Shown here: one piece after another, positions 1-64,000 of the stretch
Position numbering within the stretch: the stretch's first letter is position 1
Layout: the number at the start of each line of letters is the position of its first letter
Translations under genes and position numbers: made by a program
The notes under the pieces: generated by a model
Told to the model about the DNA's origin: nothing
Databases searched by the model: none
Seen by the model: the letters and a program-made list of their open reading frames with translations, nothing else
Sequence record: SRR20825006_1228
Direction: 5' to 3' (one strand)
Length of the DNA: 64,000 nt

Positions 1-171
1 CGGGCCCGACCTCAGAACGAAGCGGACACGTATTGCGTGACTGACCTGAGCTCCACGCGGCAGAGTTTATTCTGGGAGTCTCACCTTATTTTTTGGCCGC
101 CCCTAAAAGTGCCCTCATTCAGGGCTGGAGTATTTGGCGCTTCCTTACCTCTACGGGCTGGCTCTAACGAG

Positions 172-248
172 GCGATCCATCAGTGCTGGTTCAGGCATTT
201 TGCCCTGAGCCGGCCATTGAATGACTCGATGAAAAGTCATTGTCTGTC
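172..248 (-). pseudogene. IS3-family transposase (OrfB) remnant, distal part
   Basis: The minus strand reads ...TDN..IESFNGRLRAKCLNQH, the IS3 integrase-core C-terminal motif. It is frameshifted and continues from the fragment at 1219-1368 across the IS66 insertion. Confidence 0.8.
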
Positions 249-1218
249 GTAAGCGCCACACTGCTCCCCTCGTGCGGCGCATGAGGTGAATGTGGCAAGA
301 GTCCGCCGATCGTTAGAGTCGGACGGTCCAATTGGGAGCAGACGGCAAAATGGACGTCCTGAGGCGCCCCCAATGGGTTCCGAGATTATTGGGAGAGTCC
401 GTTGGTTGAATAGCTCAAAGCGTGTTGGTTGGCGAGCGCGCCGAGCCCGGAGCCATCCCAAAGCTCAGGCGCTCGGCGCGCGCCTGTCGGCGTGAGGCCG
501 CGGGTGCAGCAGGTCATCTAGCCCGAGCGCGCGTTGTGCCCGTGCGGCTGCGGCGAGATGGCCAGGATTGGCCAGGACGTCAGCGAACGGCTGACGCGCC
601 TGGAATGACCGCAAGGACCGTGGAAGCTCGTCCAATGCTGGGTCCATCTGCGCCGAAGGTTCGTGAAGCTGGCGCGCAACACCAAGTCCCCGATCGCCGA
701 GGCCGCCGTGCGCCAGTTCACTAAGCTATACGCCATTGAGGCGACGGTGCGAGGAATGACGCCACAAACTCGGATCGCCGCGCGACAACGGCACTCCTCC
801 CCGATCATAGCCGCCTTGAAGCCCTGGTTTGAAAAGCAATTGTCAAGGGTCTCCTCCGGCTCTAAGCTGGCCGAAGACATTCTCTAAGGTCTTGCCCATT
901 GGGAAGGGCTCACCCGCTTCCTGGCGATGGCCGGCTCGAGTTCGATACCAACCCGGTCGAAAACGCCATCCGGCCGATATGCCTAATCAGAAAAAATGCC
1001 CTGTTTTCTGGACACGAGATCGCGGCCGAAAACTGAGCGCTGCTCTCATCCGTCGTGGCCACCTGCAAGCTCAACGACGTTAATCCCATTGCCTACCGCG
1101 CAGATACCTTCGACGCCATCATCAACGGCCATCCGCAGAGCCAGATCGAGGAACTCATGCCCTGACGATTCCGGAAAATGTCATGCCTAAATCCGTAGGC
1201 GATCGGCGAGGCGCTTAC
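249..1218 (+). mobile_element. Internally deleted IS66-family element (970 bp)
   Basis: Terminal inverted repeats GTAAGCGCC (249-257) and GGCGCTTAC (1210-1218), with flanking direct repeat TGTCTGTC (241-248 and 1219-1226). Internal TnpC fragments: CPCGCGEMARIGQDVSERL, QCWVHLRRRFVKLAR...LYAIE, DGRLEFDTNPVENAIRP, ATCKLNDVNP. Confidence 0.92.
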
Positions 1219-1368
1219 TGTCTGTCGGTTTTCCGGGCCGTGAGGCGTCCAGCGTCACATTGTTTGGATGTGCCTATAGGTCGAAGTTCACGGGAGATGA
1301 ACTCAGAGCCTTGGTCGACCCGGATCGTCTTCGGATAGTCAATCTTGCCGCACACAAGGTCGAGTTCA
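1219..1368 (-). pseudogene. IS3-family transposase (OrfB) remnant, proximal part
   Basis: Reads YPKTIRVDQGSEFISRE and, after a frameshift, NNVTLDASRPGKPTD, the IS3 DDE core. Confidence 0.85.
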
Positions 1369-2070
1369 TCTGACTTTAATCCGGTCTTTACAACGAACAC
1401 CCACGCGGATTCTTTCGGAACTGTCGTCCAAAAATCGATGCCAGCTTTCCAGGCAACCTCAAACTGCTCCGGCCCGAGCGAGGAGTACGCAAGCACGTCC
1501 CGCTTTCTTGACTAAAAACCGATCGGCGCACCAGCACTTTTCATCGTCGAGACGCTTTTGGCGCCGAGAGGTGACCAGACGTCGGGTGTCACCTTTCCCC
1601 TGCAATACACCTTTTTAAGTCCTCAAAGCTTGTGGCCAGCCTCGATTCCATTGGGCACCCCCGTCAAGCGTCCTGCATCAGGTCAATTCATCAGTAATGG
1701 TGATACGCGATGAAGCCGCAGCCGGCCAGTAGAAGTTCTTTCCATTTCCAAATGAAGTGCCTCGCCCCTTGTTCCCGGCTAACGCCGGGTGACTTGGACG
1801 ACACCTGCCGGACCTTGAAACCGTCCTTCCGAAGAATTTTTCCCGCCTCTGCGCGGCTCCTCCTGGATCATGTGTGGACACCCTGCGACCTCCGTATCAA
1901 ATGGCTTCCATTCCAGCCAACAACCGAAAATGTTAATGTCATCATAGTGCTATCGCGTAGCAATAGTGCCCACCTTCATCCCGCACGGCCCGCCAGCCAG
2001 ACCTTCAAACAGAGAAAAGTACCGTCACTTCCGCCGAAAGCCCCACACACCGCGGGCTTTGGCGCCAGGG

Positions 2071-2292
2071 CTGATCTCAGGCTCCGGGTCCGGAGCGAGT
2101 GCCACCCTCTCTTACGATCCGCTGGGGCGGCTGCAAAAGACGGTGATCCACGACACGGAGACGAACTTCCTGTATGATGGGGACGCACTGATCGCGGAAT
2201 ATGACAGCACCGGCACACTGCTGCGGCGCTATGTGCATGGGTCGCGGGTGGACAGCCCTCTGATCTGGTATGACGGGAGCGCAGCAGATGAT
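2071..2292 (+). pseudogene. Rhs/YD-repeat protein fragment
   Basis: ATLSYDPLGRL...FLYDGDALIAEYDSTGTLLRRYVHG...PLIWY matches Rhs core repeats. There is no N-terminus and no core C-terminal motif. Confidence 0.8.
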
Positions 2293-2698
2293 GCGCCTTT
2301 CGTTACGGGAGAAGGGCATGCGGAAAGTGGTATGGGTATCGATCCCGGTGCAGGTTTGTTTTTTCATAGGATAAAACACGAGAGGTAGCGAGGGTGGATC
2401 ATCTGAGTGGCGAAACCAGTTACACTCCTGGATTTCCCGGTATCTCGGACATGAAGCAGGACAACCGTTCTAAGTATGAGATCGAGTAAATGAAGTGGTA
2501 CTTGGATACTTTTGGGAAAATTGGGCCTCCATTCGCATTGGTGGGCGTTGTTTTTTTTGTCGACATTTTTTAGTTGGGGGCCGTTAGACGTTCTGCGACC
2601 ATTTGCGCTTCCAAGCTCATTTCTGGTTTTTCTCTTTTACATCGTGTGGTGCATGATGCGACCCAAGTAGCAAACTTGCGGGCATTGTAAGTGTAACT

Positions 2699-2945
2699 GG
2701 CATTGTCAACAGAACTAAGTTTGAGACGGTGCCCCCTTGAGCGTAGGCTCCAGAAATGAGCCAGAGCCATTCCGCGATTTCAAAACGTCGCCATAGATCA
2801 TCTAAATCGCGGTGATGATATATGTCCGCTTCCCGCTGTCGCTTCGAAATGTCGAGGACCTACTCCATGAACGCGGGATCGACATCGGCCACGAAACGGT
2901 CCGTCACTGGGTCGATCGGTTCTGTACCTACTTCGCTCACAGGAT
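2699..2945 (+). mobile_element. IS6-family remnant (left end plus 5' transposase fragment with stops)
   Basis: IS6-like end GGCATTGTCAAC, followed by FKTSP*II*IAVMIYVRFPLSLRNVEDLLHERGIDIGHETVRHWVDRF with two in-frame stops, then truncated. Confidence 0.85.
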
Positions 2946-2962
2946 AATGGGATTGCCACGAC

Positions 2963-3367
2963 ATGAGCTTTGAACGACAGATTATCATCGTAGGGCACAT
3001 TGCATTCTGGTGTATCTATGTATTTTCCTTAGTGTTTTTTGTTTTGCCAACTTGGGAATGGACTAGCGAGAGTTTTAAATCACACGGTCAGGAGATTTCG
3101 ACCGCAAGTTTGGCTTCTCTATTAACTCCTCTATGGATGTTGATCGTCTTCGGTTGGTGCACGTTGTGCCAAGTATCAAGGCGACCGATTTCTATTCGAT
3201 CAGTTTGGGCTGCCGCGGTGGCCATCGGAGCGAGCGGATTGGCAGCTGCTATCTATCTTTCAATACATCAGACGGCATTTGCCATGATTCCTGTGTTGGT
3301 TTGCTCATTGGTAGCGATAACTGTCGGCTATTGGAAGCACAGGTATTCTCAGGCTAACCGGGCTTGA
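2963..3367 (+). CDS. Hypothetical membrane protein (about 4 TM helices)
   Basis: 134-aa ORF with four hydrophobic stretches, lying between two IS6 remnants. Confidence 0.55.
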   Translation: MSFERQIIIVGHIAFWCIYVFSLVFFVLPTWEWTSESFKSHGQEISTASLASLLTPLWMLIVFGWCTLCQVSRRPISIRSVWAAAVAIGASGLAAAIYLSIHQTAFAMIPVLVCSLVAITVGYWKHRYSQANRA

Positions 3368-3370
3368 GGC

Positions 3371-3874
3371 AGTGTTGTCAGCGAAAACGATCTTGAGGTG
3401 ACCGATCCTAGTGATTAGCCTTCTAATCTGGCCAAGAACCCGTTCCTCTACTTCAAAACCTCTCCTGAGATCATTCAACTCGGCGTACTGATGTATGTTC
3501 GCTTCCCGCTCTCGCTTCGGATTGCCGAAGACCTTCTCCAAGAGCGCGGCATCAACATCTGCCACGAAAGTGTGAGGCTCTGGGTGGATCGGCTCGGGGC
3601 ACCATCTCAATAGCTGGGCCAAAAATTCTCACCTGCCGTTCTTGAGGCGAGAGCGGGCGATGTCTCGCTTCCGGCGCATGCGAAGTCTTCAGAAGTTCGT
3701 TTCAATTCACTCCTCAGTGTACAATCACTTCAATCATCAAAAGAATATCGAGAGCAGGGTCAGGTTCAAATCGCTACGTGACGTCGCTCTTTTCGAATGG
3801 CGCGAGCTGATCGTTGCCTGAGACCTGTTGGTCCGCGAATAAAGGAGACTGGTTCGAGTTAGTCTGACAGCACC
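3371..3874 (+). mobile_element. Internally deleted IS6-family element
   Basis: Imperfect ends AGTGTTGTCAG and CTGACAGCACC. The N-terminus (KNPFLYFKTSPEIIQLGVLMYVRFPLSLR...HESVRLWVDR) is joined out of frame to the C-terminus (NSHLPFLRRERAMSRFRRMRSLQKFVSIHSSVYNHFN...EWREL). The central DDE region is missing. Confidence 0.88.
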
Positions 3875-3966
3875 CTTTAACAATTGTTGAATACGGAGTG
3901 GTCATTTCAACGGCTGCGCTTTCACAGATCTAAACTACGCGCTGATAACTGTAGATTCCACTACAG

Positions 3967-6249
3967 GTGTCAGACATGCAAGACTATGGACCACCAGCTG
4001 CCCCACGACGTGCACGCACGTTTGTGATTGCCGCGTTGTTTTTCGGCTTCGCGGGCCTGGTGAATCTGTTCTCCCCATTGGATCTGGTGTTCAACGGAAT
4101 ATCCAACGGGCTCAGGTCTCCGGCGGTCGACGACCGGTTTATCATCCTCGAAGTGAATGATGGATTCGAACACGTCGCGGCAGGCGATACCTGGTCGGAT
4201 ATGTTCACTAGCGAGCTTGTGTCATTTCTGAATACGCTCGACGTGGAGTCGGCAGTTATTGTCGAGCCCGTTTTCACGTCGACATCTCAATTTCCCTTGC
4301 TGACAAGGGCGCTGGAACAGCCCACGAATACCGTGTCGGTGTCCGCCGCTCCAAATCTCAAACTGGAGTCTCCATCAGAGGGATTACGAGACCACCTGAC
4401 GTCCTCAAACTATTTCAAACGATACTGGGGCGGCGTCGAATTTGGGTCTTTTGGTGCCGAGTACGCCGATGTTTTCCTGCCGTCTCCGGAGAGTAAGCTC
4501 TCTGACAAAACCGACAATATCGGCCCTTCATTCGAAATTGACTATGCTTTTGACGTTGAGGCGTTTCAGCGGCTTGATTTGAGCACTGTGCTGGCACCAG
4601 ATTTCGACGCGGCGCTTGTCCGCGGGAAACGGCTTGTCGTGGCGCAAGCCAGTCAAGGCGACAACCATCCCTATTTGATGCCCTCGCAGGGAAACGGCTC
4701 TCTGGCAGAAGTCATCCTGATGGCGGCGATGACTCTGGGCGAAGAACGTCCCCTTAACGCTGGATTTCTTCCTGCCTGGCTGTTTTCTGTAGGCGCAGTG
4801 GGCTTGATGCTCAGTCGACGTTTTGGCTCCATGGCGCTGCGTTGGGCACCAGTCGCGCTGGCATGCATGATCGTGTTCCCCATTGTCATGGACATGTTTT
4901 CCATTCGCACGAGTAGCGGCCATGCGATCGGAATGATTTCGTTCGGGACATTGATCGCGTGGATGCGTTTGAAAAAACGGGAAACTGCGAACAAGGCGTT
5001 CACGCACAATCTTTCCCATCTTCCCAGTGCGCAATGCTTGAGCGCTCATGTCGGCCAAGACCAGCGTGTCATGGTGGCAGCTGTGGTGACAAACTATGCG
5101 GCTATTTCGACTGGCCTCACTCCCGAACAAGAAGGGATCACCGCGAATACGATAGCGAATGCTTTACCGAGTTCTGGAGCCGTATATCAAGGCGACCTCG
5201 GTCAATTCTACTGGCTGCAAACCGATTTTGACGAAGCAGCAATGGAAGACCTGTTCGAAGCCACGGCGAACCAACTCAACAAGGGGGTCATTGTTGGCGA
5301 GAGAACTCTGATAGTTCAGGTTGCCTTTGGTGTTGAACGCATCGCCTCTGCCTCTTTGGCGTCGCGGCTGAAAACGGCGGAATCCGCTGCCCAGGCTGCC
5401 GCGCGACAGAGAAAAACGTACAAGCTGCATGATCAGGATGCCCAAGACGCGCTGCTGTGGCAGAGCCGGGTCCTTTTTGAAATGGATGAGGCGCTTCGTA
5501 ACCGCGAGATCTATATAGCGCTTCAACCCCAGTTGAATATCCGTTCCGGAAGGATTTCAAGCGCCGAGGTATTGGTACGCTGGACACACCCGGAAATGGG
5601 CGTCATCTCGCCGGCCGAATTCGTCCAGATGGCTGAACGGGGAAAGCGCATCGACCAACTTACACAATATGTCATTCAGTCATCATTTCAGTTTCTGCGT
5701 GACGCTCAAAAAATTGATCCCGGATTCAACATCGCAGTGAATATCTCGCCCAGCCTGATCGGTAGCGCGGAATTTGAGTTCATGCTGCACGCTGCCTTAC
5801 GTGTGTATGGGGTCGAGGCAAGCAGCATCATGCTTGAGATCACTGAAAACGAGCAGTTACTAAACAATTCCGGAGCCCAGGATGCTATGGGGCGGCTCAG
5901 GGACGCCGGTTTCGGGATATCCATTGATGATTACGGAGCTGGCCTGTCCACGCTGACCTATCTGTTGAAGGTGCCCGCCAACGAGGTCAAACTTGATCGA
6001 ACGCTTATTAGCACGCTTCGGTACAATGAGCGTAGCCAGCTCTTGATCCAGTCTACCATCAGCGTTGCCCAATCACTGGGAATGCATGTTGTGGCCGAGG
6101 GTGTGGAAGACCTGGATACGTTGGCAATTCTTCGCACATTGGAATGCAATCTGGCGCAAGGATACTTTATCGGACAGCCCGTCGGTGCGGAAGAAATCCT
6201 GTCTATTCTAGAAAGCTCAAGTAGTGTGCAAGCTGTAGCGCAAGCTTAA
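3967..6249 (+). CDS. Membrane-anchored EAL c-di-GMP phosphodiesterase (CHASE2-like sensor, degenerate GGDEF-like domain)
   Basis: N-terminal TM, periplasmic domain and three TMs. EAL motifs QPQ, AEVLVRW, VNISP, LEITE, DDYGAG, EVKLD, VAEGVE and QGY are present. There is no GGDEF motif in the middle domain. Confidence 0.88.
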   Translation: MSDMQDYGPPAAPRRARTFVIAALFFGFAGLVNLFSPLDLVFNGISNGLRSPAVDDRFIILEVNDGFEHVAAGDTWSDMFTSELVSFLNTLDVESAVIVEPVFTSTSQFPLLTRALEQPTNTVSVSAAPNLKLESPSEGLRDHLTSSNYFKRYWGGVEFGSFGAEYADVFLPSPESKLSDKTDNIGPSFEIDYAFDVEAFQRLDLSTVLAPDFDAALVRGKRLVVAQASQGDNHPYLMPSQGNGSLAEVILMAAMTLGEERPLNAGFLPAWLFSVGAVGLMLSRRFGSMALRWAPVALACMIVFPIVMDMFSIRTSSGHAIGMISFGTLIAWMRLKKRETANKAFTHNLSHLPSAQCLSAHVGQDQRVMVAAVVTNYAAISTGLTPEQEGITANTIANALPSSGAVYQGDLGQFYWLQTDFDEAAMEDLFEATANQLNKGVIVGERTLIVQVAFGVERIASASLASRLKTAESAAQAAARQRKTYKLHDQDAQDALLWQSRVLFEMDEALRNREIYIALQPQLNIRSGRISSAEVLVRWTHPEMGVISPAEFVQMAERGKRIDQLTQYVIQSSFQFLRDAQKIDPGFNIAVNISPSLIGSAEFEFMLHAALRVYGVEASSIMLEITENEQLLNNSGAQDAMGRLRDAGFGISIDDYGAGLSTLTYLLKVPANEVKLDRTLISTLRYNERSQLLIQSTISVAQSLGMHVVAEGVEDLDTLAILRTLECNLAQGYFIGQPVGAEEILSILESSSSVQAVAQA

Positions 6250-6288
6250 CATTTCCATAAAATTACTTTGAAATTTGCAAAATTCAGT

Positions 6289-6340
6289 TAACCTTTGACG
6301 TCTGGGGCAGATGGACTGCTCCTTAACATGTCAAAGGTTA
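6289..6340. other. Long imperfect hairpin
   Basis: Outer perfect 11-bp inverted repeat TAACCTTTGAC/GTCAAAGGTTA encloses an inner stem GGGGCAG-ATGGA-CTGCTCC. Confidence 0.6.
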
Positions 6341-6344
6341 CATC

Positions 6345-6410
6345 ATGCAGAAGCAAACAAAACCAACACAGCGCGACATCTGGGACTGGATTTTCGGAAA
6401 GCGCCCATAG
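6345..6410 (+). CDS. Possible small ORF (21 aa, MQKQTKPTQRDIWDWIFGKRP)
   Basis: ATG preceded by SD-like AAAGGT. It is too short for the ORF track and was translated by hand. Confidence 0.3.
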   Translation: MQKQTKPTQRDIWDWIFGKRP

Positions 6411-6764
6411 GGGTAGAAGTGCTTTTAAGATAAGCACTTACCAGCGCAGCTGGTGCAAACATCGCCACCAAACGGCAGCCCTGTGTAAGGTCAGTCGTTC
6501 GGTGGTTTTTTTATGTTCGGACTCTGCGCGAGCGTCATGCCAAATAACCACCAGCGAGTGGATGAGAGATTCGATGCTGGAAACTATGGTTCGACAGCTG
6601 GGCAAGCAAATGGTCGAACATTCGAAGGAGCCTTCAGCGCTAATCGAGGCAGGCGCTGACTTGCCTGAGCATACTTGACGAATACTGCCCGGTATTCGGA
6701 GCTAACGAAGATGTGAGGACTTTGGCGCCCGAATGTAACTGGATACTAAGGTCAGTTAGGGTAC

Positions 6765-8201
6765 ATGAGCGCTATGAGATACGTCGCCTGCCACGCGTCC
6801 ATAGGTGCCACTGCCATAATGCTGGCGGGGTGCGTCAGTGCGCCCGCTGGTCCGACAATGCCGGATGTGCCGGTTCATGGAACATATCTGTCAGAAGCTG
6901 CTGATTTGAGCCTTGAGTTGGAGTGGTGGAAACAGTTTGGAGATCCGGTTCTCGATAGCCTCATCGCCCAGTCCTTATCCGCAAACAAGTCTCTCGACCA
7001 AGCTGCTGCAAATGTAAGAGTTGCTGAAGCGATTGCATCTGGAGCTCGGCTTGATCGCAGCTACTCCGCTTCTACGTCATTTGATGGAGATGTTGGGCGG
7101 TCCGCTCAGCCAGGCCAAGACGTGAGGGCCTCGATTCAAGGGGCGCTTGGAGCGAGTTGGGAGTACGATGCATTCGGTCGCATTGAAGCCCAAATCGCCG
7201 CCGCAGAATTTGATGTCGAAGCGGCTCGGCAGGCTCGCCGAGATGTTGCGGTGATCGTCGCCAGTGAGACGGCTCTGAATTATGTGCAATTGCGCGGTGC
7301 GCAAAGACGACTTGCGGTTGCGCGCAAGAATGCCGACACCCAGTCTGAAGGATTGGACCTGTTACAGACACTTTTAGACAATGGCCGGGCAACCCGACTG
7401 GATATGGAGCGAGCAGAGGCTCAGTATCGTACGACGCTCGCGTCGCTTCCTCGCTACGAGGCGGCCATAGAATCAGCCAAGAGCGCGCTCGCCGCGTTGA
7501 CTGGACAGCCGGCAAATTCTCGATCGGGTCTGGTGATGGAATTGGTGACCAGCGCGGATGATATTCCAGAGCACCGCGGCGCGATCATGGCAGGGTCGGT
7601 TGAAGATCTGGTCCGCCGACGTCCGGATATTCGCAGCGCAGAAGTGGTGATCGCGCGCCAACTGGCATTGGGCGACGCTGCACGTGCGGACTTGTTTCCG
7701 ACGATAACCGTCAATGCGAACGTTCTGGCTTTGTTTGATGATGCCAATGATATCGGCGATTTGACGAGCTTCGGATTTGGCGTTGGCCCTTCGATAAGTT
7801 GGGCGTGGCCTGATCTCAGGCGGGTGCGGGCAAACATAGATGCGACCGACGCACGAACAGACGCGGCGATTGCGCAATATGAACAGACCGTATTGAATGC
7901 TTTGAGCGAAGTCGAATCCGCTCTCTCGGAATACACGAATGAGTTGAAGCGCCGCGACGATCTAAAGAGAGCGGCGGCATCAGCGCAGCGGGCGATAGAA
8001 CTTGCGCGTCTACGGTTCGAAGAAGGTCTCGACGATTATCTGGATGTGCTGGAAGCGCAGCGAACATTGTTGACGGCGGAAGATCAGTTGGCTGAAAGCC
8101 GACTTCAGTCATCTAGCCGGGCGATTGCCGCGTATCGAGCATTGGGAGGTATAGAAATGCCGAATCAATATGGGACAGAACCCGCAATCGCGTTGGAATA
8201 G
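6765..8201 (+). CDS. RND efflux outer-membrane factor lipoprotein (NodT/OprM family)
   Basis: Lipobox LAGC, WWKQFGDPVL, WEYDAFGR, RRPDIRSAE, YLDVLEAQR and LGG C-terminus. Confidence 0.93.
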   Translation: MSAMRYVACHASIGATAIMLAGCVSAPAGPTMPDVPVHGTYLSEAADLSLELEWWKQFGDPVLDSLIAQSLSANKSLDQAAANVRVAEAIASGARLDRSYSASTSFDGDVGRSAQPGQDVRASIQGALGASWEYDAFGRIEAQIAAAEFDVEAARQARRDVAVIVASETALNYVQLRGAQRRLAVARKNADTQSEGLDLLQTLLDNGRATRLDMERAEAQYRTTLASLPRYEAAIESAKSALAALTGQPANSRSGLVMELVTSADDIPEHRGAIMAGSVEDLVRRRPDIRSAEVVIARQLALGDAARADLFPTITVNANVLALFDDANDIGDLTSFGFGVGPSISWAWPDLRRVRANIDATDARTDAAIAQYEQTVLNALSEVESALSEYTNELKRRDDLKRAAASAQRAIELARLRFEEGLDDYLDVLEAQRTLLTAEDQLAESRLQSSSRAIAAYRALGGIEMPNQYGTEPAIALE

Positions 8202-8203
8202 AT

Positions 8204-9307
8204 ATGTTTACCAGAAACCTGCTTTTCATTTTAGCTGCCGTGTTTGTATCGTCGCTATCAGCTCAGGCGCAGCGGGGTGGTCCCGCGAGTGTTTTCGTTG
8301 AGCCGGTACAGGAACGCAGTTTTGCGATGAGGATTGAGGCGTTGGGCACGCTAGAACCCAACGAGCAAGTCGATCTGACCCTGAATGCGGCTGACCGAGT
8401 GCGGGCGATTTATTTTGACGATGGTGATCGCGTGAAGCAGGGCAAGACCTTGCTCTCGCTTGCGCAGCGCGAACAGGCAGCACTTGTAGAAGCTGCTGAA
8501 GCAACGCTCGATGAAGCGCGGCGCCAGCAGGAACGGCTCGCGCGCCTGGCAGATCAGCAGGCTGTATCCCAGTCAGAACTCGATCAGGCAAATCGTAATC
8601 TTGATAGCGCTGCGGCACAGTTGCGTGCGGTGCAATCTCGCCAACAGGATCGCGTTCTCGTTGCTCCATTTGATGGCGTGCTAGGCTTCCGGATGGTCAG
8701 TGTTGGATCATATGTTCAGCCAGGGGATATCGTTGCGCGGCTGATAGATGACAGCGAAATGAATCTGGACTTTTCCGTGCCGTCGACATTCTTGAGAACC
8801 TTGGCCAAAGGTACGGAAATTGAAGCAAGAACAGCGGATCTTCCCGGGGAAACTTTCAATGGAGTGATTGCGTCAATTGACAACGCAATTGATCCTGTGA
8901 CGCGTTCCGTTCGTGTGCGTGCCACTTTGCCCAACCCGGAGCGTCTGCTGATCTCTGGCATGTTTGTGCAGGTAACCTTGGTGGCGGATCCACGACAAGC
9001 TCTGGCTGTACCTGAAGAAGCAATACAGCCGGTAGGGCCGCGCACATTTGTATTCGTCGTTGAAAACGAAGGTGGACAACTCATCGCGCGGCGTAAGGAA
9101 GTCGAACTCGGGCTACGCCAGGCGGGGTATGTGGAAGTGATGTCAGGTCTAACGGCTGGCGAAGACGTGATTACCGAAGGTATCATCCGTGTTCGCGAGG
9201 GTGCCGCCGTGGAAATTCAGGACCAGTCAATGCTCCTTCCCAAGGCCATCAGCGGCAAGAATCGTAGCGGGGGTGCAGCCGGGTCTCCTGCTTCTACAGG
9301 TCGCTGA
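8204..9307 (+). CDS. RND efflux periplasmic adaptor (MFP)
   Basis: Lipoyl-like halves flanking a coiled coil, with APFDG, IDPVTRSVRVRA and GMFV. Confidence 0.93.
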   Translation: MFTRNLLFILAAVFVSSLSAQAQRGGPASVFVEPVQERSFAMRIEALGTLEPNEQVDLTLNAADRVRAIYFDDGDRVKQGKTLLSLAQREQAALVEAAEATLDEARRQQERLARLADQQAVSQSELDQANRNLDSAAAQLRAVQSRQQDRVLVAPFDGVLGFRMVSVGSYVQPGDIVARLIDDSEMNLDFSVPSTFLRTLAKGTEIEARTADLPGETFNGVIASIDNAIDPVTRSVRVRATLPNPERLLISGMFVQVTLVADPRQALAVPEEAIQPVGPRTFVFVVENEGGQLIARRKEVELGLRQAGYVEVMSGLTAGEDVITEGIIRVREGAAVEIQDQSMLLPKAISGKNRSGGAAGSPASTGR

Positions 9308-9309
9308 CG

Positions 9310-12300
9310 ATGTTGCTGTCGGATACCTCGATCAAGCGGCCCGTATTCGCGTCGGTGCTTGCGCTTATACTCGTGATTTTTGGCATGGTAGCGTTTGATC
9401 GGTTGCCCCTGAGAGAATACCCTGACATCGATGCGCCAATCGTCTCCATCGATACGAACTATCCAGGGGCGTCTGCCAGTGTTGTAGAAACACGGATCAC
9501 CCAAATTATCGAAGATCGCATCGCTGGTGTTGAGGGCATTCGCTACATCGATTCCAATTCGAGCGATGGCCGCTCGCGTATAAGCGTGGAGTTTGGCATA
9601 GACCAGGACATTGATGTGGCCGCGAACGATATCCGCGACCGGATTTCTGGTGTGCTGGACAATCTTCCTGAGGATACCGACCCGCCAGAGGTCGAAAAAG
9701 CCGACTCCAATGATGATGTCATTATCTGGCTGAACCTTGCCAGCGAGGCAATGACTACGCCGGAATTGTCAGATTATGCTCAGCGCTATCTTGTCGACCG
9801 GTTCTCCGCCCTGGATGGGGTGGCACGCGTACGAGTTGGTGGCTCCAGAGACTATGCCCTTCGCGTCTGGATAGATCGTAGAGCCTTGGCGGCACGCAAT
9901 CTGACCGTGGCCGAGATTGAGCAAGCATTGCGCAGTGAGAATATCGAAGCACCAGCCGGCAGTCTGGAATCGGAAAAGCGAACTTTCACGGTCCGAATTG
10001 ATCGCACTTTCAAGACGCCGGAAGAGTTCTCCGCGCTCGTGATCGCCGAAGGCGAGGACGGATATCTGGTGCGACTGGGAGACGTGGCGCGGGTTGAGCG
10101 TGGGACGGTCGAGGACCGCAACATGTTCAGAGGCAACGGCGTTCCGATGGTGGGGCTGGGCATCATCAAGCAGTCGACTGCGAATACAGTCGAGGTTGCG
10201 GCTGGAGCGCGGGAACTTGCTGACCGACTGAACGAGACGCTTCCAGAAGGCATGGTGATCGCGCGTAGTTTCGACAGTTCAGTCTTCATCGACGCCTCGA
10301 TTCGAGAAGTTTACACCACGCTTGCCATCGCAGTGGCGCTGGTGACACTGGTGATATTCATGTTTCTCGGCAGCGTCCGGGCAACCATTATCCCGGCAAT
10401 CACTGTTCCGGTCTCGATCATCGCCACTTTCATTGTGCTCTACGCACTGGGCCTGTCAGTCAACCTGCTGACACTGCTGGCGCTTGTTCTTGCAATCGGA
10501 CTGGTCGTGGATGACGCCATTGTTGTGTTGGAGAACATCGTTCGCCGCATGGAAGAAGAAGGTGAGACGCCGCTGGTTGCCGCGTTCCGCGGTACCCGGC
10601 AGGTTGGTTTTGCGGTGGTGGCCACGACGCTTGTCCTGATCGCGGTCTTCGTGCCGATCACCTTTATGCAGGGTGATGTGGGGCGACTATTCACCGAGTT
10701 CGCCCTGACGATGGCTGCGGCCGTCGCATTCTCCAGCATTCTGGCCCTGACACTAGCGCCCATGCTGGCCTCAAAACTCCTGAAACGTGAAAAGAGTGCG
10801 GGATGGCTTGCGGTTATCCCGAACGCGATAGACGGCGCATTCGGCCGCCTTCGAACAGGATATGGCTGGGTATTGGACCGACTGATCATGAGGCCGATAG
10901 CAGTTGGTGTCGTTCTGGTCGGCTTGTTTGCGGGCGCATACAGCCTGTCGCAAACGATTGAGCAGGAATATGTTCCCGTTGAAGATCGCGGGGCATTTTT
11001 CGTCAGTATACGGGGTCCTGAAGGCGCGTCCTTTGAGTATATGGAACGCTATATGGACGAAATTGAACGGCGATTGATCCCTTATGCAGAGAGCGGCGAG
11101 GTGAGTCGCCTGTTGCTGCGGGCGCCCGGATTTGGCAGTTCGTCATTCAATCAGGGTTTTGTGGTTGTGGTGTTGGATGACTGGTCCAGGCGGCGTCCGG
11201 CGGACGAAATCATAGCGGAAGTGAACGGCAAGTTATCCAACCTGCCGGGCATTAGAGCTTTCGCAATCATGCGGCAGGGACTTGGTGGTGGCACTGGCAA
11301 GCCTGTCCAATTCGTGTTGGGTGGACCATCCTACGAAGTGCTGACAGAGTGGCGAGACTTGTTGGTCACCGCGTTAGAAGATGACAATCCAGGACTGGTC
11401 GATATTGACTGGGATTACAAGGAAACCCAACCGCAATACAGGGTTCAGGTCGACTATGATCGCGCGGCTGATCTTGGTGTGACGGTGACCGATATTGGCG
11501 TCACGCTTCAAACCATGCTGGGCTCGCGACGCGTTACGACCTATATCGATGATGGCGAAGAATATGATGTCATCCTGGAAGGCCTGAGGTCTGAGCAAAA
11601 TACGCCCAACGATGTTCAGAATATCTATGTGCGATCCACACGGTCAGGTGAATTGATCCCCCTCTCCAATCTGGTCACAATTCGTCCGATTGCGGATAGC
11701 CCGACTTTGAACCGGTATAATCGCGTGCGCGCAATCACGATCGAAGCGGGGTTGGCGGAGGGTGCATCGCTGGGCACTGTGCTCGACGCCATGCAGGCCA
11801 AGGCTCGTGAAGTGTTGCCGCAAGAGGCCACATTGGACTTCAAAGGGCAGTCGCTCGACTTCAAGACGTCTGGCCAGTCCCTCATATTCGTATTTATCAC
11901 GGGTCTGGTGATCGTGTTCCTTGTGCTTGCAGCGCAATTTGAGAGCTACCGCCACCCGGTCATCATCATGCTGTGCGTGCCTGCGACATTGGCTGGAGGG
12001 ATGCTTGGTATCTGGCTGACCGGAAATTCGCTGAACATCTACACGCAGATTGGCTTGATTATGTTGATTGGCCTTGCAGCGAAGAACGGCATTCTGATCG
12101 TGGAGTTCGCGAACCAGTTGCGCGACGAAGGCCGCCCCTTTTACGAAGCCATCAAGGAAGCGTCGCTCGCTCGCTTCAGGCCAATCGTGATGACGAGTTT
12201 GACCACAGCTGCCGGTGCTCTCCCACTTATCCTGTCCAGCGGTGCAGGCGCCGAAACCCGATCGGCGATTGGTATCCTGATCCTGTTTGGAGTGATCGCC

Positions 12301-12438
12301 GCTGCGCTGGTGACCGTGTTGTTCGTGCCGACAGCCTATGCTCTGATCGCTCGAGGGTCCGGGTCTCCAGGCGATGTTGCGCGCAAGTTGGAGTCGGAGA
12401 GCCAGGGGGCGGACAAGGCCGTCATTCCAGCAGAATAG
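9310..12438 (+). CDS. RND efflux permease (AcrB/AcrD/AcrF family)
   Basis: IKRPVF N-terminus and proton-relay motifs GLVVDDAIVVLEN, KNGILIVEFA and RFRPIVMTS. 1042 aa. Confidence 0.96.
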   Translation: MLLSDTSIKRPVFASVLALILVIFGMVAFDRLPLREYPDIDAPIVSIDTNYPGASASVVETRITQIIEDRIAGVEGIRYIDSNSSDGRSRISVEFGIDQDIDVAANDIRDRISGVLDNLPEDTDPPEVEKADSNDDVIIWLNLASEAMTTPELSDYAQRYLVDRFSALDGVARVRVGGSRDYALRVWIDRRALAARNLTVAEIEQALRSENIEAPAGSLESEKRTFTVRIDRTFKTPEEFSALVIAEGEDGYLVRLGDVARVERGTVEDRNMFRGNGVPMVGLGIIKQSTANTVEVAAGARELADRLNETLPEGMVIARSFDSSVFIDASIREVYTTLAIAVALVTLVIFMFLGSVRATIIPAITVPVSIIATFIVLYALGLSVNLLTLLALVLAIGLVVDDAIVVLENIVRRMEEEGETPLVAAFRGTRQVGFAVVATTLVLIAVFVPITFMQGDVGRLFTEFALTMAAAVAFSSILALTLAPMLASKLLKREKSAGWLAVIPNAIDGAFGRLRTGYGWVLDRLIMRPIAVGVVLVGLFAGAYSLSQTIEQEYVPVEDRGAFFVSIRGPEGASFEYMERYMDEIERRLIPYAESGEVSRLLLRAPGFGSSSFNQGFVVVVLDDWSRRRPADEIIAEVNGKLSNLPGIRAFAIMRQGLGGGTGKPVQFVLGGPSYEVLTEWRDLLVTALEDDNPGLVDIDWDYKETQPQYRVQVDYDRAADLGVTVTDIGVTLQTMLGSRRVTTYIDDGEEYDVILEGLRSEQNTPNDVQNIYVRSTRSGELIPLSNLVTIRPIADSPTLNRYNRVRAITIEAGLAEGASLGTVLDAMQAKAREVLPQEATLDFKGQSLDFKTSGQSLIFVFITGLVIVFLVLAAQFESYRHPVIIMLCVPATLAGGMLGIWLTGNSLNIYTQIGLIMLIGLAAKNGILIVEFANQLRDEGRPFYEAIKEASLARFRPIVMTSLTTAAGALPLILSSGAGAETRSAIGILILFGVIAAALVTVLFVPTAYALIARGSGSPGDVARKLESESQGADKAVIPAE

Positions 12439-12516
12439 CTTTTGCTCGTTGTTACTCTGAGTTCAAGCGTAATAGCCAGTGCTCGCTTTTCTTGCGTGTC
12501 TGCTGCAACAATCCGT

Positions 12517-12531
12517 GCGGCGGTAATCAAG
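12517..12531 (+). promoter_or_regulatory. Candidate cluster-regulon box (GCGG-N7-CAAG)
   Basis: One-mismatch copy of GCGC-N7-CAAG, 80 nt upstream of the M20 gene. Confidence 0.45.
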
Positions 12532-12611
12532 ACTTGTGAGGCGCAAGAATGCTCCCTTGAATGCTCAGCTAGTGACAATTCGAAAGCAGATCATGAACAG
12601 TTGGGCCGGCC

Positions 12612-14006
12612 TTGAGTGAAACATTCGACAATCTTCCGCCCGTAAACTACGTGGTCAGCGAAGAAGAGTGCGCCGCACTATCCGCAGCTATTGATATCGA
12701 AGAGCTAACCCAGACCGCACTTGCCCTTGGGAACATTGATAGCCCATCCATGAGCGAGGCATCAGCTGCAGAGTTTGTGTTTGATTGGTTGCAAACAGAA
12801 GGTTTTGCACCGCGAAAAGTTGGCGCAACGCCTGAACGGCCGAATGTTATCGCGACTTATGGCGGCAAGGGTGACGGAAAGAGCCTCCTCTACACAGCCC
12901 ACCTTGATACTGAAAGTCCGACCTGGAATGCGGATCTGGACGCCCACAAGTTCCGTCCTGAAACGCTGGCGAACCCGGAATGGAACCAGTGCTGGCTGCA
13001 GGATGGGGCATTCCACGGCTACCCAATCTCGAATGATCGCGGGCCGATGGTGTGCTTCCTTATGGCCGCAAAGGCGCTGAAATCCTGCGGTATTGATCTG
13101 TCGGGACGGCTGTACCTTACCGCATCTCCCGGCGAGATCGGTCCTGAGCCGATCGAGGAGGCTCGCGGCGTACAGTATATGGGCAAGGAAATCGGCACGC
13201 ACTACGCGTTCTATCATGGCGGTGTGTCACCCGATTATGCGATCGCGGCCGAGGGGTGTGACTTCGGGTTGACGTGGGTTGCATGCGGTTATGCCGTATT
13301 CCGCATCCAGCTATTTGGCGAAGGCGTGTTCACACCACTTCTCGAAAGCCCAGAAAAGGCCGCTGATCACCCCAACCCGATCTATCGTCTCGGTGATACC
13401 ATCCAGTCGATTTTGGACTGGGGGCGCACTTATGAGCAGGAGAACATCTACACGTCGTCTGGCGGTGTGGCCAAACCCAAGACGCAAATCTCATCTGTCC
13501 GTGGTGGCGTTCCATATGCGTTCGGGGCCGGAACGGAAATTTGCTCACTCTATCTTGAAGTCGGTTTGCCGCCGCATGTAGAAATCGGGCAGGTCCATAG
13601 AAGCCTTGAGAGTCATTTGAGACGCCAAGGCATAGGTGAGTTCGGCCTGGAGCCAGTCGTGGTCCGGCACGGATTTGCTGCCGATGAAGAACGCGTGTCC
13701 CCGCTCGTTTCGGCTGTTGATGCTGCGACCCGGCATACACTGGGCGAGCCTCTGAAGCTCGCGCATCCTGTTTATTCGAGCATGTGGCGCGACCACAACG
13801 TCTTCAACATGAACCGCATTCCCGCCGTCACAACCGGCTTTCCACGCTGGCGTCCGACGCCAGAGGACATGGTCAAAAGCACTTTGATCTATGCGCTGAC
13901 CGCGCTGTCGATTTGTGGGCGTGCGCCCACATCCGAAAATAAAAAGCCGCTGAGCGGTTCCGATGTCTATGGCGACAACCCATTTTCGTCCGCTGGAGTA
14001 TCCTGA
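12612..14006 (+). CDS. M20 family (ArgE/DapE-like) metallo-amidohydrolase, atypical
   Basis: RPNVIA, YTAHLDT, ISNDRG, PGEIG and AAEG motifs, with a dimerisation-domain-sized insert. Confidence 0.8.
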   Translation: MSETFDNLPPVNYVVSEEECAALSAAIDIEELTQTALALGNIDSPSMSEASAAEFVFDWLQTEGFAPRKVGATPERPNVIATYGGKGDGKSLLYTAHLDTESPTWNADLDAHKFRPETLANPEWNQCWLQDGAFHGYPISNDRGPMVCFLMAAKALKSCGIDLSGRLYLTASPGEIGPEPIEEARGVQYMGKEIGTHYAFYHGGVSPDYAIAAEGCDFGLTWVACGYAVFRIQLFGEGVFTPLLESPEKAADHPNPIYRLGDTIQSILDWGRTYEQENIYTSSGGVAKPKTQISSVRGGVPYAFGAGTEICSLYLEVGLPPHVEIGQVHRSLESHLRRQGIGEFGLEPVVVRHGFAADEERVSPLVSAVDAATRHTLGEPLKLAHPVYSSMWRDHNVFNMNRIPAVTTGFPRWRPTPEDMVKSTLIYALTALSICGRAPTSENKKPLSGSDVYGDNPFSSAGVS

Positions 14007-14009
14007 CCC

Positions 14010-15356
14010 ATGAATGCAAGAATTCCTTTCAAGGCAGGCAGCCAATTGCTGGCAATGAGTTCGCTTGAGCTTTTGCTGGCCGCGGCGACATATTCTTCAC
14101 TCGGCGTGGTCCTCCCATTTATGGTGATGGATCTGGAATGGAGCTGGGCGCAGGCTGGGTTTGGATTTACGGTGCTCGGTGCAGTTACCGGCGTCGCGTC
14201 ATCTGTGCCGCCATTTCTCATCCGCCGGGTGGGGGTGCGGAACACAATCCTGATTGGTGGTGTTCTGGCCTGCATCGGTTTGTACCTTCTGCATGGAGTG
14301 GAGAGCCTGCCTCAGTACTATATGGCGGCAGCAATCTGCGGTTTGGCCTACCCCATGATGGCGTCCATCCCGACAACCTTCCTTGTGAGCCGACTGTTCC
14401 AGCGGCAATCGACCGCGCTCGGCGTGGCGGCGACGATCAGCGGAATAGGGACGGTGGTCGGGCCATTGATGGTACTTGGCGTATTGGCTCTTGAAGGTCA
14501 GACGTGGCGGAATTATTGGGAATATCAGGCAATCGCACTACTGGCTGCGGCTGTTTTGTGCGCGATCATCGTTGGTTTGGAGCGCAGATTCACTCGGCCC
14601 GCACGTGAGGAACTCGTCGCAGCAGAGGCTGAAGCGGCGGCACCGACCGTCATGCCTGACCAAGTCGAGCTGCCTCCGACACGGAGCAGTCGCCATATTT
14701 ACCGGACGACTGTGGACTGGACGACTAAAGCTGCGATGCGGACGACGCAGTTCAAGATTCTTGCCGCCGCATATTGCCTGAACATGATGTGCCTGGTGAC
14801 GGTAACCAGCCTCTCGGTGGGCCATTTGGTTGAGCGCGGTGTTTCCGAGACTGTTGCCGCAGGCATGTTGAGCATCGAGGCGTTGATCGCGGTTTTGATC
14901 CGGGCATTTTCCGGTGTTCTGGGGGATATCTTCGATCCCAAGCATCTTGTGAGCTTTGCGTTATTTGCGACGATGATTGGTTGCGCTGTGCTCGCGCTCA
15001 CAACAGATCATGTCATGCTGCTGTTTTACGCGGTAGGCACGGGTATTGGTTTCGGTACGACGCAGCTCGCGTGCACGGTGCTGCTGCTCAACTATTTTGG
15101 TCGCAAGTACAATCTCGAACTGTTCTCCGCCATGTGTGTCACCGGTGCGATCTCGGCGCTCGGACCTCTGATCGGAGGCGTAATCCGCGACGTTTCGGGA
15201 AGCTTCTCCCTCATCTTCATATTGCTGTCAGTTCTGTCAGCCGGCGTCTTCATGGTCGTGCTTTTCATGAAGCCGCCTTATCTTGAGGATCTGTCCTCTA
15301 CTGAAGGCGACCCAGTTGGCGACGCTGACATCAAGTACGGGCAGATGGCTGAGTAA
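14010..15356 (+). CDS. MFS transporter
   Basis: 12-TM pattern with a central loop and NYFGRK motif. Paralogous to 30791..32026. Confidence 0.88.
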   Translation: MNARIPFKAGSQLLAMSSLELLLAAATYSSLGVVLPFMVMDLEWSWAQAGFGFTVLGAVTGVASSVPPFLIRRVGVRNTILIGGVLACIGLYLLHGVESLPQYYMAAAICGLAYPMMASIPTTFLVSRLFQRQSTALGVAATISGIGTVVGPLMVLGVLALEGQTWRNYWEYQAIALLAAAVLCAIIVGLERRFTRPAREELVAAEAEAAAPTVMPDQVELPPTRSSRHIYRTTVDWTTKAAMRTTQFKILAAAYCLNMMCLVTVTSLSVGHLVERGVSETVAAGMLSIEALIAVLIRAFSGVLGDIFDPKHLVSFALFATMIGCAVLALTTDHVMLLFYAVGTGIGFGTTQLACTVLLLNYFGRKYNLELFSAMCVTGAISALGPLIGGVIRDVSGSFSLIFILLSVLSAGVFMVVLFMKPPYLEDLSSTEGDPVGDADIKYGQMAE

Positions 15357-15418
15357 TCTCAATAAGCTGACCAGCTTCGATCAAGCCTCGATTTCAATTT
15401 CCTCCGATGGAGTCTGCC

Positions 15419-16486
15419 ATGCCGTCAGATCGCGTACCCAATTTGGCCAGTCAAAAGTCAGTTTCGCCGAAAACAACCTGGACTAAGTGGCTGAGGCCAG
15501 ATCCGTACGCACTTGTGCTGCTGTCCGTGGTAGTTACGGCGAGCATTTTGCCATGTCGTGGAGATGCGGCGGTCGGCTTCGAGTGGTTGACCAAAGTAGC
15601 CATATTCCTGTTGTTCTTCATGCACGGTGCAAAGCTGTCTCGCGCAGCCATCCTCGGGGGTATTGGTGCCTGGAGACTCCACACACTCGTTCTGATGAGC
15701 ACCTTTCTTCTGTTTCCGGCGCTCGGTCTGCTAGTGAGCACACTGCCTAATTCTCTGGTGAGCCCTACAGTCAAGATGGGTTTCCTGTTCCTCACCATAT
15801 TGCCCTCCACGGTCCAGTCCTCGATCGCATTCACCTCCATGGCCAGAGGAAATGTAGCAGCAGCAGTTTGCACGGCATCACTGTCGAACATGCTTGGCGT
15901 GTTCATCACGCCGCTTCTGGCGGGCCTCCTGATGCGGTCTGAGCTTCAGTCGGGTGGGGGAGATCTGTTGGGGGTGATGCAGTCCATCATATTGACCCTG
16001 CTGGCCCCCTTCCTTGTCGGCCATCTCAGCAGGCCCCTCATCGGCGCATGGATTGACCGGAACAAGGGCGTTCTTTCAAAGCTCGATCGTGGCGCGATCC
16101 TGCTCGTTGTCTACACTGCATTCAGCGCGGCCGTCGTAGATGGAATTTGGTTGCGCGTATCGGGATTTGATATTGTTACGATCCTCTTCCTGAGCGCACT
16201 GGTGCTCTCAGTGGTGTTGTTCCTGACGCGCAAGGCGGCGCAAGTGGCCAGGCTGAACAAGTCGGACGAGATCACCTTGGTCATGTGCGGATCGAAGAAG
16301 AGTCTCGCAAGCGGTGTACCGATGGCTGCGGCATTGTTTGCCCCAGCCCAAGTTGGCGTCATCATACTGCCCTTGATGATATTCCATCAGATGCAGTTGA
16401 TCGTATGCGCCATGATCGCGCGGAGCTATGGCGAGCGGACTGAAATACCCGAAGAGACAGAGGTGCTTGGCGGGGCGAGCGCCTAG
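15419..16486 (+). CDS. Bile acid:sodium symporter-like (SBF-like/YfeH-type) transporter
   Basis: LFFMHGAKLS, LPSTVQSSIAFTSMARGNV, CGSKKSLASGVPMA and PLMIFHQMQL. The start was chosen from GGAG at 15409. Confidence 0.9.
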   Translation: MPSDRVPNLASQKSVSPKTTWTKWLRPDPYALVLLSVVVTASILPCRGDAAVGFEWLTKVAIFLLFFMHGAKLSRAAILGGIGAWRLHTLVLMSTFLLFPALGLLVSTLPNSLVSPTVKMGFLFLTILPSTVQSSIAFTSMARGNVAAAVCTASLSNMLGVFITPLLAGLLMRSELQSGGGDLLGVMQSIILTLLAPFLVGHLSRPLIGAWIDRNKGVLSKLDRGAILLVVYTAFSAAVVDGIWLRVSGFDIVTILFLSALVLSVVLFLTRKAAQVARLNKSDEITLVMCGSKKSLASGVPMAAALFAPAQVGVIILPLMIFHQMQLIVCAMIARSYGERTEIPEETEVLGGASA

Positions 16487-17304
16487 CCGAACTGAAAAGC
16501 CGATACGGTCGAGTTCATGACATTGTCTGAAAAGACTTTCCGGCCTGTCTCGTCATGGCCCGCGCCAGCTGCGACCATGAGTGGAAGCAAGTGCTCTTCC
16601 CGAGGATGCGAGTTCCGGCCCTGAGGTGCGTCCAGCCATCGGCTGAGCTTGACCCAGCGTTCTTCAAGATCACCTGTTTCGAGGACATCTGTCAGCCATG
16701 CGTCGAATTCAGCAGACGGTGCGGTGGCCATGGGTGTCCGGAAGGCGCGCATATTATGATAGCTCATGCCGCTGCCGATGATGAGGACGCCTTCTTCTCT
16801 CAATTGGCTGATTGCCTTGCCGACCTTCAGATGTTTTTCCGGAGAGAGGTCGCGGGTGAGTGACAGGGTCAATATCGGAATGTCGGCATCAGGGAATGCA
16901 ACCAATAGCGGCACGAACACGCCATGATCATAGCCCCGGGAACTTTTCAAGGGCGCATCAAGGCCTTGCTCCACCATCAATTCCTGAACGCGATTTGCGA
17001 GATCCGGTGCGCCCGGAGCAGGATAGTTGAGCTCATAAGTGTGAGCCGGAAACCCGGAATAGTCGTAAATCATGTCTGGCGAGGCGGCCGTGGAGACGGT
17101 GAACTCCTGTTCCTCCCAATGGGCTGATACAACCAAAAGGGCTTTTGGTTTCTCGGGCAGGCTGGATGGTATGCTTTTCAGCCATTCGGCTGTCTTGTCC
17201 CACGTATCGACCGGTCCGCCCATCAGCGTCCAGTCCATGAAAAAGCATGGGCCACCTCCATGTGGAATGAACAGGGTGGGCATTTTCGTGGAGGAAGCAG
17301 TCAT
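16483..17304 (-). CDS. Class III extradiol ring-cleavage dioxygenase (DODA/YgiD/LigB family)
   Basis: FIPHGGGP, SAHW, YDYSGFP, DHG, GSGMSYHN and HPREEHLLPL. Confidence 0.92.
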   Translation of the reverse strand: MTASSTKMPTLFIPHGGGPCFFMDWTLMGGPVDTWDKTAEWLKSIPSSLPEKPKALLVVSAHWEEQEFTVSTAASPDMIYDYSGFPAHTYELNYPAPGAPDLANRVQELMVEQGLDAPLKSSRGYDHGVFVPLLVAFPDADIPILTLSLTRDLSPEKHLKVGKAISQLREEGVLIIGSGMSYHNMRAFRTPMATAPSAEFDAWLTDVLETGDLEERWVKLSRWLDAPQGRNSHPREEHLLPLMVAAGAGHDETGRKVFSDNVMNSTVSAFQFG

Positions 17305-17363
17305 TTTCTATTCCCGATGCTGATCGATACATGGTGTCTTTAGTGCATGTGGCTGCCGGGTGT

Positions 17364-17378
17364 CTTGCTTTCTCGCGT
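17364..17378 (-). promoter_or_regulatory. Candidate cluster-regulon box (ACGC-N7-CAAG)
   Basis: Minus strand ACGCGAGAAAGCAAG, about 60 nt upstream of the dioxygenase ATG. Confidence 0.55.
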
Positions 17379-17443
17379 CCGCAAACTTGTCCGCGCCGGG
17401 GCCAATCATGTGTGAGCTCGAAACCAGTGCCGCAACTAGTTGG

Positions 17444-17458
17444 GCGCATATGAACAAG
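17444..17458 (+). promoter_or_regulatory. Candidate cluster-regulon box (GCGC-N7-CAAG)
   Basis: GCGCATATGAACAAG, 61 nt upstream of the formamidase-family ATG. Confidence 0.6.
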
Positions 17459-17519
17459 ACCAAATAGCGGGCTTGAACTCTGATCCAACCGGTAGGCGAT
17501 TTGGTTCAAGGAGTAAGTT

Positions 17520-18611
17520 ATGGCGTTGGTGGAAGAGACACGAACAAGCAAGATCAAGGTTCAGCCGGAAAATCTGCACCATTTGAAAGCGACACCGGAA
17601 ACCGTGCACTGGGGATACTTCCACCCCAACATCAAGCCAGCGCTCCGCGTTAAAAGTGGCGATCTCATTCAGGCTGAAGCGATCACGCACCATGCCGGGG
17701 ATGCTCCGGAACTGATGATGGATGAAACTGTCAAGGCAATCTGGGAGGGTGTTCAACCCGAAGATCGTGCGCCGGGTGTCCATATCATGACCGGTCCGAT
17801 CTATGTAGAAGGTGCCGAACCAGGTGACATGCTGGAAGTGCGCTACTTCCGTATGGTTCCCCGCTGCAATTACGGATCCAACCTCGCTGCGAACTGGGGC
17901 CACCTCTATCAGGAGTTCGATGAGAAGGAGCGCGTGACGATCTATGAGCTTGATCCGAATGCGAACACGGCTCACGCGCTCTATGCCTATGATTTCGAAG
18001 GAAAATATCTGATCCCCGGGACCATTACACATTGTCCTGAGTGTGACCGCGAACCTGCTTTGGTTGGCGTCCGCGTGCCGGCAAGGCCGCATTTGGGAAC
18101 TGCGGGAGTCGCGCCCGCCATTGACGAGCGTGTCAGCACAATTCCACCGGGCCTGCATGGGGGAAACATCGATAACTGGCGCATCGGAGCCGGCGCCACG
18201 ATGTATTATCCTGTGCAGGTGAAGGGCGGGCTGTTTTCGATCGGTGACCCCCATGTCAGCCAGGGCGATGGTGAGATCAGCGGCACGGCAATTGAAGCTT
18301 CACTCGACGTGCTGTTCCAGATCGTACTCCGAAAGGACTTCAAGTTTCCTTCGCCGCTTCTTGAAACCCCGGATCACTGGATTGTCCATGGGTTTGACGA
18401 AGACCTGAACCAGGCAATGAAGAATGCCTCATTGGACATGCTTCATCTGCTCACTGAGCATCAGGAGCTTAGTCGAAATGATGCCTATTCTCTGATGAGT
18501 GTCGCGACCGATTTTGGGGTCACCCAAGTCGTGGACGGCACGCAAGGAATTCACGTCAAGATTGACCGTGGCATCTTCCCTGAAAAAGGTGTTGTCAAAG
18601 ATATCGACTAG
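17520..18611 (+). CDS. Acetamidase/formamidase (FmdA/AmdA) family protein
   Basis: TVHWGYF, HIMTGPIYVEGAEPGD, PPGLHGGNID and GDPHVSQGDGEISGTAIE. Confidence 0.92.
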   Translation: MALVEETRTSKIKVQPENLHHLKATPETVHWGYFHPNIKPALRVKSGDLIQAEAITHHAGDAPELMMDETVKAIWEGVQPEDRAPGVHIMTGPIYVEGAEPGDMLEVRYFRMVPRCNYGSNLAANWGHLYQEFDEKERVTIYELDPNANTAHALYAYDFEGKYLIPGTITHCPECDREPALVGVRVPARPHLGTAGVAPAIDERVSTIPPGLHGGNIDNWRIGAGATMYYPVQVKGGLFSIGDPHVSQGDGEISGTAIEASLDVLFQIVLRKDFKFPSPLLETPDHWIVHGFDEDLNQAMKNASLDMLHLLTEHQELSRNDAYSLMSVATDFGVTQVVDGTQGIHVKIDRGIFPEKGVVKDID

Positions 18612-18810
18612 ATTGGACGTCATTGATTTATGACGATTTTATCCAGTTGAACGCAGTATTCAGGCGAGGCTTGATCAGGACTGCTCGACTTTTAGGCAGT
18701 CGCAGTCGTCAACCGGATCGGCATGGGCGGGATGCGTTGACCGACGGTACGGCAAACTGAGGATCAAAGATGTTGATGGCTGGGTGCCATAATCCGATCG
18801 GAGCCAATCT

Positions 18811-21144
18811 GTGCAGTTTACAACCAACGCATATCCAAAAGAGCAGAGAAAGGACGCCTGGCACTTCGCGCTACAGCGATTTTCGATGGAGTTGCTTGCG
18901 CATGAGGGTGAGCTCTACGGTGAACTGGTAAGCTTTCGTAGTGCCCAGGATTTTACATTTGTCAGGATCACCTCCACCCAGCACCGGATAAGGCTCGATC
19001 TATCGCAAGGCCCATCCCAGTTCTGGCTCATAATGCTGCTGGAGGGCGATCTCGTCGCCAAGACTGACACCACAACGATTGAAGTCTCCGAGGGCGATGT
19101 TGTGTATGGGGTCGGTGATTTGGACGTGTCGCTCGATTTCAAGCGTGACAACCGGTTTTTGATGGTACAGATCCCGGTCTCTCATCCGGCGCTGAGGATA
19201 AGGTCCAAGCCTCAAGCAGATATTTCGAATTTGGTATCCGAAGCTGGAGTTGGCCGCATGCTGTCAGGCCTGTTGCGCTCTGTTGCGGATACGATCACGG
19301 ATGTTGATGACGACCAGATGCGTCCGACTGAGGTTGCGCTGCCAGAGTTCATTTCTACGGCCTTGATGAGCGAGGCCTCGACCAAGGAACTTGGCGGGGC
19401 TGCTGGTGTTCGGGCAGCTTTGCTGGAGCGTATATTCCAAACCATCGAGATGAGATTGAGCGATCCTGAGTTGAACCTTCATCAGATTGCCAAAGAGCAC
19501 AATATCTCCCCACGTTATCTACAAAAGCTGTTTGAATCCGTTGGAGACAGTTTCGGGCATTTCGTAAAATTGCGGCGATTGGAGAGATGCCGACTCGACC
19601 TCAGAAGCCCTTTGCACGCGCAGAGATCGATTTCGGATATCCTGTTCCAATGGGGCTTCAATGACAGTGCCTCATTCAGTCGGGCATTCCGCGAACAGTA
19701 CGGTATGAGTCCGCGGGAGTATCGCCGGATGCCGCCGGGCGACGAATCAGAATCCGAAGTGCTGCAGCGCGGGCGGCCCCCTACGGCGAAGGATCAGGTG
19801 ATTGAGCCCGAAGAGCCGGAACAAACAGATGACTTTCGCGATGCCGATGATGAGTCTGGTGAGATAGGGACTGTTGCGCCTGTGCCCGTAAAGCGCGGCG
19901 CGCGACACCATTATCTGCCCGTTACACCGGATACGATCCATTGGGGCCATTTCAGCAGCTCGCTCAAGCCGGTCCTCACGGTGGAATCCGGTGACTATGT
20001 GACGGTCGAGACACTCACGCATCACGCCAATGATGATCATGATCGCATGGTGAAGGGTGATCAGGCGGTTGAGGACATCTATCGCTGGACTGCGGAGGGC
20101 AAAACCGTCAATCGTCGGGGCGCTGGCGCACTCGACTCCTCTTCGTCGACAGGCCGCGGTGCTGGTGAGGGGTTTGGCGTCCATATCTGTACCGGTCCAA
20201 TCGAGATTGCCGGCGCAGAACCCAACGACATTGTTGAAATCCGTATCCTGGAACTGAAGCCGAGAACGAGTGCCAATCCGAAATATTCCGGGCAGTCTTT
20301 CGGGAGCAACGCGGCGGCGTATTGGGGATTTCAGTACAATGACCTGCTGACCGAGCCAAAACAGCGGGAAGTGATCACGATTTATGAAGTCGAAAGTGAG
20401 ATGGGCCGTTCGTGCGCTCGCGCGGTCTATAATTATCGCTGGACCCCTCAGACTGATCCCTTCGGGGTAGTGCACGAATTGTATGACTACCCAGGCCTGC
20501 CGGTGGACACCAGCACGATCGAAAAGAACTATGATGTATTACGGAACATCGAAATACCGGTACGTCCTCATTTCGGGGTAATCGGGTTGGCACCGCCGCA
20601 GACGAAGCTCGTGGATTCGATCCCGCCAGGAAATTTTGGCGGAAATCTCGACAATTGGCGAATTGCTCCGGGATCCAGCCTGTTCCTGCCCGTTGGAGTG
20701 CCTGGTGCGCTTCTTTCGCTTGGCGACCCGCATGCATCGCAAGGTGACTCAGAACTTTGCGGTACGGCAATTGAGTGTTCGATGACTGCCTTGATACAGC
20801 CGATCCTGCATCGCGCGAGCGAGAAGATGGGGCATATCCGCGATCTTGATTATCCGCTGTTGGAAACTTCCGATGCATGGGTGATCTTCGGGTTCAGCCA
20901 TCCGAATTATCTGAAGGAACTCGGTTCTTCGGCGCAGAGCGATATCTATAAAAAGTCCTCGATCGACCTCGCGATGAGGGACGCCTTCCGCAAGGCGCGG
21001 CGGTTTCTGATGACGGCTCGCGACCTCGACGAGGACGAAGCGATCTCGCTGCTCTCTGTTGGTGTCGATTTCGGTATCACACAAGTCGTCAACGGAAACT
21101 GGGGCGTTCACGCGATCATCCGGAAAGAGTTGTTCACTGCGTGA
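18811..21144 (+). CDS. AraC-family regulator fused to a C-terminal acetamidase/formamidase-family domain
   Basis: Residues ~1-305 are an AraC ligand domain plus HTH (SPRYLQKLF, RRLERC, WGFNDSASFSRAFREQYGMSPREYR). An acidic linker follows, then TIHWGHF, HICTGPI, GGNLDNW and GDPHASQGDSELCGTAIE. It is one uninterrupted 777-aa ORF. Confidence 0.92.
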   Translation: MQFTTNAYPKEQRKDAWHFALQRFSMELLAHEGELYGELVSFRSAQDFTFVRITSTQHRIRLDLSQGPSQFWLIMLLEGDLVAKTDTTTIEVSEGDVVYGVGDLDVSLDFKRDNRFLMVQIPVSHPALRIRSKPQADISNLVSEAGVGRMLSGLLRSVADTITDVDDDQMRPTEVALPEFISTALMSEASTKELGGAAGVRAALLERIFQTIEMRLSDPELNLHQIAKEHNISPRYLQKLFESVGDSFGHFVKLRRLERCRLDLRSPLHAQRSISDILFQWGFNDSASFSRAFREQYGMSPREYRRMPPGDESESEVLQRGRPPTAKDQVIEPEEPEQTDDFRDADDESGEIGTVAPVPVKRGARHHYLPVTPDTIHWGHFSSSLKPVLTVESGDYVTVETLTHHANDDHDRMVKGDQAVEDIYRWTAEGKTVNRRGAGALDSSSSTGRGAGEGFGVHICTGPIEIAGAEPNDIVEIRILELKPRTSANPKYSGQSFGSNAAAYWGFQYNDLLTEPKQREVITIYEVESEMGRSCARAVYNYRWTPQTDPFGVVHELYDYPGLPVDTSTIEKNYDVLRNIEIPVRPHFGVIGLAPPQTKLVDSIPPGNFGGNLDNWRIAPGSSLFLPVGVPGALLSLGDPHASQGDSELCGTAIECSMTALIQPILHRASEKMGHIRDLDYPLLETSDAWVIFGFSHPNYLKELGSSAQSDIYKKSSIDLAMRDAFRKARRFLMTARDLDEDEAISLLSVGVDFGITQVVNGNWGVHAIIRKELFTA

Positions 21145-21202
21145 TTTGAGCGCGATGTTCTCCCGATGTTTCCCTTAAAATGGCTGCCGGGAAACATGTT
21201 GT

Positions 21203-21217
21203 GCGCGCAGAGACAAG
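21203..21217 (+). promoter_or_regulatory. Candidate cluster-regulon box (GCGC-N7-CAAG)
   Basis: GCGCGCAGAGACAAG, 56 nt upstream of the Rieske gene ATG. Confidence 0.6.
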
Positions 21218-21273
21218 AATGTGCACGCTGTGAATGACAGATTGAAGCTGACAGAAGCAGGAAGGACCGGACA

Positions 21274-22479
21274 ATGCCGATCACCATCACCGAGCAATTC
21301 ATCCAGTCCCTGGCGACATCCAAACAAGACGTGCTGGAAGCCGAAACATTGCCACCTGAATGCTACACCGACGCCAATTTCTACGAATTCGAGAAGGAGG
21401 CGCTCTTCACTCACGATTGGCTGTGTGTTGGTCGGGAAGAGTGGGTTTCGGAGCCCGGTGACTATTTCACGACTTCGACCGTGAATGAGCCGATCGTTGT
21501 TGCGCGGAATCGCAAGGGTGAGTTGAAGGCCATGTCATCGGTATGCCAGCACCGCGCCATGCTCGTGGCCGAGGGGAGCGGGAATGCGCGCGGGTTCGTG
21601 TGTCCTTATCACCATTGGAGCTATTCGCTTGACGGTGACCTTGTAGGCGCCCCTGCAATGAACAAGACGTGCGAGTTTGATCGCAAGGCGAATGGGCTCC
21701 CGAACTTCAAAGTTGAGGTCTGGGAAGGTTTCATCTTTATCAATTTTGATCAGGATGCAGCGCCGCTAGCCCCTCGATTGGTCCACGTGCAGGAGGCAAT
21801 CAAGGGATATGACCTTGCCAGTGCTGAAGGTCCGCGCCCGGATCCGGCACCACGCCTGATGTGGAATTGGAAAGTCATGTTCGAGAATAACAATGACGGT
21901 TACCACGCCAGCCGGTTGCATCATGGACCCCTGCATGACTTTGTACCTTCCGAGCGTGCAAGCTTTCCGGACGCACCGGAGGGAGCGGCAGGTTATCTGA
22001 GGTTCAATGGTACGCTCCATCCGGATGCGAGCTTCAATCCGACTCAGAAGGCTGTCTTGCCCGTATTCCCTGGCCTCTCTGACGAGGCGCGCCAGCGGAT
22101 GACGTTTGCGAACATCCCACCGAGCCTGTCGCTCGTGATGACAAGCGACATGGTGATCTATCTGATCATTCGTCCTGACAGCCCGGAAACGCATTACATG
22201 GACACGGGCGTGCTTGTTGCGCCTGGGGCCATGGAAGACGAAGCCTATGAGCACAAGATGGAGATGATCATGAATTCGACATCCCATATTATTGCTCAGG
22301 ATTGGCATGTTGACGAAATGGTCCAGCTCGGACTGCGGTCGCGCTTTGCCAAACGGGGGCGCTACTCCTGGCAGGAAGGAGCGCAAGCGCAATTCAATGA
22401 ATGGCTCGTTGACCGGTATGTTTCGGAATGGAACCGCCGCGCTGAGCCGACGGATGATGCCAGCATTGCGGCAGAGTAG
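21274..22479 (+). CDS. Rieske non-heme iron oxygenase alpha subunit (choline monooxygenase/CntA-like group)
   Basis: Rieske motif CQHR...CPYHHW, mononuclear Fe motif ENNNDGYHASRLH and a C-terminal QD. No beta subunit is adjacent. Confidence 0.92.
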   Translation: MPITITEQFIQSLATSKQDVLEAETLPPECYTDANFYEFEKEALFTHDWLCVGREEWVSEPGDYFTTSTVNEPIVVARNRKGELKAMSSVCQHRAMLVAEGSGNARGFVCPYHHWSYSLDGDLVGAPAMNKTCEFDRKANGLPNFKVEVWEGFIFINFDQDAAPLAPRLVHVQEAIKGYDLASAEGPRPDPAPRLMWNWKVMFENNNDGYHASRLHHGPLHDFVPSERASFPDAPEGAAGYLRFNGTLHPDASFNPTQKAVLPVFPGLSDEARQRMTFANIPPSLSLVMTSDMVIYLIIRPDSPETHYMDTGVLVAPGAMEDEAYEHKMEMIMNSTSHIIAQDWHVDEMVQLGLRSRFAKRGRYSWQEGAQAQFNEWLVDRYVSEWNRRAEPTDDASIAAE

Positions 22480-22493
22480 AGTAGGCCGATCAC

Positions 22494-23531
22494 GTGAGGC
22501 CGCCCGAGCATCCAACCACCTGGAGATTTAATACGCGGTCGGTTCCGCCAGCTGACAGAAATGCAGCTTGGGCGAATGCAATGCGTAGATTGCGGTTGCC
22601 ATTTGTGTCTGATCCGGGTGGCCAGCCTGTTGATGGACAGATGATTATTCAGACGTCCACCATGGGTCTGCAGTTCGCCTGGATTGAGTCTGGTCGTCAG
22701 GTGATTGATGGTCGGGAACTTGAGCAGGGCGAGGGCCTCTGGCTACTCGTCCTTTTGAAGGGGGATGCAAGGTTCAGCGCAGACAAGTTCTCGGTGAATG
22801 TTGACAACAAGATGATCGTCTTTGGCGCGACACGTCATGATTCCCGCCTGGAAGTGAGTGAAAACAACGCGATACTATTCGTCCGAATTCCAGCCGTGGC
22901 GCTGGGCGGACGATTGATTGCACCGACCCATTATCAAGCTGGTACGCTCGACGGCAACTTCGGAGTTGGACGTATGCTGATCAGCATGCTTCACATACTG
23001 GCCGATGAGATTGGAGATATCTCCACGCAAGATCTTCGACCAGTCGAGCTTTCCCTGATCGAGATGTTGTCCAGCAAACTACTCGGTGTTGCCGGAAAAC
23101 GTTCCTTGGGTGGTGCGGAAGGTGCACGCGCTGCCCATTTGCACAGAATCCAACAGACGCTGGAAACGTTAATATGGGACCCCGATCTGACAATCGCAAA
23201 GGCGGCAGACGAAGTCGGCGTTTCACCACGGTATCTGCAGCGTCTGTTTGCCGCTGATAATCGGAGTTTTAGCGGTTACCTCAAGAAGAGGCGACTGGAG
23301 CGCTGTCATGCCGACCTGATCAGCCCGCTGCATGCGCAGGAATCCATTTCGGAAGTTGCATACCGCTGGGGGTTCAGCAGTTCGGCACATTTCAGCCGGA
23401 GCTTCCGCGACCATTTCGGGCTGTCGCCACGAGAACATCGCCGTTCCGGTCTGGCGAACCAGATCGAGGATGAAATGAAGGTCAACAAATTGTGGGGGCA
23501 GTATCAAGAGCTGTCGAAAGACCGCCTTTAA
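22494..23531 (+). CDS. AraC-family transcriptional regulator
   Basis: SPRYLQRLF, RRLERC and WGFSSSAHFSRSFRDHFGLSPRE. Paralogue of the AraC part of 18811..21144. Confidence 0.92.
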   Translation: MRPPEHPTTWRFNTRSVPPADRNAAWANAMRRLRLPFVSDPGGQPVDGQMIIQTSTMGLQFAWIESGRQVIDGRELEQGEGLWLLVLLKGDARFSADKFSVNVDNKMIVFGATRHDSRLEVSENNAILFVRIPAVALGGRLIAPTHYQAGTLDGNFGVGRMLISMLHILADEIGDISTQDLRPVELSLIEMLSSKLLGVAGKRSLGGAEGARAAHLHRIQQTLETLIWDPDLTIAKAADEVGVSPRYLQRLFAADNRSFSGYLKKRRLERCHADLISPLHAQESISEVAYRWGFSSSAHFSRSFRDHFGLSPREHRRSGLANQIEDEMKVNKLWGQYQELSKDRL

Positions 23532-23591
23532 GTTTGGCTTCAGCAGATGGCGTCCCGAAAGGGCGCGTGAAAGTAAGTATAGGGATTATAT

Positions 23592-24083
23592 ATGACTTAT
23601 CCGAACACTCTGATTTTCGTCGACCTCATGTCTGACGATCCGGTCAAGGCCGGAAAATTCTATGCAGCTGTCATGGGCTGGGAAGACGATGTTCGAATGG
23701 ATGGCCAGTTCTGCCGCATGGTGCCAGGCGGGAACTTCAAAAACCCCGACGGATCTGACAGTGAGATCGGGAACCTGCATATCGGAATTGGGGATGTCGC
23801 AAACTTGCGCCCGAATCCTGACCCCGCTGGCGTGGATTCGCGCACCTTGTCTCCGTTTGCGAGGTCATCCCGCCTGTGGGTGTTAGTGAGCGAAGACGAC
23901 TCTGTCGACAGGATCATGACCGCCGCAGTTGAGCATGGAGCGGAAGTTCTGTGGCGGAACCATTACTGGAAAGAGTTTAATGGTTTCAATGACGCATTCC
24001 GTGATCCTTGGGGGAACGAAATCATCCTGTGGAGGAAAGGTGGCGTCGATCCCGTTATTCCGGAAGGCTATACGAGCGAGTGA
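23592..24083 (+). CDS. VOC/glyoxalase-family protein
   Basis: FVDLMSDDPVKAGKFYAAVMGW and FRDPWGNEI. Confidence 0.82.
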   Translation: MTYPNTLIFVDLMSDDPVKAGKFYAAVMGWEDDVRMDGQFCRMVPGGNFKNPDGSDSEIGNLHIGIGDVANLRPNPDPAGVDSRTLSPFARSSRLWVLVSEDDSVDRIMTAAVEHGAEVLWRNHYWKEFNGFNDAFRDPWGNEIILWRKGGVDPVIPEGYTSE

Positions 24084-25375
24084 CCGAAGTGATGGGAGCG
24101 GATGTGGCCGGGAAACCGGAAGGTGCTAACCGGGCAGGAGTGGTTGTAGCTGCAACTGTCGGCAACATTGTCAGCACCACTCCCGCCATCAGTGCCGTCT
24201 TCAGCCTGTTCCTGATCCCTATTTCAACAGAATTCGGATGGCCACGGGCAGTGGTGTCGGGCGTGCTGCTTCTAACTGCGGTGATGTCCGCTATCATCTA
24301 CCCCTTGGCTGGTCGGCTGTCGGATCGTTGGGGATCTCGCCGAGTTATTCTTGTTGGAAACGCGCTTTTCGCTCCGGCGATTGCGGGTTTGGCTCTGGCC
24401 GATGGTTCAGTGGTCCAATTCTACTTGTTGTTTGCCATCGTAGGAGCGGCTGGAGCAATCCCATCCACACCAGCCTATTCCAAAGTCATATCCGAATGGT
24501 TCGATGAGAAGCGGGGGCTGATGCTCGGCGTAGCCGCGGGATTCGGCAACGGCATCGGATCAACTTTCATGCCCATCGCGGCTGGTCTGATGCTGGTCCA
24601 GTTCGGGTGGCGCGGCGCATACATTGGCATCGGTTTGATCGTATTCTGCCTGGGCTTTCCAACGCTTCTCGCCTTGCTGAGGGATGCGCCTGGGAGGGTC
24701 GAGGAAATCAAGCTCCGCGAGCGACAGCTTGATGTGCCGGACATCCCTGCGGCTCCTCTGCCCGGCGTCAATCTCGCAGAGGCAACTTCAACTCGGACAT
24801 TCTGGATTTTGATGGCGGCAGTCGCGCTCGGAGCGGGCTGTATGACTGCCATCTTTACCCATGTGGTTCCGATGCTCATGGATCGAGGTATCGTTATACA
24901 GCAGGCCACTCTTGCAATCAGCATCTTCGCGCTGGTCACAGCGGGATGGCAGGTGGTGACGGGATATCTGCTCGATAAATTCTACACGCCAATTGTCGCG
25001 GTACCCATGTTCGCGGCCGCTATACTGGGCCTTCTTTGCTTTCAGTTCAGCCAGTCCATGGTTGTGATATATTTTGGGGCGGCCTTGATGGGAGTTGGTC
25101 TTGGCGCAGAGTTCGGATGTCTGTCCTATTTTGTGTCTCGATACTTTGGTCTCAAAGCCTTCGGTATGATCATCGGCGTGTACTACTCCGTGGTCATTGT
25201 ATTTCAGGGTGGCGCACCAGTCCTTATGGATGTGGGATTCGACGTGACGGGCAGTTACGAGGCGTCGGTGTGGGTGCTGTCTGTTCTGTTGGCCATCGGG
25301 GCCGCGCTTATCCTTTTACTGCCTGCGTTTGAGATACAGCGACCCTCCGCATCACTGGAGGCATCTGCGTCATGA
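24080..25375 (+). CDS. MFS transporter
   Basis: Motif A GRLSDRWGSRR, WFDEKRG and RYFGLKAFG. The GTG start overlaps the upstream stop (GTGA). Confidence 0.9.
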   Translation: MTEVMGADVAGKPEGANRAGVVVAATVGNIVSTTPAISAVFSLFLIPISTEFGWPRAVVSGVLLLTAVMSAIIYPLAGRLSDRWGSRRVILVGNALFAPAIAGLALADGSVVQFYLLFAIVGAAGAIPSTPAYSKVISEWFDEKRGLMLGVAAGFGNGIGSTFMPIAAGLMLVQFGWRGAYIGIGLIVFCLGFPTLLALLRDAPGRVEEIKLRERQLDVPDIPAAPLPGVNLAEATSTRTFWILMAAVALGAGCMTAIFTHVVPMLMDRGIVIQQATLAISIFALVTAGWQVVTGYLLDKFYTPIVAVPMFAAAILGLLCFQFSQSMVVIYFGAALMGVGLGAEFGCLSYFVSRYFGLKAFGMIIGVYYSVVIVFQGGAPVLMDVGFDVTGSYEASVWVLSVLLAIGAALILLLPAFEIQRPSASLEASAS

Positions 25376-26310
25376 GCAAACTCGACATTCTTGGAAGCGT
25401 GAATTTGGACATAGTTTTGCGAGTGCATGACCTTCCGCGACCAGGTGAAACTGTGCACGCGACACAATCTGAGCGGTATCTTGGCGGCAAGGGCGCCAAC
25501 CAAGCGGTGAGCGCCGCCCGAACGGGCGCCGATTTGAGGTTTCGCGCCTGTGTGGGCAACGACGAGGATGGCGAATGGCTTACTGCGCAATTGGCCGCAC
25601 ACGCGGTGACGCCTGCAGACGTAGAAGTCATTGCCGGTGAAGCGAGTGGACGCGCCTATGTATGCGTTGATCAGGCCGGCGAAAATCTCATCATCGTACA
25701 TGCTGGCGCAAATGATCGTTTAAGCCTAATGGCTGAGCCAGTTGAGCCAGTTGAGCCAAGCCGAGTTGCGCTTGCCCAATTGGAAACGCCTATCGCTTCG
25801 ACCGTAGACTTTTTCCGGACACACCGGGACCGGGGAACAATTACAGTACTAAACGCCGCCCCAGCCGTGGCTGAAGCCCGGGATTCCCTTTTCGCGCTAA
25901 CAGACATCCTTATCCTGAATGAATCCGAGTTGGCCTTCTACGCCGGAAGAGAGGTCCTGCCAGAAGATGTCGAGGATATTACAATGCTTGCGAGAGAGCT
26001 TATTGCTCACGAAAACCAGGTCATTGTTCTCACCTGTGGTGCTGCCGGTGCTTTGGCTATCACCCAAGATGGGCTCGACTTCACACCGGCTCGCCTCACG
26101 AAGGTTCGCGACACAACGGGGTCGGGCGATTGCTTTTGTGGCGCGCTCTGTGCGCGATTGGCAGCGGGAGCTGAACTTGACCAAGCGATCTACTTCGCCT
26201 CGGTCGCGGCGTCCTTGTCCGTGGAAAAGAACGGCGCAGCTGCATCAATGCCAAGTCTGGAAGACGTTGAGCTTGCGATTTTTGAAATGACCGCAGCGGA
26301 GGTATCATGA
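25372..26310 (+). CDS. rbsK: Ribokinase (PfkB family)
   Basis: GSVNLD, LPRPGET, GGKGANQA, QLETP, LNAAPA, NESE and DTTGSGDCF. Confidence 0.85.
   Translation: MSKLDILGSVNLDIVLRVHDLPRPGETVHATQSERYLGGKGANQAVSAARTGADLRFRACVGNDEDGEWLTAQLAAHAVTPADVEVIAGEASGRAYVCVDQAGENLIIVHAGANDRLSLMAEPVEPVEPSRVALAQLETPIASTVDFFRTHRDRGTITVLNAAPAVAEARDSLFALTDILILNESELAFYAGREVLPEDVEDITMLARELIAHENQVIVLTCGAAGALAITQDGLDFTPARLTKVRDTTGSGDCFCGALCARLAAGAELDQAIYFASVAASLSVEKNGAAASMPSLEDVELAIFEMTAAEVS
25734..25758 (+). repeat. In-frame 9-bp tandem repeat (TGAGCCAGT x2.8)
   Basis: Encodes EPVEPVEP within the ribokinase. Confidence 0.7.
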
Positions 26311-27143
26311 TGAAAACCTGGCTAATAACAGGCGTGGGAAAAGGTTTGGGAAAAGACCTGGCTGAGACAGTCCTGCAACGCGGAGATCGGGTTGTCGGCA
26401 CAGTGCGGTCCGAACGCGATGCGCAAACCTTCGCGGAGACTGATCCGCAACTTGCCGTGCCGATTTTTCTGGACGTCACACACTTTGACGACATCCATGA
26501 AACGATCAACGAGGTCGAGAAGCGTTTTGGCCAAATCGACGTGCTCGTGAACAATGCGGGCTATGGGCTCACCGGTGCGATCGAGGAGACGCCACTGGAC
26601 AAGATCAAGGCCCTGTTCGAGGTCAACGTGCTCGGCGCGGTTGCCATGATCCAGGCGGTGCTGCCGGGCATGCGCCAACATCGAAGCGGCCATATCATTA
26701 ACATCACGTCGGTGAGTGGTCTGGCACCCTGGGCGGGCACTGGAATATATGGAGCCAGCAAATATGCGATGGAGTGCATTGGGCAGACACTCGCTGATGA
26801 GGTTCAGCCCCTGGGTATCCATGTGACCAATGTGGCGCCGGGTGGCATGCGCACCGATTTTTCAGGTGGATCGCTGGATTCGGCCCCGCCGAGTATATCG
26901 GACTATGATGGCACGGCGCATTTGGCTCATGAAGTTCTGACGGAAGGCAAAGGAAAGGAACCGAGTTCCCCCACGAAGATTGCGCACGCGATATGCGAGA
27001 TGACAGAAATGGATGTTCCACCCACGCTGCTCGTCTTGGGGAGTGATGCCTATAAGTACGCTATAGGTCACTTGGCGAATTTGAGTGACGGCATCGAAGC
27101 GTTCAAAAATGTCAGCTTGGCCGTCTCTGCAGACGGCATGTGA
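26307..27143 (+). CDS. Short-chain dehydrogenase/reductase
   Basis: TGVGKGLG, NNAGYG, catalytic S...YGASK and PG motif. Confidence 0.93.
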   Translation: MMKTWLITGVGKGLGKDLAETVLQRGDRVVGTVRSERDAQTFAETDPQLAVPIFLDVTHFDDIHETINEVEKRFGQIDVLVNNAGYGLTGAIEETPLDKIKALFEVNVLGAVAMIQAVLPGMRQHRSGHIINITSVSGLAPWAGTGIYGASKYAMECIGQTLADEVQPLGIHVTNVAPGGMRTDFSGGSLDSAPPSISDYDGTAHLAHEVLTEGKGKEPSSPTKIAHAICEMTEMDVPPTLLVLGSDAYKYAIGHLANLSDGIEAFKNVSLAVSADGM

Positions 27144-27181
27144 GAATTCCGATGCCTTCACTACTGTCGGAAAGAATTTGT

Positions 27182-27196
27182 GTGACACCGGGCAAG
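27182..27196 (+). promoter_or_regulatory. Degenerate cluster-regulon box (GTGA-N7-CAAG)
   Basis: The CAAGAC half is conserved. The site is 68 nt upstream of the likely ATG at 27265. Confidence 0.35.
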
Positions 27197-27264
27197 ACCG
27201 CTTCACTCTTTCATTCTAGCATCTCCAGGATGCAAAACCCCGTAAACCGAGTTTGGAGATCATC

Positions 27265-28344
27265 ATGAGCACGATGGAAACATGTGAGCCTGTCACCAGC
27301 GCCGCTGCGTGGAGGGGTGACCAGATCAAGGCGGGCGAAGATTGGATCTACCATTTGTCTCCGGTTCAGATCGCAGAGCTTGAGGATCTGGGTGCAAAGT
27401 TCGTCGAAGACGACCCAGACTTGCGGTTCGTTCAAGCCTCTGAATATCCGCTGAAAGCATGTGCCGACGCGATCGCGGAATGGGGAAGTGATGTAGATAC
27501 AGGTCGCGGGTTTGTGCTCGTTCGTGGATTGAGAACACATCTCTACTCGGACGCACTTTCATCTGCGATCTATTACATTCTCGGCCTGCATATGGGTGAT
27601 CCGATCCGACAAAACGAGATGGGCGACCTGCTGGATCACATTTATGCAACCTCCGACAAGACGATGGATGACCCAACCGCGCTGTCGTCCAAGGTTCGTG
27701 ACAAGCTGGTCTTCCACTCCGACAGTTCGGATGTCGTGGCCCTGATGTGCTTGAGGCCTGCAAAAGCCGGGGGGGCATCCTGCCTTGTTTCGGGCGCCGA
27801 AATTTATAATGAGATCTTGCGACGCCGGCCGGACCTGGCGCCGCTTCTGCTTGAGCCATTCCACTGGGACTGGCGCCGGCAAGACCACAATGCGCCAGCG
27901 AACACTTATACCTCGCCGATCATCAGCATCGAAGAAGGCGTGTTCAGCATGTATGCGGGCTCGTTGTACATTCTGACGGCTCAGGATTATCCCGGCGTCC
28001 CGCAGTTGAGCGACGCGCAGAAAGAGGTGCTGGAGCTGTTTGACGAGATCACATATGAACCTGGCATGGCCATCGAGATGGATTTCCGCCCCGGTGATAT
28101 TCAGTGGCTCTCCAACTATGGCGCTTTGCATTCTCGAACCGAATTTTTCGATTTCCCGGAACCACAACGCAAGCGTCACCTTTTGCGGCTCTGGCTGAGC
28201 CGGGATGCAGGACGACCTGTCGTCGAAGGATTTGGAAAGAATGGAGTTGTCCAGGTTCGCGAAAAGCCGCGCGAGGGTGCAGACGATGACAATGCGGGGA
28301 AATTCAAGATTGCGGACGCCGCTGTTCCACGAATGATATCCTGA
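27265..28344 (+). CDS. TauD/TfdA (clavaminate synthase-like) Fe(II)/2-oxoglutarate dioxygenase
   Basis: GRGFVLVRGL, FHSDSSDVVALMC, PGDIQWLSN...LHSR and RHLLRLWL. The start was chosen from the GGAG SD. Confidence 0.9.
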   Translation: MSTMETCEPVTSAAAWRGDQIKAGEDWIYHLSPVQIAELEDLGAKFVEDDPDLRFVQASEYPLKACADAIAEWGSDVDTGRGFVLVRGLRTHLYSDALSSAIYYILGLHMGDPIRQNEMGDLLDHIYATSDKTMDDPTALSSKVRDKLVFHSDSSDVVALMCLRPAKAGGASCLVSGAEIYNEILRRRPDLAPLLLEPFHWDWRRQDHNAPANTYTSPIISIEEGVFSMYAGSLYILTAQDYPGVPQLSDAQKEVLELFDEITYEPGMAIEMDFRPGDIQWLSNYGALHSRTEFFDFPEPQRKRHLLRLWLSRDAGRPVVEGFGKNGVVQVREKPREGADDDNAGKFKIADAAVPRMIS

Positions 28345-28400
28345 GGTATCCGAGCAATCGGAACGCCGCGCGTAGCCGTTAAAAACAGAGGATGACCTGA

Positions 28401-28721
28401 ATGCCGCAACTACGCATCGTCAAAAGATCCGGAGAAGAAGCAATCATCGACGCAACCGCTGGACATAGTGTGATGGAAGCCATCACCAATTCGGGCGTAG
28501 AGGACATTGCTGCGATTTGCGGAGGAGCATGCGCGTGCGCGACCTGTCACGTGTATGTGGCGGAAGAATATGGCGAGCTTGCCGGTGCCGCTTCGGAATC
28601 CGAGCGAGAATTGCTGGACTTTTCAGATAATGCACGCCCGCAATCGCGGCTATCTTGCCAGATCATCATCACCGAGGCCTTGGCAGGTTTGCGAGTGGAA
28701 GTGGCGCCGGAAGAAGATTGA
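28401..28721 (+). CDS. [2Fe-2S] ferredoxin (adrenodoxin/putidaredoxin type)
   Basis: CGGACACATCHVYV and SRLSCQI. Confidence 0.95.
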   Translation: MPQLRIVKRSGEEAIIDATAGHSVMEAITNSGVEDIAAICGGACACATCHVYVAEEYGELAGAASESERELLDFSDNARPQSRLSCQIIITEALAGLRVEVAPEED

Positions 28722-28727
28722 GCAAAT

Positions 28728-28773
28728 GCGCTCTGAAGCGAGCCGATCAATAGTTGAGGCGCGAACAGTCAAG
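28728..28773 (+). promoter_or_regulatory. Two tandem cluster-regulon boxes
   Basis: GCGC-TCTGAAG-CGAG (28728-28742) and GCGC-GAACAGT-CAAG (28759-28773), 31 nt apart. The second lies 54 nt before the LLM gene ATG. Confidence 0.6.
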
Positions 28774-28827
28774 AATGCTGGGTAAATGTCGGGTGATATT
28801 CCAGTCAGGAAATGAGGGAAGTGAAGC

Positions 28828-29946
28828 ATGTCTCAGCAACTGGTGCCAACAAAATTCGATCTGCCGTCCGACGTTGGAGGCAAGGATCTTGGCATCTTTA
28901 TGCCAATTGCGAATGGCGGATGGATTTTGTCGAAGAACAAGCCAGAGCTTGATGGGTCGTATGCCTACAATCGCCAGGTGGCGGTTCTTGCAGAGAAGCA
29001 TGGATATGATTTCATAATGTCTATGGCAAAGTATCGCGGCTATGGTGGTGAAACCGAGCACTGGAATTCAACGCTTGATGCGACCGTGACAATGGCTGCA
29101 CTCGCGGAGGTGACTGAGCGGGTGAAGGTCTGGACGACGGTTCATACCATTCTTCAGAATCCGGGCACCGTGGCCAAGATGATTGCAACGTTGGACCAGG
29201 TCACCAAAGGCCGAGCCGGCCTGAATGTTGTGACCGGTGCCTACAAGGGCGAGTTCTCGCAAATGGGTATGTGGCCGGAAGGTGTCGATCACGACGCCCG
29301 GTACGATCTCGCCAAGGAATGGATTCAGGCGATCAAGGCCCTTTGGACCCAGCCATCGGTGACGATGCAGGGGGATTATTTTCAATTGGAGGACTGTGTG
29401 TCCAACCCCAAACCATCGACCAAGCCTTTCTTGGTTTGTGCCGGTTCGTCGGAAGTGGGCATGCGCTTCAGCGCCAATGAAATGGACGCCATTTTTCTCT
29501 CCGGCGATGTACCTGAAAAGCTGGCGCAGTCGAGTAACAAGGTAAAGGGCATAGCGGCTGATATGGGGCGTTACATCCGCACATATGCCATGCAGACTAT
29601 CGTGCTGGGCGAGACCGACGCGGAAGCCGAGGCGACCGCCCTGCATTACCGGGAAGGCTTGGATGAAGAAGCCTTACGCGGAATGATGCGTGCTTACGGC
29701 TTTCTCGACGCAGAGATTGGCGAGGAGAATGCTTTCGTGAAAAAGGCACGCTCATCCTTTATGGCACCTCATGTGGCTGGCTCACCAGACACTGTTATCC
29801 AGAAAATCGGTGAGTTGCTGGAAGTTTCGGGAATTGATGGGCTCATGCTGATCTTCCCGGACTATATTTCTGCCATGCCTCTGTTTGCTGAACACGTTAT
29901 GCCGAAATTGCGGGCGAAGTTTCCTGCGCTTGCCGGGGCCGCGTAG
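28828..29946 (+). CDS. Luciferase-like flavin monooxygenase, RutA (pyrimidine monooxygenase)-like
   Basis: GIFMPIANGGWILS, SMAKYRGYGGETEHW, GLNVVTG, QMGMWP and CAGSSEVGM resemble E. coli RutA segments. Confidence 0.88.
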   Translation: MSQQLVPTKFDLPSDVGGKDLGIFMPIANGGWILSKNKPELDGSYAYNRQVAVLAEKHGYDFIMSMAKYRGYGGETEHWNSTLDATVTMAALAEVTERVKVWTTVHTILQNPGTVAKMIATLDQVTKGRAGLNVVTGAYKGEFSQMGMWPEGVDHDARYDLAKEWIQAIKALWTQPSVTMQGDYFQLEDCVSNPKPSTKPFLVCAGSSEVGMRFSANEMDAIFLSGDVPEKLAQSSNKVKGIAADMGRYIRTYAMQTIVLGETDAEAEATALHYREGLDEEALRGMMRAYGFLDAEIGEENAFVKKARSSFMAPHVAGSPDTVIQKIGELLEVSGIDGLMLIFPDYISAMPLFAEHVMPKLRAKFPALAGAA

Positions 29947-30624
29947 ATGACGTCGTCGCTTTCTGTTGATGCGCTTCCGCATGTCGATCCAACCCTCTTG
30001 AAGGGGATCATTGCGCCAGCGCGAACAGCTCTTTTGCTGATTGATGTGCAGGTTGACTTCGTATCGCCGGATGGCGTGATCGGAATGGCGGGCGTTGATA
30101 TGTCCGGTATCAACTCTGCCATCGACAAGATGGAAACATTGCGTGCTGTAGCCAAGGTGCAAGGAGCAGCTGTAGCTTTCGTCCGAGTGGTTACGCGGGA
30201 GGAAACAGATTCCTCCGCCCTCAAGAATCTATATGCCCGGCGCGGACGTCCTGGCCAGCATGCTATCTGCCGTGCAGACGAGCCAGGTTCCGACTATTAT
30301 CGACTGTTCCCGGAGGACGGAGACATCGAGATTGAGAAAGTCTTGTTTGATGGCTTCCATGGAACGGATCTGGAGGAGCAGTTGCGCGCACGTGAAATCG
30401 ACACAGTATTGGTCGCGGGCGTGACGACTGATTGCTGCGTGGACCAGACCGCGCGCTCGGCGTTCCATCGAAATTTCAACGTGATAGTGGTGTCTGATGC
30501 ATGCGCGGCTTATGAAGATGCGCTGCACGCCGGGGGGTTGTTGGCGCTCGAAAAGAACTGCGCTTTGCTGGCAGATACTAAGTCGGTTCTTTCTGCTTGG
30601 AGCGGTATTTCGGACGAGGCCTGA
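29947..30624 (+). CDS. Isochorismatase-family cysteine hydrolase (RutB-like position)
   Basis: ALLLIDVQVDF, K in IEK and GVTTDCCV give an Asp-Lys-Cys triad. It is directly adjacent to the LLM gene. Confidence 0.9.
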   Translation: MTSSLSVDALPHVDPTLLKGIIAPARTALLLIDVQVDFVSPDGVIGMAGVDMSGINSAIDKMETLRAVAKVQGAAVAFVRVVTREETDSSALKNLYARRGRPGQHAICRADEPGSDYYRLFPEDGDIEIEKVLFDGFHGTDLEEQLRAREIDTVLVAGVTTDCCVDQTARSAFHRNFNVIVVSDACAAYEDALHAGGLLALEKNCALLADTKSVLSAWSGISDEA

Positions 30625-30790
30625 CAAAGTAGCTGCTGAGACAACTTTGCATTCTGCTCGAACATTAAAAAACCAGTTCGCATGCCGTCAATAATGCGCC
30701 GCCAACATGTGCGATTGTATGGTCGTGGTGGACGTCCGGCATCAGGCTGTATCTGATCGACGTCTCGCACCTTTTTGAAGGGAAGCGGGC

Positions 30791-32026
30791 ATGTATCGAA
30801 AATGGATAATCTTTGCGGTTGTCGTTGCCGGCTTTTTTGTCTTGAATGCGAGTACATTTGCTTCTCTTGGGGTCGTTTTGTTCGTCATGGCGGATGACCT
30901 CGGTTGGTCTTACACGTCCGCTGGTTTGAGTTTCACGATTCTGGGGTTGGCCGTGGGTTTGACCAGCTTCCTGCCAGCCATCCTGTTGCAGCGGATCGGC
31001 GCGCGCCTGACTTTCTGTTTCGGGTTTTTCTGCGTCGCCTTGGGTTTTGGGCTGGCCAGCGCCAGCCAGGGGCTTGGCATGTTCTTCGCGGCAATGTGCC
31101 TTGCGGGTGCCGGATTCTCTCTGGCCGGGAACGTCACGGCCGTCTGGCTGATCGGTGAATGGTTTCCGGAGCATACTGGCCGCATGATTGGTCTCTATCT
31201 CATGCTCGGAGGAATTGGAGACATTATGGGTCCCAGCCTCAGCCACTACATGATGGAATGGACAAATTGGCGTTTCAATTGGATGCTGCTGGCTGTCATC
31301 TGCGGCGTTCTCATCCTTGTTGGTGGAGCATTCATCACAGAGCGCCGAGACGTATCCGGAGGCGAGGCGAGGACTGACAACTCGCGCGGGCCCGACGATG
31401 CAAAGGAAGTCGACGGGGCTATTCCATCCTGGAGAGTGGCTATCGGACGGCCTCTGTTTCTGATCATAGCGGCCGCCATCACGTTCAATCTCGCCTGCGT
31501 TACGACGGTGCATTCCATTGCTGTGAGCCACTTGAAGCTTCTTGGCCTGTCTCCAGTTGTCGGGGCCTTGGGGCTCAGCTTCATGGCGTTCGTATCGCTC
31601 GCGTTCAAAGGACTGGCGGGTCCGCTCTGTGAGCGGTTCTCGTCCCGCCACATGTTGGCATTGAGTATGGCGCTGCAGGCTGTCGGGGTCGTCATGTTTG
31701 CTGTCGCGACCAACCCGGCCCTTGTTCTGGTGTCATCACTAATGTTTGGTGCTGGCTGGGGTATCACTGTTGTCGCAACCATGGTTCTGCTTGTGGACTG
31801 CTTTGGGCGGGTAATTGGTGCACAATTGCTAGGCGCGGCTCACCAGATTTCGTCTATTGCTGCCTTTGGCCCGTTGGCAGCTGGAATGGCAGCTGACAAA
31901 ATCGGATCGTTCGCGCCCGTCTTCTTTGCGTTCGCGGTGGCCCTTGGTGTGCTGGCTTTGATTATACAGGTTCTTCGCGACCCTGGAATGTTGAAGCCTT
32001 CTCAGGCGTTCACTCGACCGGTTTAG
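30791..32026 (+). CDS. MFS transporter
   Basis: 12-TM pattern. ASTFASLGVVLFVMADDLGWS resembles the N-terminus of 14010..15356. Confidence 0.88.
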   Translation: MYRKWIIFAVVVAGFFVLNASTFASLGVVLFVMADDLGWSYTSAGLSFTILGLAVGLTSFLPAILLQRIGARLTFCFGFFCVALGFGLASASQGLGMFFAAMCLAGAGFSLAGNVTAVWLIGEWFPEHTGRMIGLYLMLGGIGDIMGPSLSHYMMEWTNWRFNWMLLAVICGVLILVGGAFITERRDVSGGEARTDNSRGPDDAKEVDGAIPSWRVAIGRPLFLIIAAAITFNLACVTTVHSIAVSHLKLLGLSPVVGALGLSFMAFVSLAFKGLAGPLCERFSSRHMLALSMALQAVGVVMFAVATNPALVLVSSLMFGAGWGITVVATMVLLVDCFGRVIGAQLLGAAHQISSIAAFGPLAAGMAADKIGSFAPVFFAFAVALGVLALIIQVLRDPGMLKPSQAFTRPV

Positions 32027-32151
32027 AATGCGGCAAGAATAACCATTGTTCGATCATTTTGCACGACCTGTCCAGCGAGGTGGTGGGCTGTGTTTGTGGG
32101 TGTAGAGAATAGGTGTTAAGTGCCAATTTTAAAGAGTTTTCAATTATTTTG

Positions 32152-32166
32152 GCGCTGGAAATCAAG
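32152..32166 (+). promoter_or_regulatory. Candidate cluster-regulon box (GCGC-N7-CAAG)
   Basis: GCGCTGGAAATCAAG, 72 nt upstream of the TBDR ATG at 32239. Confidence 0.55.
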
Positions 32167-32238
32167 TCAGACCCAAAACCCGGACATAGCGTAGGGTATC
32201 GCAAATTCTGTGATTTCTGCAGCTTGAGGGATAATGTC

Positions 32239-34536
32239 ATGGGTCGGAACAAAAAAATCATTTTGAAGTATAGCGTCGCATGTGCGGCAATGAGTTTGGC
32301 CCTTATTCAGGGTGGAAGCGCGTTTGCGGACGATGCTGCTGGTGATGACGATTCGGTTCGCAATATGAACCAAATTACCGTTTACGGAGAAAAGCGCGAA
32401 ACTACTCTCCAGGATGCGCCGATCGCATTGAGCGCGATCACGAGTGATATTCTTGACCAGGCTGGCATTACGGACCCCAGCCAATTGAATGGCTATGTGC
32501 CTGGCTTGATGATCACCAAGAGTGGTGGGTCCGAGCGCATCGTGACAATCCGGGGAGTGGGTCAGCAGACGCCAGAAAACTTTGCAACTATTCCGGGCGT
32601 CTCCTTTCACGTAGATGGTGCGTTCCTGCCGAATTCAATCGCGTTGAATATGGGCTTTTTCGACGTTGACCGCATTGAGGTTCTGAGAGGTCCGCAAGGC
32701 ACTGTGTTCGGGCAAAGCTCAACGGGCGGATCAATCAACATTATCACCAAGCAGCCAACCCTTGATGAGTACAAGGGCACCTTCAAGGCAACGCTCGGCG
32801 ACTACAATTACGTTCAAGGGTTTGCGTCTTACAACGTCCCCATAGGTGAAACGGCAGCTATTCGTGGCTCCATTCAGCAAACGTCCCATGATGGCTATGC
32901 GACTGCCACCAGTGTAGATGGCGGATATGAGCTCGATGATGCCGACAATGAGCACTATCGCATCGCGGGGCTTTGGGAGCCGACAGACAAGCTGTCCACG
33001 ACGCTTTCCTATACGCTCTACAATGACAAGCATAATGGTGGTGCCTTGAAGAATCTCGAGGATCCAAACCCCGACATTCGAGAGCTAACACAGGACTTCC
33101 CCGCCAAGTTCAAACTGCGTTCAGAGTTGGCGACGTTGAACGTTGCTTATGAACTGCCGTTCGCGACACTCAAGTCGGTGACAAGCTATCAAGATCTGAC
33201 GCACGACCAGTCATTCGATGCTGATCGGTTGGATATTGCGACATATGGTGGATATGACCATGTTGCGACTTGGGCGACAGATGCCGAGACCTTCATGGAA
33301 GAGTTGACGATTAGCTCACTGCCGGAGGCCCCAATTGACTGGATCGCGGGTGTTTTTTACTCTAACACAGATTCCGCTCAATACGTGGTCGAGTATCGTG
33401 AGTTGGGGGTCACCTCCATTCCGCCTCTACCTGTACTTCCGAAGGATACGCCTCAATCGGCAATCCCGGGTAATCTGGCTTATGAAAACATCTCCTCGGT
33501 GAACCGGGAATCCATCGCCCCATTCTTTCAGGCGACGGTGCCAATCATGGCAAATCTGAACGCCACCATCGGCGCTCGCTACAATGATGATAAATATGAG
33601 GGCGAAGGCGCTTCCTATTACTCAACTCCCACTCAGAGCTCTTTCGATACCCAGACTTGGACTGGGAAAGTCGGGCTGGACTATGATCTTTCCGAAGACT
33701 CCATGCTGTATGCGAGCTGGTCGCGAGGGTACAAACCGGGCGGCCTGAACGGCGGCTCTTCTGGTGCATTGACCGTGTCCACGACCTATGATGAAGAAGT
33801 CGTCGAGGCGATTGAGTTCGGTTCGAAGAATACTTTCCTGGATGGGCGCGCGACACTGAACGCTTCCATCTTCTTCAACCAGTATGAAAACATGCAGTTC
33901 ATTGAAGAGGATCCGATCCCTTATTCGGGTGGCATCGGGAATATTCCTGAAGCGGAGACTTATGGTCTGGAACTCGAAGGTAGCTATCTGGCATTTGATG
34001 ACCAGCTGATGCTTGGCGGTAATATGGCTTTGCTGGACGGCGAAGTTACAGCGGACTACGAAGCGTTGGATCGTCGTTTGGCGGATATCGCTGCTGCGTC
34101 GGCCGAGGCGACCGGTACGATTTATCCTTGGACCTTCGATTGGTTCCTGGCGCGCCAATCCGCTGCGGTGCAAGTCAATGGCAACACGCCACCAAATCTG
34201 GCTGACTTGACGTATAATCTGTATGCCGCTTGGTTCCAGCCGATTGGCGATCATGGAGAGCTCACGTCTCGGATCGAGAATGTGTATGTGGGTGAATACG
34301 AAGCTCGTATCTTTAATACGGACGGAGCCGATGATGTATCTTCCTACAGCCTCTGGAATGCCTATTTCCAATACAAGCCGAATGAGGGTCCGTGGTACGT
34401 TTCTGCTTCTGTGACAAACATCGCGGATGAAGAAGGGGTGTCTGGCCGGTTTGTGGATCCATACTCCAGCGGAACGGTTAGTAATGAGTATGTGCCACCG
34501 CGCCAGCTGCTCGTTACGTTTGGCTTCGAATTCTGA
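32239..34536 (+). CDS. TonB-dependent receptor
   Basis: Signal peptide, TonB-box-like QITVYGEKR, plug motif RIEVLRGPQGTVFG, GYKPGG and C-terminal F. Confidence 0.95.
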   Translation: MGRNKKIILKYSVACAAMSLALIQGGSAFADDAAGDDDSVRNMNQITVYGEKRETTLQDAPIALSAITSDILDQAGITDPSQLNGYVPGLMITKSGGSERIVTIRGVGQQTPENFATIPGVSFHVDGAFLPNSIALNMGFFDVDRIEVLRGPQGTVFGQSSTGGSINIITKQPTLDEYKGTFKATLGDYNYVQGFASYNVPIGETAAIRGSIQQTSHDGYATATSVDGGYELDDADNEHYRIAGLWEPTDKLSTTLSYTLYNDKHNGGALKNLEDPNPDIRELTQDFPAKFKLRSELATLNVAYELPFATLKSVTSYQDLTHDQSFDADRLDIATYGGYDHVATWATDAETFMEELTISSLPEAPIDWIAGVFYSNTDSAQYVVEYRELGVTSIPPLPVLPKDTPQSAIPGNLAYENISSVNRESIAPFFQATVPIMANLNATIGARYNDDKYEGEGASYYSTPTQSSFDTQTWTGKVGLDYDLSEDSMLYASWSRGYKPGGLNGGSSGALTVSTTYDEEVVEAIEFGSKNTFLDGRATLNASIFFNQYENMQFIEEDPIPYSGGIGNIPEAETYGLELEGSYLAFDDQLMLGGNMALLDGEVTADYEALDRRLADIAAASAEATGTIYPWTFDWFLARQSAAVQVNGNTPPNLADLTYNLYAAWFQPIGDHGELTSRIENVYVGEYEARIFNTDGADDVSSYSLWNAYFQYKPNEGPWYVSASVTNIADEEGVSGRFVDPYSSGTVSNEYVPPRQLLVTFGFEF

Positions 34537-34574
34537 TCCAGACACTGTGCTAATCGAAACGAAAGGTAAATGAC

Positions 34575-35456
34575 GTGTCAGACTTTGACGGTGACAAGGA
34601 CTATAGCAGTTTTACGGCCAAACGGGTGACACCCTATCTTGGCGCAGAACTTGAGGGCATAGACTTGACGAAGCCCTTGTCACCGATTCAGGCTGATGAA
34701 CTACGCGATGCGCTGGCCCGGTTTCAGGTGATATTTTTCCGGGACCAGCCCATCAGCCATGATGCCCATAAGGATCTGGGGCGGCTGTTTGGGCCGTTGG
34801 CTATCCATTCGGCGGTTGCGGGGATTGATGGGCACCCGGAGATCGTCGCCATTCATGCGGATGCGGATTCCAAATATGTTGCCGGCGAAGGGTGGCATTC
34901 TGACCTGAGCGCTGATGAGGCGCCGCCGCTGGGAAGCATTCTCTACTTGCATACGATCCCGGAAACGGGCGGAGACACAATGTTCTCCAGCATGTACAAG
35001 GCCTATGATGCGCTGTCTGATCGGATGAAGGCTTATCTCGAAGGGCTTGAAGCGGTACATGATGCCAATCCGGTTTATCATGCTCTGTTCAAGGACTATG
35101 ATAAGAGGTACCCGGTTGCGACGCATCCGGTTATCCGCACCCACCCTGTCACCGGAAAGAAGTGTATTTTCGTCAATTCGTCTTACACGACCCGGATCGA
35201 GGGAATTCCTTCAGAGGAAAGTGATGCGCTTCTCAAGTTTCTGTTTGACCATGTCAAGAACCCGAACTTTCAGGTGCGGTTTCAGTGGCAACCACACTCG
35301 ATCGCTTTCTGGGACAATCGTGCCGTTCAGCATCTGGCGGTGTGGGATTATTTTCCAGAGGTTCGGTCCGGCTACAGGGTGACAATAGCCGGCGACAAAC
35401 CATTCAGCGGCACACTTCAAAATCGAAAACTGGAGACAGTTGCAGCAACTGTTTGA
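34575..35456 (+). CDS. TauD/TfdA-family Fe(II)/2-oxoglutarate dioxygenase (taurine dioxygenase-like)
   Basis: GAELEGIDL, VIFFRDQ, WHSD, GGDTMF, HPVIRTHP, FWDNRAVQH and RxxxR. Confidence 0.93.
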   Translation: MSDFDGDKDYSSFTAKRVTPYLGAELEGIDLTKPLSPIQADELRDALARFQVIFFRDQPISHDAHKDLGRLFGPLAIHSAVAGIDGHPEIVAIHADADSKYVAGEGWHSDLSADEAPPLGSILYLHTIPETGGDTMFSSMYKAYDALSDRMKAYLEGLEAVHDANPVYHALFKDYDKRYPVATHPVIRTHPVTGKKCIFVNSSYTTRIEGIPSEESDALLKFLFDHVKNPNFQVRFQWQPHSIAFWDNRAVQHLAVWDYFPEVRSGYRVTIAGDKPFSGTLQNRKLETVAATV

Positions 35457-35550
35457 CCTCTGATTCATCGCGGTAGTGCGAGTTAATTGTGACGACCGTT
35501 CAAAACTACCGTGAAGCTGCTCGATGCGTCTCGGTCCACAACACACAGTC

Positions 35551-35589
35551 CAGACCCAGCAGGGGCCAATAGGTTCCCTGCCGGGTCTG
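35551..35589. terminator. GC-rich stem-loop between convergent genes
   Basis: CAGACCC-A-GCAGGG...CCCTGC-C-GGGTCTG. There is no clear U tract. Confidence 0.5.
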
Positions 35590-35619
35590 ATGTGGATTGA
35601 CGTGCGCGAGTCGCACCAA

Positions 35620-36771
35620 CTACGCGCCGACCACTTCTGGAAGAGCTTTGCAGAACCGCTCTACATCTTTGATCTTTCCCATCGAAACTCGCGTCCATTC
35701 AGTATAGTCCATATATTGTCCGCGAACGGATATGAGCTTTGCCGCCATGGCCTTCTGAACATCATTCGCTTCTTTACCAGACTTGAAGTAAACGAAATTG
35801 GTCTGGGACGGTAGCCGCTCAAGACCGAGCGTATCGATGGTCATGTTCACCATCTCACGAGCTTCAACAATTTTCTGTTTCGAATAGGCTATGAACGCCT
35901 CATCCTGGTAGGCGCCTATAGCGGCAGCATAAGAAGTGCAGGGAGACCATGACATGACGACACCTCTGATTTTCTCCGCCGTTTCAGCGGATGAAATTGA
36001 ATAGCCCATGCGCAATCCAGCCATACCAAAAATCTTCGAGAAGGTGCGTGTCACAATGACATCGTGGCCTTCATCGATCAGCCCGATACAGGTATTGCCT
36101 TCGGGATCATCGGCGAGCTCCATGTAGGCTTCGTCGACCAGAACCGTCGTTTTTGCAGCCATGCGCTTCACCGCCGATTTCAGCGTTGCCGCGTCTGACA
36201 CCATACCCGTAGGATTGTTGGGATTACACAGCTGGACGATGCCTGTTTCTGATGTGACTTTCGCCTCGATCGCCGCGAGGTCCACGCTCATATCGGCTGC
36301 AAGTGGCACCCGATCGATGCTTCCGACGCCTTGGTTGACGGCATACAGAGCAGTCGTATCCCAGAAAAGACGGGGGGCGACAATTGGGCCCGTCTTGCCG
36401 TAGATCATCGCGATAGCGCTGAGCACCTCGCCGGATCCGGTGGTCAGAACGACTTGCTCAGGTGTAACACCATTCTTGTCCGCGATGAGCTGTGCAAGCA
36501 TCTGAATGGCCTCAGGCGAGGTGTAGTACGCGCCCTTATTGGCTGCGTACTCTACCATCTTCAATGCAGCTTTGGAGGGGCCGTATGGGTTCTCGTTGCG
36601 GGAGAGCAGTGCCACTCCTTCCTTGGGCCCCAGCAGATACGGGTCCGGCGTAGCAGTCGCGGGAAAGGCGCCTTGTGTTTCGGCTGCTGTGGTTGCGCAA
36701 CCGGCAAGGCTCGCCGTGGCGAGTCCGCCCGCCATCAAGAACCGTCTCGATACGTCAAATGCCATTTTCAT
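35620..36771 (-). CDS. Class I/II PLP aminotransferase (HisC-like) with Tat/lipoprotein signal
   Basis: SRRFL twin-arginine motif, LAGC lipobox, NENPYGPS, CNPNNPTG, DEAY and RTFSKIFGMAGLRMG. Confidence 0.9.
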   Translation of the reverse strand: MKMAFDVSRRFLMAGGLATASLAGCATTAAETQGAFPATATPDPYLLGPKEGVALLSRNENPYGPSKAALKMVEYAANKGAYYTSPEAIQMLAQLIADKNGVTPEQVVLTTGSGEVLSAIAMIYGKTGPIVAPRLFWDTTALYAVNQGVGSIDRVPLAADMSVDLAAIEAKVTSETGIVQLCNPNNPTGMVSDAATLKSAVKRMAAKTTVLVDEAYMELADDPEGNTCIGLIDEGHDVIVTRTFSKIFGMAGLRMGYSISSAETAEKIRGVVMSWSPCTSYAAAIGAYQDEAFIAYSKQKIVEAREMVNMTIDTLGLERLPSQTNFVYFKSGKEANDVQKAMAAKLISVRGQYMDYTEWTRVSMGKIKDVERFCKALPEVVGA

Positions 36772-36825
36772 TTCCTTCCTGATTTCACTTTTAACTCAAC
36801 GCGTTTGCTCTTGCTTCACCCCGTA

Positions 36826-37662
36826 TCAGGTGAACGAATTCCATAGAACGATTGCGGATGTTGCAACCAAGTATACTCCGAACACTCGTTTCAAGGCAGG
36901 CCCGTTCAATGCGTGGGCAGCCCGCGCGCCGAGTGGCGCGGTAATGAACGACATTGCCGTGATGGCAACGACAGCGAGAACATTCACATATCCAAAAGAG
37001 CCAACGGGTAGCTGGCTGGCGCCTAACCCCAGAAGCGCAAATCCGATTGTGCCGGGGACTGCGATGATTACGCCAAACCCGGAGGCCGTCCCGACAGCCT
37101 GGTGTATGGGACGACCACACATGGTCATGGTAAGTATGGCAATCGTTCCGCCACCGATGCCTAACAGAGCCGAGAAACCTCCGAGAAAGGAAGCAAGCCC
37201 GGCTAAAGCTACCCCTTTGGGCATTTCGTTAGACAGTTTTACATCCTTCAGAACGGGCATGATGAAGTGCAGGCCCATCAGAAAAACACCAATCGAGAAA
37301 ACCCACTTCAAAGATCTGCCATCCATGAATTGGGCCAGAATGATGCCACCGATGACGCCGACGAGCAGCCAGGGTGCCCAGTCCTTTATTATTTGAAGGT
37401 CGACGGCACCCCGTTTGTTGTGGGCGTGAACCGATCGGGATGAGGTAACAATAATGGTGGCCAGCGATGTGCCGATGGCCACATGTGTCAGCACTTCGCC
37501 ATCTACGCCGAAGAAGCTGAAAACCAGAAGCAAAGCAGGTACCACGACGAACCCGCCGCCAATTCCAAATAATCCTGCAACAAAGCCGGCGATCAAACCG
37601 GCGATCATCAAAACACTGATTAGCTGTGCCAATTGCAATGGATCGTATTCAAGTCCCAGCAT
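36826..37662 (-). CDS. TSUP (TauE/SafE sulfite exporter family) permease
   Basis: Duplicated GLFGIGGG and LLGIGGG motifs, and AIGTSL. Start placed at MLGLEY. Confidence 0.92.
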   Translation of the reverse strand: MLGLEYDPLQLAQLISVLMIAGLIAGFVAGLFGIGGGFVVVPALLLVFSFFGVDGEVLTHVAIGTSLATIIVTSSRSVHAHNKRGAVDLQIIKDWAPWLLVGVIGGIILAQFMDGRSLKWVFSIGVFLMGLHFIMPVLKDVKLSNEMPKGVALAGLASFLGGFSALLGIGGGTIAILTMTMCGRPIHQAVGTASGFGVIIAVPGTIGFALLGLGASQLPVGSFGYVNVLAVVAITAMSFITAPLGARAAHALNGPALKRVFGVYLVATSAIVLWNSFT

Positions 37663-37709
37663 TAAAGGTCCAGTTCTGAAAAGAATGAGTTTCGATGATG
37701 AAGTAGGTG

Positions 37710-37735
37710 TGGGGGGCGCCCGGGAGCGCTCCCCA
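37710..37735. other. Intergenic stem-loop after TBDR
   Basis: TGGGGGGCGC-CCGGGA-GCGCTCCCCA. Confidence 0.5.
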
Positions 37736-37774
37736 ACTCCAAGTAAACCTGTACGGTGGCTCGGCAGGTAAACA

Positions 37775-40396
37775 TCAGAATGTCGCTGATGCCTTGACGT
37801 AGTAATAGCCACCTTGCCAGTCGACAACCGAGTCAGATCGATAGATCCGTCCACAGCATGTTTCGCCAATCGCCGCGTCGCCCGCATCTGGATAGTTATC
37901 GAATGCGTTTCTTACACCAGCGGACAGGGTAAGGGCATCGTCGACTTCATAGGATGCTTCGAAATCGAACAGGATTTCTCCGTCCCATTCCTGGATATCG
38001 GCGAGGGTTGATGAAGCCGCGTTTTCGTATCCACCATAATAGTTGGCGCGACCGAGGAGGCTGATCGGACCAGCTTGATGGAGTACGGTGAACACGCCCC
38101 GCCAGTTGGGCGTGCCATTCAGGAAATCGAACTGGCTCTCGTCATTGAAGAGTGCATCCACATCGCTATCGAATTCGGTCTTGTTGTAGTTGACCGACCC
38201 TGTGAAGCTTGTGTTTTGCCCATTCGCCCACGGCATGGTGTATGTTGCCACGATGTCGACGCCAGATGTGGTCGTATCGAATGCATTGGTAAAATAGAAC
38301 ACGCCGCCAATCGATTCAGCACCGGTAACTCCGGCTGCGACAAGTGCAAGATAGTTGTCATACGCTGTCCCTGAAGCCGGATCGCTTGAAACGTCCTGTG
38401 TGGAGATTGCGTTGACTCGATCGGCGAGATCGATCTGGTAGAAGTCGACTGTCAAACTCATGTTCTCGAAGTTCGAGGTCATGCCGAGTGTGTAGTTTGT
38501 GGATGTCTCAGGTTCGAGAGGTGTCGCTCCCAGTGCCTTGGCCACTGGTCCACTGGCCGGGAAAAGACCAGTCGCTACCGGGAAGCCATTGGGCAGTCGG
38601 GTAGAGACGTTAGTGGTACCCTGCTGTCCCGGCGTCGGCGCGCGGAAACCGGTGCCGATCGAACTGCGAAGCGCCAGGATGTCATTGATTTCGTAGCGGC
38701 CGGCAATTTTCCAGACGGTTTCAGCATCAAAGTCTGAATAGCTTTCGTAGCGCAGAGCGCCTTGCAAGAAGAGTTTCTCAGTGACATCCGCACTCAGATC
38801 CGCATAGACCGAATGGGAGTCCCGCGTATAGTCTTCTGAAAAGGCAGGTGAATAACCAGGAAAGCCATTCGATCCTACACCGACGACCTGGTATACGGGA
38901 TCATCCGGATCGGAGCAGTCGAGCGTGGATCCTGCAGCCATGACCGCCACACCGGCCGCAGTCGGAGCCATGGAATCGCAGAAGCCGAACGGGTCTGCAC
39001 CGGCAAACGGACCATCTTCATAAGACGCCTTGTCACCCTCGACCAGTTCATAGGACTCGTCCAGATAACTAAGGCCCATTGCGAACAGGAGCGGGCTCGC
39101 AAGCCCGACTTCGAATTCCTTCGAGAAGTCAGCCTGAATTTGTGCCTCTTCGTTGATCAGGTCTCCAGGACGGAACACGGTTGGCGTGTCGGGGCCCATC
39201 GACGGGTTGATCGTATTTGCCAGCGTATACTCGATTTCGTTATGTCCGTAACGCGCGCTAAGGTCATAATCGAACCCGGCAATGAGGCCTCGCAAGCCAC
39301 CAACGAAGGAATAGTCAGTTACATCACCGAAGAATCGCGGGGTGAAACCACCCGGGAAAATCTCCAGCGGCGAATAAATTGATCCATCTTCAAGTCGCAA
39401 GTCTTCAATCGTGCCGTTACCGGGATAGCGATAGAAGAAGCCGCCATCTGATTTGCTGCTGGAATAGTTGCCGAAGGAATAGAGTTCGGCTGTGTCGTTG
39501 ATCGTGTAGGCGGAGTTGTAAAATAGCCGAACGGCTTCGCTGTTGGGTTGGCCCCAGGGTTGAACGGCGCCGAAGTCACCAAGTGACGCAGACGGGACGC
39601 CTTCGATGAACTCGGGCGTGAGGCTGACCGCGTAACCGGCTGTGGGATCGAAGTCCGGATTGCTCGGGTCGAGACAGAACCAGGACTCACAATACTGTTC
39701 GCTTCGACTGGTCGCGTCCGCCTTGCTGACTTCACCGGAAACGCTGAGGAAACCTTTCCCACCCAGATCGAAGCCGTAATTGCCCGATACCGTGTATTGG
39801 AAGCCATCACCTTCATAATACTGGCCGACATCGACGCTGACCGAACCACCTTCCGAATTGTCTTTGAGCAGGAAGTTGATGACTCCAGCAATAGCATCCG
39901 ACCCGTATTGCGCCGCGGCGCCATCCCGGAGGACTTCGATGCTTTTGAGGGCAGAAGCCGGAATGGTGGCCACGTCCGGGCCTTGCGTTCCAGATCCACC
40001 AATGGTCACGAGTGCGGCGCGATGGCGCCGTTTCGAGTTCACCAGCACAAGCGTCTTGTCTGTTGGCAAGCCACGCATTTCAGCGGGGCGGACAAAAGAA
40101 CTACCATCAGAAATTGGCTGGCGAGTAAGGGAATAGGATGGAATGAGTGTTTTCAGAACATCATTCGTGTCCGTGAACGGCACCGCGCTGAGTTCATCTT
40201 CACTTAGAACATCAATTGGGACAGGCGAGTCCTGGATGGAGCGAGGTTTCCCGCGAGACCCCGTTACCGTGACCGCTTCCTGAACCGAGACATCATCTGT
40301 CTCTCCCTCTTGGGCTTGCGCCGCTGTGATCATGGAAAGGCTGACTGTGGCGAAGGCACACGACAGTAGTTGTGTTCGCAGTTTGGATACTTTCAT
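37775..40396 (-). CDS. TonB-dependent receptor
   Basis: Signal peptide MKVSKLR..AQA, EAVTVTGSR, SIEVLRDGAAAQYGSDAIAGVIN, TGFRAP and C-terminal F. Confidence 0.95.
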   Translation of the reverse strand: MKVSKLRTQLLSCAFATVSLSMITAAQAQEGETDDVSVQEAVTVTGSRGKPRSIQDSPVPIDVLSEDELSAVPFTDTNDVLKTLIPSYSLTRQPISDGSSFVRPAEMRGLPTDKTLVLVNSKRRHRAALVTIGGSGTQGPDVATIPASALKSIEVLRDGAAAQYGSDAIAGVINFLLKDNSEGGSVSVDVGQYYEGDGFQYTVSGNYGFDLGGKGFLSVSGEVSKADATSRSEQYCESWFCLDPSNPDFDPTAGYAVSLTPEFIEGVPSASLGDFGAVQPWGQPNSEAVRLFYNSAYTINDTAELYSFGNYSSSKSDGGFFYRYPGNGTIEDLRLEDGSIYSPLEIFPGGFTPRFFGDVTDYSFVGGLRGLIAGFDYDLSARYGHNEIEYTLANTINPSMGPDTPTVFRPGDLINEEAQIQADFSKEFEVGLASPLLFAMGLSYLDESYELVEGDKASYEDGPFAGADPFGFCDSMAPTAAGVAVMAAGSTLDCSDPDDPVYQVVGVGSNGFPGYSPAFSEDYTRDSHSVYADLSADVTEKLFLQGALRYESYSDFDAETVWKIAGRYEINDILALRSSIGTGFRAPTPGQQGTTNVSTRLPNGFPVATGLFPASGPVAKALGATPLEPETSTNYTLGMTSNFENMSLTVDFYQIDLADRVNAISTQDVSSDPASGTAYDNYLALVAAGVTGAESIGGVFYFTNAFDTTTSGVDIVATYTMPWANGQNTSFTGSVNYNKTEFDSDVDALFNDESQFDFLNGTPNWRGVFTVLHQAGPISLLGRANYYGGYENAASSTLADIQEWDGEILFDFEASYEVDDALTLSAGVRNAFDNYPDAGDAAIGETCCGRIYRSDSVVDWQGGYYYVKASATF

Positions 40397-40479
40397 AGTG
40401 TATGACCCCTCTATTCGCCGCACGACGAATATGATTTGACCGCCTAAGGACGGACTGGAAATCGAATACCAGGGCACAG

Positions 40480-40593
40480 CAAAGGCGCTGGTGATCGAGT
40501 CGGTTTTGAGAGGCCCGCCTTTGGGCCAGGACAGCTATCTGCTGCAGAAGACACCCCCTTGTGCCTTCAGAACTGAAGCCCGTCTTTGGGCTT
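40480..40593 (-). promoter_or_regulatory. ANTAR-type RNA leader: three hexaloop hairpins plus an anti-loop segment
   Basis: Minus strand: AAGCCC-AAAGAC-GGGCTT (40593-40576), GAAGGCAC-AAGGGG-GTGTCTTC (40568-40547) and GGCCC-AAAGGC-GGGCC (40527-40512). All loops are AxxGxx. CGCCTTTG (40487-40480) is complementary to hairpin 3. Confidence 0.82.
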
Positions 40594-40751
40594 GGAAAAA
40601 TCTTTTCAGGTCAAAAAAAAGCTGGGTAGCGGAACGTATTCTGTGATGATGAATGAATACAATTTGCCAGATTTTCACGCACCCTCGCTCAGCTTAGGTG
40701 AAACTTCGAGCAGTGAGGTCGGTTCAAGCCAGCCGGGCTGACATCGTCACA

Positions 40752-41357
40752 TCAAGGCAACAAGTCCGATAGTGAGATCACAGCATCGCAGACGCTTTTC
40801 AGAGATTTTCCTTGGCGCATGGCCGTGGATCGGAGTGACTGATAGGCTTCCTGCTCGCTCATGCCGCGGGTTTGCATCAGAAGGCCTTTTGCGCGTTCCA
40901 CAGTCTTTCGCGCAGCGAGGTTGTCTTTGGATTTCTGCAATTCACCCTGTAGCGTCGACACGAGTTTGTGGCGTTCCACGGCGATTGTGATCAAGGGACC
41001 TATTCGCGAAGCATTAAGTCCATCTACCACGAACGACGTCACCCCACCCCGAATGGCCTGCGGTGCAAGGTTTTCTTCGTCACGCTTCACGAACCAGAGG
41101 ATAGGAAGCTGAGTTGATGCAGCCAGGCGCTCGCTGATCGATATCTGCTCGGTGCCTGCTGACTCTGACGAAAGAATTAGCAGGTCGGCTCTGATTCCTT
41201 CAAGCTCGGTGGCTATGCTTACGAAAGAGAATTCATCAAGCAATCTTATCGTGAAGCTTTCTGGTAAACCCTCCAGTATATTTGCGACGTCGTCCTGTGC
41301 GTTGGCGACAACAAGCACAGACAGTGCTGATAAATCGGCTCGGTCCGGCATGTTCAA
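40752..41357 (-). CDS. ANTAR-domain regulator with pseudo-receiver domain (NasT/AmiR-like)
   Basis: ANTAR motif RKTVERAKGLLM...SEQEAYQSLRSTAM and NasT-like GVTSFVVDG. Confidence 0.93.
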   Translation of the reverse strand: MNMPDRADLSALSVLVVANAQDDVANILEGLPESFTIRLLDEFSFVSIATELEGIRADLLILSSESAGTEQISISERLAASTQLPILWFVKRDEENLAPQAIRGGVTSFVVDGLNASRIGPLITIAVERHKLVSTLQGELQKSKDNLAARKTVERAKGLLMQTRGMSEQEAYQSLRSTAMRQGKSLKSVCDAVISLSDLLP

Positions 41358-41434
41358 TACAGTCTCCCTCCTAATCTCACATGATAGAAAGGGACTGTTT
41401 TTCCAAATCTCTTAGTTTGAATAGCAATCAAAGC

Positions 41435-41450
41435 TGCATTTTCCGCGCCT
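41435..41450 (-). promoter_or_regulatory. Possible sigma54 (-24/-12) promoter
   Basis: Minus strand AGGCGCGGAAAATGCA has GG-N10-GC spacing, about 80 nt upstream of the ANTAR gene. Confidence 0.4.
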
Positions 41451-41671
41451 TTGAGCAAGAAAAGGACAAGTCTGCCTGTTGTTTGATGTCCTCAGGAAGT
41501 CGTTTTGATACAGTGTATCTAAGAAGCATGACCGCACAGGCCCGCGGTGTGATGCGGAAAGTGTCAACTGACTTGCCCTCAAACTCCAGCGCGTGGTCAG
41601 CCAAATCGCAGAGAATGCTGCGCTGTCCCGCGCTTGCGTCGAAGAGTTCGGTTCCCTTTTGAGAAGCTGGC

Positions 41672-42685
41672 TCAGACAAGCCTTTTTCGGAAGCGGGCGG
41701 AGATGAGGTCGAGCACCATTACGGTCAAAAAGATTACCAGCAACATGGTGCCGACGCGATCATACTGGAACATGTCGAACCGGCCTTTCAATTCCTGTCC
41801 GATGCCCCCTGCGCCTACAAGGCCGATCACCGTGGCCATGCGTATGTTTCGATCGAGAATGTAGAGGGAGAGGCCAGTATAGCTCGGCAGAACTTGGGGG
41901 AGGACGGCGATCCTGAGGATGGCGAAATCGCTGGCCCCGGTGGCCTTGAGCGCCTGTTGAGGGCTTTTGTTCGCCGCTTCAATATCTTCGGCGTAGAATT
42001 TTCCCAGAAAGCCTATGCTGTGAAATGACAGGGCCAATATACCTGCAATCGGACCGAACCCAAAAGCAAGCACGAGGAACAGTGCGCTGATCAGTTCGGG
42101 AATTGAGCGAAGCAGGGACACGAGTGATCGTGCCACGCCGTAGATGAGGGGATGGGGCGAGTAATTACTGGCGCATAGCCACGCCAGCGGTAGGCTTACC
42201 AGTATGGCAATCAGGCTGGCCCAGATTGCAATTTCGATTGTTTCAACCATCTTGCCGAGCACGAAGAGAAGATATCCAATTGGCTCGACGAGAAACTGCC
42301 GCTCGGACACTTTCGTGGTCATTTGCAATGTATCCGGATCAAGCTCGGTTGTTTGGACTTCCACCGTCTCCATGTGCGCCAGGAAGGGCAATCTGGATTC
42401 ATCCAGTCCGTCCATCAGGTCAATGGGGCGACGGTCGGAGATGGCTATAGGGAACATGTCGCGGGTCACACTCCCCATTCCCCGGCCGATTTGCGAACTT
42501 TCGCGCAGACCGACCGCCTCAAGCGCAAAGTCTCCAATCTGGCTGGCCATGCGATCCAATTGCATACGCTCTGCGGAGATGCTCGAGGCAATGATTATGA
42601 GGAGCAATACAAGTAGTGATTTCCACCCGAAAGGCTGTTTTAGATGCCAAAAGTGAGGTAGCGAGTCGTGCTCAGCATCCATCAT
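41672..42685 (-). CDS. phnE: Phosphonate/phosphate-ester ABC transporter permease
   Basis: LRSIPEL, GFLGKFYAEDIE, LPQVLP and NIRMATVIGLVGAGGIG. Confidence 0.92.
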   Translation of the reverse strand: MMDAEHDSLPHFWHLKQPFGWKSLLVLLLIIIASSISAERMQLDRMASQIGDFALEAVGLRESSQIGRGMGSVTRDMFPIAISDRRPIDLMDGLDESRLPFLAHMETVEVQTTELDPDTLQMTTKVSERQFLVEPIGYLLFVLGKMVETIEIAIWASLIAILVSLPLAWLCASNYSPHPLIYGVARSLVSLLRSIPELISALFLVLAFGFGPIAGILALSFHSIGFLGKFYAEDIEAANKSPQQALKATGASDFAILRIAVLPQVLPSYTGLSLYILDRNIRMATVIGLVGAGGIGQELKGRFDMFQYDRVGTMLLVIFLTVMVLDLISARFRKRLV

Positions 42686-42686
42686 C

Positions 42687-43475
42687 TCACGCGACCTCCC
42701 TTCGCAGGGTGGGTGAAGTATCGTCGATTTCAAAGATAGCCTGAACTGCGTCGCTAGTAAGAGCAGCTGGTGGTCCATCGAAAACGATAGTGCCATTGTT
42801 GAGACCGATGATCCGGTCCGCATATTCGCGAGCAAGATCGATTTGATGCAGCGAGCAGAGAACAGCTGCATCACGTTCCTGGGCCGCGCTCTTCAGTAGG
42901 TCCATTACATCCGCAGACGATCTGGGATCAAGGCTGGCGACGGGTTCATCGGCGAGAATGAGACTCGGATCACACATCAATGCGCGCGCGATGCCCACGC
43001 GTTGTTTCTGGCCGCCAGACAGTTGGCCAGTACGCCGATTGGCATGATCTTCCGACAAGCCGACACGCGAAAGCAGGGCGCACGCTTTTTCTTGAATCAA
43101 GTGGGGATACAATTGAAGCGCGACGCGCCACCAGGAAAGCGCCGCAATGCTGCCTGACATCACATTTTGCGCTGTCGTCAGTCTGTCGGTCAGGCCAAAA
43201 TCCTGATGCACCATTCCGACGTGACGTCGTTGCTTTTTCGTAAGGCGCACCCCGTGAAGCCGAATGTCTCCGGAGTCTACAGGCGCCAGCCCAACAATAC
43301 ACCTCAGCAAGGTAGACTTTCCTGACCCCGATGACCCAAGCAGAACGCAAAAGCAACCGGGTCTGAGGTCCAGCGAAAAATCAGTGAGGACTCTCGGACC
43401 GTCCTTGTACGACTTGAACACGTTGGAGAGTTTCAGCGCCGGGAGTGTGGACGCAGAAGTGGGTTGGTCTGTCAT
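42687..43475 (-). CDS. phnC: Phosphonate ABC transporter ATP-binding protein
   Basis: [33 protein letters not shown] and SLHQ. Confidence 0.93.
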
Positions 43476-43504
43476 ATTGGAAATTGTGCCGTGGTGAAAA
43501 GATA

Positions 43505-44437
43505 TCAGCCGCGTTGAGCTGCGTCAGCCTTGCGCAGGATCGCGGCCATATAGTCGTCATCCAGAAAAGATGTCGCGGAGATCACGCTATCAAACAGGGT
43601 TTCGTCAACTTCGGTATTGTAGCGATCCACAAGCTTGCCGCCATATCCCCGAATGGCGGCCGGACCAATGCCTTCAGCCTCATGTACATTTGCCATGGCG
43701 CGCTTGAGCTTTGCTTTGATGTCTGCTGGCAATGCGGTGTTCATCGCTATGGGTGGATTCGGGATTTGTTTCGATTTGGTGAGCACCCGGAATGCGCGTG
43801 GATCCAGGCTACCTTGGTTCACCGCACGTTCGAACGACACGAAAGACGCGCCTGCAGCATCTACCAACCCGTTCTTCAATGCCAACAGGCTGTTGGTGTG
43901 GCTTCCCGTGATCCGCAAGGCTGATAGATCCTTTAGCGGATCGAGCCCGTCCTCTCTCAACATGACAAGCGGATACGCAAAGCTGCTGGCGGAGTGACTT
44001 GATCCCAGTGCGAGCGACCCGCCGGAAAGATCGAATACAGAATTTACGTCGGAATCTGCCGCGACAAACAGACCAGCATAATAAGTGGATGAACCATTGC
44101 GTTCTTCGACAGCCAACAATTGCGCGCATCCGCGGTCTCGCGCCTCTATATAGGAGGCCGGACCATACCAGACGACGTCTGTCAGGCCAGCGCACATGGC
44201 TTCTATCACGGCGGCATAGCTTTGCCCGGTACTGACGGTAAAATGCAAGTCACTGGATCGTGTAATGGCATCAAACAATGGCTGAAAATCGGCTTTCGTA
44301 CCGTCTTCCGTACCACCATCTGCGGGGATAAGCATGACGCGAAGAGGCTTTTGCGGGCTGCCGGCTTCCTGAGCGTGCGTTGTAAACGCGAGCATGGCGG
44401 TTAGCAGGAGAAGCGTTATGGTCGACAGAATGCGCAT
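43505..44437 (-). CDS. phnD: Phosphate/phosphite/phosphonate ABC substrate-binding protein
   Basis: Signal peptide, SYAAVIEAM, GPASY, SASS, TGSH and IPNPP. First gene of the phnDCE unit. Confidence 0.88.
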   Translation of the reverse strand: MRILSTITLLLLTAMLAFTTHAQEAGSPQKPLRVMLIPADGGTEDGTKADFQPLFDAITRSSDLHFTVSTGQSYAAVIEAMCAGLTDVVWYGPASYIEARDRGCAQLLAVEERNGSSTYYAGLFVAADSDVNSVFDLSGGSLALGSSHSASSFAYPLVMLREDGLDPLKDLSALRITGSHTNSLLALKNGLVDAAGASFVSFERAVNQGSLDPRAFRVLTKSKQIPNPPIAMNTALPADIKAKLKRAMANVHEAEGIGPAAIRGYGGKLVDRYNTEVDETLFDSVISATSFLDDDYMAAILRKADAAQRG

Positions 44438-44517
44438 ATCCGAGTTCCCAAATTCACCTCGCTGCGTATGAGCTTGGTGCGCCGCAGCATCGATAGTGAG
44501 AGACGTAGCATCGGCTT

Positions 44518-44535
44518 GTGACATTGGTGTTACGC
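44518..44535 (-). promoter_or_regulatory. Pho box-like direct repeat
   Basis: Minus strand GCGTAAC-ACCA-ATGTCAC (7-4-7 layout), about 80 nt upstream of phnD. Confidence 0.45.
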
Positions 44536-44554
44536 AATTCATATATCCTTGATA

Positions 44555-44577
44555 ATAATTGAGTAGAATTCAATTAT
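44555..44577. promoter_or_regulatory. Palindromic operator candidate
   Basis: Perfect inverted repeat ATAATTGA-N7-TCAATTAT between divergent phnD and the RpiR gene. Confidence 0.65.
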
Positions 44578-44604
44578 AAGAGTGTGAAATCCAGAGGGGC
44601 GTGT

Positions 44605-45507
44605 ATGTCTGAGAGCAAATCGAAGCGGAAAGTGGCGCCGAAGCGACGGTCTGATGTGGCGATAGTCGACAATGTCATGACGCGCATTCGAGTGCGGCAT
44701 CCCTCGCTTGGGCCGAGTACGCGTTCGATTGCCGACTTCGTTCTCGCCAATCCCCGACAAGTGGTTGGGATGTCGGTTACCGAGCTGGCTGAAGCGACCG
44801 GTGCCAGTGATGGAAGTGTTATCAATTTCTGCCGCCAATTGGATCTTTCCGGTTTTCAGCAACTGAAGCTCAGCCTCGCCCAGGAAGTGGTGCAACCGGT
44901 TCAGTTCATTCATGAAGATCTGCAGCCGACAGATGACACGCCGACTGTGTGTCGGAAGACCTTCCATGCTGGGGTTCAGGCGCTGAAGGACACGCTCTCG
45001 ATTTTGGACGCCGACGCCGTATCCGCAGCGGTGGATATTATTCGGGCAGCCAAGCGAGTTGAAATTTACGGAATAGGTTCGTCCGCGCCCATTGCGGAAG
45101 ATGCGCAGTATCGCATGCTGCGAATAGGTCTTGATGCGCGGGTGGTGGTGGACAGTCATGTCCAGGCCATCAGCGCGTCGCAAACGGGCCCTGATGTGGC
45201 GGTGCTGACCATTTCGCACTCTGGTGCAACGCATGAGACACTGGCCGCAACCAGATTGGCCAAGGATGCGGGCGCGAAGACGATCATCGTGACCAATTTT
45301 TCGAGTTCGCCGCTGCAGGCCTACGCGGATGTGAAACTTTTCACCATGGCTCGGGAAACCAAGTTCCGGACCGAGGCCATGACCAGCCGGATCGCCCAGC
45401 TATGCGTATTGGATGCGCTGATTGCAGCACTCGCGCTGGCCAATTATGACCGGGCAACCGAAACGCTTCGCAAGACCTTCGATGTGCTGTCGCTAAAGCG
45501 CTTCTAG
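44605..45507 (+). CDS. MurR/RpiR-family transcriptional regulator (HTH + SIS)
   Basis: SVTELAEATGASDGSVINFCRQL.GFQQLK, YGIGSS, ISHSGAT and SRIAQL. Confidence 0.95.
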   Translation: MSESKSKRKVAPKRRSDVAIVDNVMTRIRVRHPSLGPSTRSIADFVLANPRQVVGMSVTELAEATGASDGSVINFCRQLDLSGFQQLKLSLAQEVVQPVQFIHEDLQPTDDTPTVCRKTFHAGVQALKDTLSILDADAVSAAVDIIRAAKRVEIYGIGSSAPIAEDAQYRMLRIGLDARVVVDSHVQAISASQTGPDVAVLTISHSGATHETLAATRLAKDAGAKTIIVTNFSSSPLQAYADVKLFTMARETKFRTEAMTSRIAQLCVLDALIAALALANYDRATETLRKTFDVLSLKRF

Positions 45508-45508
45508 C

Positions 45509-46279
45509 CTATTGCGCTTCTAGCAGTATCTCAAACACATCCGGTGATTTGGCGGAGGTCAGGACCGCCTTGATTCCCAACGCGTTTGCGCCAGCGAGAT
45601 CCGTTGCAGGGTTGTCACCCAGCATGACAACCTGATCCGGTGACAGGTCAAGCGCCTGGCATCCCATCTGGAACAGATGTGGGGAGGGTTTTCCCACGAC
45701 GTCTATTTTTGTTTCATCCAGTTTCACGCATGCTCTGATGGCCGCAAGCAGGGCGCCCGTTTCGGGCTTTATTCCCCCGTCTTTCCCGGGGTGGGTTTGG
45801 TCGGGATTGGCGACGATGAGGTGGCCCCCATTGCTCAAGGAGTTTACCGCGCGTTCCAGGCGGCGATAGGTGAAGCGTACATCGCGGAGCAGTACGACCA
45901 CGTCTGCAGCCTCCTGAGTCAGGTCTATCCCCATTTTCTTGGCGGTTCCGCGCATGTGCGGATCACCAAGCACCATAACCTTTGCGCCAGCAAAACCTGT
46001 TGCGCGTTTGAGCGCCTCCATCCCCGCCAGGATGACTTGGTTGCGTTCCAATTGAATTTCGTTACAGGCCAGTATGTGCAAGAAGTCGTCCGGCGTGCAT
46101 GTGGAGTTGTTCGAGACAATCGCGGTGCGTGTTTGATTGGCGCGCAGGAAGTCTGCGGCCTCGGGCACCAACGTATCGCCGAGTGCGCAGCAGCCATCCC
46201 AGTCTACGAGAAACCCTTTGGCCGACCGGCCCATGTTGGCTATTTCTTCAGATCGCGGCGTAGCGAACGCGTAGGGCAT
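45509..46279 (-). CDS. HAD-IIA (NagD-like) phosphatase
   Basis: DWDG motif I, SNNS, ANPD, GKPSP and GDNPATDLAG. Confidence 0.92.
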   Translation of the reverse strand: MPYAFATPRSEEIANMGRSAKGFLVDWDGCCALGDTLVPEAADFLRANQTRTAIVSNNSTCTPDDFLHILACNEIQLERNQVILAGMEALKRATGFAGAKVMVLGDPHMRGTAKKMGIDLTQEAADVVVLLRDVRFTYRRLERAVNSLSNGGHLIVANPDQTHPGKDGGIKPETGALLAAIRACVKLDETKIDVVGKPSPHLFQMGCQALDLSPDQVVMLGDNPATDLAGANALGIKAVLTSAKSPDVFEILLEAQ

Positions 46280-46300
46280 ATTCCACTCCGATGAAGGACA

Positions 46301-46331
46301 ATTTGTTATTGAGAAATGCTCAATTACAAAT
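46301..46331. promoter_or_regulatory. Palindromic operator candidate (second copy)
   Basis: ATTTGTTATTGA-N7-TCAATTACAAAT (one mismatch) between the divergent HAD and TBDR genes. Same ATTGA-N7-TCAAT core as 44555. Confidence 0.65.
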
Positions 46332-46490
46332 CTTCACTGAAGTAAATATCATTCACGCAATGTTTTTCGAATCTTCATCTAAGTGTCGCGTTCCGCCTCT
46401 AGAGCAGCCTCGTGGCAAGCGGCGTCAATCGCGCTCGGCCACAGCCCGCTGATGGTTGGCGGGTGTTGGGGTTAGATGGAGAGACCAGCG

Positions 46491-49160
46491 ATGAGACTTG
46501 ATAAGAACAGAAGTTTGAAATTCGGTTTGAGCGTCCTGATGGCAAGTGCGGCGATCCCGGCTGCTTTGGCACAGCAGGGAGACAGCAAGGAAGATTCCCG
46601 CCGCCTTGAGACTATTCGCGTCGAAGGCCAGACTGTCGATGCGTCCGCATCCGACATCGCTGTGGACTTCGCTGAATACGGCACACAAGTTCAGTTGATC
46701 AGTTCGGAAGAAATTGAAACGGGCGGGTTCACGAATTTTGGCGAATTGGCCTCAGGCCTGATCCGCGGTGCGAACATTGGCTATTCGCCGGACGAAGGCG
46801 AGTTCACCATTCGCATTGATGGCGGCACTGATCGCGATACCTTGTTGCTGGTCGATGGCGTCCCTTTCTTTGATCGCTCGTCTCCATTGGAAGATCTGTG
46901 GCCCGCGACAGCCATTGATCCGCGCATGATCGACGGTGTTGAAGTCTATCGTGGTGGCAACAGCCTCTATTTCGGATCCAATGGCGGCCTGGGCGTTGTG
47001 AGCGTGAAAACGAAACGCCCAGACGGCACTCAGAAAGGCGAATTCGGTGTCTATGCCGGTTCATTCAAAACCCGCGAGTATTATGGCAACATGTCGTTCC
47101 CTCTGGACAAGGCCGGCAAACACTCCGTGCTGGTCTATGGCCGCTCCTATGAGACGGATGCGCACGAACTCTTCGACGAGGAGGCCTATGGCGACAATGT
47201 GCTTGCGCTCGGCGGACGTCACGAATTCCCATACAGCTTCAATAGTCTGGGCATCAAATATTTGTGGGATATTGCACCTGAGACAGAGCTTCTGCTCGGT
47301 GCTTCGTACACGACGATCGATTTCAGAGACTCCTTCCCGCAAAGCACTATATTTCAGCCGAACTTCACAGAGTTCCCGATTTACACCGGCGAATTCAAGC
47401 ATCGCTTCAATGACAAGCTCAAGCTGAATATCGAGGCGCACTATCAGGACCCTCAGCTCAAGAATAACGAGATTGATGCCCGTATCTGTCAGATCCCCCG
47501 CCTGTCGGATTTGCCGGAGGATATTCAAGCCATTGCTGCGGGTCAGGGGATTTCAAGCTTCTCTACAGCAACTGAGTTCGAAAGCTTCGCGGCAGGTATT
47601 TCCGGTCTCGCTGCGGGTTGTGTCACCAATCCGGTCGGGAGCGCGGGCAGCGCATCTGATGATCGTCTGAATGGCGGTAGCAATTTCTACATCAATCAGG
47701 ATCCAGACAGCCCGCACTTCGGCCAGCCTTACGGCACGCACCAGAATCCGTTCCCAATCGGCGCACCCATTGGATATGTCGTGCAATCTACCGCCAGCTT
47801 CGGCGATGGTGGTCTGACGAAAGGCTTCGGGACGACTGATCAGAGGGAGTCTGGTTATGTCGATTACGGTCTGAATGCACGGGCCACTTATACGGTCAAT
47901 GAGTATATCGAACTCGTCGCAGGTCTCCAGAATACTACCTATAAAGACAATTCTGACGACTCATTCGGCGTCAAGGATGTCAAGCTCACGAGTACGGGTG
48001 TCTATGGCGACCTAAGGCTCTCCCTGCCAGTGCTGGATGGTTTCAGTGGGTCATTTGCCGCTCGTCAGGACTTCAACGACAATTTCGATGATCAGTCGAT
48101 CTGGAAAGTCGGGCTGCGTCAGAACCTGGGATACGGTATCTATGCGCGGGGGTCTGGCGGCACGTCGTACAGTCTGCCGAAGATCGACGAAATCGGCGCA
48201 TTCGGATCGGGCGCGAACATCAACCCTGGTCTGGAACCACAGGAAGTCAGCGCGTTTAACGTCGGGGCCGGTATCGATGGTGACATTTTTGGCGGAACCT
48301 ACAATGTCGAGATCGGGTACTTTGAAACAGAAATCGAAAATCTTTTCTCCAGCCGGGCTATTGGTGCGGTCTGTTATGAATATGCCAATGATGTTGCAAA
48401 CCCATTGTTCAACAATCTGAACAATGACACCGCAGCGATTGAGCAGAACCGTCGGAACATCATTCCGCCGAGCGAATTCTGCGCCACGGCTGCAGCGGGC
48501 CTGAATGATCCTGGCGAAACAGTTGCGGTGAACGCGCTGCGTCAGCAGGATATTGAAGGCTTTACGATTGACGTCGCTTTCGACTTTGATCAGTGGCAGG
48601 CAGACTTCAGCTATACTGATATGGAGTCGCTGGAGCCGAACCCAGTCTTTGGAACGATGGCGCGCCTGGATGGCTCCACTACCGACCTTGGCTTTGTCGT
48701 GCCGGGGAAGGCTGGAAGCGCGGAGTATCGCCAATCTTCAGAACGTCCGGAGTGGACGCTGTCCGGCCTCATCACCTACACGCCAACAGACCGCTGGACA
48801 TTTGCACTGAACCCGCGCCTGCAAGGGCCGGAATGGGCATATGCGGGCACCAGCCTGGCGCGCATGGTGGATGAGAACGGAAACCGAGTAGTCGAAGATC
48901 TGAACTTCGGTGACTATTTCGTCCTCAATGGATCCGTTCAGTATTTCCTTGGCGAGGAGAAGCAGCACCGTTTCCTCATTCGCGGCGTGAACTTGCTGGA
49001 TGAAGAATATTACGAGCGAGCTTCCGGTGGCTCGGGCTATAGCCGGGACCGTGCCGTGGTGCGCGGAGAAGTGGGCCCGAACGACAGTGCATACTACCGC
49101 CAGTATGGGTGGAACGGCAAACCGCGTTCGTTCTGGATCCAGTACGAGTACTCGTTCTAG
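46491..49160 (+). CDS. TonB-dependent receptor
   Basis: Signal peptide, ETIRVEG, LLLVDGVP, GVEVYRGG, NLLDEEY and C-terminal YSF. Confidence 0.92.
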   Translation: MRLDKNRSLKFGLSVLMASAAIPAALAQQGDSKEDSRRLETIRVEGQTVDASASDIAVDFAEYGTQVQLISSEEIETGGFTNFGELASGLIRGANIGYSPDEGEFTIRIDGGTDRDTLLLVDGVPFFDRSSPLEDLWPATAIDPRMIDGVEVYRGGNSLYFGSNGGLGVVSVKTKRPDGTQKGEFGVYAGSFKTREYYGNMSFPLDKAGKHSVLVYGRSYETDAHELFDEEAYGDNVLALGGRHEFPYSFNSLGIKYLWDIAPETELLLGASYTTIDFRDSFPQSTIFQPNFTEFPIYTGEFKHRFNDKLKLNIEAHYQDPQLKNNEIDARICQIPRLSDLPEDIQAIAAGQGISSFSTATEFESFAAGISGLAAGCVTNPVGSAGSASDDRLNGGSNFYINQDPDSPHFGQPYGTHQNPFPIGAPIGYVVQSTASFGDGGLTKGFGTTDQRESGYVDYGLNARATYTVNEYIELVAGLQNTTYKDNSDDSFGVKDVKLTSTGVYGDLRLSLPVLDGFSGSFAARQDFNDNFDDQSIWKVGLRQNLGYGIYARGSGGTSYSLPKIDEIGAFGSGANINPGLEPQEVSAFNVGAGIDGDIFGGTYNVEIGYFETEIENLFSSRAIGAVCYEYANDVANPLFNNLNNDTAAIEQNRRNIIPPSEFCATAAAGLNDPGETVAVNALRQQDIEGFTIDVAFDFDQWQADFSYTDMESLEPNPVFGTMARLDGSTTDLGFVVPGKAGSAEYRQSSERPEWTLSGLITYTPTDRWTFALNPRLQGPEWAYAGTSLARMVDENGNRVVEDLNFGDYFVLNGSVQYFLGEEKQHRFLIRGVNLLDEEYYERASGGSGYSRDRAVVRGEVGPNDSAYYRQYGWNGKPRSFWIQYEYSF

Positions 49161-49286
49161 TCATCCAATGGTCTGACCCTGTGTGAACAGGGGCAGGCTC
49201 GCCCCGATTGGATGATTAAAGGCTGCCGGCGTCTGTCCCACATGTCGGCAGCCACCCCTCTTCGCGTGTGGATGGAAGGACTCTCA

Positions 49287-50819
49287 ATGTTTTCTCGTCG
49301 ATTGTTTCTGGCGTCTTCTGGCGCTGCTCTTTGGGTGCCTAAACTGGCAAACGCTCAAAACGGCAAGCAGCACTTCACGTTGGGCGTCGCATCAGGATCG
49401 CCCCGGCCCAGCAGTGTGATTTTGTGGACGCGACTGGCCCCCAATCCGCTGCAAGGCGGCGGTATGCCGTCGGGCGTGGCGCAAGTGCGATATCGTGTGT
49501 GCACTGATGAGGAAATGCGAAAGACGTTGATGGATGGCATCGCCACCACAGCCGAAGACAAGGCACACTCGGTGCATGTGCGTATCGAAGGCTTGCGGCC
49601 GGGTCGGGAGTATTTCTATCAATTTTATTATGGCGACGAAGAAAGTCCTGTCGGGCGGACACGAACATCAAGCCCCGATGACGACTCTGCCAAGATCGCG
49701 CTGGCCTATTGCCAACACTACGAGTCCGGTCACTACGCGGCCTATCGTGATCTTGCGGAATGGGTGCCCGACTGCGTCGTTCATATCGGAGATTATATCT
49801 ATGAGGGCGGCATCAGTCCGCTTGGCGCGCGGATGCGCGATGTGGGGGGCGGGGAGCGGCGTTTGTTTGAGACCGTGCGCCAGCACAATAGCGACGAAAT
49901 TACCACCTTATGGGACTATCGAAATCGTTATGCGCTCTACCGTTCCGATCCACACCTTCAGGCGGCACACGCTATTGCGCCCTGGATCGTCGCGATGGAT
50001 GATCACGAGGTCGATAATAACTGGGCCTCAAACACGCCTCAGGACCCGGAAAAGCAGACGCAGCTCGAATTCCAGGTTCGTAAATATGCAGCTTTCAAGG
50101 CCTACTACGAGCATATGCCGATCGAAGAGCCGCCCACTCTGCGAGATATGAGGCCTGCGCTGAAGCTCTACAACAAGTATGTGTTCGGCCCTGCTCAGAT
50201 ACATTTGCTGGATACGCGTCAGTTCCGGTCGGACCAGCCATGTGGCGATGGCCGCAAGCCGCTTTGTTCAGATGCGAAAGATCCGGCTCGCACCATGTTG
50301 GGTGCAGAACAGGAAGCTTGGCTGAGCCGTGAGCTCAAGCAGTCCAGCTCCGCTTTCAATGTCATCGCAACGCAAACCTGGTTCACTCCTTATCGCTACA
50401 ATGCGCCGCCTGACGGTCCGGTCACCAATCTGGACAGCTGGGACGGCTATCCGGCTGCGCGCAACCGGCTCTCGTCCGTCTTGGCAAATGACGTGTCAAA
50501 CCCCGTTTTCCTGACAGGGGATTGGCACACCGCCATGGCATCGACTCTGTATGAAAAGCCCTTCGATCCAACATCGAAGCGCATCGGCCATGAACTCGTG
50601 GGTGGTCCCATTTCCTCCGGGTGCCCCTGGGCGCGGGATATGGAGGTCATGCGGAGCGCGAACCCTCACGTTTCCCACTTGAATGGACAGCAGCGGGGCT
50701 ATCTGCGAGCCACGTTTACCTCCGACAATTGTCATGGAGAGTTCCGCGTCGTCGAGGATGCTGGCCGAGCCAATTCACCTGTTTTCACCGATATTGAAAT
50801 TCGAACCAAAGACATCTGA
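49287..50819 (+). CDS. phoD: Alkaline phosphatase D with Tat signal
   Basis: SRRLFL, FTLGVASG, WTRLAP, CQHYE, GDYIYE, DDHEVDNN, LDTRQFR, WDGY and TGDWH. Confidence 0.95.
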   Translation: MFSRRLFLASSGAALWVPKLANAQNGKQHFTLGVASGSPRPSSVILWTRLAPNPLQGGGMPSGVAQVRYRVCTDEEMRKTLMDGIATTAEDKAHSVHVRIEGLRPGREYFYQFYYGDEESPVGRTRTSSPDDDSAKIALAYCQHYESGHYAAYRDLAEWVPDCVVHIGDYIYEGGISPLGARMRDVGGGERRLFETVRQHNSDEITTLWDYRNRYALYRSDPHLQAAHAIAPWIVAMDDHEVDNNWASNTPQDPEKQTQLEFQVRKYAAFKAYYEHMPIEEPPTLRDMRPALKLYNKYVFGPAQIHLLDTRQFRSDQPCGDGRKPLCSDAKDPARTMLGAEQEAWLSRELKQSSSAFNVIATQTWFTPYRYNAPPDGPVTNLDSWDGYPAARNRLSSVLANDVSNPVFLTGDWHTAMASTLYEKPFDPTSKRIGHELVGGPISSGCPWARDMEVMRSANPHVSHLNGQQRGYLRATFTSDNCHGEFRVVEDAGRANSPVFTDIEIRTKDI

Positions 50820-50877
50820 TGTTTCCCGAACCCGGCACCACTCAAGCCAAGTGCCTATCCTAAAGAGGACCAAGCCC

Positions 50878-52005
50878 ATGTTTTCAAAGATCAGCCTGAT
50901 TGCTACGTGTGCAGCGCTTTATGTCTCCACCGCTGTTGCGCATGAGCGTGCGGTAGAGTTTCCTGACACGGAAGATGGCAGCGTCGTTTTGGCCGCCGAC
51001 CTGCACACTCATTCGGTATTCTCAGACGGCGAAGTCTGGCCGTCCATTCGGGTCAAGGAGGCCCATCTGGACGGACTGGAAGTTCTGGCGGTAACTGAGC
51101 ATTTGGAGCATCAGCCACACAAGGCCGACATGCCGCATCCGGACCGGAACAGGTCTTATGAGATTGCTGAAGGTGTACGGGCAGATTCGGAGTTCGACCT
51201 GATGGTTATTAATGGCGCGGAGGTCACTCGCGATATGCCCTATGGGCACATCAACGCCATCTTCCTGAGTGATGCGAACGCGCTTCTGACTGAAGAACCA
51301 AAGCAGGCCATGAAGGCGGCGAAGGCCCAAGGGGCGTTTGTGTTCTTGAACCATCCGAATTGGTTGCCGCATGTGTCGGATGGGATTGCGCGTCTCAGTG
51401 ACTATCACAAGGATCTGATCGCGGAGGGCCTGCTTCAGGGCATCGAGGTCGTGAATGGAACTTTGGATGGGCACTCCGAACATGCGCTCCAGATTGCCCT
51501 AGACAATAATCTGACCGTAATGGGCACGTCTGACATCCATGGCCTTGTGGATTGGACCCATAGTGCCGGAGCTGGCGGGCATCGCCCGATGACGCTCGTA
51601 TTGGCTTCGGATCGTAGCGAAGCGGCCTTCAAACGGGCTTTGTTTGATGGCCGTACAGTGGCCTGGTCTTATGACGACCTGCTCGGCCGGGAAGAGCATG
51701 TGAAGGCAGTGGTTGATGCCTGTCTCACTCTTGAGGCTGAACCGGCCGTGCGTGACTACACAGTGATCTCCGCGAAAATCGTCAATACTTGCCCGGTAAA
51801 TTTCACTCTGCTTAATCAGGGAGAGGAAACGTTCCAGAACACCGGCGATGTGCTGAATGTAAAACGGGATGGGGAGACGGCGGTTGCTGTGCGCACCAAA
51901 ACCGGCAAAGGTCAGATGGTTCTGACCGTTGATGTACTGAACGCCCAGATTGGCTTTCGCAAAGCCTTGACGACACGTCTTGTGACAGCGATTCCCGCTC
52001 AATAG
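50878..52005 (+). CDS. Secreted PHP-domain phosphoesterase (probable phosphodiesterase)
   Basis: Signal peptide, DLHTHSVFSDG, TEH, GAEVT, GHINA, NHP, GIEVVNG and SDIH. Confidence 0.88.
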   Translation: MFSKISLIATCAALYVSTAVAHERAVEFPDTEDGSVVLAADLHTHSVFSDGEVWPSIRVKEAHLDGLEVLAVTEHLEHQPHKADMPHPDRNRSYEIAEGVRADSEFDLMVINGAEVTRDMPYGHINAIFLSDANALLTEEPKQAMKAAKAQGAFVFLNHPNWLPHVSDGIARLSDYHKDLIAEGLLQGIEVVNGTLDGHSEHALQIALDNNLTVMGTSDIHGLVDWTHSAGAGGHRPMTLVLASDRSEAAFKRALFDGRTVAWSYDDLLGREEHVKAVVDACLTLEAEPAVRDYTVISAKIVNTCPVNFTLLNQGEETFQNTGDVLNVKRDGETAVAVRTKTGKGQMVLTVDVLNAQIGFRKALTTRLVTAIPAQ

Positions 52006-52042
52006 CTCTCGGATCGTTCCGGAAATTCCTATCTCCTGTCAG

Positions 52043-52078
52043 AGCGCACATCCCCATGGGATGTGCGCTTTCCTCTTC
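52043..52078 (+). terminator. Rho-independent terminator
   Basis: AGCGCACATCCC-CAT-GGGATGTGCGCT followed by TTCCTCTT. Confidence 0.7.
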
Positions 52079-52109
52079 GTGACGGCAAAGTTCATTTCAA
52101 ACCCCAAGA

Positions 52110-52169
52110 TGCAATTGACTTGCAATAACATTTCCCCTAGTCGGCAGTTAATACTGAGACACATTCTCA
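52110..52169. promoter_or_regulatory. Two iron-regulator (alpha-type Fur-like) boxes
   Basis: TGCAA-TTGAC-TTGCA (52110-52124) and TGAGA-CACAT-TCTCA (52155-52169), upstream of a siderophore-type receptor. Confidence 0.6.
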
Positions 52170-52196
52170 TAAATGCAAATCCAAGGGGTAAATTTG

Positions 52197-54374
52197 ATGC
52201 GAGTATCGCGGGTCAGCGCTGTCAGTACTGTTGCGCTTCTTATAGGTGTGGCATCTGCCGCTCCGGTCTGGGCGCAGACTTCGGACACGGACCGGGCCGA
52301 AGAGAGCCGTCAGGAAACGGTGATCGTGACCGGTACGACCGGATCTTTTGGTGCGACCAAGAACGAAACACCGATCGTCGAGACGGCACGCTCGCTCTCC
52401 GTCGAAACATCCGACATGTTCATAGACAAGGGCGCCTTGCGGCTGGTCGATACGTTGACCTATGTGGCGGGTGTGACTGCCGAGCCCTATGGCTTCTCAA
52501 CCCGCGGTGATTTCCCATTCTCCCGTGGTCTAAGCATACCGCGTTATCGTGACTCCATTCAGGAACTCTTCGGTAGCTACAACTCCACTCGTGCCGACGT
52601 ATACACGATTGAGCAAGTTGAAGTGCTCAAAGGTCCAGCTTCGGTACTCTATGGTCAGGGGTCACCGGGCGGTATCGTCAACTATGTGTCGAAAACGCCG
52701 TTGGAAGACTTTGGCGGCGAGATCGCGGCACAAGTGGGAAACAATGATCACTACCAGATTGCAGGTGACGTAACCGGGCCAGTCGCAGGTTCAGATGGCA
52801 AGCTGCTGTATCGTCTGGTTGGCCTCTATCGCGACACAGGTACGCAGATTGATCAGGTTGACGAGACGACGACGGTTTTCATGCCATCACTCAGCTGGTT
52901 GCCGACGACAGATACCAAATTTACAGTGATCGGACTTCTTCAGGATACCGATAGCGATGCAGCTGCCCAGTTCATTCCGGTCGAAGGTACGCTCAATCCG
53001 CTCAGTTCTTCAGGCGGCTACCTGAACAACAATGTCTATGCCGGTGAGCCTGGTTTCAACCGTTATAATACGGACTCACAGCAAATTACCTTGTTGGGTG
53101 AACATCGCATCAATGATGTATTCAAGCTGGAGGGTACGGCGCTTTGGCGGTCCGGCGAGGCCGACTATCAACAAGCTTGGCCGGTCTTCTACGGTCCGCG
53201 CTATCTGAACCAGATTCTCGATGCCACACCCGCCTTGCAGGCTGCGGCAGACCTGCAGGGACTGACGTTCACCGACACGACCGTGCCCCGTACATTCTAT
53301 CAAGGTGACAATACGTTCGACCAGATGGCAGGCGACTTGCGCCTCCGCGCAGAATTTGCCACCGGCAAGTTCGATCACCATGTCCTCGCCGGGATGCAGT
53401 ATCAAGACGTCGAAACCGACAGTGACTCTGCATACTATTTCGGCGGCGGGGTTCTGGCCGGCGACTTCCGTTATGTTCTCGATCTGGCGAACCCGGTTTA
53501 TGGAAACTATCCAGACCAGGCGACATTTGACGCGATCTACAGTGACACACCCGCTTCGAACGTCGAAGACTTCGGCATCTATCTTTCCGACCAGATATCC
53601 TACGAAAACTGGCGTTTCACGCTGGGCCTGCGCAGCGATAGTGTCGAGAATGACAGCGGTACGACCGTCCAGGATGACGACGCGATATCGACCAGCGTTG
53701 GCGTACTCTATCGATTCGACAACGGTTTTGCGCCATATGCCAGCTATTCGGAATCCTTCGAGACCGTTGTCGGAACTGATACGCTCACCAACAATCCGCT
53801 GAAACCTCAGGAGGCCCGTCAGTATGAAGTGGGTATCAAGTATGAACCTGAAGCCTTACCGGGATTGATCACGTTCAACTATTTCGACATCGAAATCTCC
53901 AATTTGTCCAACCCGAACTCCCTGCCGGGTGCCGCCTCGCAACAGGAAGGCGTTGGCAAGCTGAAAGGCTTCGAATTCGAGAGCCACGTTCAGATTGATG
54001 AAGTCTATCTGCAGGCATCCATTTCCACGCTCGATGCGGAAGACCCGAACGGATTCCAGTTGGCGGCTGCACCGGAAACGCAGGCGTCTCTGTGGACTAC
54101 ATGGCGTCCAGACGGTCGTTGGTCCGGTTTCAAATCAGGCGCAGGTATCCGTTATGTGGGCGAGACCGTTTCCGAGAACGGAACCGTCCGCTACGTGACG
54201 CCAGACTATACGCTAGGCGACCTGATGGTCGGTTACGAGTGGGACACATGGGATTTTCAGGTCAATGCACGCAATCTGACCGACGAAGACTATCTCACGG
54301 GTTGCTTGACGCGGGGGGATTGTTTTCCTGGCCAGCGCCGAACGGTCGTAGCCAGCCTGCGCTACAAATTCTAA
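52197..54374 (+). CDS. TonB-dependent siderophore receptor
   Basis: ETVIVTG, ATKNETPIVE, EVLKGPASVLYG..SPGGIVNYVSK, YASYSESF and C-terminal C..C..G.RRTVVASLRYKF. Confidence 0.93.
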   Translation: MRVSRVSAVSTVALLIGVASAAPVWAQTSDTDRAEESRQETVIVTGTTGSFGATKNETPIVETARSLSVETSDMFIDKGALRLVDTLTYVAGVTAEPYGFSTRGDFPFSRGLSIPRYRDSIQELFGSYNSTRADVYTIEQVEVLKGPASVLYGQGSPGGIVNYVSKTPLEDFGGEIAAQVGNNDHYQIAGDVTGPVAGSDGKLLYRLVGLYRDTGTQIDQVDETTTVFMPSLSWLPTTDTKFTVIGLLQDTDSDAAAQFIPVEGTLNPLSSSGGYLNNNVYAGEPGFNRYNTDSQQITLLGEHRINDVFKLEGTALWRSGEADYQQAWPVFYGPRYLNQILDATPALQAAADLQGLTFTDTTVPRTFYQGDNTFDQMAGDLRLRAEFATGKFDHHVLAGMQYQDVETDSDSAYYFGGGVLAGDFRYVLDLANPVYGNYPDQATFDAIYSDTPASNVEDFGIYLSDQISYENWRFTLGLRSDSVENDSGTTVQDDDAISTSVGVLYRFDNGFAPYASYSESFETVVGTDTLTNNPLKPQEARQYEVGIKYEPEALPGLITFNYFDIEISNLSNPNSLPGAASQQEGVGKLKGFEFESHVQIDEVYLQASISTLDAEDPNGFQLAAAPETQASLWTTWRPDGRWSGFKSGAGIRYVGETVSENGTVRYVTPDYTLGDLMVGYEWDTWDFQVNARNLTDEDYLTGCLTRGDCFPGQRRTVVASLRYKF

Positions 54375-54386
54375 GGCGGGCGCTAT

Positions 54387-54968
54387 ATGAGCCATGCTGA
54401 CTATATCCTGGCGATCCTTGCCTCGGTCGGAGGCATATTCGGTCTTGCGCTGCTCTTCGCAGTGTGGCGCAAGCCGGGGCGCCCGGTCCTTCTGGTGCTC
54501 GGATGGGCGCTGGTGGCCGCAAGTCTTGTCGTATGGTTTATTGTCAATTTTGATCGCGGTGTCGCACAGGTCGCCTCGCTCCTGATGCTGATCGTGGCCG
54601 GGGCGATCACTCTGCCGGGGCTGCGCGGAACCAACGGCCTGCAAGCGCCTGTCCGAAATCGCGAGGTACCTGATCGCGCACGCCAGTCACCCTTGCGGAT
54701 GACAGCCGACATCGGTTCCGGAATTTGGACGTTTCTGCTGGCCGGGCCGGCTGCAGGTGCGATCTCTCTATATGCTGGAGGGGCGCTCCTGCGCCTAACC
54801 AAACCGGAAATAGGCAATCCGACGAATGCCGTGGTGGTGGCCTTCCTCGTCAGTTTATCCCTATGGGCCGTATTGAGCACGTTGGTGCTCATGGAAAAAC
54901 GCAAATTACGTCGCAGCGTCTATGTGGTGGTCGCCTTGGCGGCCGTGCTCTGCGCCGCTCTCATTTAG
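54387..54968 (+). CDS. Membrane protein associated with the iron-uptake operon
   Basis: About 6 hydrophobic helices. It sits between the TBDR and the PepSY-TM gene with short gaps. Confidence 0.7.
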   Translation: MSHADYILAILASVGGIFGLALLFAVWRKPGRPVLLVLGWALVAASLVVWFIVNFDRGVAQVASLLMLIVAGAITLPGLRGTNGLQAPVRNREVPDRARQSPLRMTADIGSGIWTFLLAGPAAGAISLYAGGALLRLTKPEIGNPTNAVVVAFLVSLSLWAVLSTLVLMEKRKLRRSVYVVVALAAVLCAALI

Positions 54969-54986
54969 CTTGTCGAGACTCTTCCT

Positions 54987-56474
54987 ATGGCAAAATCCCT
55001 CTGGCCAAAATCTTCAAGTGAACGTGTTGATTCCGCCCTGTCGGCGCACTCTGTCATGGGGCTGGTAATCAGCGCTTTGCTGTTTGTCATCTGTGTGAGT
55101 GGCACGATTGCGGTGTTTGAGGACGAGCTGGAATGGTGGGAGCAAGCGGGCACTCCGACGGTGCACGAAGTTTCTCCATCCGTGATGCAAGCGACTGCCG
55201 AGGAAGTGCTCAAGCGCGATCCCGAAACGACACATCTCTACATGTATCCTCCGCGGGAAAACTGGCCCCGGTTTGTGGCTGGTGGGGACAATGGCATATT
55301 CGTGTTGAATGAGTCCGGTGAATTCGTGCGCCAACTGGAGGCGCCTTGGAACGATTTCCTTATTGAACTCCATTACTATCTCACCATGCCGCACAGTCTC
55401 GGCATTATCATTGTTGCCATATTCGGTGTCATGCTCGTGTCTATGGCAGTCTCGGGACTGCTCGCGCATCCGCGTATCTTCCGAGATGCTTTCCGATTTC
55501 GGCGCACCGGCCAGGCGCGGCTGGCTCAGGCCGACCTTCATAATCGTCTCAGCGTCTGGACGACGCCTTTCCTCATTGCTGTGGCGGGAACTGGTGCGAT
55601 GATCGGACTGTTCGGTGTCGTGGCATTCATTTTTGCACAGACCAATTTTGGTGGCGACACGAAGAAGCTTAGTGAGGCGATCTTCGGCGGTGAAATCCTC
55701 GAAGCTGACGCCACGCCTGCACCCATTACCGGCGTGGATACGGCGCTCATCAATCTCGATCGCGATATACCTGAGGCAAACCCTTTCATTGTGATCATTC
55801 ATGAGCCTGGAACCAAAAGTCAGCACATCGAGATCTATGGCGACGAGACCAATCGCCTGATTTATGGGGAAACCTATACCTATTCGACGGATGGCAAGTT
55901 GCTTGCGACCGGGCACAATTCCGACGGGCCGGTTGGTCAACAGGTCGCCATGTCGATGTATCGGCTTCATTTCGGTGATTTCGGCGGCGCGCTGATGAAG
56001 TCGATCTATTTCCTGTTGGGCATCATGCTCTGTATTGTCGTTGCCACCGGCTTGAACATCTATTTCCTCAAGCGCCGCGAGAAGGGGCGTGCGGCACCGC
56101 GTCTGGAAGCGATGTGGAGTGGTTGGATCTGGGGCAGTATGGCCATGTTCCCGATTACGCTGACGGTTAGTCTTCTGGGTGTCAGTGGCGGTTGGCTGAT
56201 CGCGATGTTCTGGCTTGGATCAATCGTGTTTTCAGGTGTCGCAACTGCATGGATGAGTGCAGCGTCGGCGGGCCTGATGTTCCGCGCAATCTTTGGCGCG
56301 GCCTTGCTCTCTGCATCTCTGGTTCACCTGCTGCGCGGCGACATGGATTGGACCAATGCCTACATGGTGACCATCTCCGTGGCTCTGCTTGCCACAGGGG
56401 GAGCTTTTGTTGCGAGGGCGCTTTGGTCCAAGCGGTTCAGTGCAGAGCCAGCGACGACTGTTCAGGCTGGCTGA
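54987..56474 (+). CDS. PepSY-associated TM helix protein (PiuB/FoxB-like iron-uptake membrane protein)
   Basis: Conserved His in AHSVMG, ELHYYL, DLHNRL and RLHFGDFGG. Confidence 0.88.
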   Translation: MAKSLWPKSSSERVDSALSAHSVMGLVISALLFVICVSGTIAVFEDELEWWEQAGTPTVHEVSPSVMQATAEEVLKRDPETTHLYMYPPRENWPRFVAGGDNGIFVLNESGEFVRQLEAPWNDFLIELHYYLTMPHSLGIIIVAIFGVMLVSMAVSGLLAHPRIFRDAFRFRRTGQARLAQADLHNRLSVWTTPFLIAVAGTGAMIGLFGVVAFIFAQTNFGGDTKKLSEAIFGGEILEADATPAPITGVDTALINLDRDIPEANPFIVIIHEPGTKSQHIEIYGDETNRLIYGETYTYSTDGKLLATGHNSDGPVGQQVAMSMYRLHFGDFGGALMKSIYFLLGIMLCIVVATGLNIYFLKRREKGRAAPRLEAMWSGWIWGSMAMFPITLTVSLLGVSGGWLIAMFWLGSIVFSGVATAWMSAASAGLMFRAIFGAALLSASLVHLLRGDMDWTNAYMVTISVALLATGGAFVARALWSKRFSAEPATTVQAG

Positions 56475-56492
56475 GGCAAACTATGCCTGACT

Positions 56493-59400
56493 TCAATGAA
56501 AATCCCTGCTTCGCGGGATCACTCGTACATTGCGGGGGTGTTGACCGCTTGTCCGTTGTGTTGGGCCCTTGCGTTCGGGAATTGGGCGTGTGACCTCGTC
56601 GGCGCGGTCGAGAACCCTTTTCAACGGATCATCTCCAATATCCTCTGACAGGTGAACAAGGTCTCCCGTCCGGTCTATCAACTGGTTCGCCACGATGTGG
56701 GTAACATTGTCGGCGGTTTGAACGCGGCCCTTCACCATCAAGACACGCGCACCCATCACGACTGGCCGAAAGCGTTCGAACACGTTCGGCCAGACAACCA
56801 GATTGGCGATGCCGGTCTCGTCCTCAATGGTGATGAAACAGACCCCGCTGGCCGAACCCGGGCGTTGACGCACCAGTACGACACCTGCCGTTTGAACCCG
56901 TGCACCATTTGGCAAATGGCACGCCTCCTGCGTTGAGACGACGCCCATCCTGTTATAGCCCGCTCTCAGAAAGGAGACCGGATGGTCCTTCAATGAGAGG
57001 CGGGTCGTTTGGTAATCCTGCAGGACTTGTTCTGAGCGCGGCATGAGGGGGAGTATTGGCACCTGTTCGGCTCCCTGTTCTGCCGCATCAGCTGCAGCGA
57101 ACAGGGGCAGCGTGTTGCCGCTGGTTTCGCCACGTACGCTCCATAGGGCCTCGCGCCGGCTAAGCTGCATTGAGCCGAATGCATCTGCTGCGGCGAGTAG
57201 TTCAAGCGACCGGCGGCTGACTCTTGCTCGTCGGCGAATATCTTCTGGGTGGTCGTAGGCATTGCCCCGGGCAATCATCATCGCTTCCATCTCGTCTTCG
57301 CGCAGACCGTCCACCTGTCTGAAACCGAGACGAACAGCACAATATGTCCCGTCCGTTGGTTCCAGCGTATTGTTCCAATCCGAAAGATTCACATCCACGG
57401 GACGGATTTCCACGCCATGCTCGCGGGCATCCCGCACAATCTGCGCGGGCGCATAGAAGCCCATGGGCTGGCTGTTCAGCAGCGCTGCGCAGAAAACATC
57501 CGGATGATGCCGCTTTAGCCAGCTCGAGACGTAAACAAGGTGGGCAAAGGAAGCGGCATGGCTTTCTGGAAATCCATACTCGCCGAAGCCCTTCACCTGG
57601 TCGAAGCATCGTGCCGCGAAGGTCGCATCATAGCCGCGCGCGATCATACGCTCGACCATCATGTCCTGATAGTTGCCAATCGTCCCCATTTTGCGGAAAG
57701 TGGCCATCGCCCGGCGCAGACCATTGGCTTCATCGGCTGAGAACTTTGCAGCATCCATGGCAATCTGCATCGCCTGCTCCTGAAACAAGGGCACGCCCAG
57801 CGTGCGGCTGAGGATGCGTTCGAGTTCATCTGGCGGTCCATGCTCAGGTGCCGGTGAAGGATAAGTTATGGTTTCAAGGCCTTTCCGGCGACGCAGATAG
57901 GGATGCACCATATCACCCTGAATGGGGCCGGGCCGGACGATCGCGACCTCGATTACAAGGTCATAGAAAGTACGTGGCCGCAGGCGCGGCAGCATGTTCA
58001 TCTGTGCCCGGCTTTCCACCTGAAATACACCGAGGCTGTCACCTTCGCAGAGCATCTCATACGTGGCCTCATTATCCTGTGGGATGGTGGCGAGTGTATA
58101 CTCCAACCCCTTGTGCAGCTGAAGCAGGTCAAATGCCTTCCGGATACAGGTCAGCATGCCGAGGGCCAGAATATCCACCTTCATGATACCGAGGGCATTA
58201 ATATCGTCCTTGTCCCATTCAATGAAAGTGCGCTCGTCCATGGCGGCATTGCCGATGGGGACTGTCTCGACCAAGGGTCCGCGCGTCAGAACAAAGCCGC
58301 CGACATGCTGTGACAGGTGCCGCGGGAAACCAATCAGCTGCTGGGTGAGCAGAATGGCCAGGCGGATCATTGGATTGGCCGGGTCGAGCCCGGCCTGGCG
58401 GATCTGATCTGGATTGATGGCGCTGCTCCAACTACCCCAGACCGTTCCGGCGAGGGCGGCGGATATATCTTCGGTCAGGCCGAGCGCCTTGCAGACCTCC
58501 CGCACGGCCGAGCGCGGTCGATAGGAAATCACCGTGGCGGTCAGGGCCGCCTTGTGTCGGCCATAGCGATTGTAGACATACTGAATGACTTCCTCGCGGC
58601 GCTCATGTTCAAAATCGACATCGATATCCGGTGGCTCTTTGCGTTCCTTTGACAGGAATCGTTCGAACAGGAGGCTGGTCAGGGCCGGGTCTACATTGGT
58701 GATTCCTATACAATAGCAAACTGCCGAATTCGCTGCGGAGCCACGCCCCTGGCATAGGATGTCCTGCTCGCGTGCCCAAGCCACGATATCGTTCACGGTC
58801 AGGAAATAGCGCGCATAATCCAGCTCCTCGATCAGGGCGAGCTCCTTGTTGAGGGCGGCGCTGACTTTGCCTGGAATGCCATCCGGATAGCGCCATTGCG
58901 CGCCTTTCCAGGTGAGGTCATGAAGGTGTTCCTGCGGTGTCTTTCCCACCGGGACAGGTTCGTCGGGATACTCGTAGGAAAGCTCATCTAGGCTGAAGTT
59001 GCAGCGCTCTGCGATCTCGACGGTTCGATGCAAGGCTGGCTCGAACCCTTTGAAAAGTCGAGCCATTTCGTCTGGTGATTTCAAATGACGTTCAGCATTG
59101 GCCTCCAGTCGGTAGCCTGCTTGCTCTATCGTGCAGTGCGTGCGGATGCAGGTGAGCACGTCCTGCAGCGGGCGGCGTTCCGGGGTATGGTAGAGCACGT
59201 CATTTGTCGCCACGATCGGTACACCCTGCCAGGCGCAAAAATCGGCGAGGCGGGCAATCCGTTCCCGATTACGGCCATGATAGGCATAGCTGGCCGCCAC
59301 ATAGACGTTGCCTGGCGCGCGTGCCGCGAACCGTTCCAGGACTTCGGCAAAGGTCGTGTCTAACTTGTCCGGCGGCTGGAAAATGAAGACCTGTCCTTCG

Positions 59401-59747
59401 GCATGGGCAAGAATGTTTTCCAGCGTGATCAGGCAGTCGCCTTTTTCCGCTTGCAATTTACCGGCCGATAAAAGGTGCGAAAGGTGCCCATAAGCTGTCC
59501 GGTTCTTTGGATAGCAAATCACTTCCGGGCCGTCCGTCGGCACGAGGCGCGCACCGACGAGGAGAGGCAGGCCGGCTTCTTTTGCCGCGATATGGGCGCG
59601 CACGACACCGGCAAGCGTATTATGGTCTGCAACACCGATGGCGACATGCCCCAATTGTTTGGCGGTCAGGACGAGTTCTTCTGCATGTGAGGCACCGTGC
59701 AAAAAAGAAAAATTCGTCGTAGTAGAGAGTTCGGCATAGTCGGTCAT
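56493..59747 (-). CDS. dnaE2: Error-prone DNA polymerase DnaE2 (ImuC)
   Basis: YAELSTTTNFSFL, GRGSAANS, PPDIDVDFEH, YGFPESHA, LLNSQPMGFY and C-terminal SRDFH. ATG overlaps the imuB stop. Confidence 0.97.
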   Translation of the reverse strand: MTDYAELSTTTNFSFLHGASHAEELVLTAKQLGHVAIGVADHNTLAGVVRAHIAAKEAGLPLLVGARLVPTDGPEVICYPKNRTAYGHLSHLLSAGKLQAEKGDCLITLENILAHAEGQVFIFQPPDKLDTTFAEVLERFAARAPGNVYVAASYAYHGRNRERIARLADFCAWQGVPIVATNDVLYHTPERRPLQDVLTCIRTHCTIEQAGYRLEANAERHLKSPDEMARLFKGFEPALHRTVEIAERCNFSLDELSYEYPDEPVPVGKTPQEHLHDLTWKGAQWRYPDGIPGKVSAALNKELALIEELDYARYFLTVNDIVAWAREQDILCQGRGSAANSAVCYCIGITNVDPALTSLLFERFLSKERKEPPDIDVDFEHERREEVIQYVYNRYGRHKAALTATVISYRPRSAVREVCKALGLTEDISAALAGTVWGSWSSAINPDQIRQAGLDPANPMIRLAILLTQQLIGFPRHLSQHVGGFVLTRGPLVETVPIGNAAMDERTFIEWDKDDINALGIMKVDILALGMLTCIRKAFDLLQLHKGLEYTLATIPQDNEATYEMLCEGDSLGVFQVESRAQMNMLPRLRPRTFYDLVIEVAIVRPGPIQGDMVHPYLRRRKGLETITYPSPAPEHGPPDELERILSRTLGVPLFQEQAMQIAMDAAKFSADEANGLRRAMATFRKMGTIGNYQDMMVERMIARGYDATFAARCFDQVKGFGEYGFPESHAASFAHLVYVSSWLKRHHPDVFCAALLNSQPMGFYAPAQIVRDAREHGVEIRPVDVNLSDWNNTLEPTDGTYCAVRLGFRQVDGLREDEMEAMMIARGNAYDHPEDIRRRARVSRRSLELLAAADAFGSMQLSRREALWSVRGETSGNTLPLFAAADAAEQGAEQVPILPLMPRSEQVLQDYQTTRLSLKDHPVSFLRAGYNRMGVVSTQEACHLPNGARVQTAGVVLVRQRPGSASGVCFITIEDETGIANLVVWPNVFERFRPVVMGARVLMVKGRVQTADNVTHIVANQLIDRTGDLVHLSEDIGDDPLKRVLDRADEVTRPIPERKGPTQRTSGQHPRNVRVIPRSRDFH

Positions 59748-61468
59748 GCGAAGAGGCCGTGTACATACCATTCGGGCGCGCCGCCACGCCCATCGCCATA
59801 AAGTCCTTCGCGGAACAGCCAATAACGCCGCCCCGCCGCGTCCTCTACACGGTAATAGTCCCGCGCGCGCGGGAGGAGCTTTACCGGTCCGGATGGGGCA
59901 TCCAGCATGGCCTCGAGATCTGCGCGCACATGCGCGATCTGGGCAGCATCGGCACGCGGGTCCATTTTGGGGGTGAGCCATTGGCGGGCCTGGCCTCTCA
60001 GCGCTGGTGGGGGCTGTGGCACGGCAATATGGGTCCACCATTCCGGAGCGATCCGTTCAGGTCCGTCGGCCCGCGTCACTGTACGCGGTACGCGACGCCA
60101 GATGAAGCGCAGCGGCGGGCCGTCCGGCACTTCGGCCATGACTGTGATGCGTTCCGGTGAGGACAGGAGGCGAATGGGGCGCGGTCCGGCAGCCGTGCTG
60201 TGGGTGGCGAGGACCGGGACATCGCCGATGAACTGCACTTGCCGTTCGGCGCGTTCCGGCACATGACTCTCTCGTGGTTGGACAAGGCTTACGGTGTGTT
60301 CGCCCAGCCGGGCCATGATCCGGTCGGCCAGCGCGGACAGGGCGGCAGTGTTCATGTCCGTCGAGGCGAGGTCGCCCGACAGCGCCATGGGGCTGGTCTC
60401 CATCCTGTCCGTGCGATGGGCTTCGAGCAGAAGCAGGTCGATACCAAAGCCGGGGTCAATCGAATCGATCCGTTCACGAAACAGGCGGAGAATGTGTTTC
60501 GGCTCACGCGCAGGGCGGGCGGTCTTCACTTCCAGTTCAGCGCGTGTACCGTCAGACTTGATAGCCATGAGCAGAAAGTGCCGCGCGCCGAGACCAGCCG
60601 CACCGAGGGCCTCACACAGATCCTGCGCCAGTTGTTCGAGGCCAATTCCGATGGCTTCGCTGGTGGCAATCGGTTCCGGACAGTTCAACCGGGCGGATCG
60701 GATCGGCAGGGGACGCAGGGGCGCCAGTGGTTCATGGCGCAGGCCCAGGGCCTGGTCGAGCCTTAGGAGTACCGCATCGGCGGCGGATCTTGACTGGAAG
60801 CGCCGCCCCAGAGCTTTACGATCGATGCCGTAAAGCTGGCCGATCCGCGTGAGGCCGAAGCGGCGCAGCAGGGTTTCGGCGTCAGGCGACAGGCGCAGGG
60901 CTGCGACGGGAAGTTCGGCAAGGCCAGCCTGTTCTTCGCCTTCTTTCAGGCAGGTGCCCGGCGCGGCACGGGACAGAGCGGAGGCTGCGCCCGGCGTGCC
61001 GGCAAGGCCCAGCCTGTGCGGGATGGCATTGCGCTCCAGCAGATCGGATAGTGTCTCCATCATGGCCAGTTCGCCGCCATAGAGGTGTTCGCACCCCGTG
61101 GTCTCCAGGATGAGGCCGTCAGTGCCATCGATCGCGATCAGCGGCGTAAACCGGATCATCCAGTCGCCAAGTGCGGACAGGGCACGGATGTCGGCGACCG
61201 GGTCCATGTCCTCGGTAACAAGGTTGGGCACGCGGGCCCGTGCATCGGTGAAGACCAACCCCTCTGTTATGCCAAGCTGACGGGCAGGGTCATTGGCAGC
61301 GGCGATGCGCAGACCCTTGGTGCTGTTTTCAAGCAGGGCAAAGGGCAGGTGGGGATCAGGCGGTTTGCCGGAGGCCGGGCGGGCCGATCCGGTCCTGAGG
61401 CCGCGGCGAGCGCGCCGGAGCCGGGTCAGCGGCCAGTCCGGAAACCACACGCAAAGATAGCGTTTCAT
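59744..61468 (-). CDS. imuB: ImuB, Y-family polymerase-like protein
   Basis: LPVAALRL, DPGFGID, RPIRLL, GPERIAPEWW, RDYYRVED..G.RYWL and WYVHGLFA. Confidence 0.94.
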   Translation of the reverse strand: MKRYLCVWFPDWPLTRLRRARRGLRTGSARPASGKPPDPHLPFALLENSTKGLRIAAANDPARQLGITEGLVFTDARARVPNLVTEDMDPVADIRALSALGDWMIRFTPLIAIDGTDGLILETTGCEHLYGGELAMMETLSDLLERNAIPHRLGLAGTPGAASALSRAAPGTCLKEGEEQAGLAELPVAALRLSPDAETLLRRFGLTRIGQLYGIDRKALGRRFQSRSAADAVLLRLDQALGLRHEPLAPLRPLPIRSARLNCPEPIATSEAIGIGLEQLAQDLCEALGAAGLGARHFLLMAIKSDGTRAELEVKTARPAREPKHILRLFRERIDSIDPGFGIDLLLLEAHRTDRMETSPMALSGDLASTDMNTAALSALADRIMARLGEHTVSLVQPRESHVPERAERQVQFIGDVPVLATHSTAAGPRPIRLLSSPERITVMAEVPDGPPLRFIWRRVPRTVTRADGPERIAPEWWTHIAVPQPPPALRGQARQWLTPKMDPRADAAQIAHVRADLEAMLDAPSGPVKLLPRARDYYRVEDAAGRRYWLFREGLYGDGRGGAPEWYVHGLFA

Positions 61469-62096
61469 CGTCAAGCTCCAGATCAAAGGATTGTCCTGCC
61501 ATGTGCGGGGCCTGGCGGGACCGTTCGAGCACAGCCTTCCAGCGGAGCGCTCCGGGGGCATGCGTGTCATAACGGTTGGGGGATGAGGGACGGGGGGAAA
61601 GACGCCACCGGGCATTGGCAGCGGTGGCGCCGTCCCGCGTATAGGGCATCAACAGGATGACCGGCGTGCCATGCCGCCCGGATACAAGTGCGAGACGGCG
61701 CGAGGCGGTGAAACTGGCATCCTCCAATTCTGCAATCACCAGTGAGGCCACACCGGAGCGGATGGCTTCTTCGGTGGCCCAGAGAGCTTCTGCAGGCTTG
61801 CGCGGGGTGATGTTCAGGCTTGGGGGCAGGTCCGGGGCGACTTCTCGGCAGCCAGCCTGAAGGAGGCCGCCATGGGCCTGTTTCAGGCTGGACTGGCGGA
61901 TCCAGATAACAGGGCCCTTGCGACGTGTGCGTGCCGCGAGCGCAAAGCCGGTCATCGCCGGAAAGTCCCCGTGTGAGGCCTCGCAGATCTCATGGACACC
62001 TGCCTCTCCCAGACCGAGTGGAAAAGACAGGCTCGGCTGCTGCTGAGGCGGGAAGCTATGAAACGCGTCCTTCAGGGAAGATGGGATTGAGGCCAT
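61356..62096 (-). CDS. imuA: ImuA (RecA-like)
   Basis: GVHEI, ALWATEEAIRSG, FTASRRLAL and ARWR. First gene of the cassette. Confidence 0.9.
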   Translation of the reverse strand: MASIPSSLKDAFHSFPPQQQPSLSFPLGLGEAGVHEICEASHGDFPAMTGFALAARTRRKGPVIWIRQSSLKQAHGGLLQAGCREVAPDLPPSLNITPRKPAEALWATEEAIRSGVASLVIAELEDASFTASRRLALVSGRHGTPVILLMPYTRDGATAANARWRLSPRPSSPNRYDTHAPGALRWKAVLERSRQAPHMAGQSFDLELDDETLSLRVVSGLAADPAPARSPRPQDRIGPPGLRQTA

Positions 62097-62098
62097 TT

Positions 62099-62113
62099 GT
62101 TCATTATTTGTTC
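62099..62113. promoter_or_regulatory. LexA (SOS) box, alphaproteobacterial type
   Basis: GTTC-ATTATTT-GTTC (GTTC-N7-GTTC), immediately upstream of the imuA ATG. Confidence 0.9.
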
Positions 62114-62287
62114 TTATCACATTGAGTCAACTGACTCCGTCGAGCAGAAAGGATTTCAACAGGTACAGTGGCGGTTTCTGACGGACTTGTCCTGTAATGG
62201 ATTATTCAGGACGAGGTTGGCCAAGCCGTAGCAGAAAGATCTGTGGAGCAGTGCTGACGCTGGCGACAAATGCCCGCGTGTCGGCCG

Positions 62288-62950
62288 TCAGGTATGTGTG
62301 AAAACAAGAAGCAGCAGGATCGGCAAGGCAAAGCCCGCAATCGTAAGTGGCCATGTGCTGGGGCGGCGCGTGGAATGCATCTGCAGCAACCAGAGCCCAG
62401 ACGCACAGAACAAGACAACTGCAATGGCGAACAGGTCGAGAAACAATGTCCAGGCGAAGCCAGTATTTCGGCCCTTGTGCAGGTCGTTGAGATAGGCGAC
62501 CGCGCCGCGACTGGTTTTTTCGAACATGACTTCGCCGGTCTCACGGTCAATGCTGATCCAGGCATCTCCACCGGGCCGGGGCAGGGTGATATACGCGTCA
62601 AAATCGGTCCATTCGACCGGGCGGCCTGTTGTATCAAAGCTCGTCTCAGATTTGAGATAGGTCGCGACCTCGGCGGGCAGGCCGGACTCGGCGCCAGTCT
62701 TCGCATGTTCATCCAGTAGCGTGACCAGCTGGCCTGGCAGGATGCTCTCGCCTTCGATGGTTCTTGGCTTTGAGGTAAGATCGCTGGCATGATTGAGCGT
62801 AATGCCAGTCGCCGCGAACAGCATCATGCCGACAAGACAGAGCGCGCCAGACATCCAGTGAACGGTTCGCACCTGACGCTTGATGAACATTTTCAAGGAT
62901 GCGCGTTTTGCGGGGGCGGTCTGGGAGAGGCTCATTCCGTCAGGGCTCAT
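62288..62950 (-). CDS. Small PepSY-associated TM helix protein
   Basis: VHWMSGALCLVGMMLFAATGITLNH, PRPGGDAW and LNDLHKGR. The start is at 62950 or 62935. Confidence 0.85.
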   Translation of the reverse strand: MSPDGMSLSQTAPAKRASLKMFIKRQVRTVHWMSGALCLVGMMLFAATGITLNHASDLTSKPRTIEGESILPGQLVTLLDEHAKTGAESGLPAEVATYLKSETSFDTTGRPVEWTDFDAYITLPRPGGDAWISIDRETGEVMFEKTSRGAVAYLNDLHKGRNTGFAWTLFLDLFAIAVVLFCASGLWLLQMHSTRRPSTWPLTIAGFALPILLLLVFTHT

Positions 62951-63024
62951 TATCTGTATTGCGCCGTCTGAAGTTCGGCGCGGTCTGGTGGAGTTTCGCC
63001 TCCTAACATGCGCGAATATGCGTC

Positions 63025-63063
63025 TGCAAGTCATTCTCAATGCGTGTGTGCAATTGACTTGCT
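63025..63063. promoter_or_regulatory. Two iron-regulator-like boxes
   Basis: TGCAA-GTCAT-TCTCA (63025-63039) and TGCAA-TTGAC-TTGCT (63049-63063). The second is identical over 14 nt to the box at 52110. Confidence 0.6.
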
Positions 63064-63115
63064 GCGGGCCTGTTGGTCTAGCCAAGGCGTATACGTTTCC
63101 TGACCAGGCATCTGA

Positions 63116-64000
63116 ATGCGCTACGCTCTTCTAGACTCATGTGATCCCGTCCGGGCCGCCACACTTTTCTATGGCGATGCGGCAACCCTCTGGCTCGATA
63201 GCGCGGATACCGATCACCCTTCATCACGCTGGTCATATCTCTGCATTGCACCAATCGCGACTTTGCAGGTTCGTGCGGAGGAGCTGTCACGCGGTGAGGA
63301 TGGCTTCGCAGACAGGGCGGACGAAGTAAGGGCCTGGATACGCAGCACCGAACGGCAGCGCATTGCGGAAGGTCCCCCGTTCCAAGGCGGCGCGGCGGGC
63401 TATGTTTCCTATGACGCTGCGCCACTCTTCCTTGAGCGATTCCAGTCGCGACACATGCCGCGCTCTGATTTGATTGAATTCAACTTGTACGACACGTTGC
63501 TGGCATTCGATCTTGAGGGTCAGAAGACTTGGGTCATGTCGGCCGGGCTGAGGGCGGCGAACGCAGAAGAGGATGACGCGCTGGCAGATGCGAAGATTGC
63601 GGAGGTGCTGACCCGTCTTGGCGACACGCGGCGCGCCCCGGATGTCGACGTGCCATTGGGCTGGTCACACCCGGATCAGGCTATTGATTATATTGCGGCC
63701 GTAAAGCGTACACAGGATTTTATTCTGGATGGCGACATTTATCAGGCCAACATTGCGCAGAATTGGGTAGCATCGCATTGCGACGTGTCGTCGGCTTTTT
63801 CCAACTATCTGCAGATGCGCGAGCGGACGCCTGCGCCCTTCGCGGCGTTCGGCCATTTTGAAGGGCGTGTTCTGGCAAGCGCATCGCCAGAGCGCTTGAT
63901 CTCCGCTTCGGCCACGGGGCGAGTCGTGGCGGAGCCGATCAAGGGAACCGTCAGACGCGAGGCTGACCTGATCGAGGACGATCTGGCGCAGGCAGGCCTG
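63116..64000 (+). CDS. pabB: Aminodeoxychorismate synthase component I (anthranilate synthase component I family), runs off the window end
   Basis: Hand translation: WLDSA..SRWSY, PFQGGAAGYVSYD, GDIYQANI, PAPFAAF, SASPERL and PIKGT. It is open to position 64000. Confidence 0.85.
   Translation, partial: MRYALLDSCDPVRAATLFYGDAATLWLDSADTDHPSSRWSYLCIAPIATLQVRAEELSRGEDGFADRADEVRAWIRSTERQRIAEGPPFQGGAAGYVSYDAAPLFLERFQSRHMPRSDLIEFNLYDTLLAFDLEGQKTWVMSAGLRAANAEEDDALADAKIAEVLTRLGDTRRAPDVDVPLGWSHPDQAIDYIAAVKRTQDFILDGDIYQANIAQNWVASHCDVSSAFSNYLQMRERTPAPFAAFGHFEGRVLASASPERLISASATGRVVAEPIKGTVRREADLIEDDLAQAGL

Follow-up and report, generated by a model that had tools for sequence, protein, structure and literature searches.

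A block of 19 intact genes occupying ~23 kb (12612–35456) of the 64-kb window, the whole stretch of DNA analysed here, appears from sequence comparison to encode a real and widely conserved pathway for the breakdown of a nitrogen-containing ring compound, combining uptake, oxygenase and amide-splitting functions. We propose, with a probability of roughly 60%, that all 19 belong to a single multi-operon regulon under AraC control that degrades an N-containing aromatic or heteroaromatic lactam; this general scheme draws on family assignments, co-location and a shared DNA element, from which we infer each chemical step. The host is a marine Hyphomonas (99% to Hyphomonas sp. L-53-1-40). All open reading frames are present at the coordinates in Table 1, 18 on the plus strand and the LigB gene alone on the minus strand, all of them intact, and Pfam and NCBIfam bore out the reported families, with a weak match for the M20 protein. 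The initial annotation had listed these families, and its one TonB-dependent receptor (TBDR), three MFS and one SBF-like transporters, five oxygenases (Rieske, RutA-like LLM, two TauD-family and DODA-type), SDR, VOC protein, ferredoxin and kinase were all recovered, the kinase being just ribokinase-like and below its cut-off. It had also held the combination to be unrecognised and had named close orthology to a characterised pathway as grounds for rejection: no account of the cluster was found in the literature, family and PDB searches placed none of its proteins as close orthologues of enzymes from a characterised pathway, and 0 of 19 reached the equivalog cut-off of a characterised enzyme (NCBIfam).

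Table 1 Genes and putative regulatory sites of the cluster, in window coordinates
Feature	Coordinates	Strand	Basis or position
Exact 8-mer CAAGAATG	12544..12551	+	68 nt before M20 start
M20-superfamily aminohydrolase, NaaA-like, 464 aa	12612..14006	+	PDB NaaA match, weak ArgE/DapE
MFS transporter 1 (MFS1), monocarboxylate/oxalate-formate-antiporter-like	14010..15356	+	MFS_1 94 bits
SBF_like (DUF4137) transporter	15407..16486	+	PF13593 322 bits
LigB-superfamily extradiol dioxygenase, DODA/YgiD-like	16483..17304	-	PF02900 116.5 bits
Putative shared promoter/operator element	17440..17461	+	80 nt before Fmd1 start
Acetamidase/formamidase-family amidase Fmd1, 363 aa	17520..18611	+	PF03069 120 bits
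AraC-type regulator fused to second FmdA/AmdA domain, 777 aa	18811..21144	+	single open frame
Putative shared promoter/operator element	21199..21220	+	75 nt before Rieske start
Rieske non-haem-iron oxygenase alpha subunit	21274..22479	+	Rieske + Ring_hydroxyl_A
AraC-family regulator, FeaR-like N-terminal domain, 345 aa	22494..23531	+	HTH_18, AraC_binding_2
Small single-domain VOC/glyoxalase-fold protein, 163 aa	23592..24083	+	Glyoxalase_6 + Glyoxalase, ~27 bits each
MFS transporter 2 (MFS2)	24008..25375	+	MFS_1 145 bits
PfkB sugar kinase, ribokinase-like	25372..26310	+	PfkB 177 bits
Classical SDR oxidoreductase	26307..27143	+	adh_short 166 bits
Putative shared promoter/operator element	27178..27199	+	75 nt before TauDl start
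Divergent TauD/TfdA-family Fe(II)/2-oxoglutarate hydroxylase (TauDl)	27253..28344	+	PF02668 99 bits
2Fe-2S ferredoxin	28401..28721	+	Fer2; ISC-type ferredoxin 59 bits
Putative shared promoter/operator element	28754..28776	+	74 nt before LLM start
RutA-like luciferase-family flavin monooxygenase (LLM)	28828..29946	+	Bac_luciferase 195 bits
Isochorismatase-like cysteine hydrolase (amidase)	29947..30624	+	PF00857 132 bits
MFS transporter 3 (MFS3)	30791..32026	+	MFS_1 143 bits
TonB-dependent receptor	32113..34536	+	Plug + beta-barrel
TauD-like Fe(II)/2-oxoglutarate dioxygenase	34575..35456	+	PF02668 245 bits

The Rieske protein has 548 relatives in GTDB genomes, the best 80 of the 548 being 66–99% identical. 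Co-location was surveyed at 80 species-level loci, within ±10 kb of the Rieske orthologue. LigB-type genes occurred at 62 of these, the FmdA family at 60–61, SDR at 53–56, the TauD family overall at 52, the stand-alone AraC regulator at 50–51, the MFS1/3 family at 50, VOC orthologues (58–98% identity) at 48–49 and LLM at 39–40. Lower counts were found for the TauD-like dioxygenase (35 loci, 56–69% identity, outside Hyphomonas), the isochorismatase-like hydrolase (29–35), M20 (28; 61–99% identity), MFS2 (23, beside the kinase in 10), TauDl (13–14; 73–98% identity), TBDR homologues (10 at 22–41% identity, 6 of them at 34–41%; a different TBDR family at 19) and SBF_like (8, adjoining TauDl in Brevundimonas, Sandaracinobacter and Asticcacaulis). 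Genes flanking the cluster in the window were rare (RND 3, aminotransferase 0, TauE 1, second TBDR 4). As the same families lie within 10 kb of the Rieske orthologue in dozens of the 80 species and the flank genes do not, their grouping exceeds chance. Lack of co-conservation had been named beforehand as a possible refutation; the genes are co-conserved.

The families return in shuffled order across genera, in four architecture types: Hyphomonas; Novosphingobium/Sphingomonas/Acetobacteraceae; Caulobacter/Phenylobacterium; and Woeseiaceae. Adjacent pairs that persist are LLM–isochorismatase (27 loci), Rieske–LigB' (35), LigB'–Fmd1 (30) and Fmd1–AraC (30). The kinase, at 28 loci, spans all four types (Hyphomonas, Novosphingobium, Phenylobacterium, Woeseiaceae and others). 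NaaA-like M20 proteins occur in types I and III and are replaced in type II by TRZ/ATZ amidohydrolases (12 loci), and the aminohydrolase step appears to be retained through different families. By Pfam scan, the 64-kb window holds neither a reductase for the Rieske/ferredoxin pair nor a flavin reductase for LLM. Elsewhere, a ferredoxin and then a Pyr_redox_2 reductase lie directly 3′ of the Rieske gene in Brevundimonas L006, a RutF-like flavin reductase occurs at 8 loci, an AtzE-family amidase at 6 (472 bits, cut-off 461) and an allophanate hydrolase in locus L038; these additional partners would fit the scheme.

The locus make-up is modular, a point missing from the initial annotation. The Brevundimonas set is limited to Rieske–ferredoxin–reductase–TauDl–fusion–Fmd1–SBF, and in the 80-locus survey the Woeseiaceae loci lack any Fmd and the Caulobacter loci lack the kinase. 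Since modules are separable, as in the Brevundimonas and Woeseiaceae sets, the assumption of a single substrate may be too simple. The proposal of one functional catabolic unit was supported, with co-conservation across genera in shuffled order and an element shared by four promoters.

This bipartite element was searched with the regex TTG-N12/13-CAAGA[AC][CT] on both strands of the 64 kb. Just four matches were obtained, all on the plus strand and 74–80 nt upstream of Fmd1, Rieske, TauDl and LLM, a count that is no independent test, the element being derived from the window itself. Three of these promoters are sites flagged in the initial annotation. In five Hyphomonas species, conservation within the intergenic DNA falls on these blocks, and the one at 17440..17461 is invariant. 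Loci outside Hyphomonas gave 24 matches, and 6 of these lie 77–128 nt upstream of Fmd1, Rieske or kinase genes, in five other loci (Brevundimonas, Sphingomonas, Asticcacaulis, an Acetobacteraceae MAG and an unclassified Pseudomonadota MAG): 77–79 nt before Fmd1 in Brevundimonas L006, Sphingomonas L046 and Acetobacteraceae L061, and also 5′ of the Rieske gene in L032 and L058. The strict regex was unmatched in most type II and III loci. The 8-mer CAAGAATG has 8 matches in the window versus a shuffle mean of 3.09, 3 of the 8 in plus-strand intergenic DNA 5′ of the M20, Rieske and LLM genes; the copy before M20, whose distance to the upstream TTG is unlike that of the other sites, is a possible variant of the element. 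The cluster genes thus probably share regulation.

Two formamidases and two AraC regulators had been reported; all four domains were found, in three genes. One uninterrupted frame carries AraC_binding_2 and HTH_18 at residues 42–306, a linker and FmdA_AmdA at ~370–777 (Pfam), so one regulator and one 'formamidase' are a single gene. This unusual regulator–enzyme had gone unnoticed. Both domains are present in all 120 homologues among the matches listed, no unfused copy of its Fmd type occurs in the 80 loci, and at 99 columns it is invariant and shares its residue with Fmd1 orthologues. The fusion appears to be functional: 25 of 80 loci and all 120 listed relatives have it at full length, and type II loci have no other regulator. 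The stand-alone AraC protein (FeaR 110 bits, cut-off 199) is 38% identical to the fusion's N-terminal part.

Among the oxygenases, the Rieske protein scored 129.6 bits for GbcA (cut-off 670) and has no beta-subunit gene nearby. Its top PDB match, CntA, aligns over residues 22–225 alone, even by profile; for the catalytic half no relative of known function was detectable in the PDB, profiles included, so both N-dealkylation and ring dihydroxylation are possible. The Cys/His ligands and DxxHxxxxH motif show no variation across 23 sequences, and the ferredoxin is likely its electron donor. TauDl matched the PDB 'predicted hydroxylase' 7n7v (138 bits) and FrbJ (119 bits), with HxD...H residues kept in 13 sequences. 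The TauD-like protein scored 274.2 bits for taurine dioxygenase (cut-off 313), with E. coli TauD (232 bits) and RdpA (206 bits) in the PDB and H94/D96/H253 conserved. The LigB protein reached 149 bits for 4,5-DOPA-extradiol-dioxygenase (cut-off 233; PDB DODA 168 and YgiD 126 bits), its His/Asp/Glu set is conserved in the alignment, and a Caulobacter LigB-type protein clears that cut-off at 347 bits. SDR exceeds the PRK06180 subfamily cut-off (330 versus 298 bits); a PDB search with the VOC protein gave no informative relative.

Fmd1, whose orthologues are 73–100% identical and among the top values for cluster proteins, scored 75 bits against the FmdA equivalog (cut-off 500) and 271 bits against PDB 3b9t (function unknown). 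The isochorismatase-like protein fell under the cut-offs of BiuH (91 bits) and RutB (79 bits), matched a cysteine hydrolase (87 bits), biuret hydrolase (69 bits) and RutB (54 bits) in the PDB, and keeps Asp33, Lys131 and Cys163/164 (Asp-Lys-Cys triad) in 43 sequences. The kinase scored 258 bits for ribokinase TIGR02152 (cut-off 299.65). MFS1 and MFS3 are one family at 27% identity; in NCBIfam, MFS1 comes closest to the L-lactate MFS transporter, at 71 bits, and the oxalate/formate antiport family, at 45 bits, all far under cut-off. MFS2 scored 127 bits for the L-lactate MFS transporter (cut-off 320). MFS2 probably starts downstream of 24008, its L001 orthologue beginning at residue 8. The TBDR scored 118.5 bits for a siderophore-receptor subfamily (cut-off 223.5), and carriers in several genomes resemble monocarboxylate or peptide-type transporters.

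As part of this general scheme, we suggest that the substrate enters by the TBDR and MFS/SBF carriers and contains a uracil- or pyridone-like lactam ring, to which a pentityl or pentosyl group is probably attached through N. The three-component-type Rieske enzyme, with ferredoxin, and the 2-oxoglutarate hydroxylases would hydroxylate the ring or carbons beside N, so that the N-alkyl group leaves as an aldose captured by the ribokinase-like kinase. LLM would then open the lactam ring, the adjacent isochorismatase-like hydrolase would remove a ureido or amide fragment, and the M20 enzyme would hydrolytically replace the ortho-amino group that this leaves on the ring. Re-aromatisation and cleavage of what remains of the ring would fall to SDR and the LigB/DODA dioxygenase, possibly assisted by VOC, and the two FmdA-family amidases would free the last N from a small amide (formyl-, oxamic- or oxamide-type fragment). 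An obvious lower pathway is absent from the window (no aldolase, hydratase or aldehyde dehydrogenase). Both AraC proteins would drive transcription via the shared element at the promoters, and the amidase domain of the fusion would serve as sensor or 'trigger enzyme' for the small amide.

The initial annotation had inferred a modified nucleoside/base or flavin/pteridine-like substrate for one catabolic unit. The unit stood; the substrate class is still inference, with no nucleoside hydrolase or phosphorylase among the 19 proteins (Pfam, NCBIfam) and a kinase that is only ribokinase-like. Our boldest candidate, riboflavin or lumichrome degraded by the gene-orphan "Pseudomonas RF" route, is a long shot, and riboflavin, lumichrome or ribityl-lumazine as the actual substrate is just as improbable. 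LLM, whose best family is RutA (280.7 bits, cut-off 498.3), matches RutA in the PDB with 237 bits versus just 74.5 bits for the riboflavin lyase RcaE. For the M20 hydrolase, the reported superfamily was borne out by a weak ArgE/DapE match (36.5 bits, NCBIfam) and ESM-Atlas clusters labelled 'peptidase M20', although not by Pfam (no match at E ≤ 0.001). The family is rare (a search of 1.84 billion representatives at E ≤ 1e-30 yields 73 clusters), with His/Asp/Glu positions kept in 28 sequences. Its match to PDB 5-nitroanthranilate aminohydrolase NaaA (272 bits, residues 30–439), overlooked before, relates it to an aryl-amine aminohydrolase rather than to a peptidase-type deacylase.

The cluster at 12612-35456 consists of 19 uninterrupted open reading frames (ORFs), 18 of them on the + strand, and Pfam and NCBIfam searches of these ORFs bore out the gene inventory of the initial annotation at the family level. 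The two FmdA-type amidases and two AraC regulators described there are present as domains, but one of each belongs to a single fused gene; the M20 call is backed by Atlas clusters and by a match of 272 bits, spanning most of the 464-aa protein, to NaaA (5-nitroanthranilate aminohydrolase, 5k8p), the sole PDB relative, but not by Pfam. The longest ORF of the second MFS transporter (MFS2) overlaps the VOC gene by 76 nt, and its true start probably lies downstream, because the orthologue in L001, one of the compared loci, begins at residue 8.

Features of the cluster, its surroundings and compared loci (cluster genes numbered in order, families from Pfam and NCBIfam)
Sequence	Feature	Position	Strand	Remark
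Window	EAL-domain protein	3967-6249		760 aa, c-di-GMP phosphodiesterase type; long N-terminal part without Pfam match
Window	RND efflux operon	6765-12438		Complete (OEP, HlyD_D23 adaptor, AcrB-type pump); directly upstream of cluster
Window	1, M20-like aminohydrolase (M20)	12612-14006	+	NaaA-like
Window	2, MFS transporter		+	
Window	3, SBF_like transporter		+	
Window	4, LigB/DODA (LigB)	16483-17304	-	Only - strand member
Window	5, Fmd1 (FmdA/AmdA)	17520-18611	+	
Window	6, fusion	18811-21144	+	AraC_binding_2 + HTH_18 + FmdA/AmdA
Window	7, Rieske alpha subunit		+	
Window	8, second AraC regulator		+	
Window	9, small VOC protein		+	
Window	10, MFS transporter (MFS2)		+	Overlap with VOC gene at 24008-24083
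Window	11, PfkB ribokinase-like kinase		+	
Window	12, SDR		+	
Window	13, divergent TauD-family protein (TauDl)	27253-28344	+	
Window	14, 2Fe-2S ferredoxin		+	
Window	15, RutA-like monooxygenase (LLM)	28828-29946	+	
Window	16, isochorismatase-like hydrolase		+	Directly after LLM
Window	17, MFS transporter		+	
Window	18, TonB-dependent receptor (TBDR)		+	
Window	19, TauD-like dioxygenase (TauD)	34575-35456	+	
Window	Shared element	17440, 21199, 27178, 28754		Ahead of Fmd1, Rieske, TauDl and LLM
Window	TauE sulfite exporter	36826-37887	-	Just downstream of cluster
Window	ANTAR-domain regulator adjoining ABC transporter	40752-44542	-	NMT1/phosphonate-binding-type periplasmic protein; resembles NasT-type nitrate/nitrite uptake at the Pfam level only
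Window	Two more TBDRs	46476-56474		Beside PhoD phosphatase, PHP-domain protein and PepSY_TM protein
Window	Error-prone polymerase cassette	56493-62790	-	DnaE2-like DNA pol III alpha (1182 aa), ImuB-like Y-family protein (IMS domains) upstream of it, and a 194-aa ORF without Pfam match that could be ImuA
Window	GC up to 0.656	60001-62000		Polymerase cassette region
L025	RibF	20080-21126		Woeseiaceae
L074	RibF	19902-20846		Woeseiaceae
L048	RibF			Woeseiaceae
L036	LigB'	11143-12012		Caulobacter
L066	Tsx-like nucleoside channel	8811-9593		Variovorax

At the domain level, both amidases exceed the Pfam FmdA_AmdA cut-off of 27 bits (Fmd1, 120.2; fusion, 90.9), both regulators carry the AraC/XylS DNA-binding domain (HTH_18, 73.7 and 76.4 bits; HTH_AraC, 49.7 and 56.1 bits) and the kinase belongs to the PfkB family. 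The Rieske protein has the Pfam Rieske and Ring_hydroxyl_A domains, the [2Fe-2S] ligands and the mononuclear-iron His motif, with C91/H93/C110/H113 and D208/H211/H216 invariant in 23 sequences. The likenesses to RutA, RutB, FmdA, GbcA, TauD and ribokinase all fall below the curated equivalog cut-offs: LLM scores 280.7 bits against RutA (TIGR03612, cut-off 498.3), the isochorismatase-like protein 79.3 against RutB (TIGR03614, 377.95), Fmd1 and the fusion 75.4 and 47.4 against FmdA (NF045496, 500), the Rieske protein 129.6 against GbcA (670), TauD 274.2 against NF007104 (313), and the kinase 258 and 220.6 against TIGR02152 (299.65) and PRK11142 (341). TauDl has no match of the NF007104 kind, the isochorismatase-like protein is nearer to BiuH (90.9 bits, cut-off 370) than to RutB, and LigB reaches 149.2 of the 233 bits set for 4,5-DOPA extradiol dioxygenase (DODA), a cut-off that its Caulobacter counterpart in L036 passes with 346.9.

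Among PDB entries, Fmd1 is closest to 3b9t (271 bits), annotated without function, and the Rieske protein to CntA (118 bits by sequence, 145 bits by profile), with only residues 22-225 of 401 aligned in either case. TauD matches E. coli TauD (232 bits) and RdpA (206 bits), TauDl a 'predicted hydroxylase' (138 bits) and FrbJ (119 bits), and LigB plant/bacterial DODA (168 bits) and YgiD (126 bits); no informative PDB relative was found for VOC. LLM matches RutA (237 bits) and, over residues 34-291, the riboflavin lyase RcaE (5w48; 74.5 bits), with SfnG as its second-best family (177 bits). Its stop abuts the start of the isochorismatase-like hydrolase (29946/29947), which matches a cysteine hydrolase (87 bits), biuret hydrolase (69 bits) and RutB (54 bits). 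The window encodes no flavin reductase; one lies beside the LLM pair in 8 of the 80 compared loci, in other genera. The M20 family is rare, with 73 clusters at E<=1e-30 among 1.84 billion representatives. Catalytic-type residues are conserved in every family checked and, on sequence comparison, none of the window proteins is closely orthologous to an enzyme whose substrate is known, in agreement with the initial annotation, which had recognised no described pathway. No description of the cluster was found in the accessible literature.

We scanned GTDB (one genome per species) with a Rieske alignment as query and obtained 600 matching stretches with 548 relatives among them; the top 80 relatives were taken with 10-kb flanks where the contig allowed. 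The window is from Hyphomonas, with 99% identity to Hyphomonas sp. L-53-1-40, and four further Hyphomonas/Hyphomonadaceae genomes are 95-96% identical to it. In the remaining 75 loci, which include Novosphingobium, Sphingomonas, Caulobacter, Phenylobacterium, Brevundimonas, Asticcacaulis, Acetobacteraceae, Thalassovita, Woeseiaceae, Variovorax, Verticiella and others, the Rieske protein is 66-75% identical to that of the window. The 19 window proteins and four flank proteins were mapped on the 80 loci by tblastn, ORF-level BLASTP and clustering of all ORFs. Near the Rieske gene we found LigB-type genes in 62 loci, FmdA in 60-61, SDR in 53-56, the TauD family in 52, stand-alone AraC in 50-51, MFS1/3 in 50, VOC in 48-49, LLM in 39-40, the isochorismatase-like gene in 29-35, M20 and the kinase in 28 each, the fusion in 25, MFS2 in 23, TauDl in 13-14, SBF in 8 and ferredoxin in 5-6, all of these being lower bounds because several loci are short contigs (L008, L032, L071 and L075, of 3-6 kb, among them). 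The window's flank genes recur in 3 (RND), 0 (aminotransferase), 1 (TauE) and 4 (second TBDR) of the 80 loci. In the five Hyphomonas loci the window's TBDR, TauD and downstream flank are out of range because their distance to the Rieske gene exceeds 10 kb, and the membership of TauD rests on orthologues of 56-69% identity within clusters of other genera. One 6.2-kb MAG contig (L008), labelled Actinobacteria bacterium 21-64-8, carries VOC-Rieske-fusion-SDR in the Novosphingobium-type order with 73% Rieske identity; probably either its bin label is wrong or the piece was transferred.

Membership of the cluster is kept across the 80 loci, but gene order is not. Type I is the arrangement of the window. 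Type II (Novosphingobium, Sphingomonas, Acetobacteraceae) runs TauDl, MFS, TauD, TRZ/ATZ amidohydrolase, (AtzE-family amidase), LigB, MFS2, kinase, Fmd1, VOC, Rieske, fusion, SDR, LLM, isochorismatase-like, (TRZ/ATZ), MFS, (TBDR), with no M20 and with the fusion as sole regulator. Type III (Caulobacter, Phenylobacterium) is made up of the units TBDR-MFS-LLM'-isochorismatase-M20-flavin reductase-TauD, TauD'-SDR-VOC and Rieske-LigB'-Fmd1-AraC, to which the Phenylobacterium loci add the kinase. Type IV (Woeseiaceae, some Sphingomonas) keeps Rieske-LigB'-AraC, has hydantoinase/oxoprolinase A/B in place of Fmd, and includes AMP-ligase, cupin, HpcH aldolase and IclR genes. A minimal set of Rieske-ferredoxin-ferredoxin reductase, TauDl, fusion, Fmd1 and SBF is found in Brevundimonas (L006). 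In Variovorax and Verticiella (L039, L054, L066, L080) a Dpp/Opp-type ABC transporter lies between the Rieske and TauD genes, such a transporter replacing the MFS/TBDR carriers in Burkholderiales loci, and one Variovorax locus has a Tsx-like nucleoside channel. LLM adjoins the isochorismatase-like gene in 27 loci, and an aminohydrolase is always near this pair, NaaA-like M20 in types I and III and TRZ/ATZ in type II, which, going by family assignment, is a non-orthologous displacement of one step. Of the ureido-processing enzymes, the AtzE-family amidase (472 bits, cut-off 461) joins in some genera and an allophanate hydrolase in L038.

The fusion encodes 777 aa in a single reading frame, with the HTH internal (residues 226-306). 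Full-length forms (768-833 aa) occur in 25 of the 80 loci, in which no unfused copy of its Fmd subtype was seen. Database relatives, among the 120 matches listed, are 61-100% identical and 744-802 aa long, all contain HTH_18 and FmdA_AmdA, and they come from Sphingomonas, Novosphingobium, Sphingobium, Altererythrobacter, Asticcacaulis and Hyphococcus, where named under the headings 'acetamidase/formamidase family protein', 'acetamidase/formamidase/AraC-like DNA-binding protein', 'AraC family transcriptional regulator' and 'AraC family with acetamidase/formamidase activity'. Identity is 38% between the N-terminal part and the stand-alone AraC regulator, and 35% between the C-terminal part and Fmd1. 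Between Fmd1 orthologues and fused domains, 99 columns, many of them His, Asp or Glu, are invariant and identical and 28 further columns are invariant within each group but different between the groups, which indicates that the fused domain is under enzyme-like constraint with its own specificity. It is apparently catalytically intact, and we infer that its role may be that of a small-amide sensor or 'trigger enzyme'. Trigger enzymes are known, as are AraC regulators with enzyme-like sensor domains (GbdR/FtrA, Ada); no description of the AraC-HTH-amidase arrangement was found in general literature searches that covered formamidase and acetamidase. The regulator-amidase fusion is an apparently undescribed arrangement added to known enzyme families.

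The four longest + strand intergenic regions of the cluster have a bipartite element in common. Written as the regular expression TTG-N12/13-CAAGA[AC][CT], it has exactly four matches on both strands of the 64-kb window, located 74-80 nt ahead of the start codons of Fmd1, Rieske, TauDl and LLM; a second-order Markov simulation gave a mean of 1.28 matches per window, and the count of four is not an independent test because the expression was derived from those sites. In the aligned orthologous upstream regions of five Hyphomonas species the blocks of the element form conserved islands. The 80 loci (1.52 Mb) contain 46 matches, 26 of them 30-160 nt upstream of a cluster gene, and outside Hyphomonas 6 of 24 matches precede a cluster gene, all at 77-128 nt (Fmd1 in L006, L046 and L061; Rieske in L032 and L058; kinase in L058). 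In addition, an exact CAAGAATG lies 68 nt before the M20 start. Three promoters flagged in the initial annotation coincide with element sites. Regulon membership in type II and III loci was judged solely by the strict expression. Scans of the window for sigma-70 promoters and intrinsic terminators stayed at chance (15 versus 11.4+/-2.7 and 19 versus 17.3+/-4.0; 5 versus 4.4 and 4 versus 5.6), as did a degenerate 10-mer around the motif (3 seen, 2.6 expected), and a palindromic reading of the element was dropped, the four window sites having no consistent inverted repeat or dyad symmetry. The earlier finding of one catabolic unit is real and its general reading holds: known enzyme families make up an orphan catabolic system that is modular, widely conserved and probably co-regulated. 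An AraC-controlled catabolic regulon for a nitrogen-containing ring compound is the best overall scheme, to which we assign a probability of about 0.6.

The cluster is flanked upstream by the RND efflux operon and downstream, on the opposite strand, by an aminotransferase gene, the TauE exporter gene and another TBDR gene. We place the left border at M20 because the Hyphomonas loci L002-L004 have a Coq4-like gene, not the RND pump, upstream of M20; the RND operon adjoins the cluster only in the window and L001. No GC break was seen at the cluster borders and no tRNA genes were found, and an origin as a genomic island was rejected on these grounds. No Rfam family, the FMN riboswitch included, matched the window at the gathering threshold. 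Nutrient-scavenging outer-membrane systems are abundant across the whole window.

In the preferred scheme, the RutA-like monooxygenase, the cysteine hydrolase and the aryl-amine aminohydrolase would be the set needed to dismantle a uracil-like ring fused to an aromatic ring. Once RutA-type cleavage had occurred and the ureido group had been hydrolysed, an ortho-amino-carboxylate would remain, the type of substrate on which NaaA acts. The Rieske protein with its ferredoxin and the 2-oxoglutarate hydroxylases may hydroxylate carbons next to nitrogen, or ring or methyl carbons. The ribokinase-like kinase occurs in all four architecture types and no nucleoside hydrolase or phosphorylase is found among the 19 proteins, which suggests that an aldopentose is set free by oxidation of an N-pentityl or N-pentosyl group. 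The ring then left would be split by LigB/DODA together with SDR and VOC, and the two FmdA enzymes could hydrolyse the leftover small amide.

That the substrate is riboflavin or lumichrome, catabolized by Stadtman's 'Pseudomonas RF' route, seems unlikely. In this route of the 1960s the C ring is degraded first (to urea and CO2), then ribose is removed oxidatively, and dimethyl-pyrone and oxamide follow. Transferred to the cluster, LLM, the isochorismatase-like hydrolase and the NaaA-like enzyme would take apart the uracil-like C ring to urea and CO2, the Rieske protein or a TauD-type hydroxylase would oxidize ribityl C1' and free ribose for the kinase, TauD' and SDR would oxidize a methyl group, LigB would cleave the dimethyl-catechol ring, and the two FmdA amidases would hydrolyse oxamide and oxamate. 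The ortho-amino-carboxylate expected by NaaA is the product of opening a fused uracil ring, a ribokinase-like gene is present in 28 of the 80 loci, and RibF (FAD synthetase/riboflavin kinase) lies at the cluster edge in three Woeseiaceae, which is at most a weak flavin hint because this is one lineage. According to the accessible text of PMC12746152, the 'Pseudomonas RF' route degraded the C ring first and removed ribose later, forming urea and oxalamide, and neither for it nor for the other earlier microbial routes was any enzyme purified; for Nocardioides the same text describes a route in which LumH opens the ring, LumI (24 kDa) serves as ureido hydrolase and LumM (52 kDa) as imidamide hydrolase, along with Rieske and extradiol dioxygenases, and the accessible part of a commentary (PMC12752717) has oxamic acid released. 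The reaction logic proposed for the cluster would be the same as in that account, and by size and reaction type the 225-aa cysteine hydrolase would fit LumI and the 464-aa NaaA-like enzyme LumM. Against a flavin substrate, LLM is not RcaE-like (74.5 bits) and no RcaE-type riboflavin monooxygenase was found; the 19 proteins include no P450, TPP enzyme or xanthine-oxidase family, having no Pfam domain of the kinds in the P450 LumU, the TPP decarboxylase LumKL and the xanthine-oxidase-like LumJ; the window has no FMN riboswitch; neither the monocarboxylate MFS carriers nor the Dpp-type ABC transporter of Variovorax and Verticiella suggests flavin uptake; and the Brevundimonas and Woeseiaceae versions lack the C-ring module. 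When 66 near-full-length NaaA-like proteins of 150 listed were filtered by the extinction coefficient and mass of LumM, none of 10 looked up matched, the entries being without organism names. It is improbable, too, that the locus and several hundred relatives in Caulobacterales, Sphingomonadales and Hyphomonadaceae are the never-identified genes of the 1960s route, with an alpha-only Rieske N-dealkylase among its enzymes and a new type of AraC-amidase regulator sensing its small-amide end product.

Quite unlikely is a non-heterocyclic aromatic amine, amide or amino-acid derivative (DOPA/tyramine-type, N-acyl), which Fmd1 would deacylate, Rieske and TauD' would hydroxylate or dealkylate and DODA would cleave as the catechol, with LLM, isochorismatase and M20 as a separate nitrogen-scavenging neighbour. 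Both regulators are FeaR-like (122 and 110 bits), but below the cut-off; in several Caulobacter species the Rieske-LigB'-Fmd1-AraC core is not accompanied by the LLM module, yet 39-40 of 80 species, in three architectures, have this module no farther than 10 kb from the Rieske gene, and the LLM promoter has the same element as those of Rieske and Fmd1. The Caulobacter LigB' that exceeds the DODA cut-off (347 versus 233), the HpcH/HpaI aldolase, AMP-ligase and cupin added in Woeseiaceae and the peptide/opine-type ABC transporter within Variovorax loci would agree with such a substrate. A pyridine or pyridone (nicotinamide-derived ribosides, pyridone carboxamides, mimosine-type hydroxypyridones, picolinate/nicotinate analogues) is decidedly unlikely. 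Rieske, TauD and LLM would hydroxylate its ring, extradiol cleavage would give an N-formyl product for deformylation by Fmd1, the isochorismatase-like enzyme would deamidate, and ribose would pass to the kinase. The extradiol dioxygenase and the formamidase-type and isochorismatase-type hydrolases of the cluster mirror NicX, NicD and NicF of the nicotinate pathway, LigB' adjoins Fmd1 in 30 loci, and monocarboxylate-type MFS carriers fit a ring carboxylate. The isochorismatase-like protein weakly matches nicotinamidase (38 bits; 46 bits in the PDB search), but its gene is coupled to LLM (27 loci) and not to LigB/Fmd1; no maleate isomerase or molybdenum hydroxylase is among the 19 proteins, and the NaaA-like enzyme and three 2-oxoglutarate/Rieske oxygenases would be left without a role. 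The homarine (hom) operon, with FAD/TgnAB-like enzymes, was rejected as unrelated, the accessible text of PMC13236597 containing none of the terms Rieske, formamidase, luciferase, amidase and AraC. Organosulfur scavenging, in which TauD-type enzymes and an SsuD/SfnG-like LLM would free sulfite from sulfonates or sulfate esters, is highly improbable: TauD closely resembles taurine dioxygenase (274 bits, and 232 bits against the E. coli enzyme), SfnG is second among LLM families (177 bits) and a TauE exporter lies just downstream, but LLM is nearer to RutA and an amidase accompanies it in every case, a TauE gene is found again in 1 of 80 loci, and the cluster encodes four C-N hydrolase domains but lacks a sulfonate ABC transporter.

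A regulon for a nitrogen-containing ring compound, our preferred reading, would be widespread: 548 Rieske relatives were found and the best 80 examined, there are at least 120 relatives of the fusion, with both domains in all those listed, and the system occurs in abundant aquatic, marine and rhizosphere Alphaproteobacteria. With the substrate identified, some twenty protein families could be given a function in one step, several of them without a characterized close relative, and a route would come to light by which nitrogen is recycled from a heterocycle, perhaps from a vitamin or signalling molecule (riboflavin, lumichrome). The AraC-amidase fusion offers a test case for enzyme-coupled transcription control, and the four promoters with a common element offer a direct reporter assay for substrate screening.

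Compared with known systems, the Rieske protein is like the CntA/GbcA/Stc2 group in its ~400 aa, the lack of a beta subunit gene and its best matches (GbcA in NCBIfam, CntA in PDB), but its substrate-binding half is unrelated at the sequence level and a ferredoxin encoded on its own, accompanied in L006 by a Pyr_redox_2 reductase, stands in the place of a fused CntB/GbcB-type reductase. The Rut pathway also places RutA beside RutB, as here the RutA-nearest LLM directly precedes an isochorismatase-like hydrolase; here, however, RutC/D/E/G are absent, both proteins are far below the equivalog cut-offs, and the pair is embedded in a much larger oxygenase/amidase cluster beside an NaaA-like aminohydrolase, itself without the nitro-aromatic pathway partners of NaaA. 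With M. maritypicum RcaA-E and N. simplex Lum, as far as their accessible descriptions go, the cluster would have in common pyrimidine-ring opening, ureido hydrolysis, hydrolytic deamination, Rieske oxygenation, extradiol cleavage and a ribokinase for freed ribose, the likeness to LumI and LumM being one of size and reaction type. Where comparable, it differs in its RutA-like LLM, its Rieske protein without beta subunit and the lack of P450, TPP decarboxylase and xanthine-oxidase-type enzymes, and there Pfam and PDB scores do not support the view that its genes are orthologues of Nocardioides Lum or Microbacterium Rca genes. As in the FmdA/AmdA family, the cluster has FmdA_AmdA domains, two of them, one covalently joined to a complete AraC regulator, and, unlike in other enzyme-regulator fusions, the enzyme domain is C-terminal to the HTH and present besides a normal N-terminal AraC ligand domain.

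Follow-up and report, generated by a model that had tools for sequence, protein, structure and literature searches.

A conserved gene unit of a marine Hyphomonas combining an ANTAR regulator, a TonB-dependent receptor, a TSUP permease and a PLP aminotransferase predicted to be exported

In a marine Hyphomonas, four genes form a conserved unit: one codes for an RNA-binding regulator, two for transport across the outer membrane (an importer) and the inner membrane (a permease), and the fourth for a PLP aminotransferase predicted to be exported. We propose that the unit probably removes amino groups from a compound that it imports, and does so outside the cytoplasm. In the stretch of DNA analyzed here (64,000 nucleotides, hereafter the window), the four genes are co-directional on the minus strand, as a previous sequence-only reading had proposed, and the open reading frames and the matches to Pfam and NCBIfam models bear out both their arrangement and their coordinates:

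40752-41357, minus strand: ANTAR regulator, 201 amino acids (PF03861)
37775-40396, minus strand: TonB-dependent receptor (TBDR), 873 amino acids with a signal peptide (plug and barrel Pfam matches)
36826-37662, minus strand: TSUP/TauE permease (TauE/SafE, DUF81), 278 amino acids from the ATG (PF01925)
35620-36771, minus strand: HisC-like PLP aminotransferase (AT), 383 amino acids (PF00155)

The intergenic gaps are 355 nt (regulator to TBDR), 112 nt (TBDR to TSUP) and 54 nt (TSUP to AT). Two further hairpins lie 3' of the AT and regulator genes:

35551-35589, strand not assigned: GC-rich hairpin of 14 bp between the AT stop codon and a convergent TauD gene
40613-40670, minus strand: imperfect hairpin followed by a run of eight Ts (40620-40613), 3' of the regulator gene, as read from the sequence

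The region 35470-35640 folds with -76.4 kcal/mol (z of -4.77), a stability equaled by none of 200 shuffled sequences, and the transcription unit likely ends at the first of these hairpins. The second, which a consensus terminator scan of the window does not list, is possibly the regulator gene's own terminator. Contigs from the RNA libraries of two studies (X1 and X2) start at 41476 and 41426 and stop at 40629 and 40631, respectively, a weak hint from RNA runs alone; none of these contigs crosses a gene junction.

The AT matches PF00155 (E = 1.2e-46, 160 bits), and its N-terminus, MKMAFDVSRRFLMAGGLATASLAGC, combines a twin-arginine motif (S-R-R-F-L-M) with a lipobox (L-A-G-C), in agreement with the earlier description of a HisC-like enzyme bearing both signals. 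The arginine pair is retained in 77 of 79 homologues and the lipobox cysteine in 64 of 79, with A-x-A type sites in those that do not have it; further, TatC is encoded in the nearest genome (G001). The enzyme thus appears to be built for Tat export and is a predicted lipoprotein in most homologues. Invariant in the family alignment are RR, NPNNPT, DEAY, TFSK (with Lys246), R254, R350 and R361, in which the roles of the PLP-binding Lys, the Asp and the Asn are presumably those of HisC. An AlphaFold model (pLDDT 86.5, with residues 1-34 disordered) displays a HisC-like fold with 3ly1 as the best match (TM 0.81/0.89), and by its fold and PLP-binding motifs the protein belongs with the fold-type I PLP aminotransferases of class I/II. 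Of the NCBIfam models, NF006580 (PRK09105) scores highest and aligns from residue 6, with 235.8 bits against a cut-off of 444 (236.4 bits for the G001 orthologue against the same cut-off), and membership in PRK09105 was rejected on this score. Assignments as HisC (TIGR01141; 201.3 bits against 276.55, with the Tat signal present) and as the PtaA equivalog (NF051461; 183.4 bits against 500) were likewise rejected. The public annotation of the AT is histidinol-phosphate transaminase. A true hisC gene is situated elsewhere in G001 (295.9 bits against the cut-off of 276.55); hence, the AT is not the housekeeping HisC.

The TBDR gene starts with an ATG behind an AGAGGGG Shine-Dalgarno sequence, and its open reading frame extends to a GTG at 40477. 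Its product contains the plug (PF07715; E = 2.1e-17, 64 bits) and barrel (PF00593; E = 1.1e-30, 108.3 bits) domains and is 57-62% identical to its Alteromonas counterpart. Solved receptors match the plug alone, and no substrate class could be assigned, all NCBIfam matches being far below the cut-offs. The permease spans positions 1-235 of the 237 in the PF01925 profile (E = 5.5e-42, 144.5 bits against 32.6), with a reading frame that extends upstream to 37887; neither a solved relative nor an NCBIfam equivalog match was found for it.

The regulator comprises a degenerate receiver-like N-terminal domain, a coiled coil and a C-terminal ANTAR domain, the last of which matches PF03861 at residues 144-194 (E = 2.2e-18, 66.2 bits against a cut-off of 27.3); no second Pfam match was obtained, Response_reg (PF00072) included. 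The closest solved relative is Rv1626 (1s8n; E = 4.5e-15), and further ones are an Enterococcus-type response regulator (6wsh), NasR and AmiR. The phosphorylated aspartate of Rv1626 aligns with Ser63 of the regulator, in a column that is Asp in just 11 of 54 homologues, and the alignment marks the protein as a predicted pseudo-receiver type devoid of the phospho-acceptor Asp. An alternative start codon is the ATG at 41351, a column with Met in 25 of the 54 aligned homologues. The counterpart of this regulator is the single ANTAR gene of G001. The genes upstream of the regulator vary from locus to locus, and no gene for a sensor or ligand-binding partner of the AmiC, NasS or EutW kind adjoins it at the locus.

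The 355-nt leader between the regulator and TBDR genes contains three covarying hairpins of 5 bp, as against the usual ANTAR pair, with A1 and G4 in their hexaloops (AxxGxx). The ANTAR leader that the sequence-only reading had placed ahead of the TBDR is hence found as an ANTAR-type RNA motif exactly upstream of that gene, with support from covariation and from a covariance model. The hairpins of the leader are as follows:

40577-40592, minus strand: hairpin H1, AGCCC-AAAGAC-GGGCT
40547-40568, minus strand: hairpin H2, with a GGCAC-AAGGGG-GTGTC core (40565-40550) that lengthens into a stem of 8 bp
40531-40545, minus strand: non-ANTAR hairpin between H2 and H3, GCAGC-AGATA-GCTGT, in minimum-free-energy folds
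40512-40527, minus strand: hairpin H3, GGCCC-AAAGGC-GGGCC
40406-40430, minus strand: hairpin ATTCGTC-GTGC-GGCGAAT, also present in the computed folds and followed directly by the AGAGGGG Shine-Dalgarno sequence of the TBDR gene

In a three-hairpin alignment of 25 sequences, 12 of the 17 modeled pairs are changed on both sides, namely two of five in H1 (94.3% of cells paired), six of seven in H2, which is also present in the minimum-free-energy fold, and four of five in H3 (96% of cells paired). Overall, 91.3% of the cells are paired compared to 35-49% in slid controls, the percentage being inflated by the picking of the rows of the alignment (A2) for showing hairpins, and the covariation score was reached by none of 500 shuffles. 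A covariance model of the three hairpins (R1) has one match in the window (79.2 bits, E = 5e-17; next best E = 2.3). Among the related loci, it yields 38 matches in 36 of 87, all on the gene strand and just upstream of a TBDR gene; 14 of these fall in 12 loci outside the model-building set. The tandem TBDR paralogues of two loci (L010 and L011) have one leader copy each, and G001 has one leader match (E = 2.7e-15), with the next (E = 0.7) lying within a coding region. The leader hairpins exceed chance. Three-hairpin leaders are seen in at least 24 loci plus the window, and two hairpins in others. Other loci have a hairpin at the place of the one at 40531-40545 but in other alignment columns, and the equivalent of the 40406-40430 hairpin in locus L002 (ATTCGCC-TGGG-GGCGAAT) occupies the same place.

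How the leader might act is less uniform. A consensus scan of the window detected no canonical terminator (stem plus U-run) 3' of the hairpins, and in 54 leaders scanned 3' of the hairpins there were scattered weak candidates only, none recurring consistently. On these predictions, classical intrinsic antitermination, in which the second hairpin and a terminator are mutually exclusive, is not supported. In the window leader, a fold in which the 3' arm of H3 together with CUCU pairs with the Shine-Dalgarno region has a computed energy of -74.2 kcal/mol versus -73.5 kcal/mol for the fold with H3 formed. The pairing between the 3' side of H3 and the Shine-Dalgarno sequence ranks at or below 0.1 in 4 of 54 leaders (median rank 0.55), and this alternative is specific to the close kin of the window.

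The arrangement of the genes was counted in 74 related loci with sufficient upstream DNA. The order ANTAR regulator, TBDR, TSUP and AT is kept in 49 of these, whereby the neighborhood emerges as a real conserved unit; the TSUP gene is directly upstream of the AT gene in 63, the TSUP-AT pair occurs without this TBDR in 12, several of which have another TBDR, and the TSUP gene is absent in 4. The system had earlier been called undescribed, and a literature search, in which we found no publication on such a four-gene system, bears this out. The scanned flanks of the module consist of housekeeping genes, the next commonest gene family near it is found in 10 of 80 loci with nothing else recurring, and no neighbor in the Hyphomonadaceae loci points to a substrate. 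The TauD/Phn neighbors of the window are kept with the module in 1 of 80 related loci (L001, whose AT is 99% identical). The PhnD-like protein of the window, which has a signal peptide, likewise neighbors the module in 1 of 80 loci. The same TBDR-TSUP-AT triad is present in Alteromonas under a divergent LysR regulator, for which NAC is the best-scoring model at 133, far below the cut-off of 309. The 40 loci found with an Alteromonas AT as the query, which are from Alteromonas and one Parahaliea, include TBDR-TSUP-AT in 24 and TSUP-AT in 38 instances, and TSUP-AT pairs were also found in Erythrobacter, Porphyrobacter and Sphingomonas. Given that the Alteromonas triad has a LysR protein instead, the core consists of TSUP and AT, frequently joined by the TBDR, and one regulator can be exchanged for another. 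In the Parahaliea locus (L165), a single row of genes codes for a TBDR, a flavin amine oxidase with a Tat signal, an exported RidA, the TSUP protein and the AT, which we count in favor of a theme of periplasmic deamination.

Taking these findings together, we propose a self-contained, envelope-spanning module for amino-group transfer, switched by the ANTAR protein, a model to which we give about even credence. In such a module, the regulator, without a phospho-acceptor, would switch on the TBDR, TSUP and AT by binding to the TBDR mRNA at the three AxxGxx hairpins arrayed in its 5' leader. The likeliest route in the window would be that H3, once stabilized, leaves the Shine-Dalgarno sequence free. 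Candidates for other lineages are termination by Rho and a different fold. The TBDR would carry an amino compound into the periplasm, where the AT, having folded with PLP in the cytoplasm before its export by Tat and usually anchored to lipid, would swap the amino group for the oxo group of a 2-oxo acid. The small anionic partner in this exchange, be it the acceptor acid or the product that carries the oxo group, would cross the inner membrane by way of the TSUP protein. What the module would gain overall is amino nitrogen, perhaps together with the carbon skeleton, harvested from a compound that itself stays out of the cytoplasm. In N. meningitidis, the oxidation of alpha-ketobutyrate requires KbuT, a TSUP protein (PMC12671195), and PMC6206403 states that the regeneration of PLP for PtaA in the periplasm is unknown.

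A role in nitrogen scavenging is plausible. ANTAR targets are mostly genes of nitrogen metabolism (PMC3369931); since the regulator is a LysR protein in Alteromonas, the tie to nitrogen is a habit of the family rather than evidence from the locus. One possibility, which we advance tentatively and consider doubtful in its full form, is nitrogen feeding outside the cytoplasm. Here a lipid-anchored transaminase would act on an imported amino compound with a TSUP-cycled 2-oxo acid and the nitrogen would enter as an ordinary amino acid, under an orphan pseudo-receiver ANTAR protein of Hyphomonadaceae that would act on a three-hairpin leader without an intrinsic terminator, freeing the ribosome-binding site in the window.

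Other substrates for the enzyme are suggested by its pocket. That of HisC is made for the phosphate of histidinol phosphate, and the invariant R350 and R361, which we take to be the counterparts of the phosphate-binding arginines of E. coli HisC, might serve to bind taurine-, cysteate- or aminoethylphosphonate-like compounds. In this kind of sulfur or phosphorus scavenging, an oxo-sulfonate or oxo-phosphonate would be made in the periplasm, and the role of the TSUP protein would be either the import of this product or the export of sulfite, the latter being what TauE, SafE and CuyZ, members of the same family, are thought to do. The window has two TauD-family genes, a luciferase-like monooxygenase, PhnCDE and PhoD, but TauD/Phn-type genes accompany the module in just the one related locus mentioned above. 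Further, small anions of that kind ordinarily require no TBDR, plain organic acids are also handled by TSUP members, and ANTAR and NAC-like regulators point to nitrogen instead, and we consider this role unlikely. To our knowledge, PtaA, which acts on the glutamate of pyoverdine, is the only characterized periplasmic Tat-exported HisC-like transaminase. A comparable tailoring or recycling, in which the TBDR takes up a metallophore (perhaps metal-loaded) or another large secreted metabolite and the periplasmic transaminase converts its amino acid side group, would be in keeping with the match of the PtaA model to the full length of the AT (residues 6-377) and with siderophore receptors as the best matches of the TBDR plug. 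However, the PtaA score is far short of its cut-off, genes for biosynthesis, reductases or iron transport do not recur in the neighborhood, the regulator genes are of the ANTAR or LysR kind and not iron regulators, and the 873-residue receptor presumably matches nutrient-type rather than siderophore-type receptors in size. Even with PtaA said to occur in non-producers too (PMC6206403), we hold such tailoring to be quite unlikely.

Sequence and fold data alone do not fix the reaction of the AT, which is a transaminase by predicted homology. Were the AT instead a decarboxylase or a lyase with this fold, comparable to the CobD threonine-phosphate decarboxylase, the product released in the periplasm would be an amine or some other compound; the CobD model matches with E = 3.1e-44 and CobD structures are among the fold matches (TM about 0.75), but the HisC, PRK09105 and PtaA models all outscore CobD and the nearest structures are HisC-type transaminases, rendering this reading improbable. 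Finally, the public annotation as a histidinol-phosphate transaminase would suit a HisC paralogue placed next to transporter genes by accident, hairpins that arose in the spacer by chance, and no functional unit. This is scarcely credible against a conservation of gene order that spans two classes and holds for 49 of 74 loci, a conserved Tat motif, a separate true hisC, and a leader with both a model match of E = 5e-17 and compensatory changes.

Periplasmic PLP enzymes are rare, and a concrete and testable solution to the question of cofactor recycling is offered by the permease gene that many marine bacteria keep beside a PLP enzyme of periplasmic type. If the amino-group transfer module proposed here is true, the TSUP-cycled 2-oxo acid would be the missing acceptor supply for such enzymes. 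Being widely distributed among marine Hyphomonadaceae and Alteromonas, the module could be a real route to dissolved organic nitrogen. For RNA regulation, a TonB-dependent uptake operon would be a new class of ANTAR target, and with it come a motif variant of three hairpins and an instance in which the classical terminator is missing. With its one regulator and one target, G001 would be a clean system for the study of signal sensing by a pseudo-receiver ANTAR protein.

Several parallels with known systems place the unit in context. As in AmiR, NasT/NasR, EutV and Rv1626 (PdtaR), the ANTAR domain is C-terminal and preceded by a receiver-like domain and a coiled coil; the pseudo-receiver is presumably like that of AmiR, whereas EutV and Rv1626 differ from the window regulator in the phospho-acceptor Asp that it is predicted to lack. 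A further difference from these systems is that no sensor of the AmiC, NasS or EutW kind adjoins the regulator. PMC3369931 defines the ANTAR target RNA as stem-loops whose hexaloops have A1 and G4, as do those of the window leader, but with three hairpins here instead of two and with no overlapping intrinsic terminator found. A TBDR operon is not named as an ANTAR target in the main texts of PMC3369931 and the 2025 review PMC12591593.

The AT resembles PtaA of Pseudomonas pyoverdine tailoring in being a HisC-family PLP transaminase with a twin-arginine signal. According to PMC6206403, PtaA is exported folded with its cofactor and is active in the periplasm, and the recycling of its pyridoxamine form is an open problem, one that would apply to the AT too. 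In contrast to PtaA, the AT is mostly a lipoprotein as judged by the lipobox, shares its locus with TBDR and TSUP genes under a dedicated regulator, and has no pyoverdine genes with it. The Tat-signal aminotransferases of NF006580 (PRK09105), such as that of Caulobacter vibrioides, resemble the AT in an alignment that includes the signal region; their true members, which 7 of the 401 genomes sampled contain, lie among unrelated housekeeping genes, with the exception of two loci with a TBDR nearby (L122 and L123), the latter also with a TSUP gene. Like TauE, SafE, CuyZ and KbuT, the TSUP protein contains PF01925 and is encoded beside an enzyme with a small organic anion as its product or substrate; unlike them, it has no equivalog match and is paired with a predicted periplasmic enzyme, and we know of no characterized TSUP member that is so paired. 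The CUT loci of Xanthomonas and Caulobacter and the PULs of Bacteroidota keep a TBDR, a periplasmic enzyme, an inner-membrane transporter and a dedicated regulator together. The unit described here follows the same TBDR-centered one-locus logic, with a PLP transaminase in place of the glycoside hydrolase and a regulator that would act on RNA.

The sequence-only reading had described four co-directional genes, namely an ANTAR regulator, a TonB-dependent receptor (TBDR), a TSUP permease and a HisC-like aminotransferase (AT) with both a Tat motif and a lipobox. ORF calls and the Pfam and NCBIfam searches recovered all four, in the same direction, on the minus strand at 35620-41357, and the AT N-terminus, MKMAFDVSRRFLMAGGLATASLAGC, carries a lipobox behind a twin-arginine motif; hence, whatever could be taken from the sequence proved correct.

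Components of the module
40752-41357, minus: ANTAR regulator gene, 201 aa; ANTAR domain at residues 144-194 (E 2.2e-18)
between the ANTAR and TBDR genes, minus: leader, 355 nt
ATG at 40396, minus: TBDR, 873 aa, plug and barrel; AGAGGGG precedes the ATG
36826-37662, minus: TSUP/TauE permease (PF01925, E 5.5e-42), 112 nt after the TBDR
35620-36771, minus: class I/II aminotransferase (PF00155, E 1.2e-46), 54 nt after the TSUP gene
35551-35589: 14-bp GC-rich hairpin between the AT stop codon and a convergent TauD gene

The Pfam search of the 201-aa regulator returned nothing beyond the ANTAR domain, and the TBDR ORF extends past its ATG, up to a GTG at 40477. Among solved structures, the TBDR finds matches by its plug alone and the TSUP permease finds none. 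The hairpin following the AT gene (z -4.77) was equaled in stability by 0 of 200 shuffles. A further GC-rich hairpin, GGGGAGCGCUCCCGGGCGCCCC, lies in the TBDR-TSUP spacer (37663-37774, minus) and lacks a U-run; the fold of this spacer is no better than that of shuffles (z -1.37), and the hairpin might adjust how much receptor is made relative to the downstream proteins.

The window AT and its counterpart in Hyphomonas sp. L-53-1-40 (locus L001) share 99% identity; genome-wide statements rest on G001, the nearest genome, which shares 30% of words with the window. Sampling one genome per species gave 80 loci, all from Hyphomonadaceae and neighboring marine alphaproteobacteria (Henriciella, Ponticaulis, Maricaulis, Hirschia and Hyphococcus among them), in which the nine proteins of the window were placed by tblastn and all ORFs were clustered into families. 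Conservation of the neighborhood, which had been proposed as a check on the operon, is borne out: 74 loci extend 4.7 kb or more beyond the AT gene on its upstream side, and 49 of them keep the order ANTAR>TBDR>TSUP>AT. Twelve others have TSUP>AT without a window-type TBDR (several with another TBDR, family 8, instead), four have ANTAR>TBDR>AT without TSUP, two have TBDR>TSUP>AT with no ANTAR gene detected, and seven have the AT alone; one of the twelve, L037, has the order ANTAR>TSUP>AT. Alongside five of the seven solitary AT genes lies a divergent cluster of an AT paralogue (45% identical), a TSUP and a TBDR. L057, L060, L061, L064 and L067 (Marinicaulis, Hyphococcus and MAGs) each possess two Tat-signal AT paralogues, about 45% identical and both without a lipobox, one being solitary and the other part of a divergent TSUP-AT-TBDR cluster. 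ORF clustering found no fifth family travelling with the module, the next commonest being present in 10 of the 80 loci. The flanks scanned around the module in other Hyphomonadaceae are housekeeping genes; recurrent there are lpdA-like, PhzF, integrase/XerD-like, PriA, CBM9/DUF5916 and DUF2817 proteins.

Among 401 sampled genomes of the phylum, AT relatives with an N-terminal signal region occur in several orders, and their wider flanks show TSUP-AT or TBDR-TSUP-AT again in another class, in Alteromonas. A search with one such other-class AT as the query yielded a second set of 40 loci, in 38 of which TSUP immediately precedes AT; 24 also possess a TBDR, whose identity to that of the window (57-62%) exceeds that of the AT (41-45%). 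A divergent LysR-type regulator stands in place of the Hyphomonadaceae ANTAR gene in 29 of the 40. The best models for the Alteromonas regulator, NAC and CynR, fall far under their cut-offs; because NAC, the best, scores 133 bits versus 309, that name was rejected and the regulator cannot be named. TSUP-AT is also found in Erythrobacter, Porphyrobacter and Sphingomonas. The row in Parahaliea maris (L165) comprises a TBDR, a Tat-signal flavin amine oxidase, a signal-peptide RidA-family protein, TSUP and AT. The oxidase and RidA-family genes adjoin each other (L165 3374-6115) as a pair inserted in the TBDR-TSUP-AT row; the pair occurs without the module in five of nine other oxidase-bearing genomes of the order (L186, L188, L189, L191 and L194) and resembles a periplasmic oxidase of amines or amino acids coupled to a dedicated imine deaminase.

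Taking together the locus arrangements in Hyphomonadaceae, Alteromonas and the other genera, the stable core is the TSUP permease and the exported AT, with the TBDR as a frequent third member and a regulator that is lineage-specific.

Export of the AT appears to be conserved, and lipid anchoring usual, since 77 of 79 homologues carry the RR motif and 64 the lipobox cysteine, with A-x-A type cleavage sites in those lacking it; G001 possesses a TatC gene. The family alignment shows invariant NPNNPT, DEAY, TFSK (Lys246), R254, R350 and R361, along with an extra motif specific to this family, FWDTT. The AlphaFold model (pLDDT 86.5, first 34 residues disordered) aligns with HisC-type structures, most closely with 3ly1 (TM 0.81/0.89; sequence E 2.5e-36).

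The leader between the regulator and TBDR genes contains three hexaloop hairpins:
40592-40577, minus: H1, 5 bp, hexaloop AAAGAC
40565-40550, minus: H2, 5 bp, hexaloop AAGGGG
40527-40512, minus: H3, 5 bp, hexaloop AAAGGC

All three satisfy the definition of the ANTAR target element given in PMC3369931, a hexaloop whose first base is A and whose fourth is G. A simple pattern scan, made without a chance control, places two or more hairpins of this type in 49 of 54 leaders. Relaxing the rule yielded 35 triples, and 24 loci with clean triples, picked by eye, were aligned with the window leader (alignment A2). In A2, 91.3% of cells pair versus 35-49% with the partner slid, a figure that the choice of rows favors; the compensatory changes are independent of that choice, with 12 of 17 pairs changed on both sides and a covariation score reached by 0 of 500 shuffles. 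R1, a covariance model of the three hairpins, matches once in the window (E 5e-17; next E 2.3) and once in G001 (E 2.7e-15; next E 0.7). The sub-threshold match in G001, considered as a second regulon member, was rejected as it falls inside a coding region; generic two-hairpin targets may escape R1, because the model is specific for the three-hairpin leader. Over 87 loci, R1 gave 38 matches in 36 loci, all on the strand of the genes and each immediately before a TBDR gene, 14 of them in 12 loci outside the model-building set; none lies in Alteromonas or Parahaliea. Other loci have two hairpins at a spacing of 24-28 or about 40 nt. An Rfam scan of 30000-47000 (E up to 5) returned two chance-level matches, none in the leader. 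In two MAG loci, TSUP-AT is preceded by tandem TBDR paralogues, with one leader copy per paralogue (L010, 912-1179 and 4079-4177; L011, 994-1095 and 4079-4177). A short alternative hairpin, CUUCA-GUUC-UGAAG, spans the H1 3' end and the H2 5' extension in the window (40571-40584, minus); its equivalent in L002 is CUUCG-GUUU-CGAAG, by eye an apparent compensatory change.

Consensus promoter and terminator scans gave sites not above shuffles and none in the leader. No stem with a U-run was found 3' of the hairpins in the window leader, and a purpose-made terminator search of 54 leaders found no recurrent candidate downstream of them, most candidates falling between the regulator gene and H1. In two studies, RNA-library contigs extend over the regulator gene and end at 40629/40631, just before an eight-T run; there is a weak hint of a terminator belonging to that gene. 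No gene junction is spanned by the Logan RNA contigs, and the TBDR, TSUP and AT genes are for the most part uncovered in contig sets X1-X3, gaps that have no bearing on expression or co-transcription; the pieces of set X4, with 19 and 36 differing positions, come from a relative. In the window, the H3 3' arm together with CUCU could base-pair with the Shine-Dalgarno region (-16 kcal/mol). Because the fold with this long-range helix (-74.2 kcal/mol) differs little in energy from that in which H3 forms (-73.5 kcal/mol), a protein binding H3 could free the ribosome-binding site. Such pairing was rejected as a general mechanism (median rank 0.55; at most 0.1 in 4 of 54 leaders), and the modeled helix remains a lead only within the species group of the window. 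The closest solved structure to the regulator is Rv1626. The phospho-acceptor Asp is replaced by Ser63 in the window regulator, and only 11 of 54 homologues have Asp at that column. No sensor gene adjoins the regulator gene among the locus ORF families, and G001 has no other ANTAR gene.

We propose, giving it about an even chance, that the module performs periplasmic amino-group transfer, in which the TSUP permease would carry the 2-oxo acid partner of the AT. This is suggested by the way in which an exported transaminase and an inner-membrane permease constantly go together, by the frequent TBDR, by regulators of kinds usual in nitrogen metabolism (ANTAR regulators, which usually serve it according to PMC3369931, and a NAC-like LysR) and by the Parahaliea operon, which adds two further periplasmic deaminating proteins. 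Two published statements also point this way: Neisseria meningitidis needs a TSUP protein to use alpha-ketobutyrate (PMC12671195), and for periplasmic PtaA the route of cofactor recycling is stated to be a gap (PMC6206403).

The enzyme lies under every curated cut-off (PRK09105, 235.8/444; hisC, 201.3/276.55; PtaA, 183.4/500 bits); a true hisC (295.9 bits) is found elsewhere in G001. Among the less likely rival readings, one is tailoring of a metallophore in the manner of PtaA. Another is that the AT catalyzes a different type of PLP reaction. True PRK09105 members, found in 7 of the 401 sampled genomes and in the Caulobacter vibrioides control, lie mostly among unrelated genes (SMC, UbiA, COX3 and QueC). 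A further rival keeps the scheme in a sulfonate or phosphonate version; PhnCDE, TauD and a second TBDR were considered as functional clues and rejected, being beside the module in one of 80 loci only (L001). The window is dense in nutrient-scavenging genes at 27253-30624 and 45509-50819.

Genes surrounding the module
27253-28344: another TauD-family gene
28828-29946: luciferase-like monooxygenase
within 27253-30624 / 45509-50819: isochorismatase-family gene; HAD hydrolase
32113-35456, plus: second TBDR (807 aa), then, after 38 nt, a TauD-family dioxygenase
41672-44542, minus: PhnD/PhnC/PhnE-like ABC importer, directly upstream of the ANTAR gene
46476-49160: third TBDR-like gene, matched by its plug only
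49212-50819: PhoD phosphatase

The second TBDR and the TauD-family dioxygenase that follows it, a pair convergent with the AT gene and beside the module only in L001, look like TBDR-coupled sulfonate or sulfate-ester scavenging; the dioxygenase scores 274 bits, where the cut-off for taurine dioxygenase is 313. The PhnC and PhnE ORFs as listed overlap by 188 nt; because the 400-aa PhnE ORF fits its model only from residue 167, its true start is probably further in, or it has an extra N-terminal part.

In our literature search, no publication came up on a TBDR operon under ANTAR control or on a cluster of TBDR, TSUP and aminotransferase genes. Neither TonB nor aminotransferases are mentioned in the main texts of PMC3369931 and PMC12591593, whose supplements may list such targets. 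Each part of the module belongs to a known kind; what appears to be new is the combination of genes, the three-hairpin leader in which no terminator was found and the orphan pseudo-receiver regulator.
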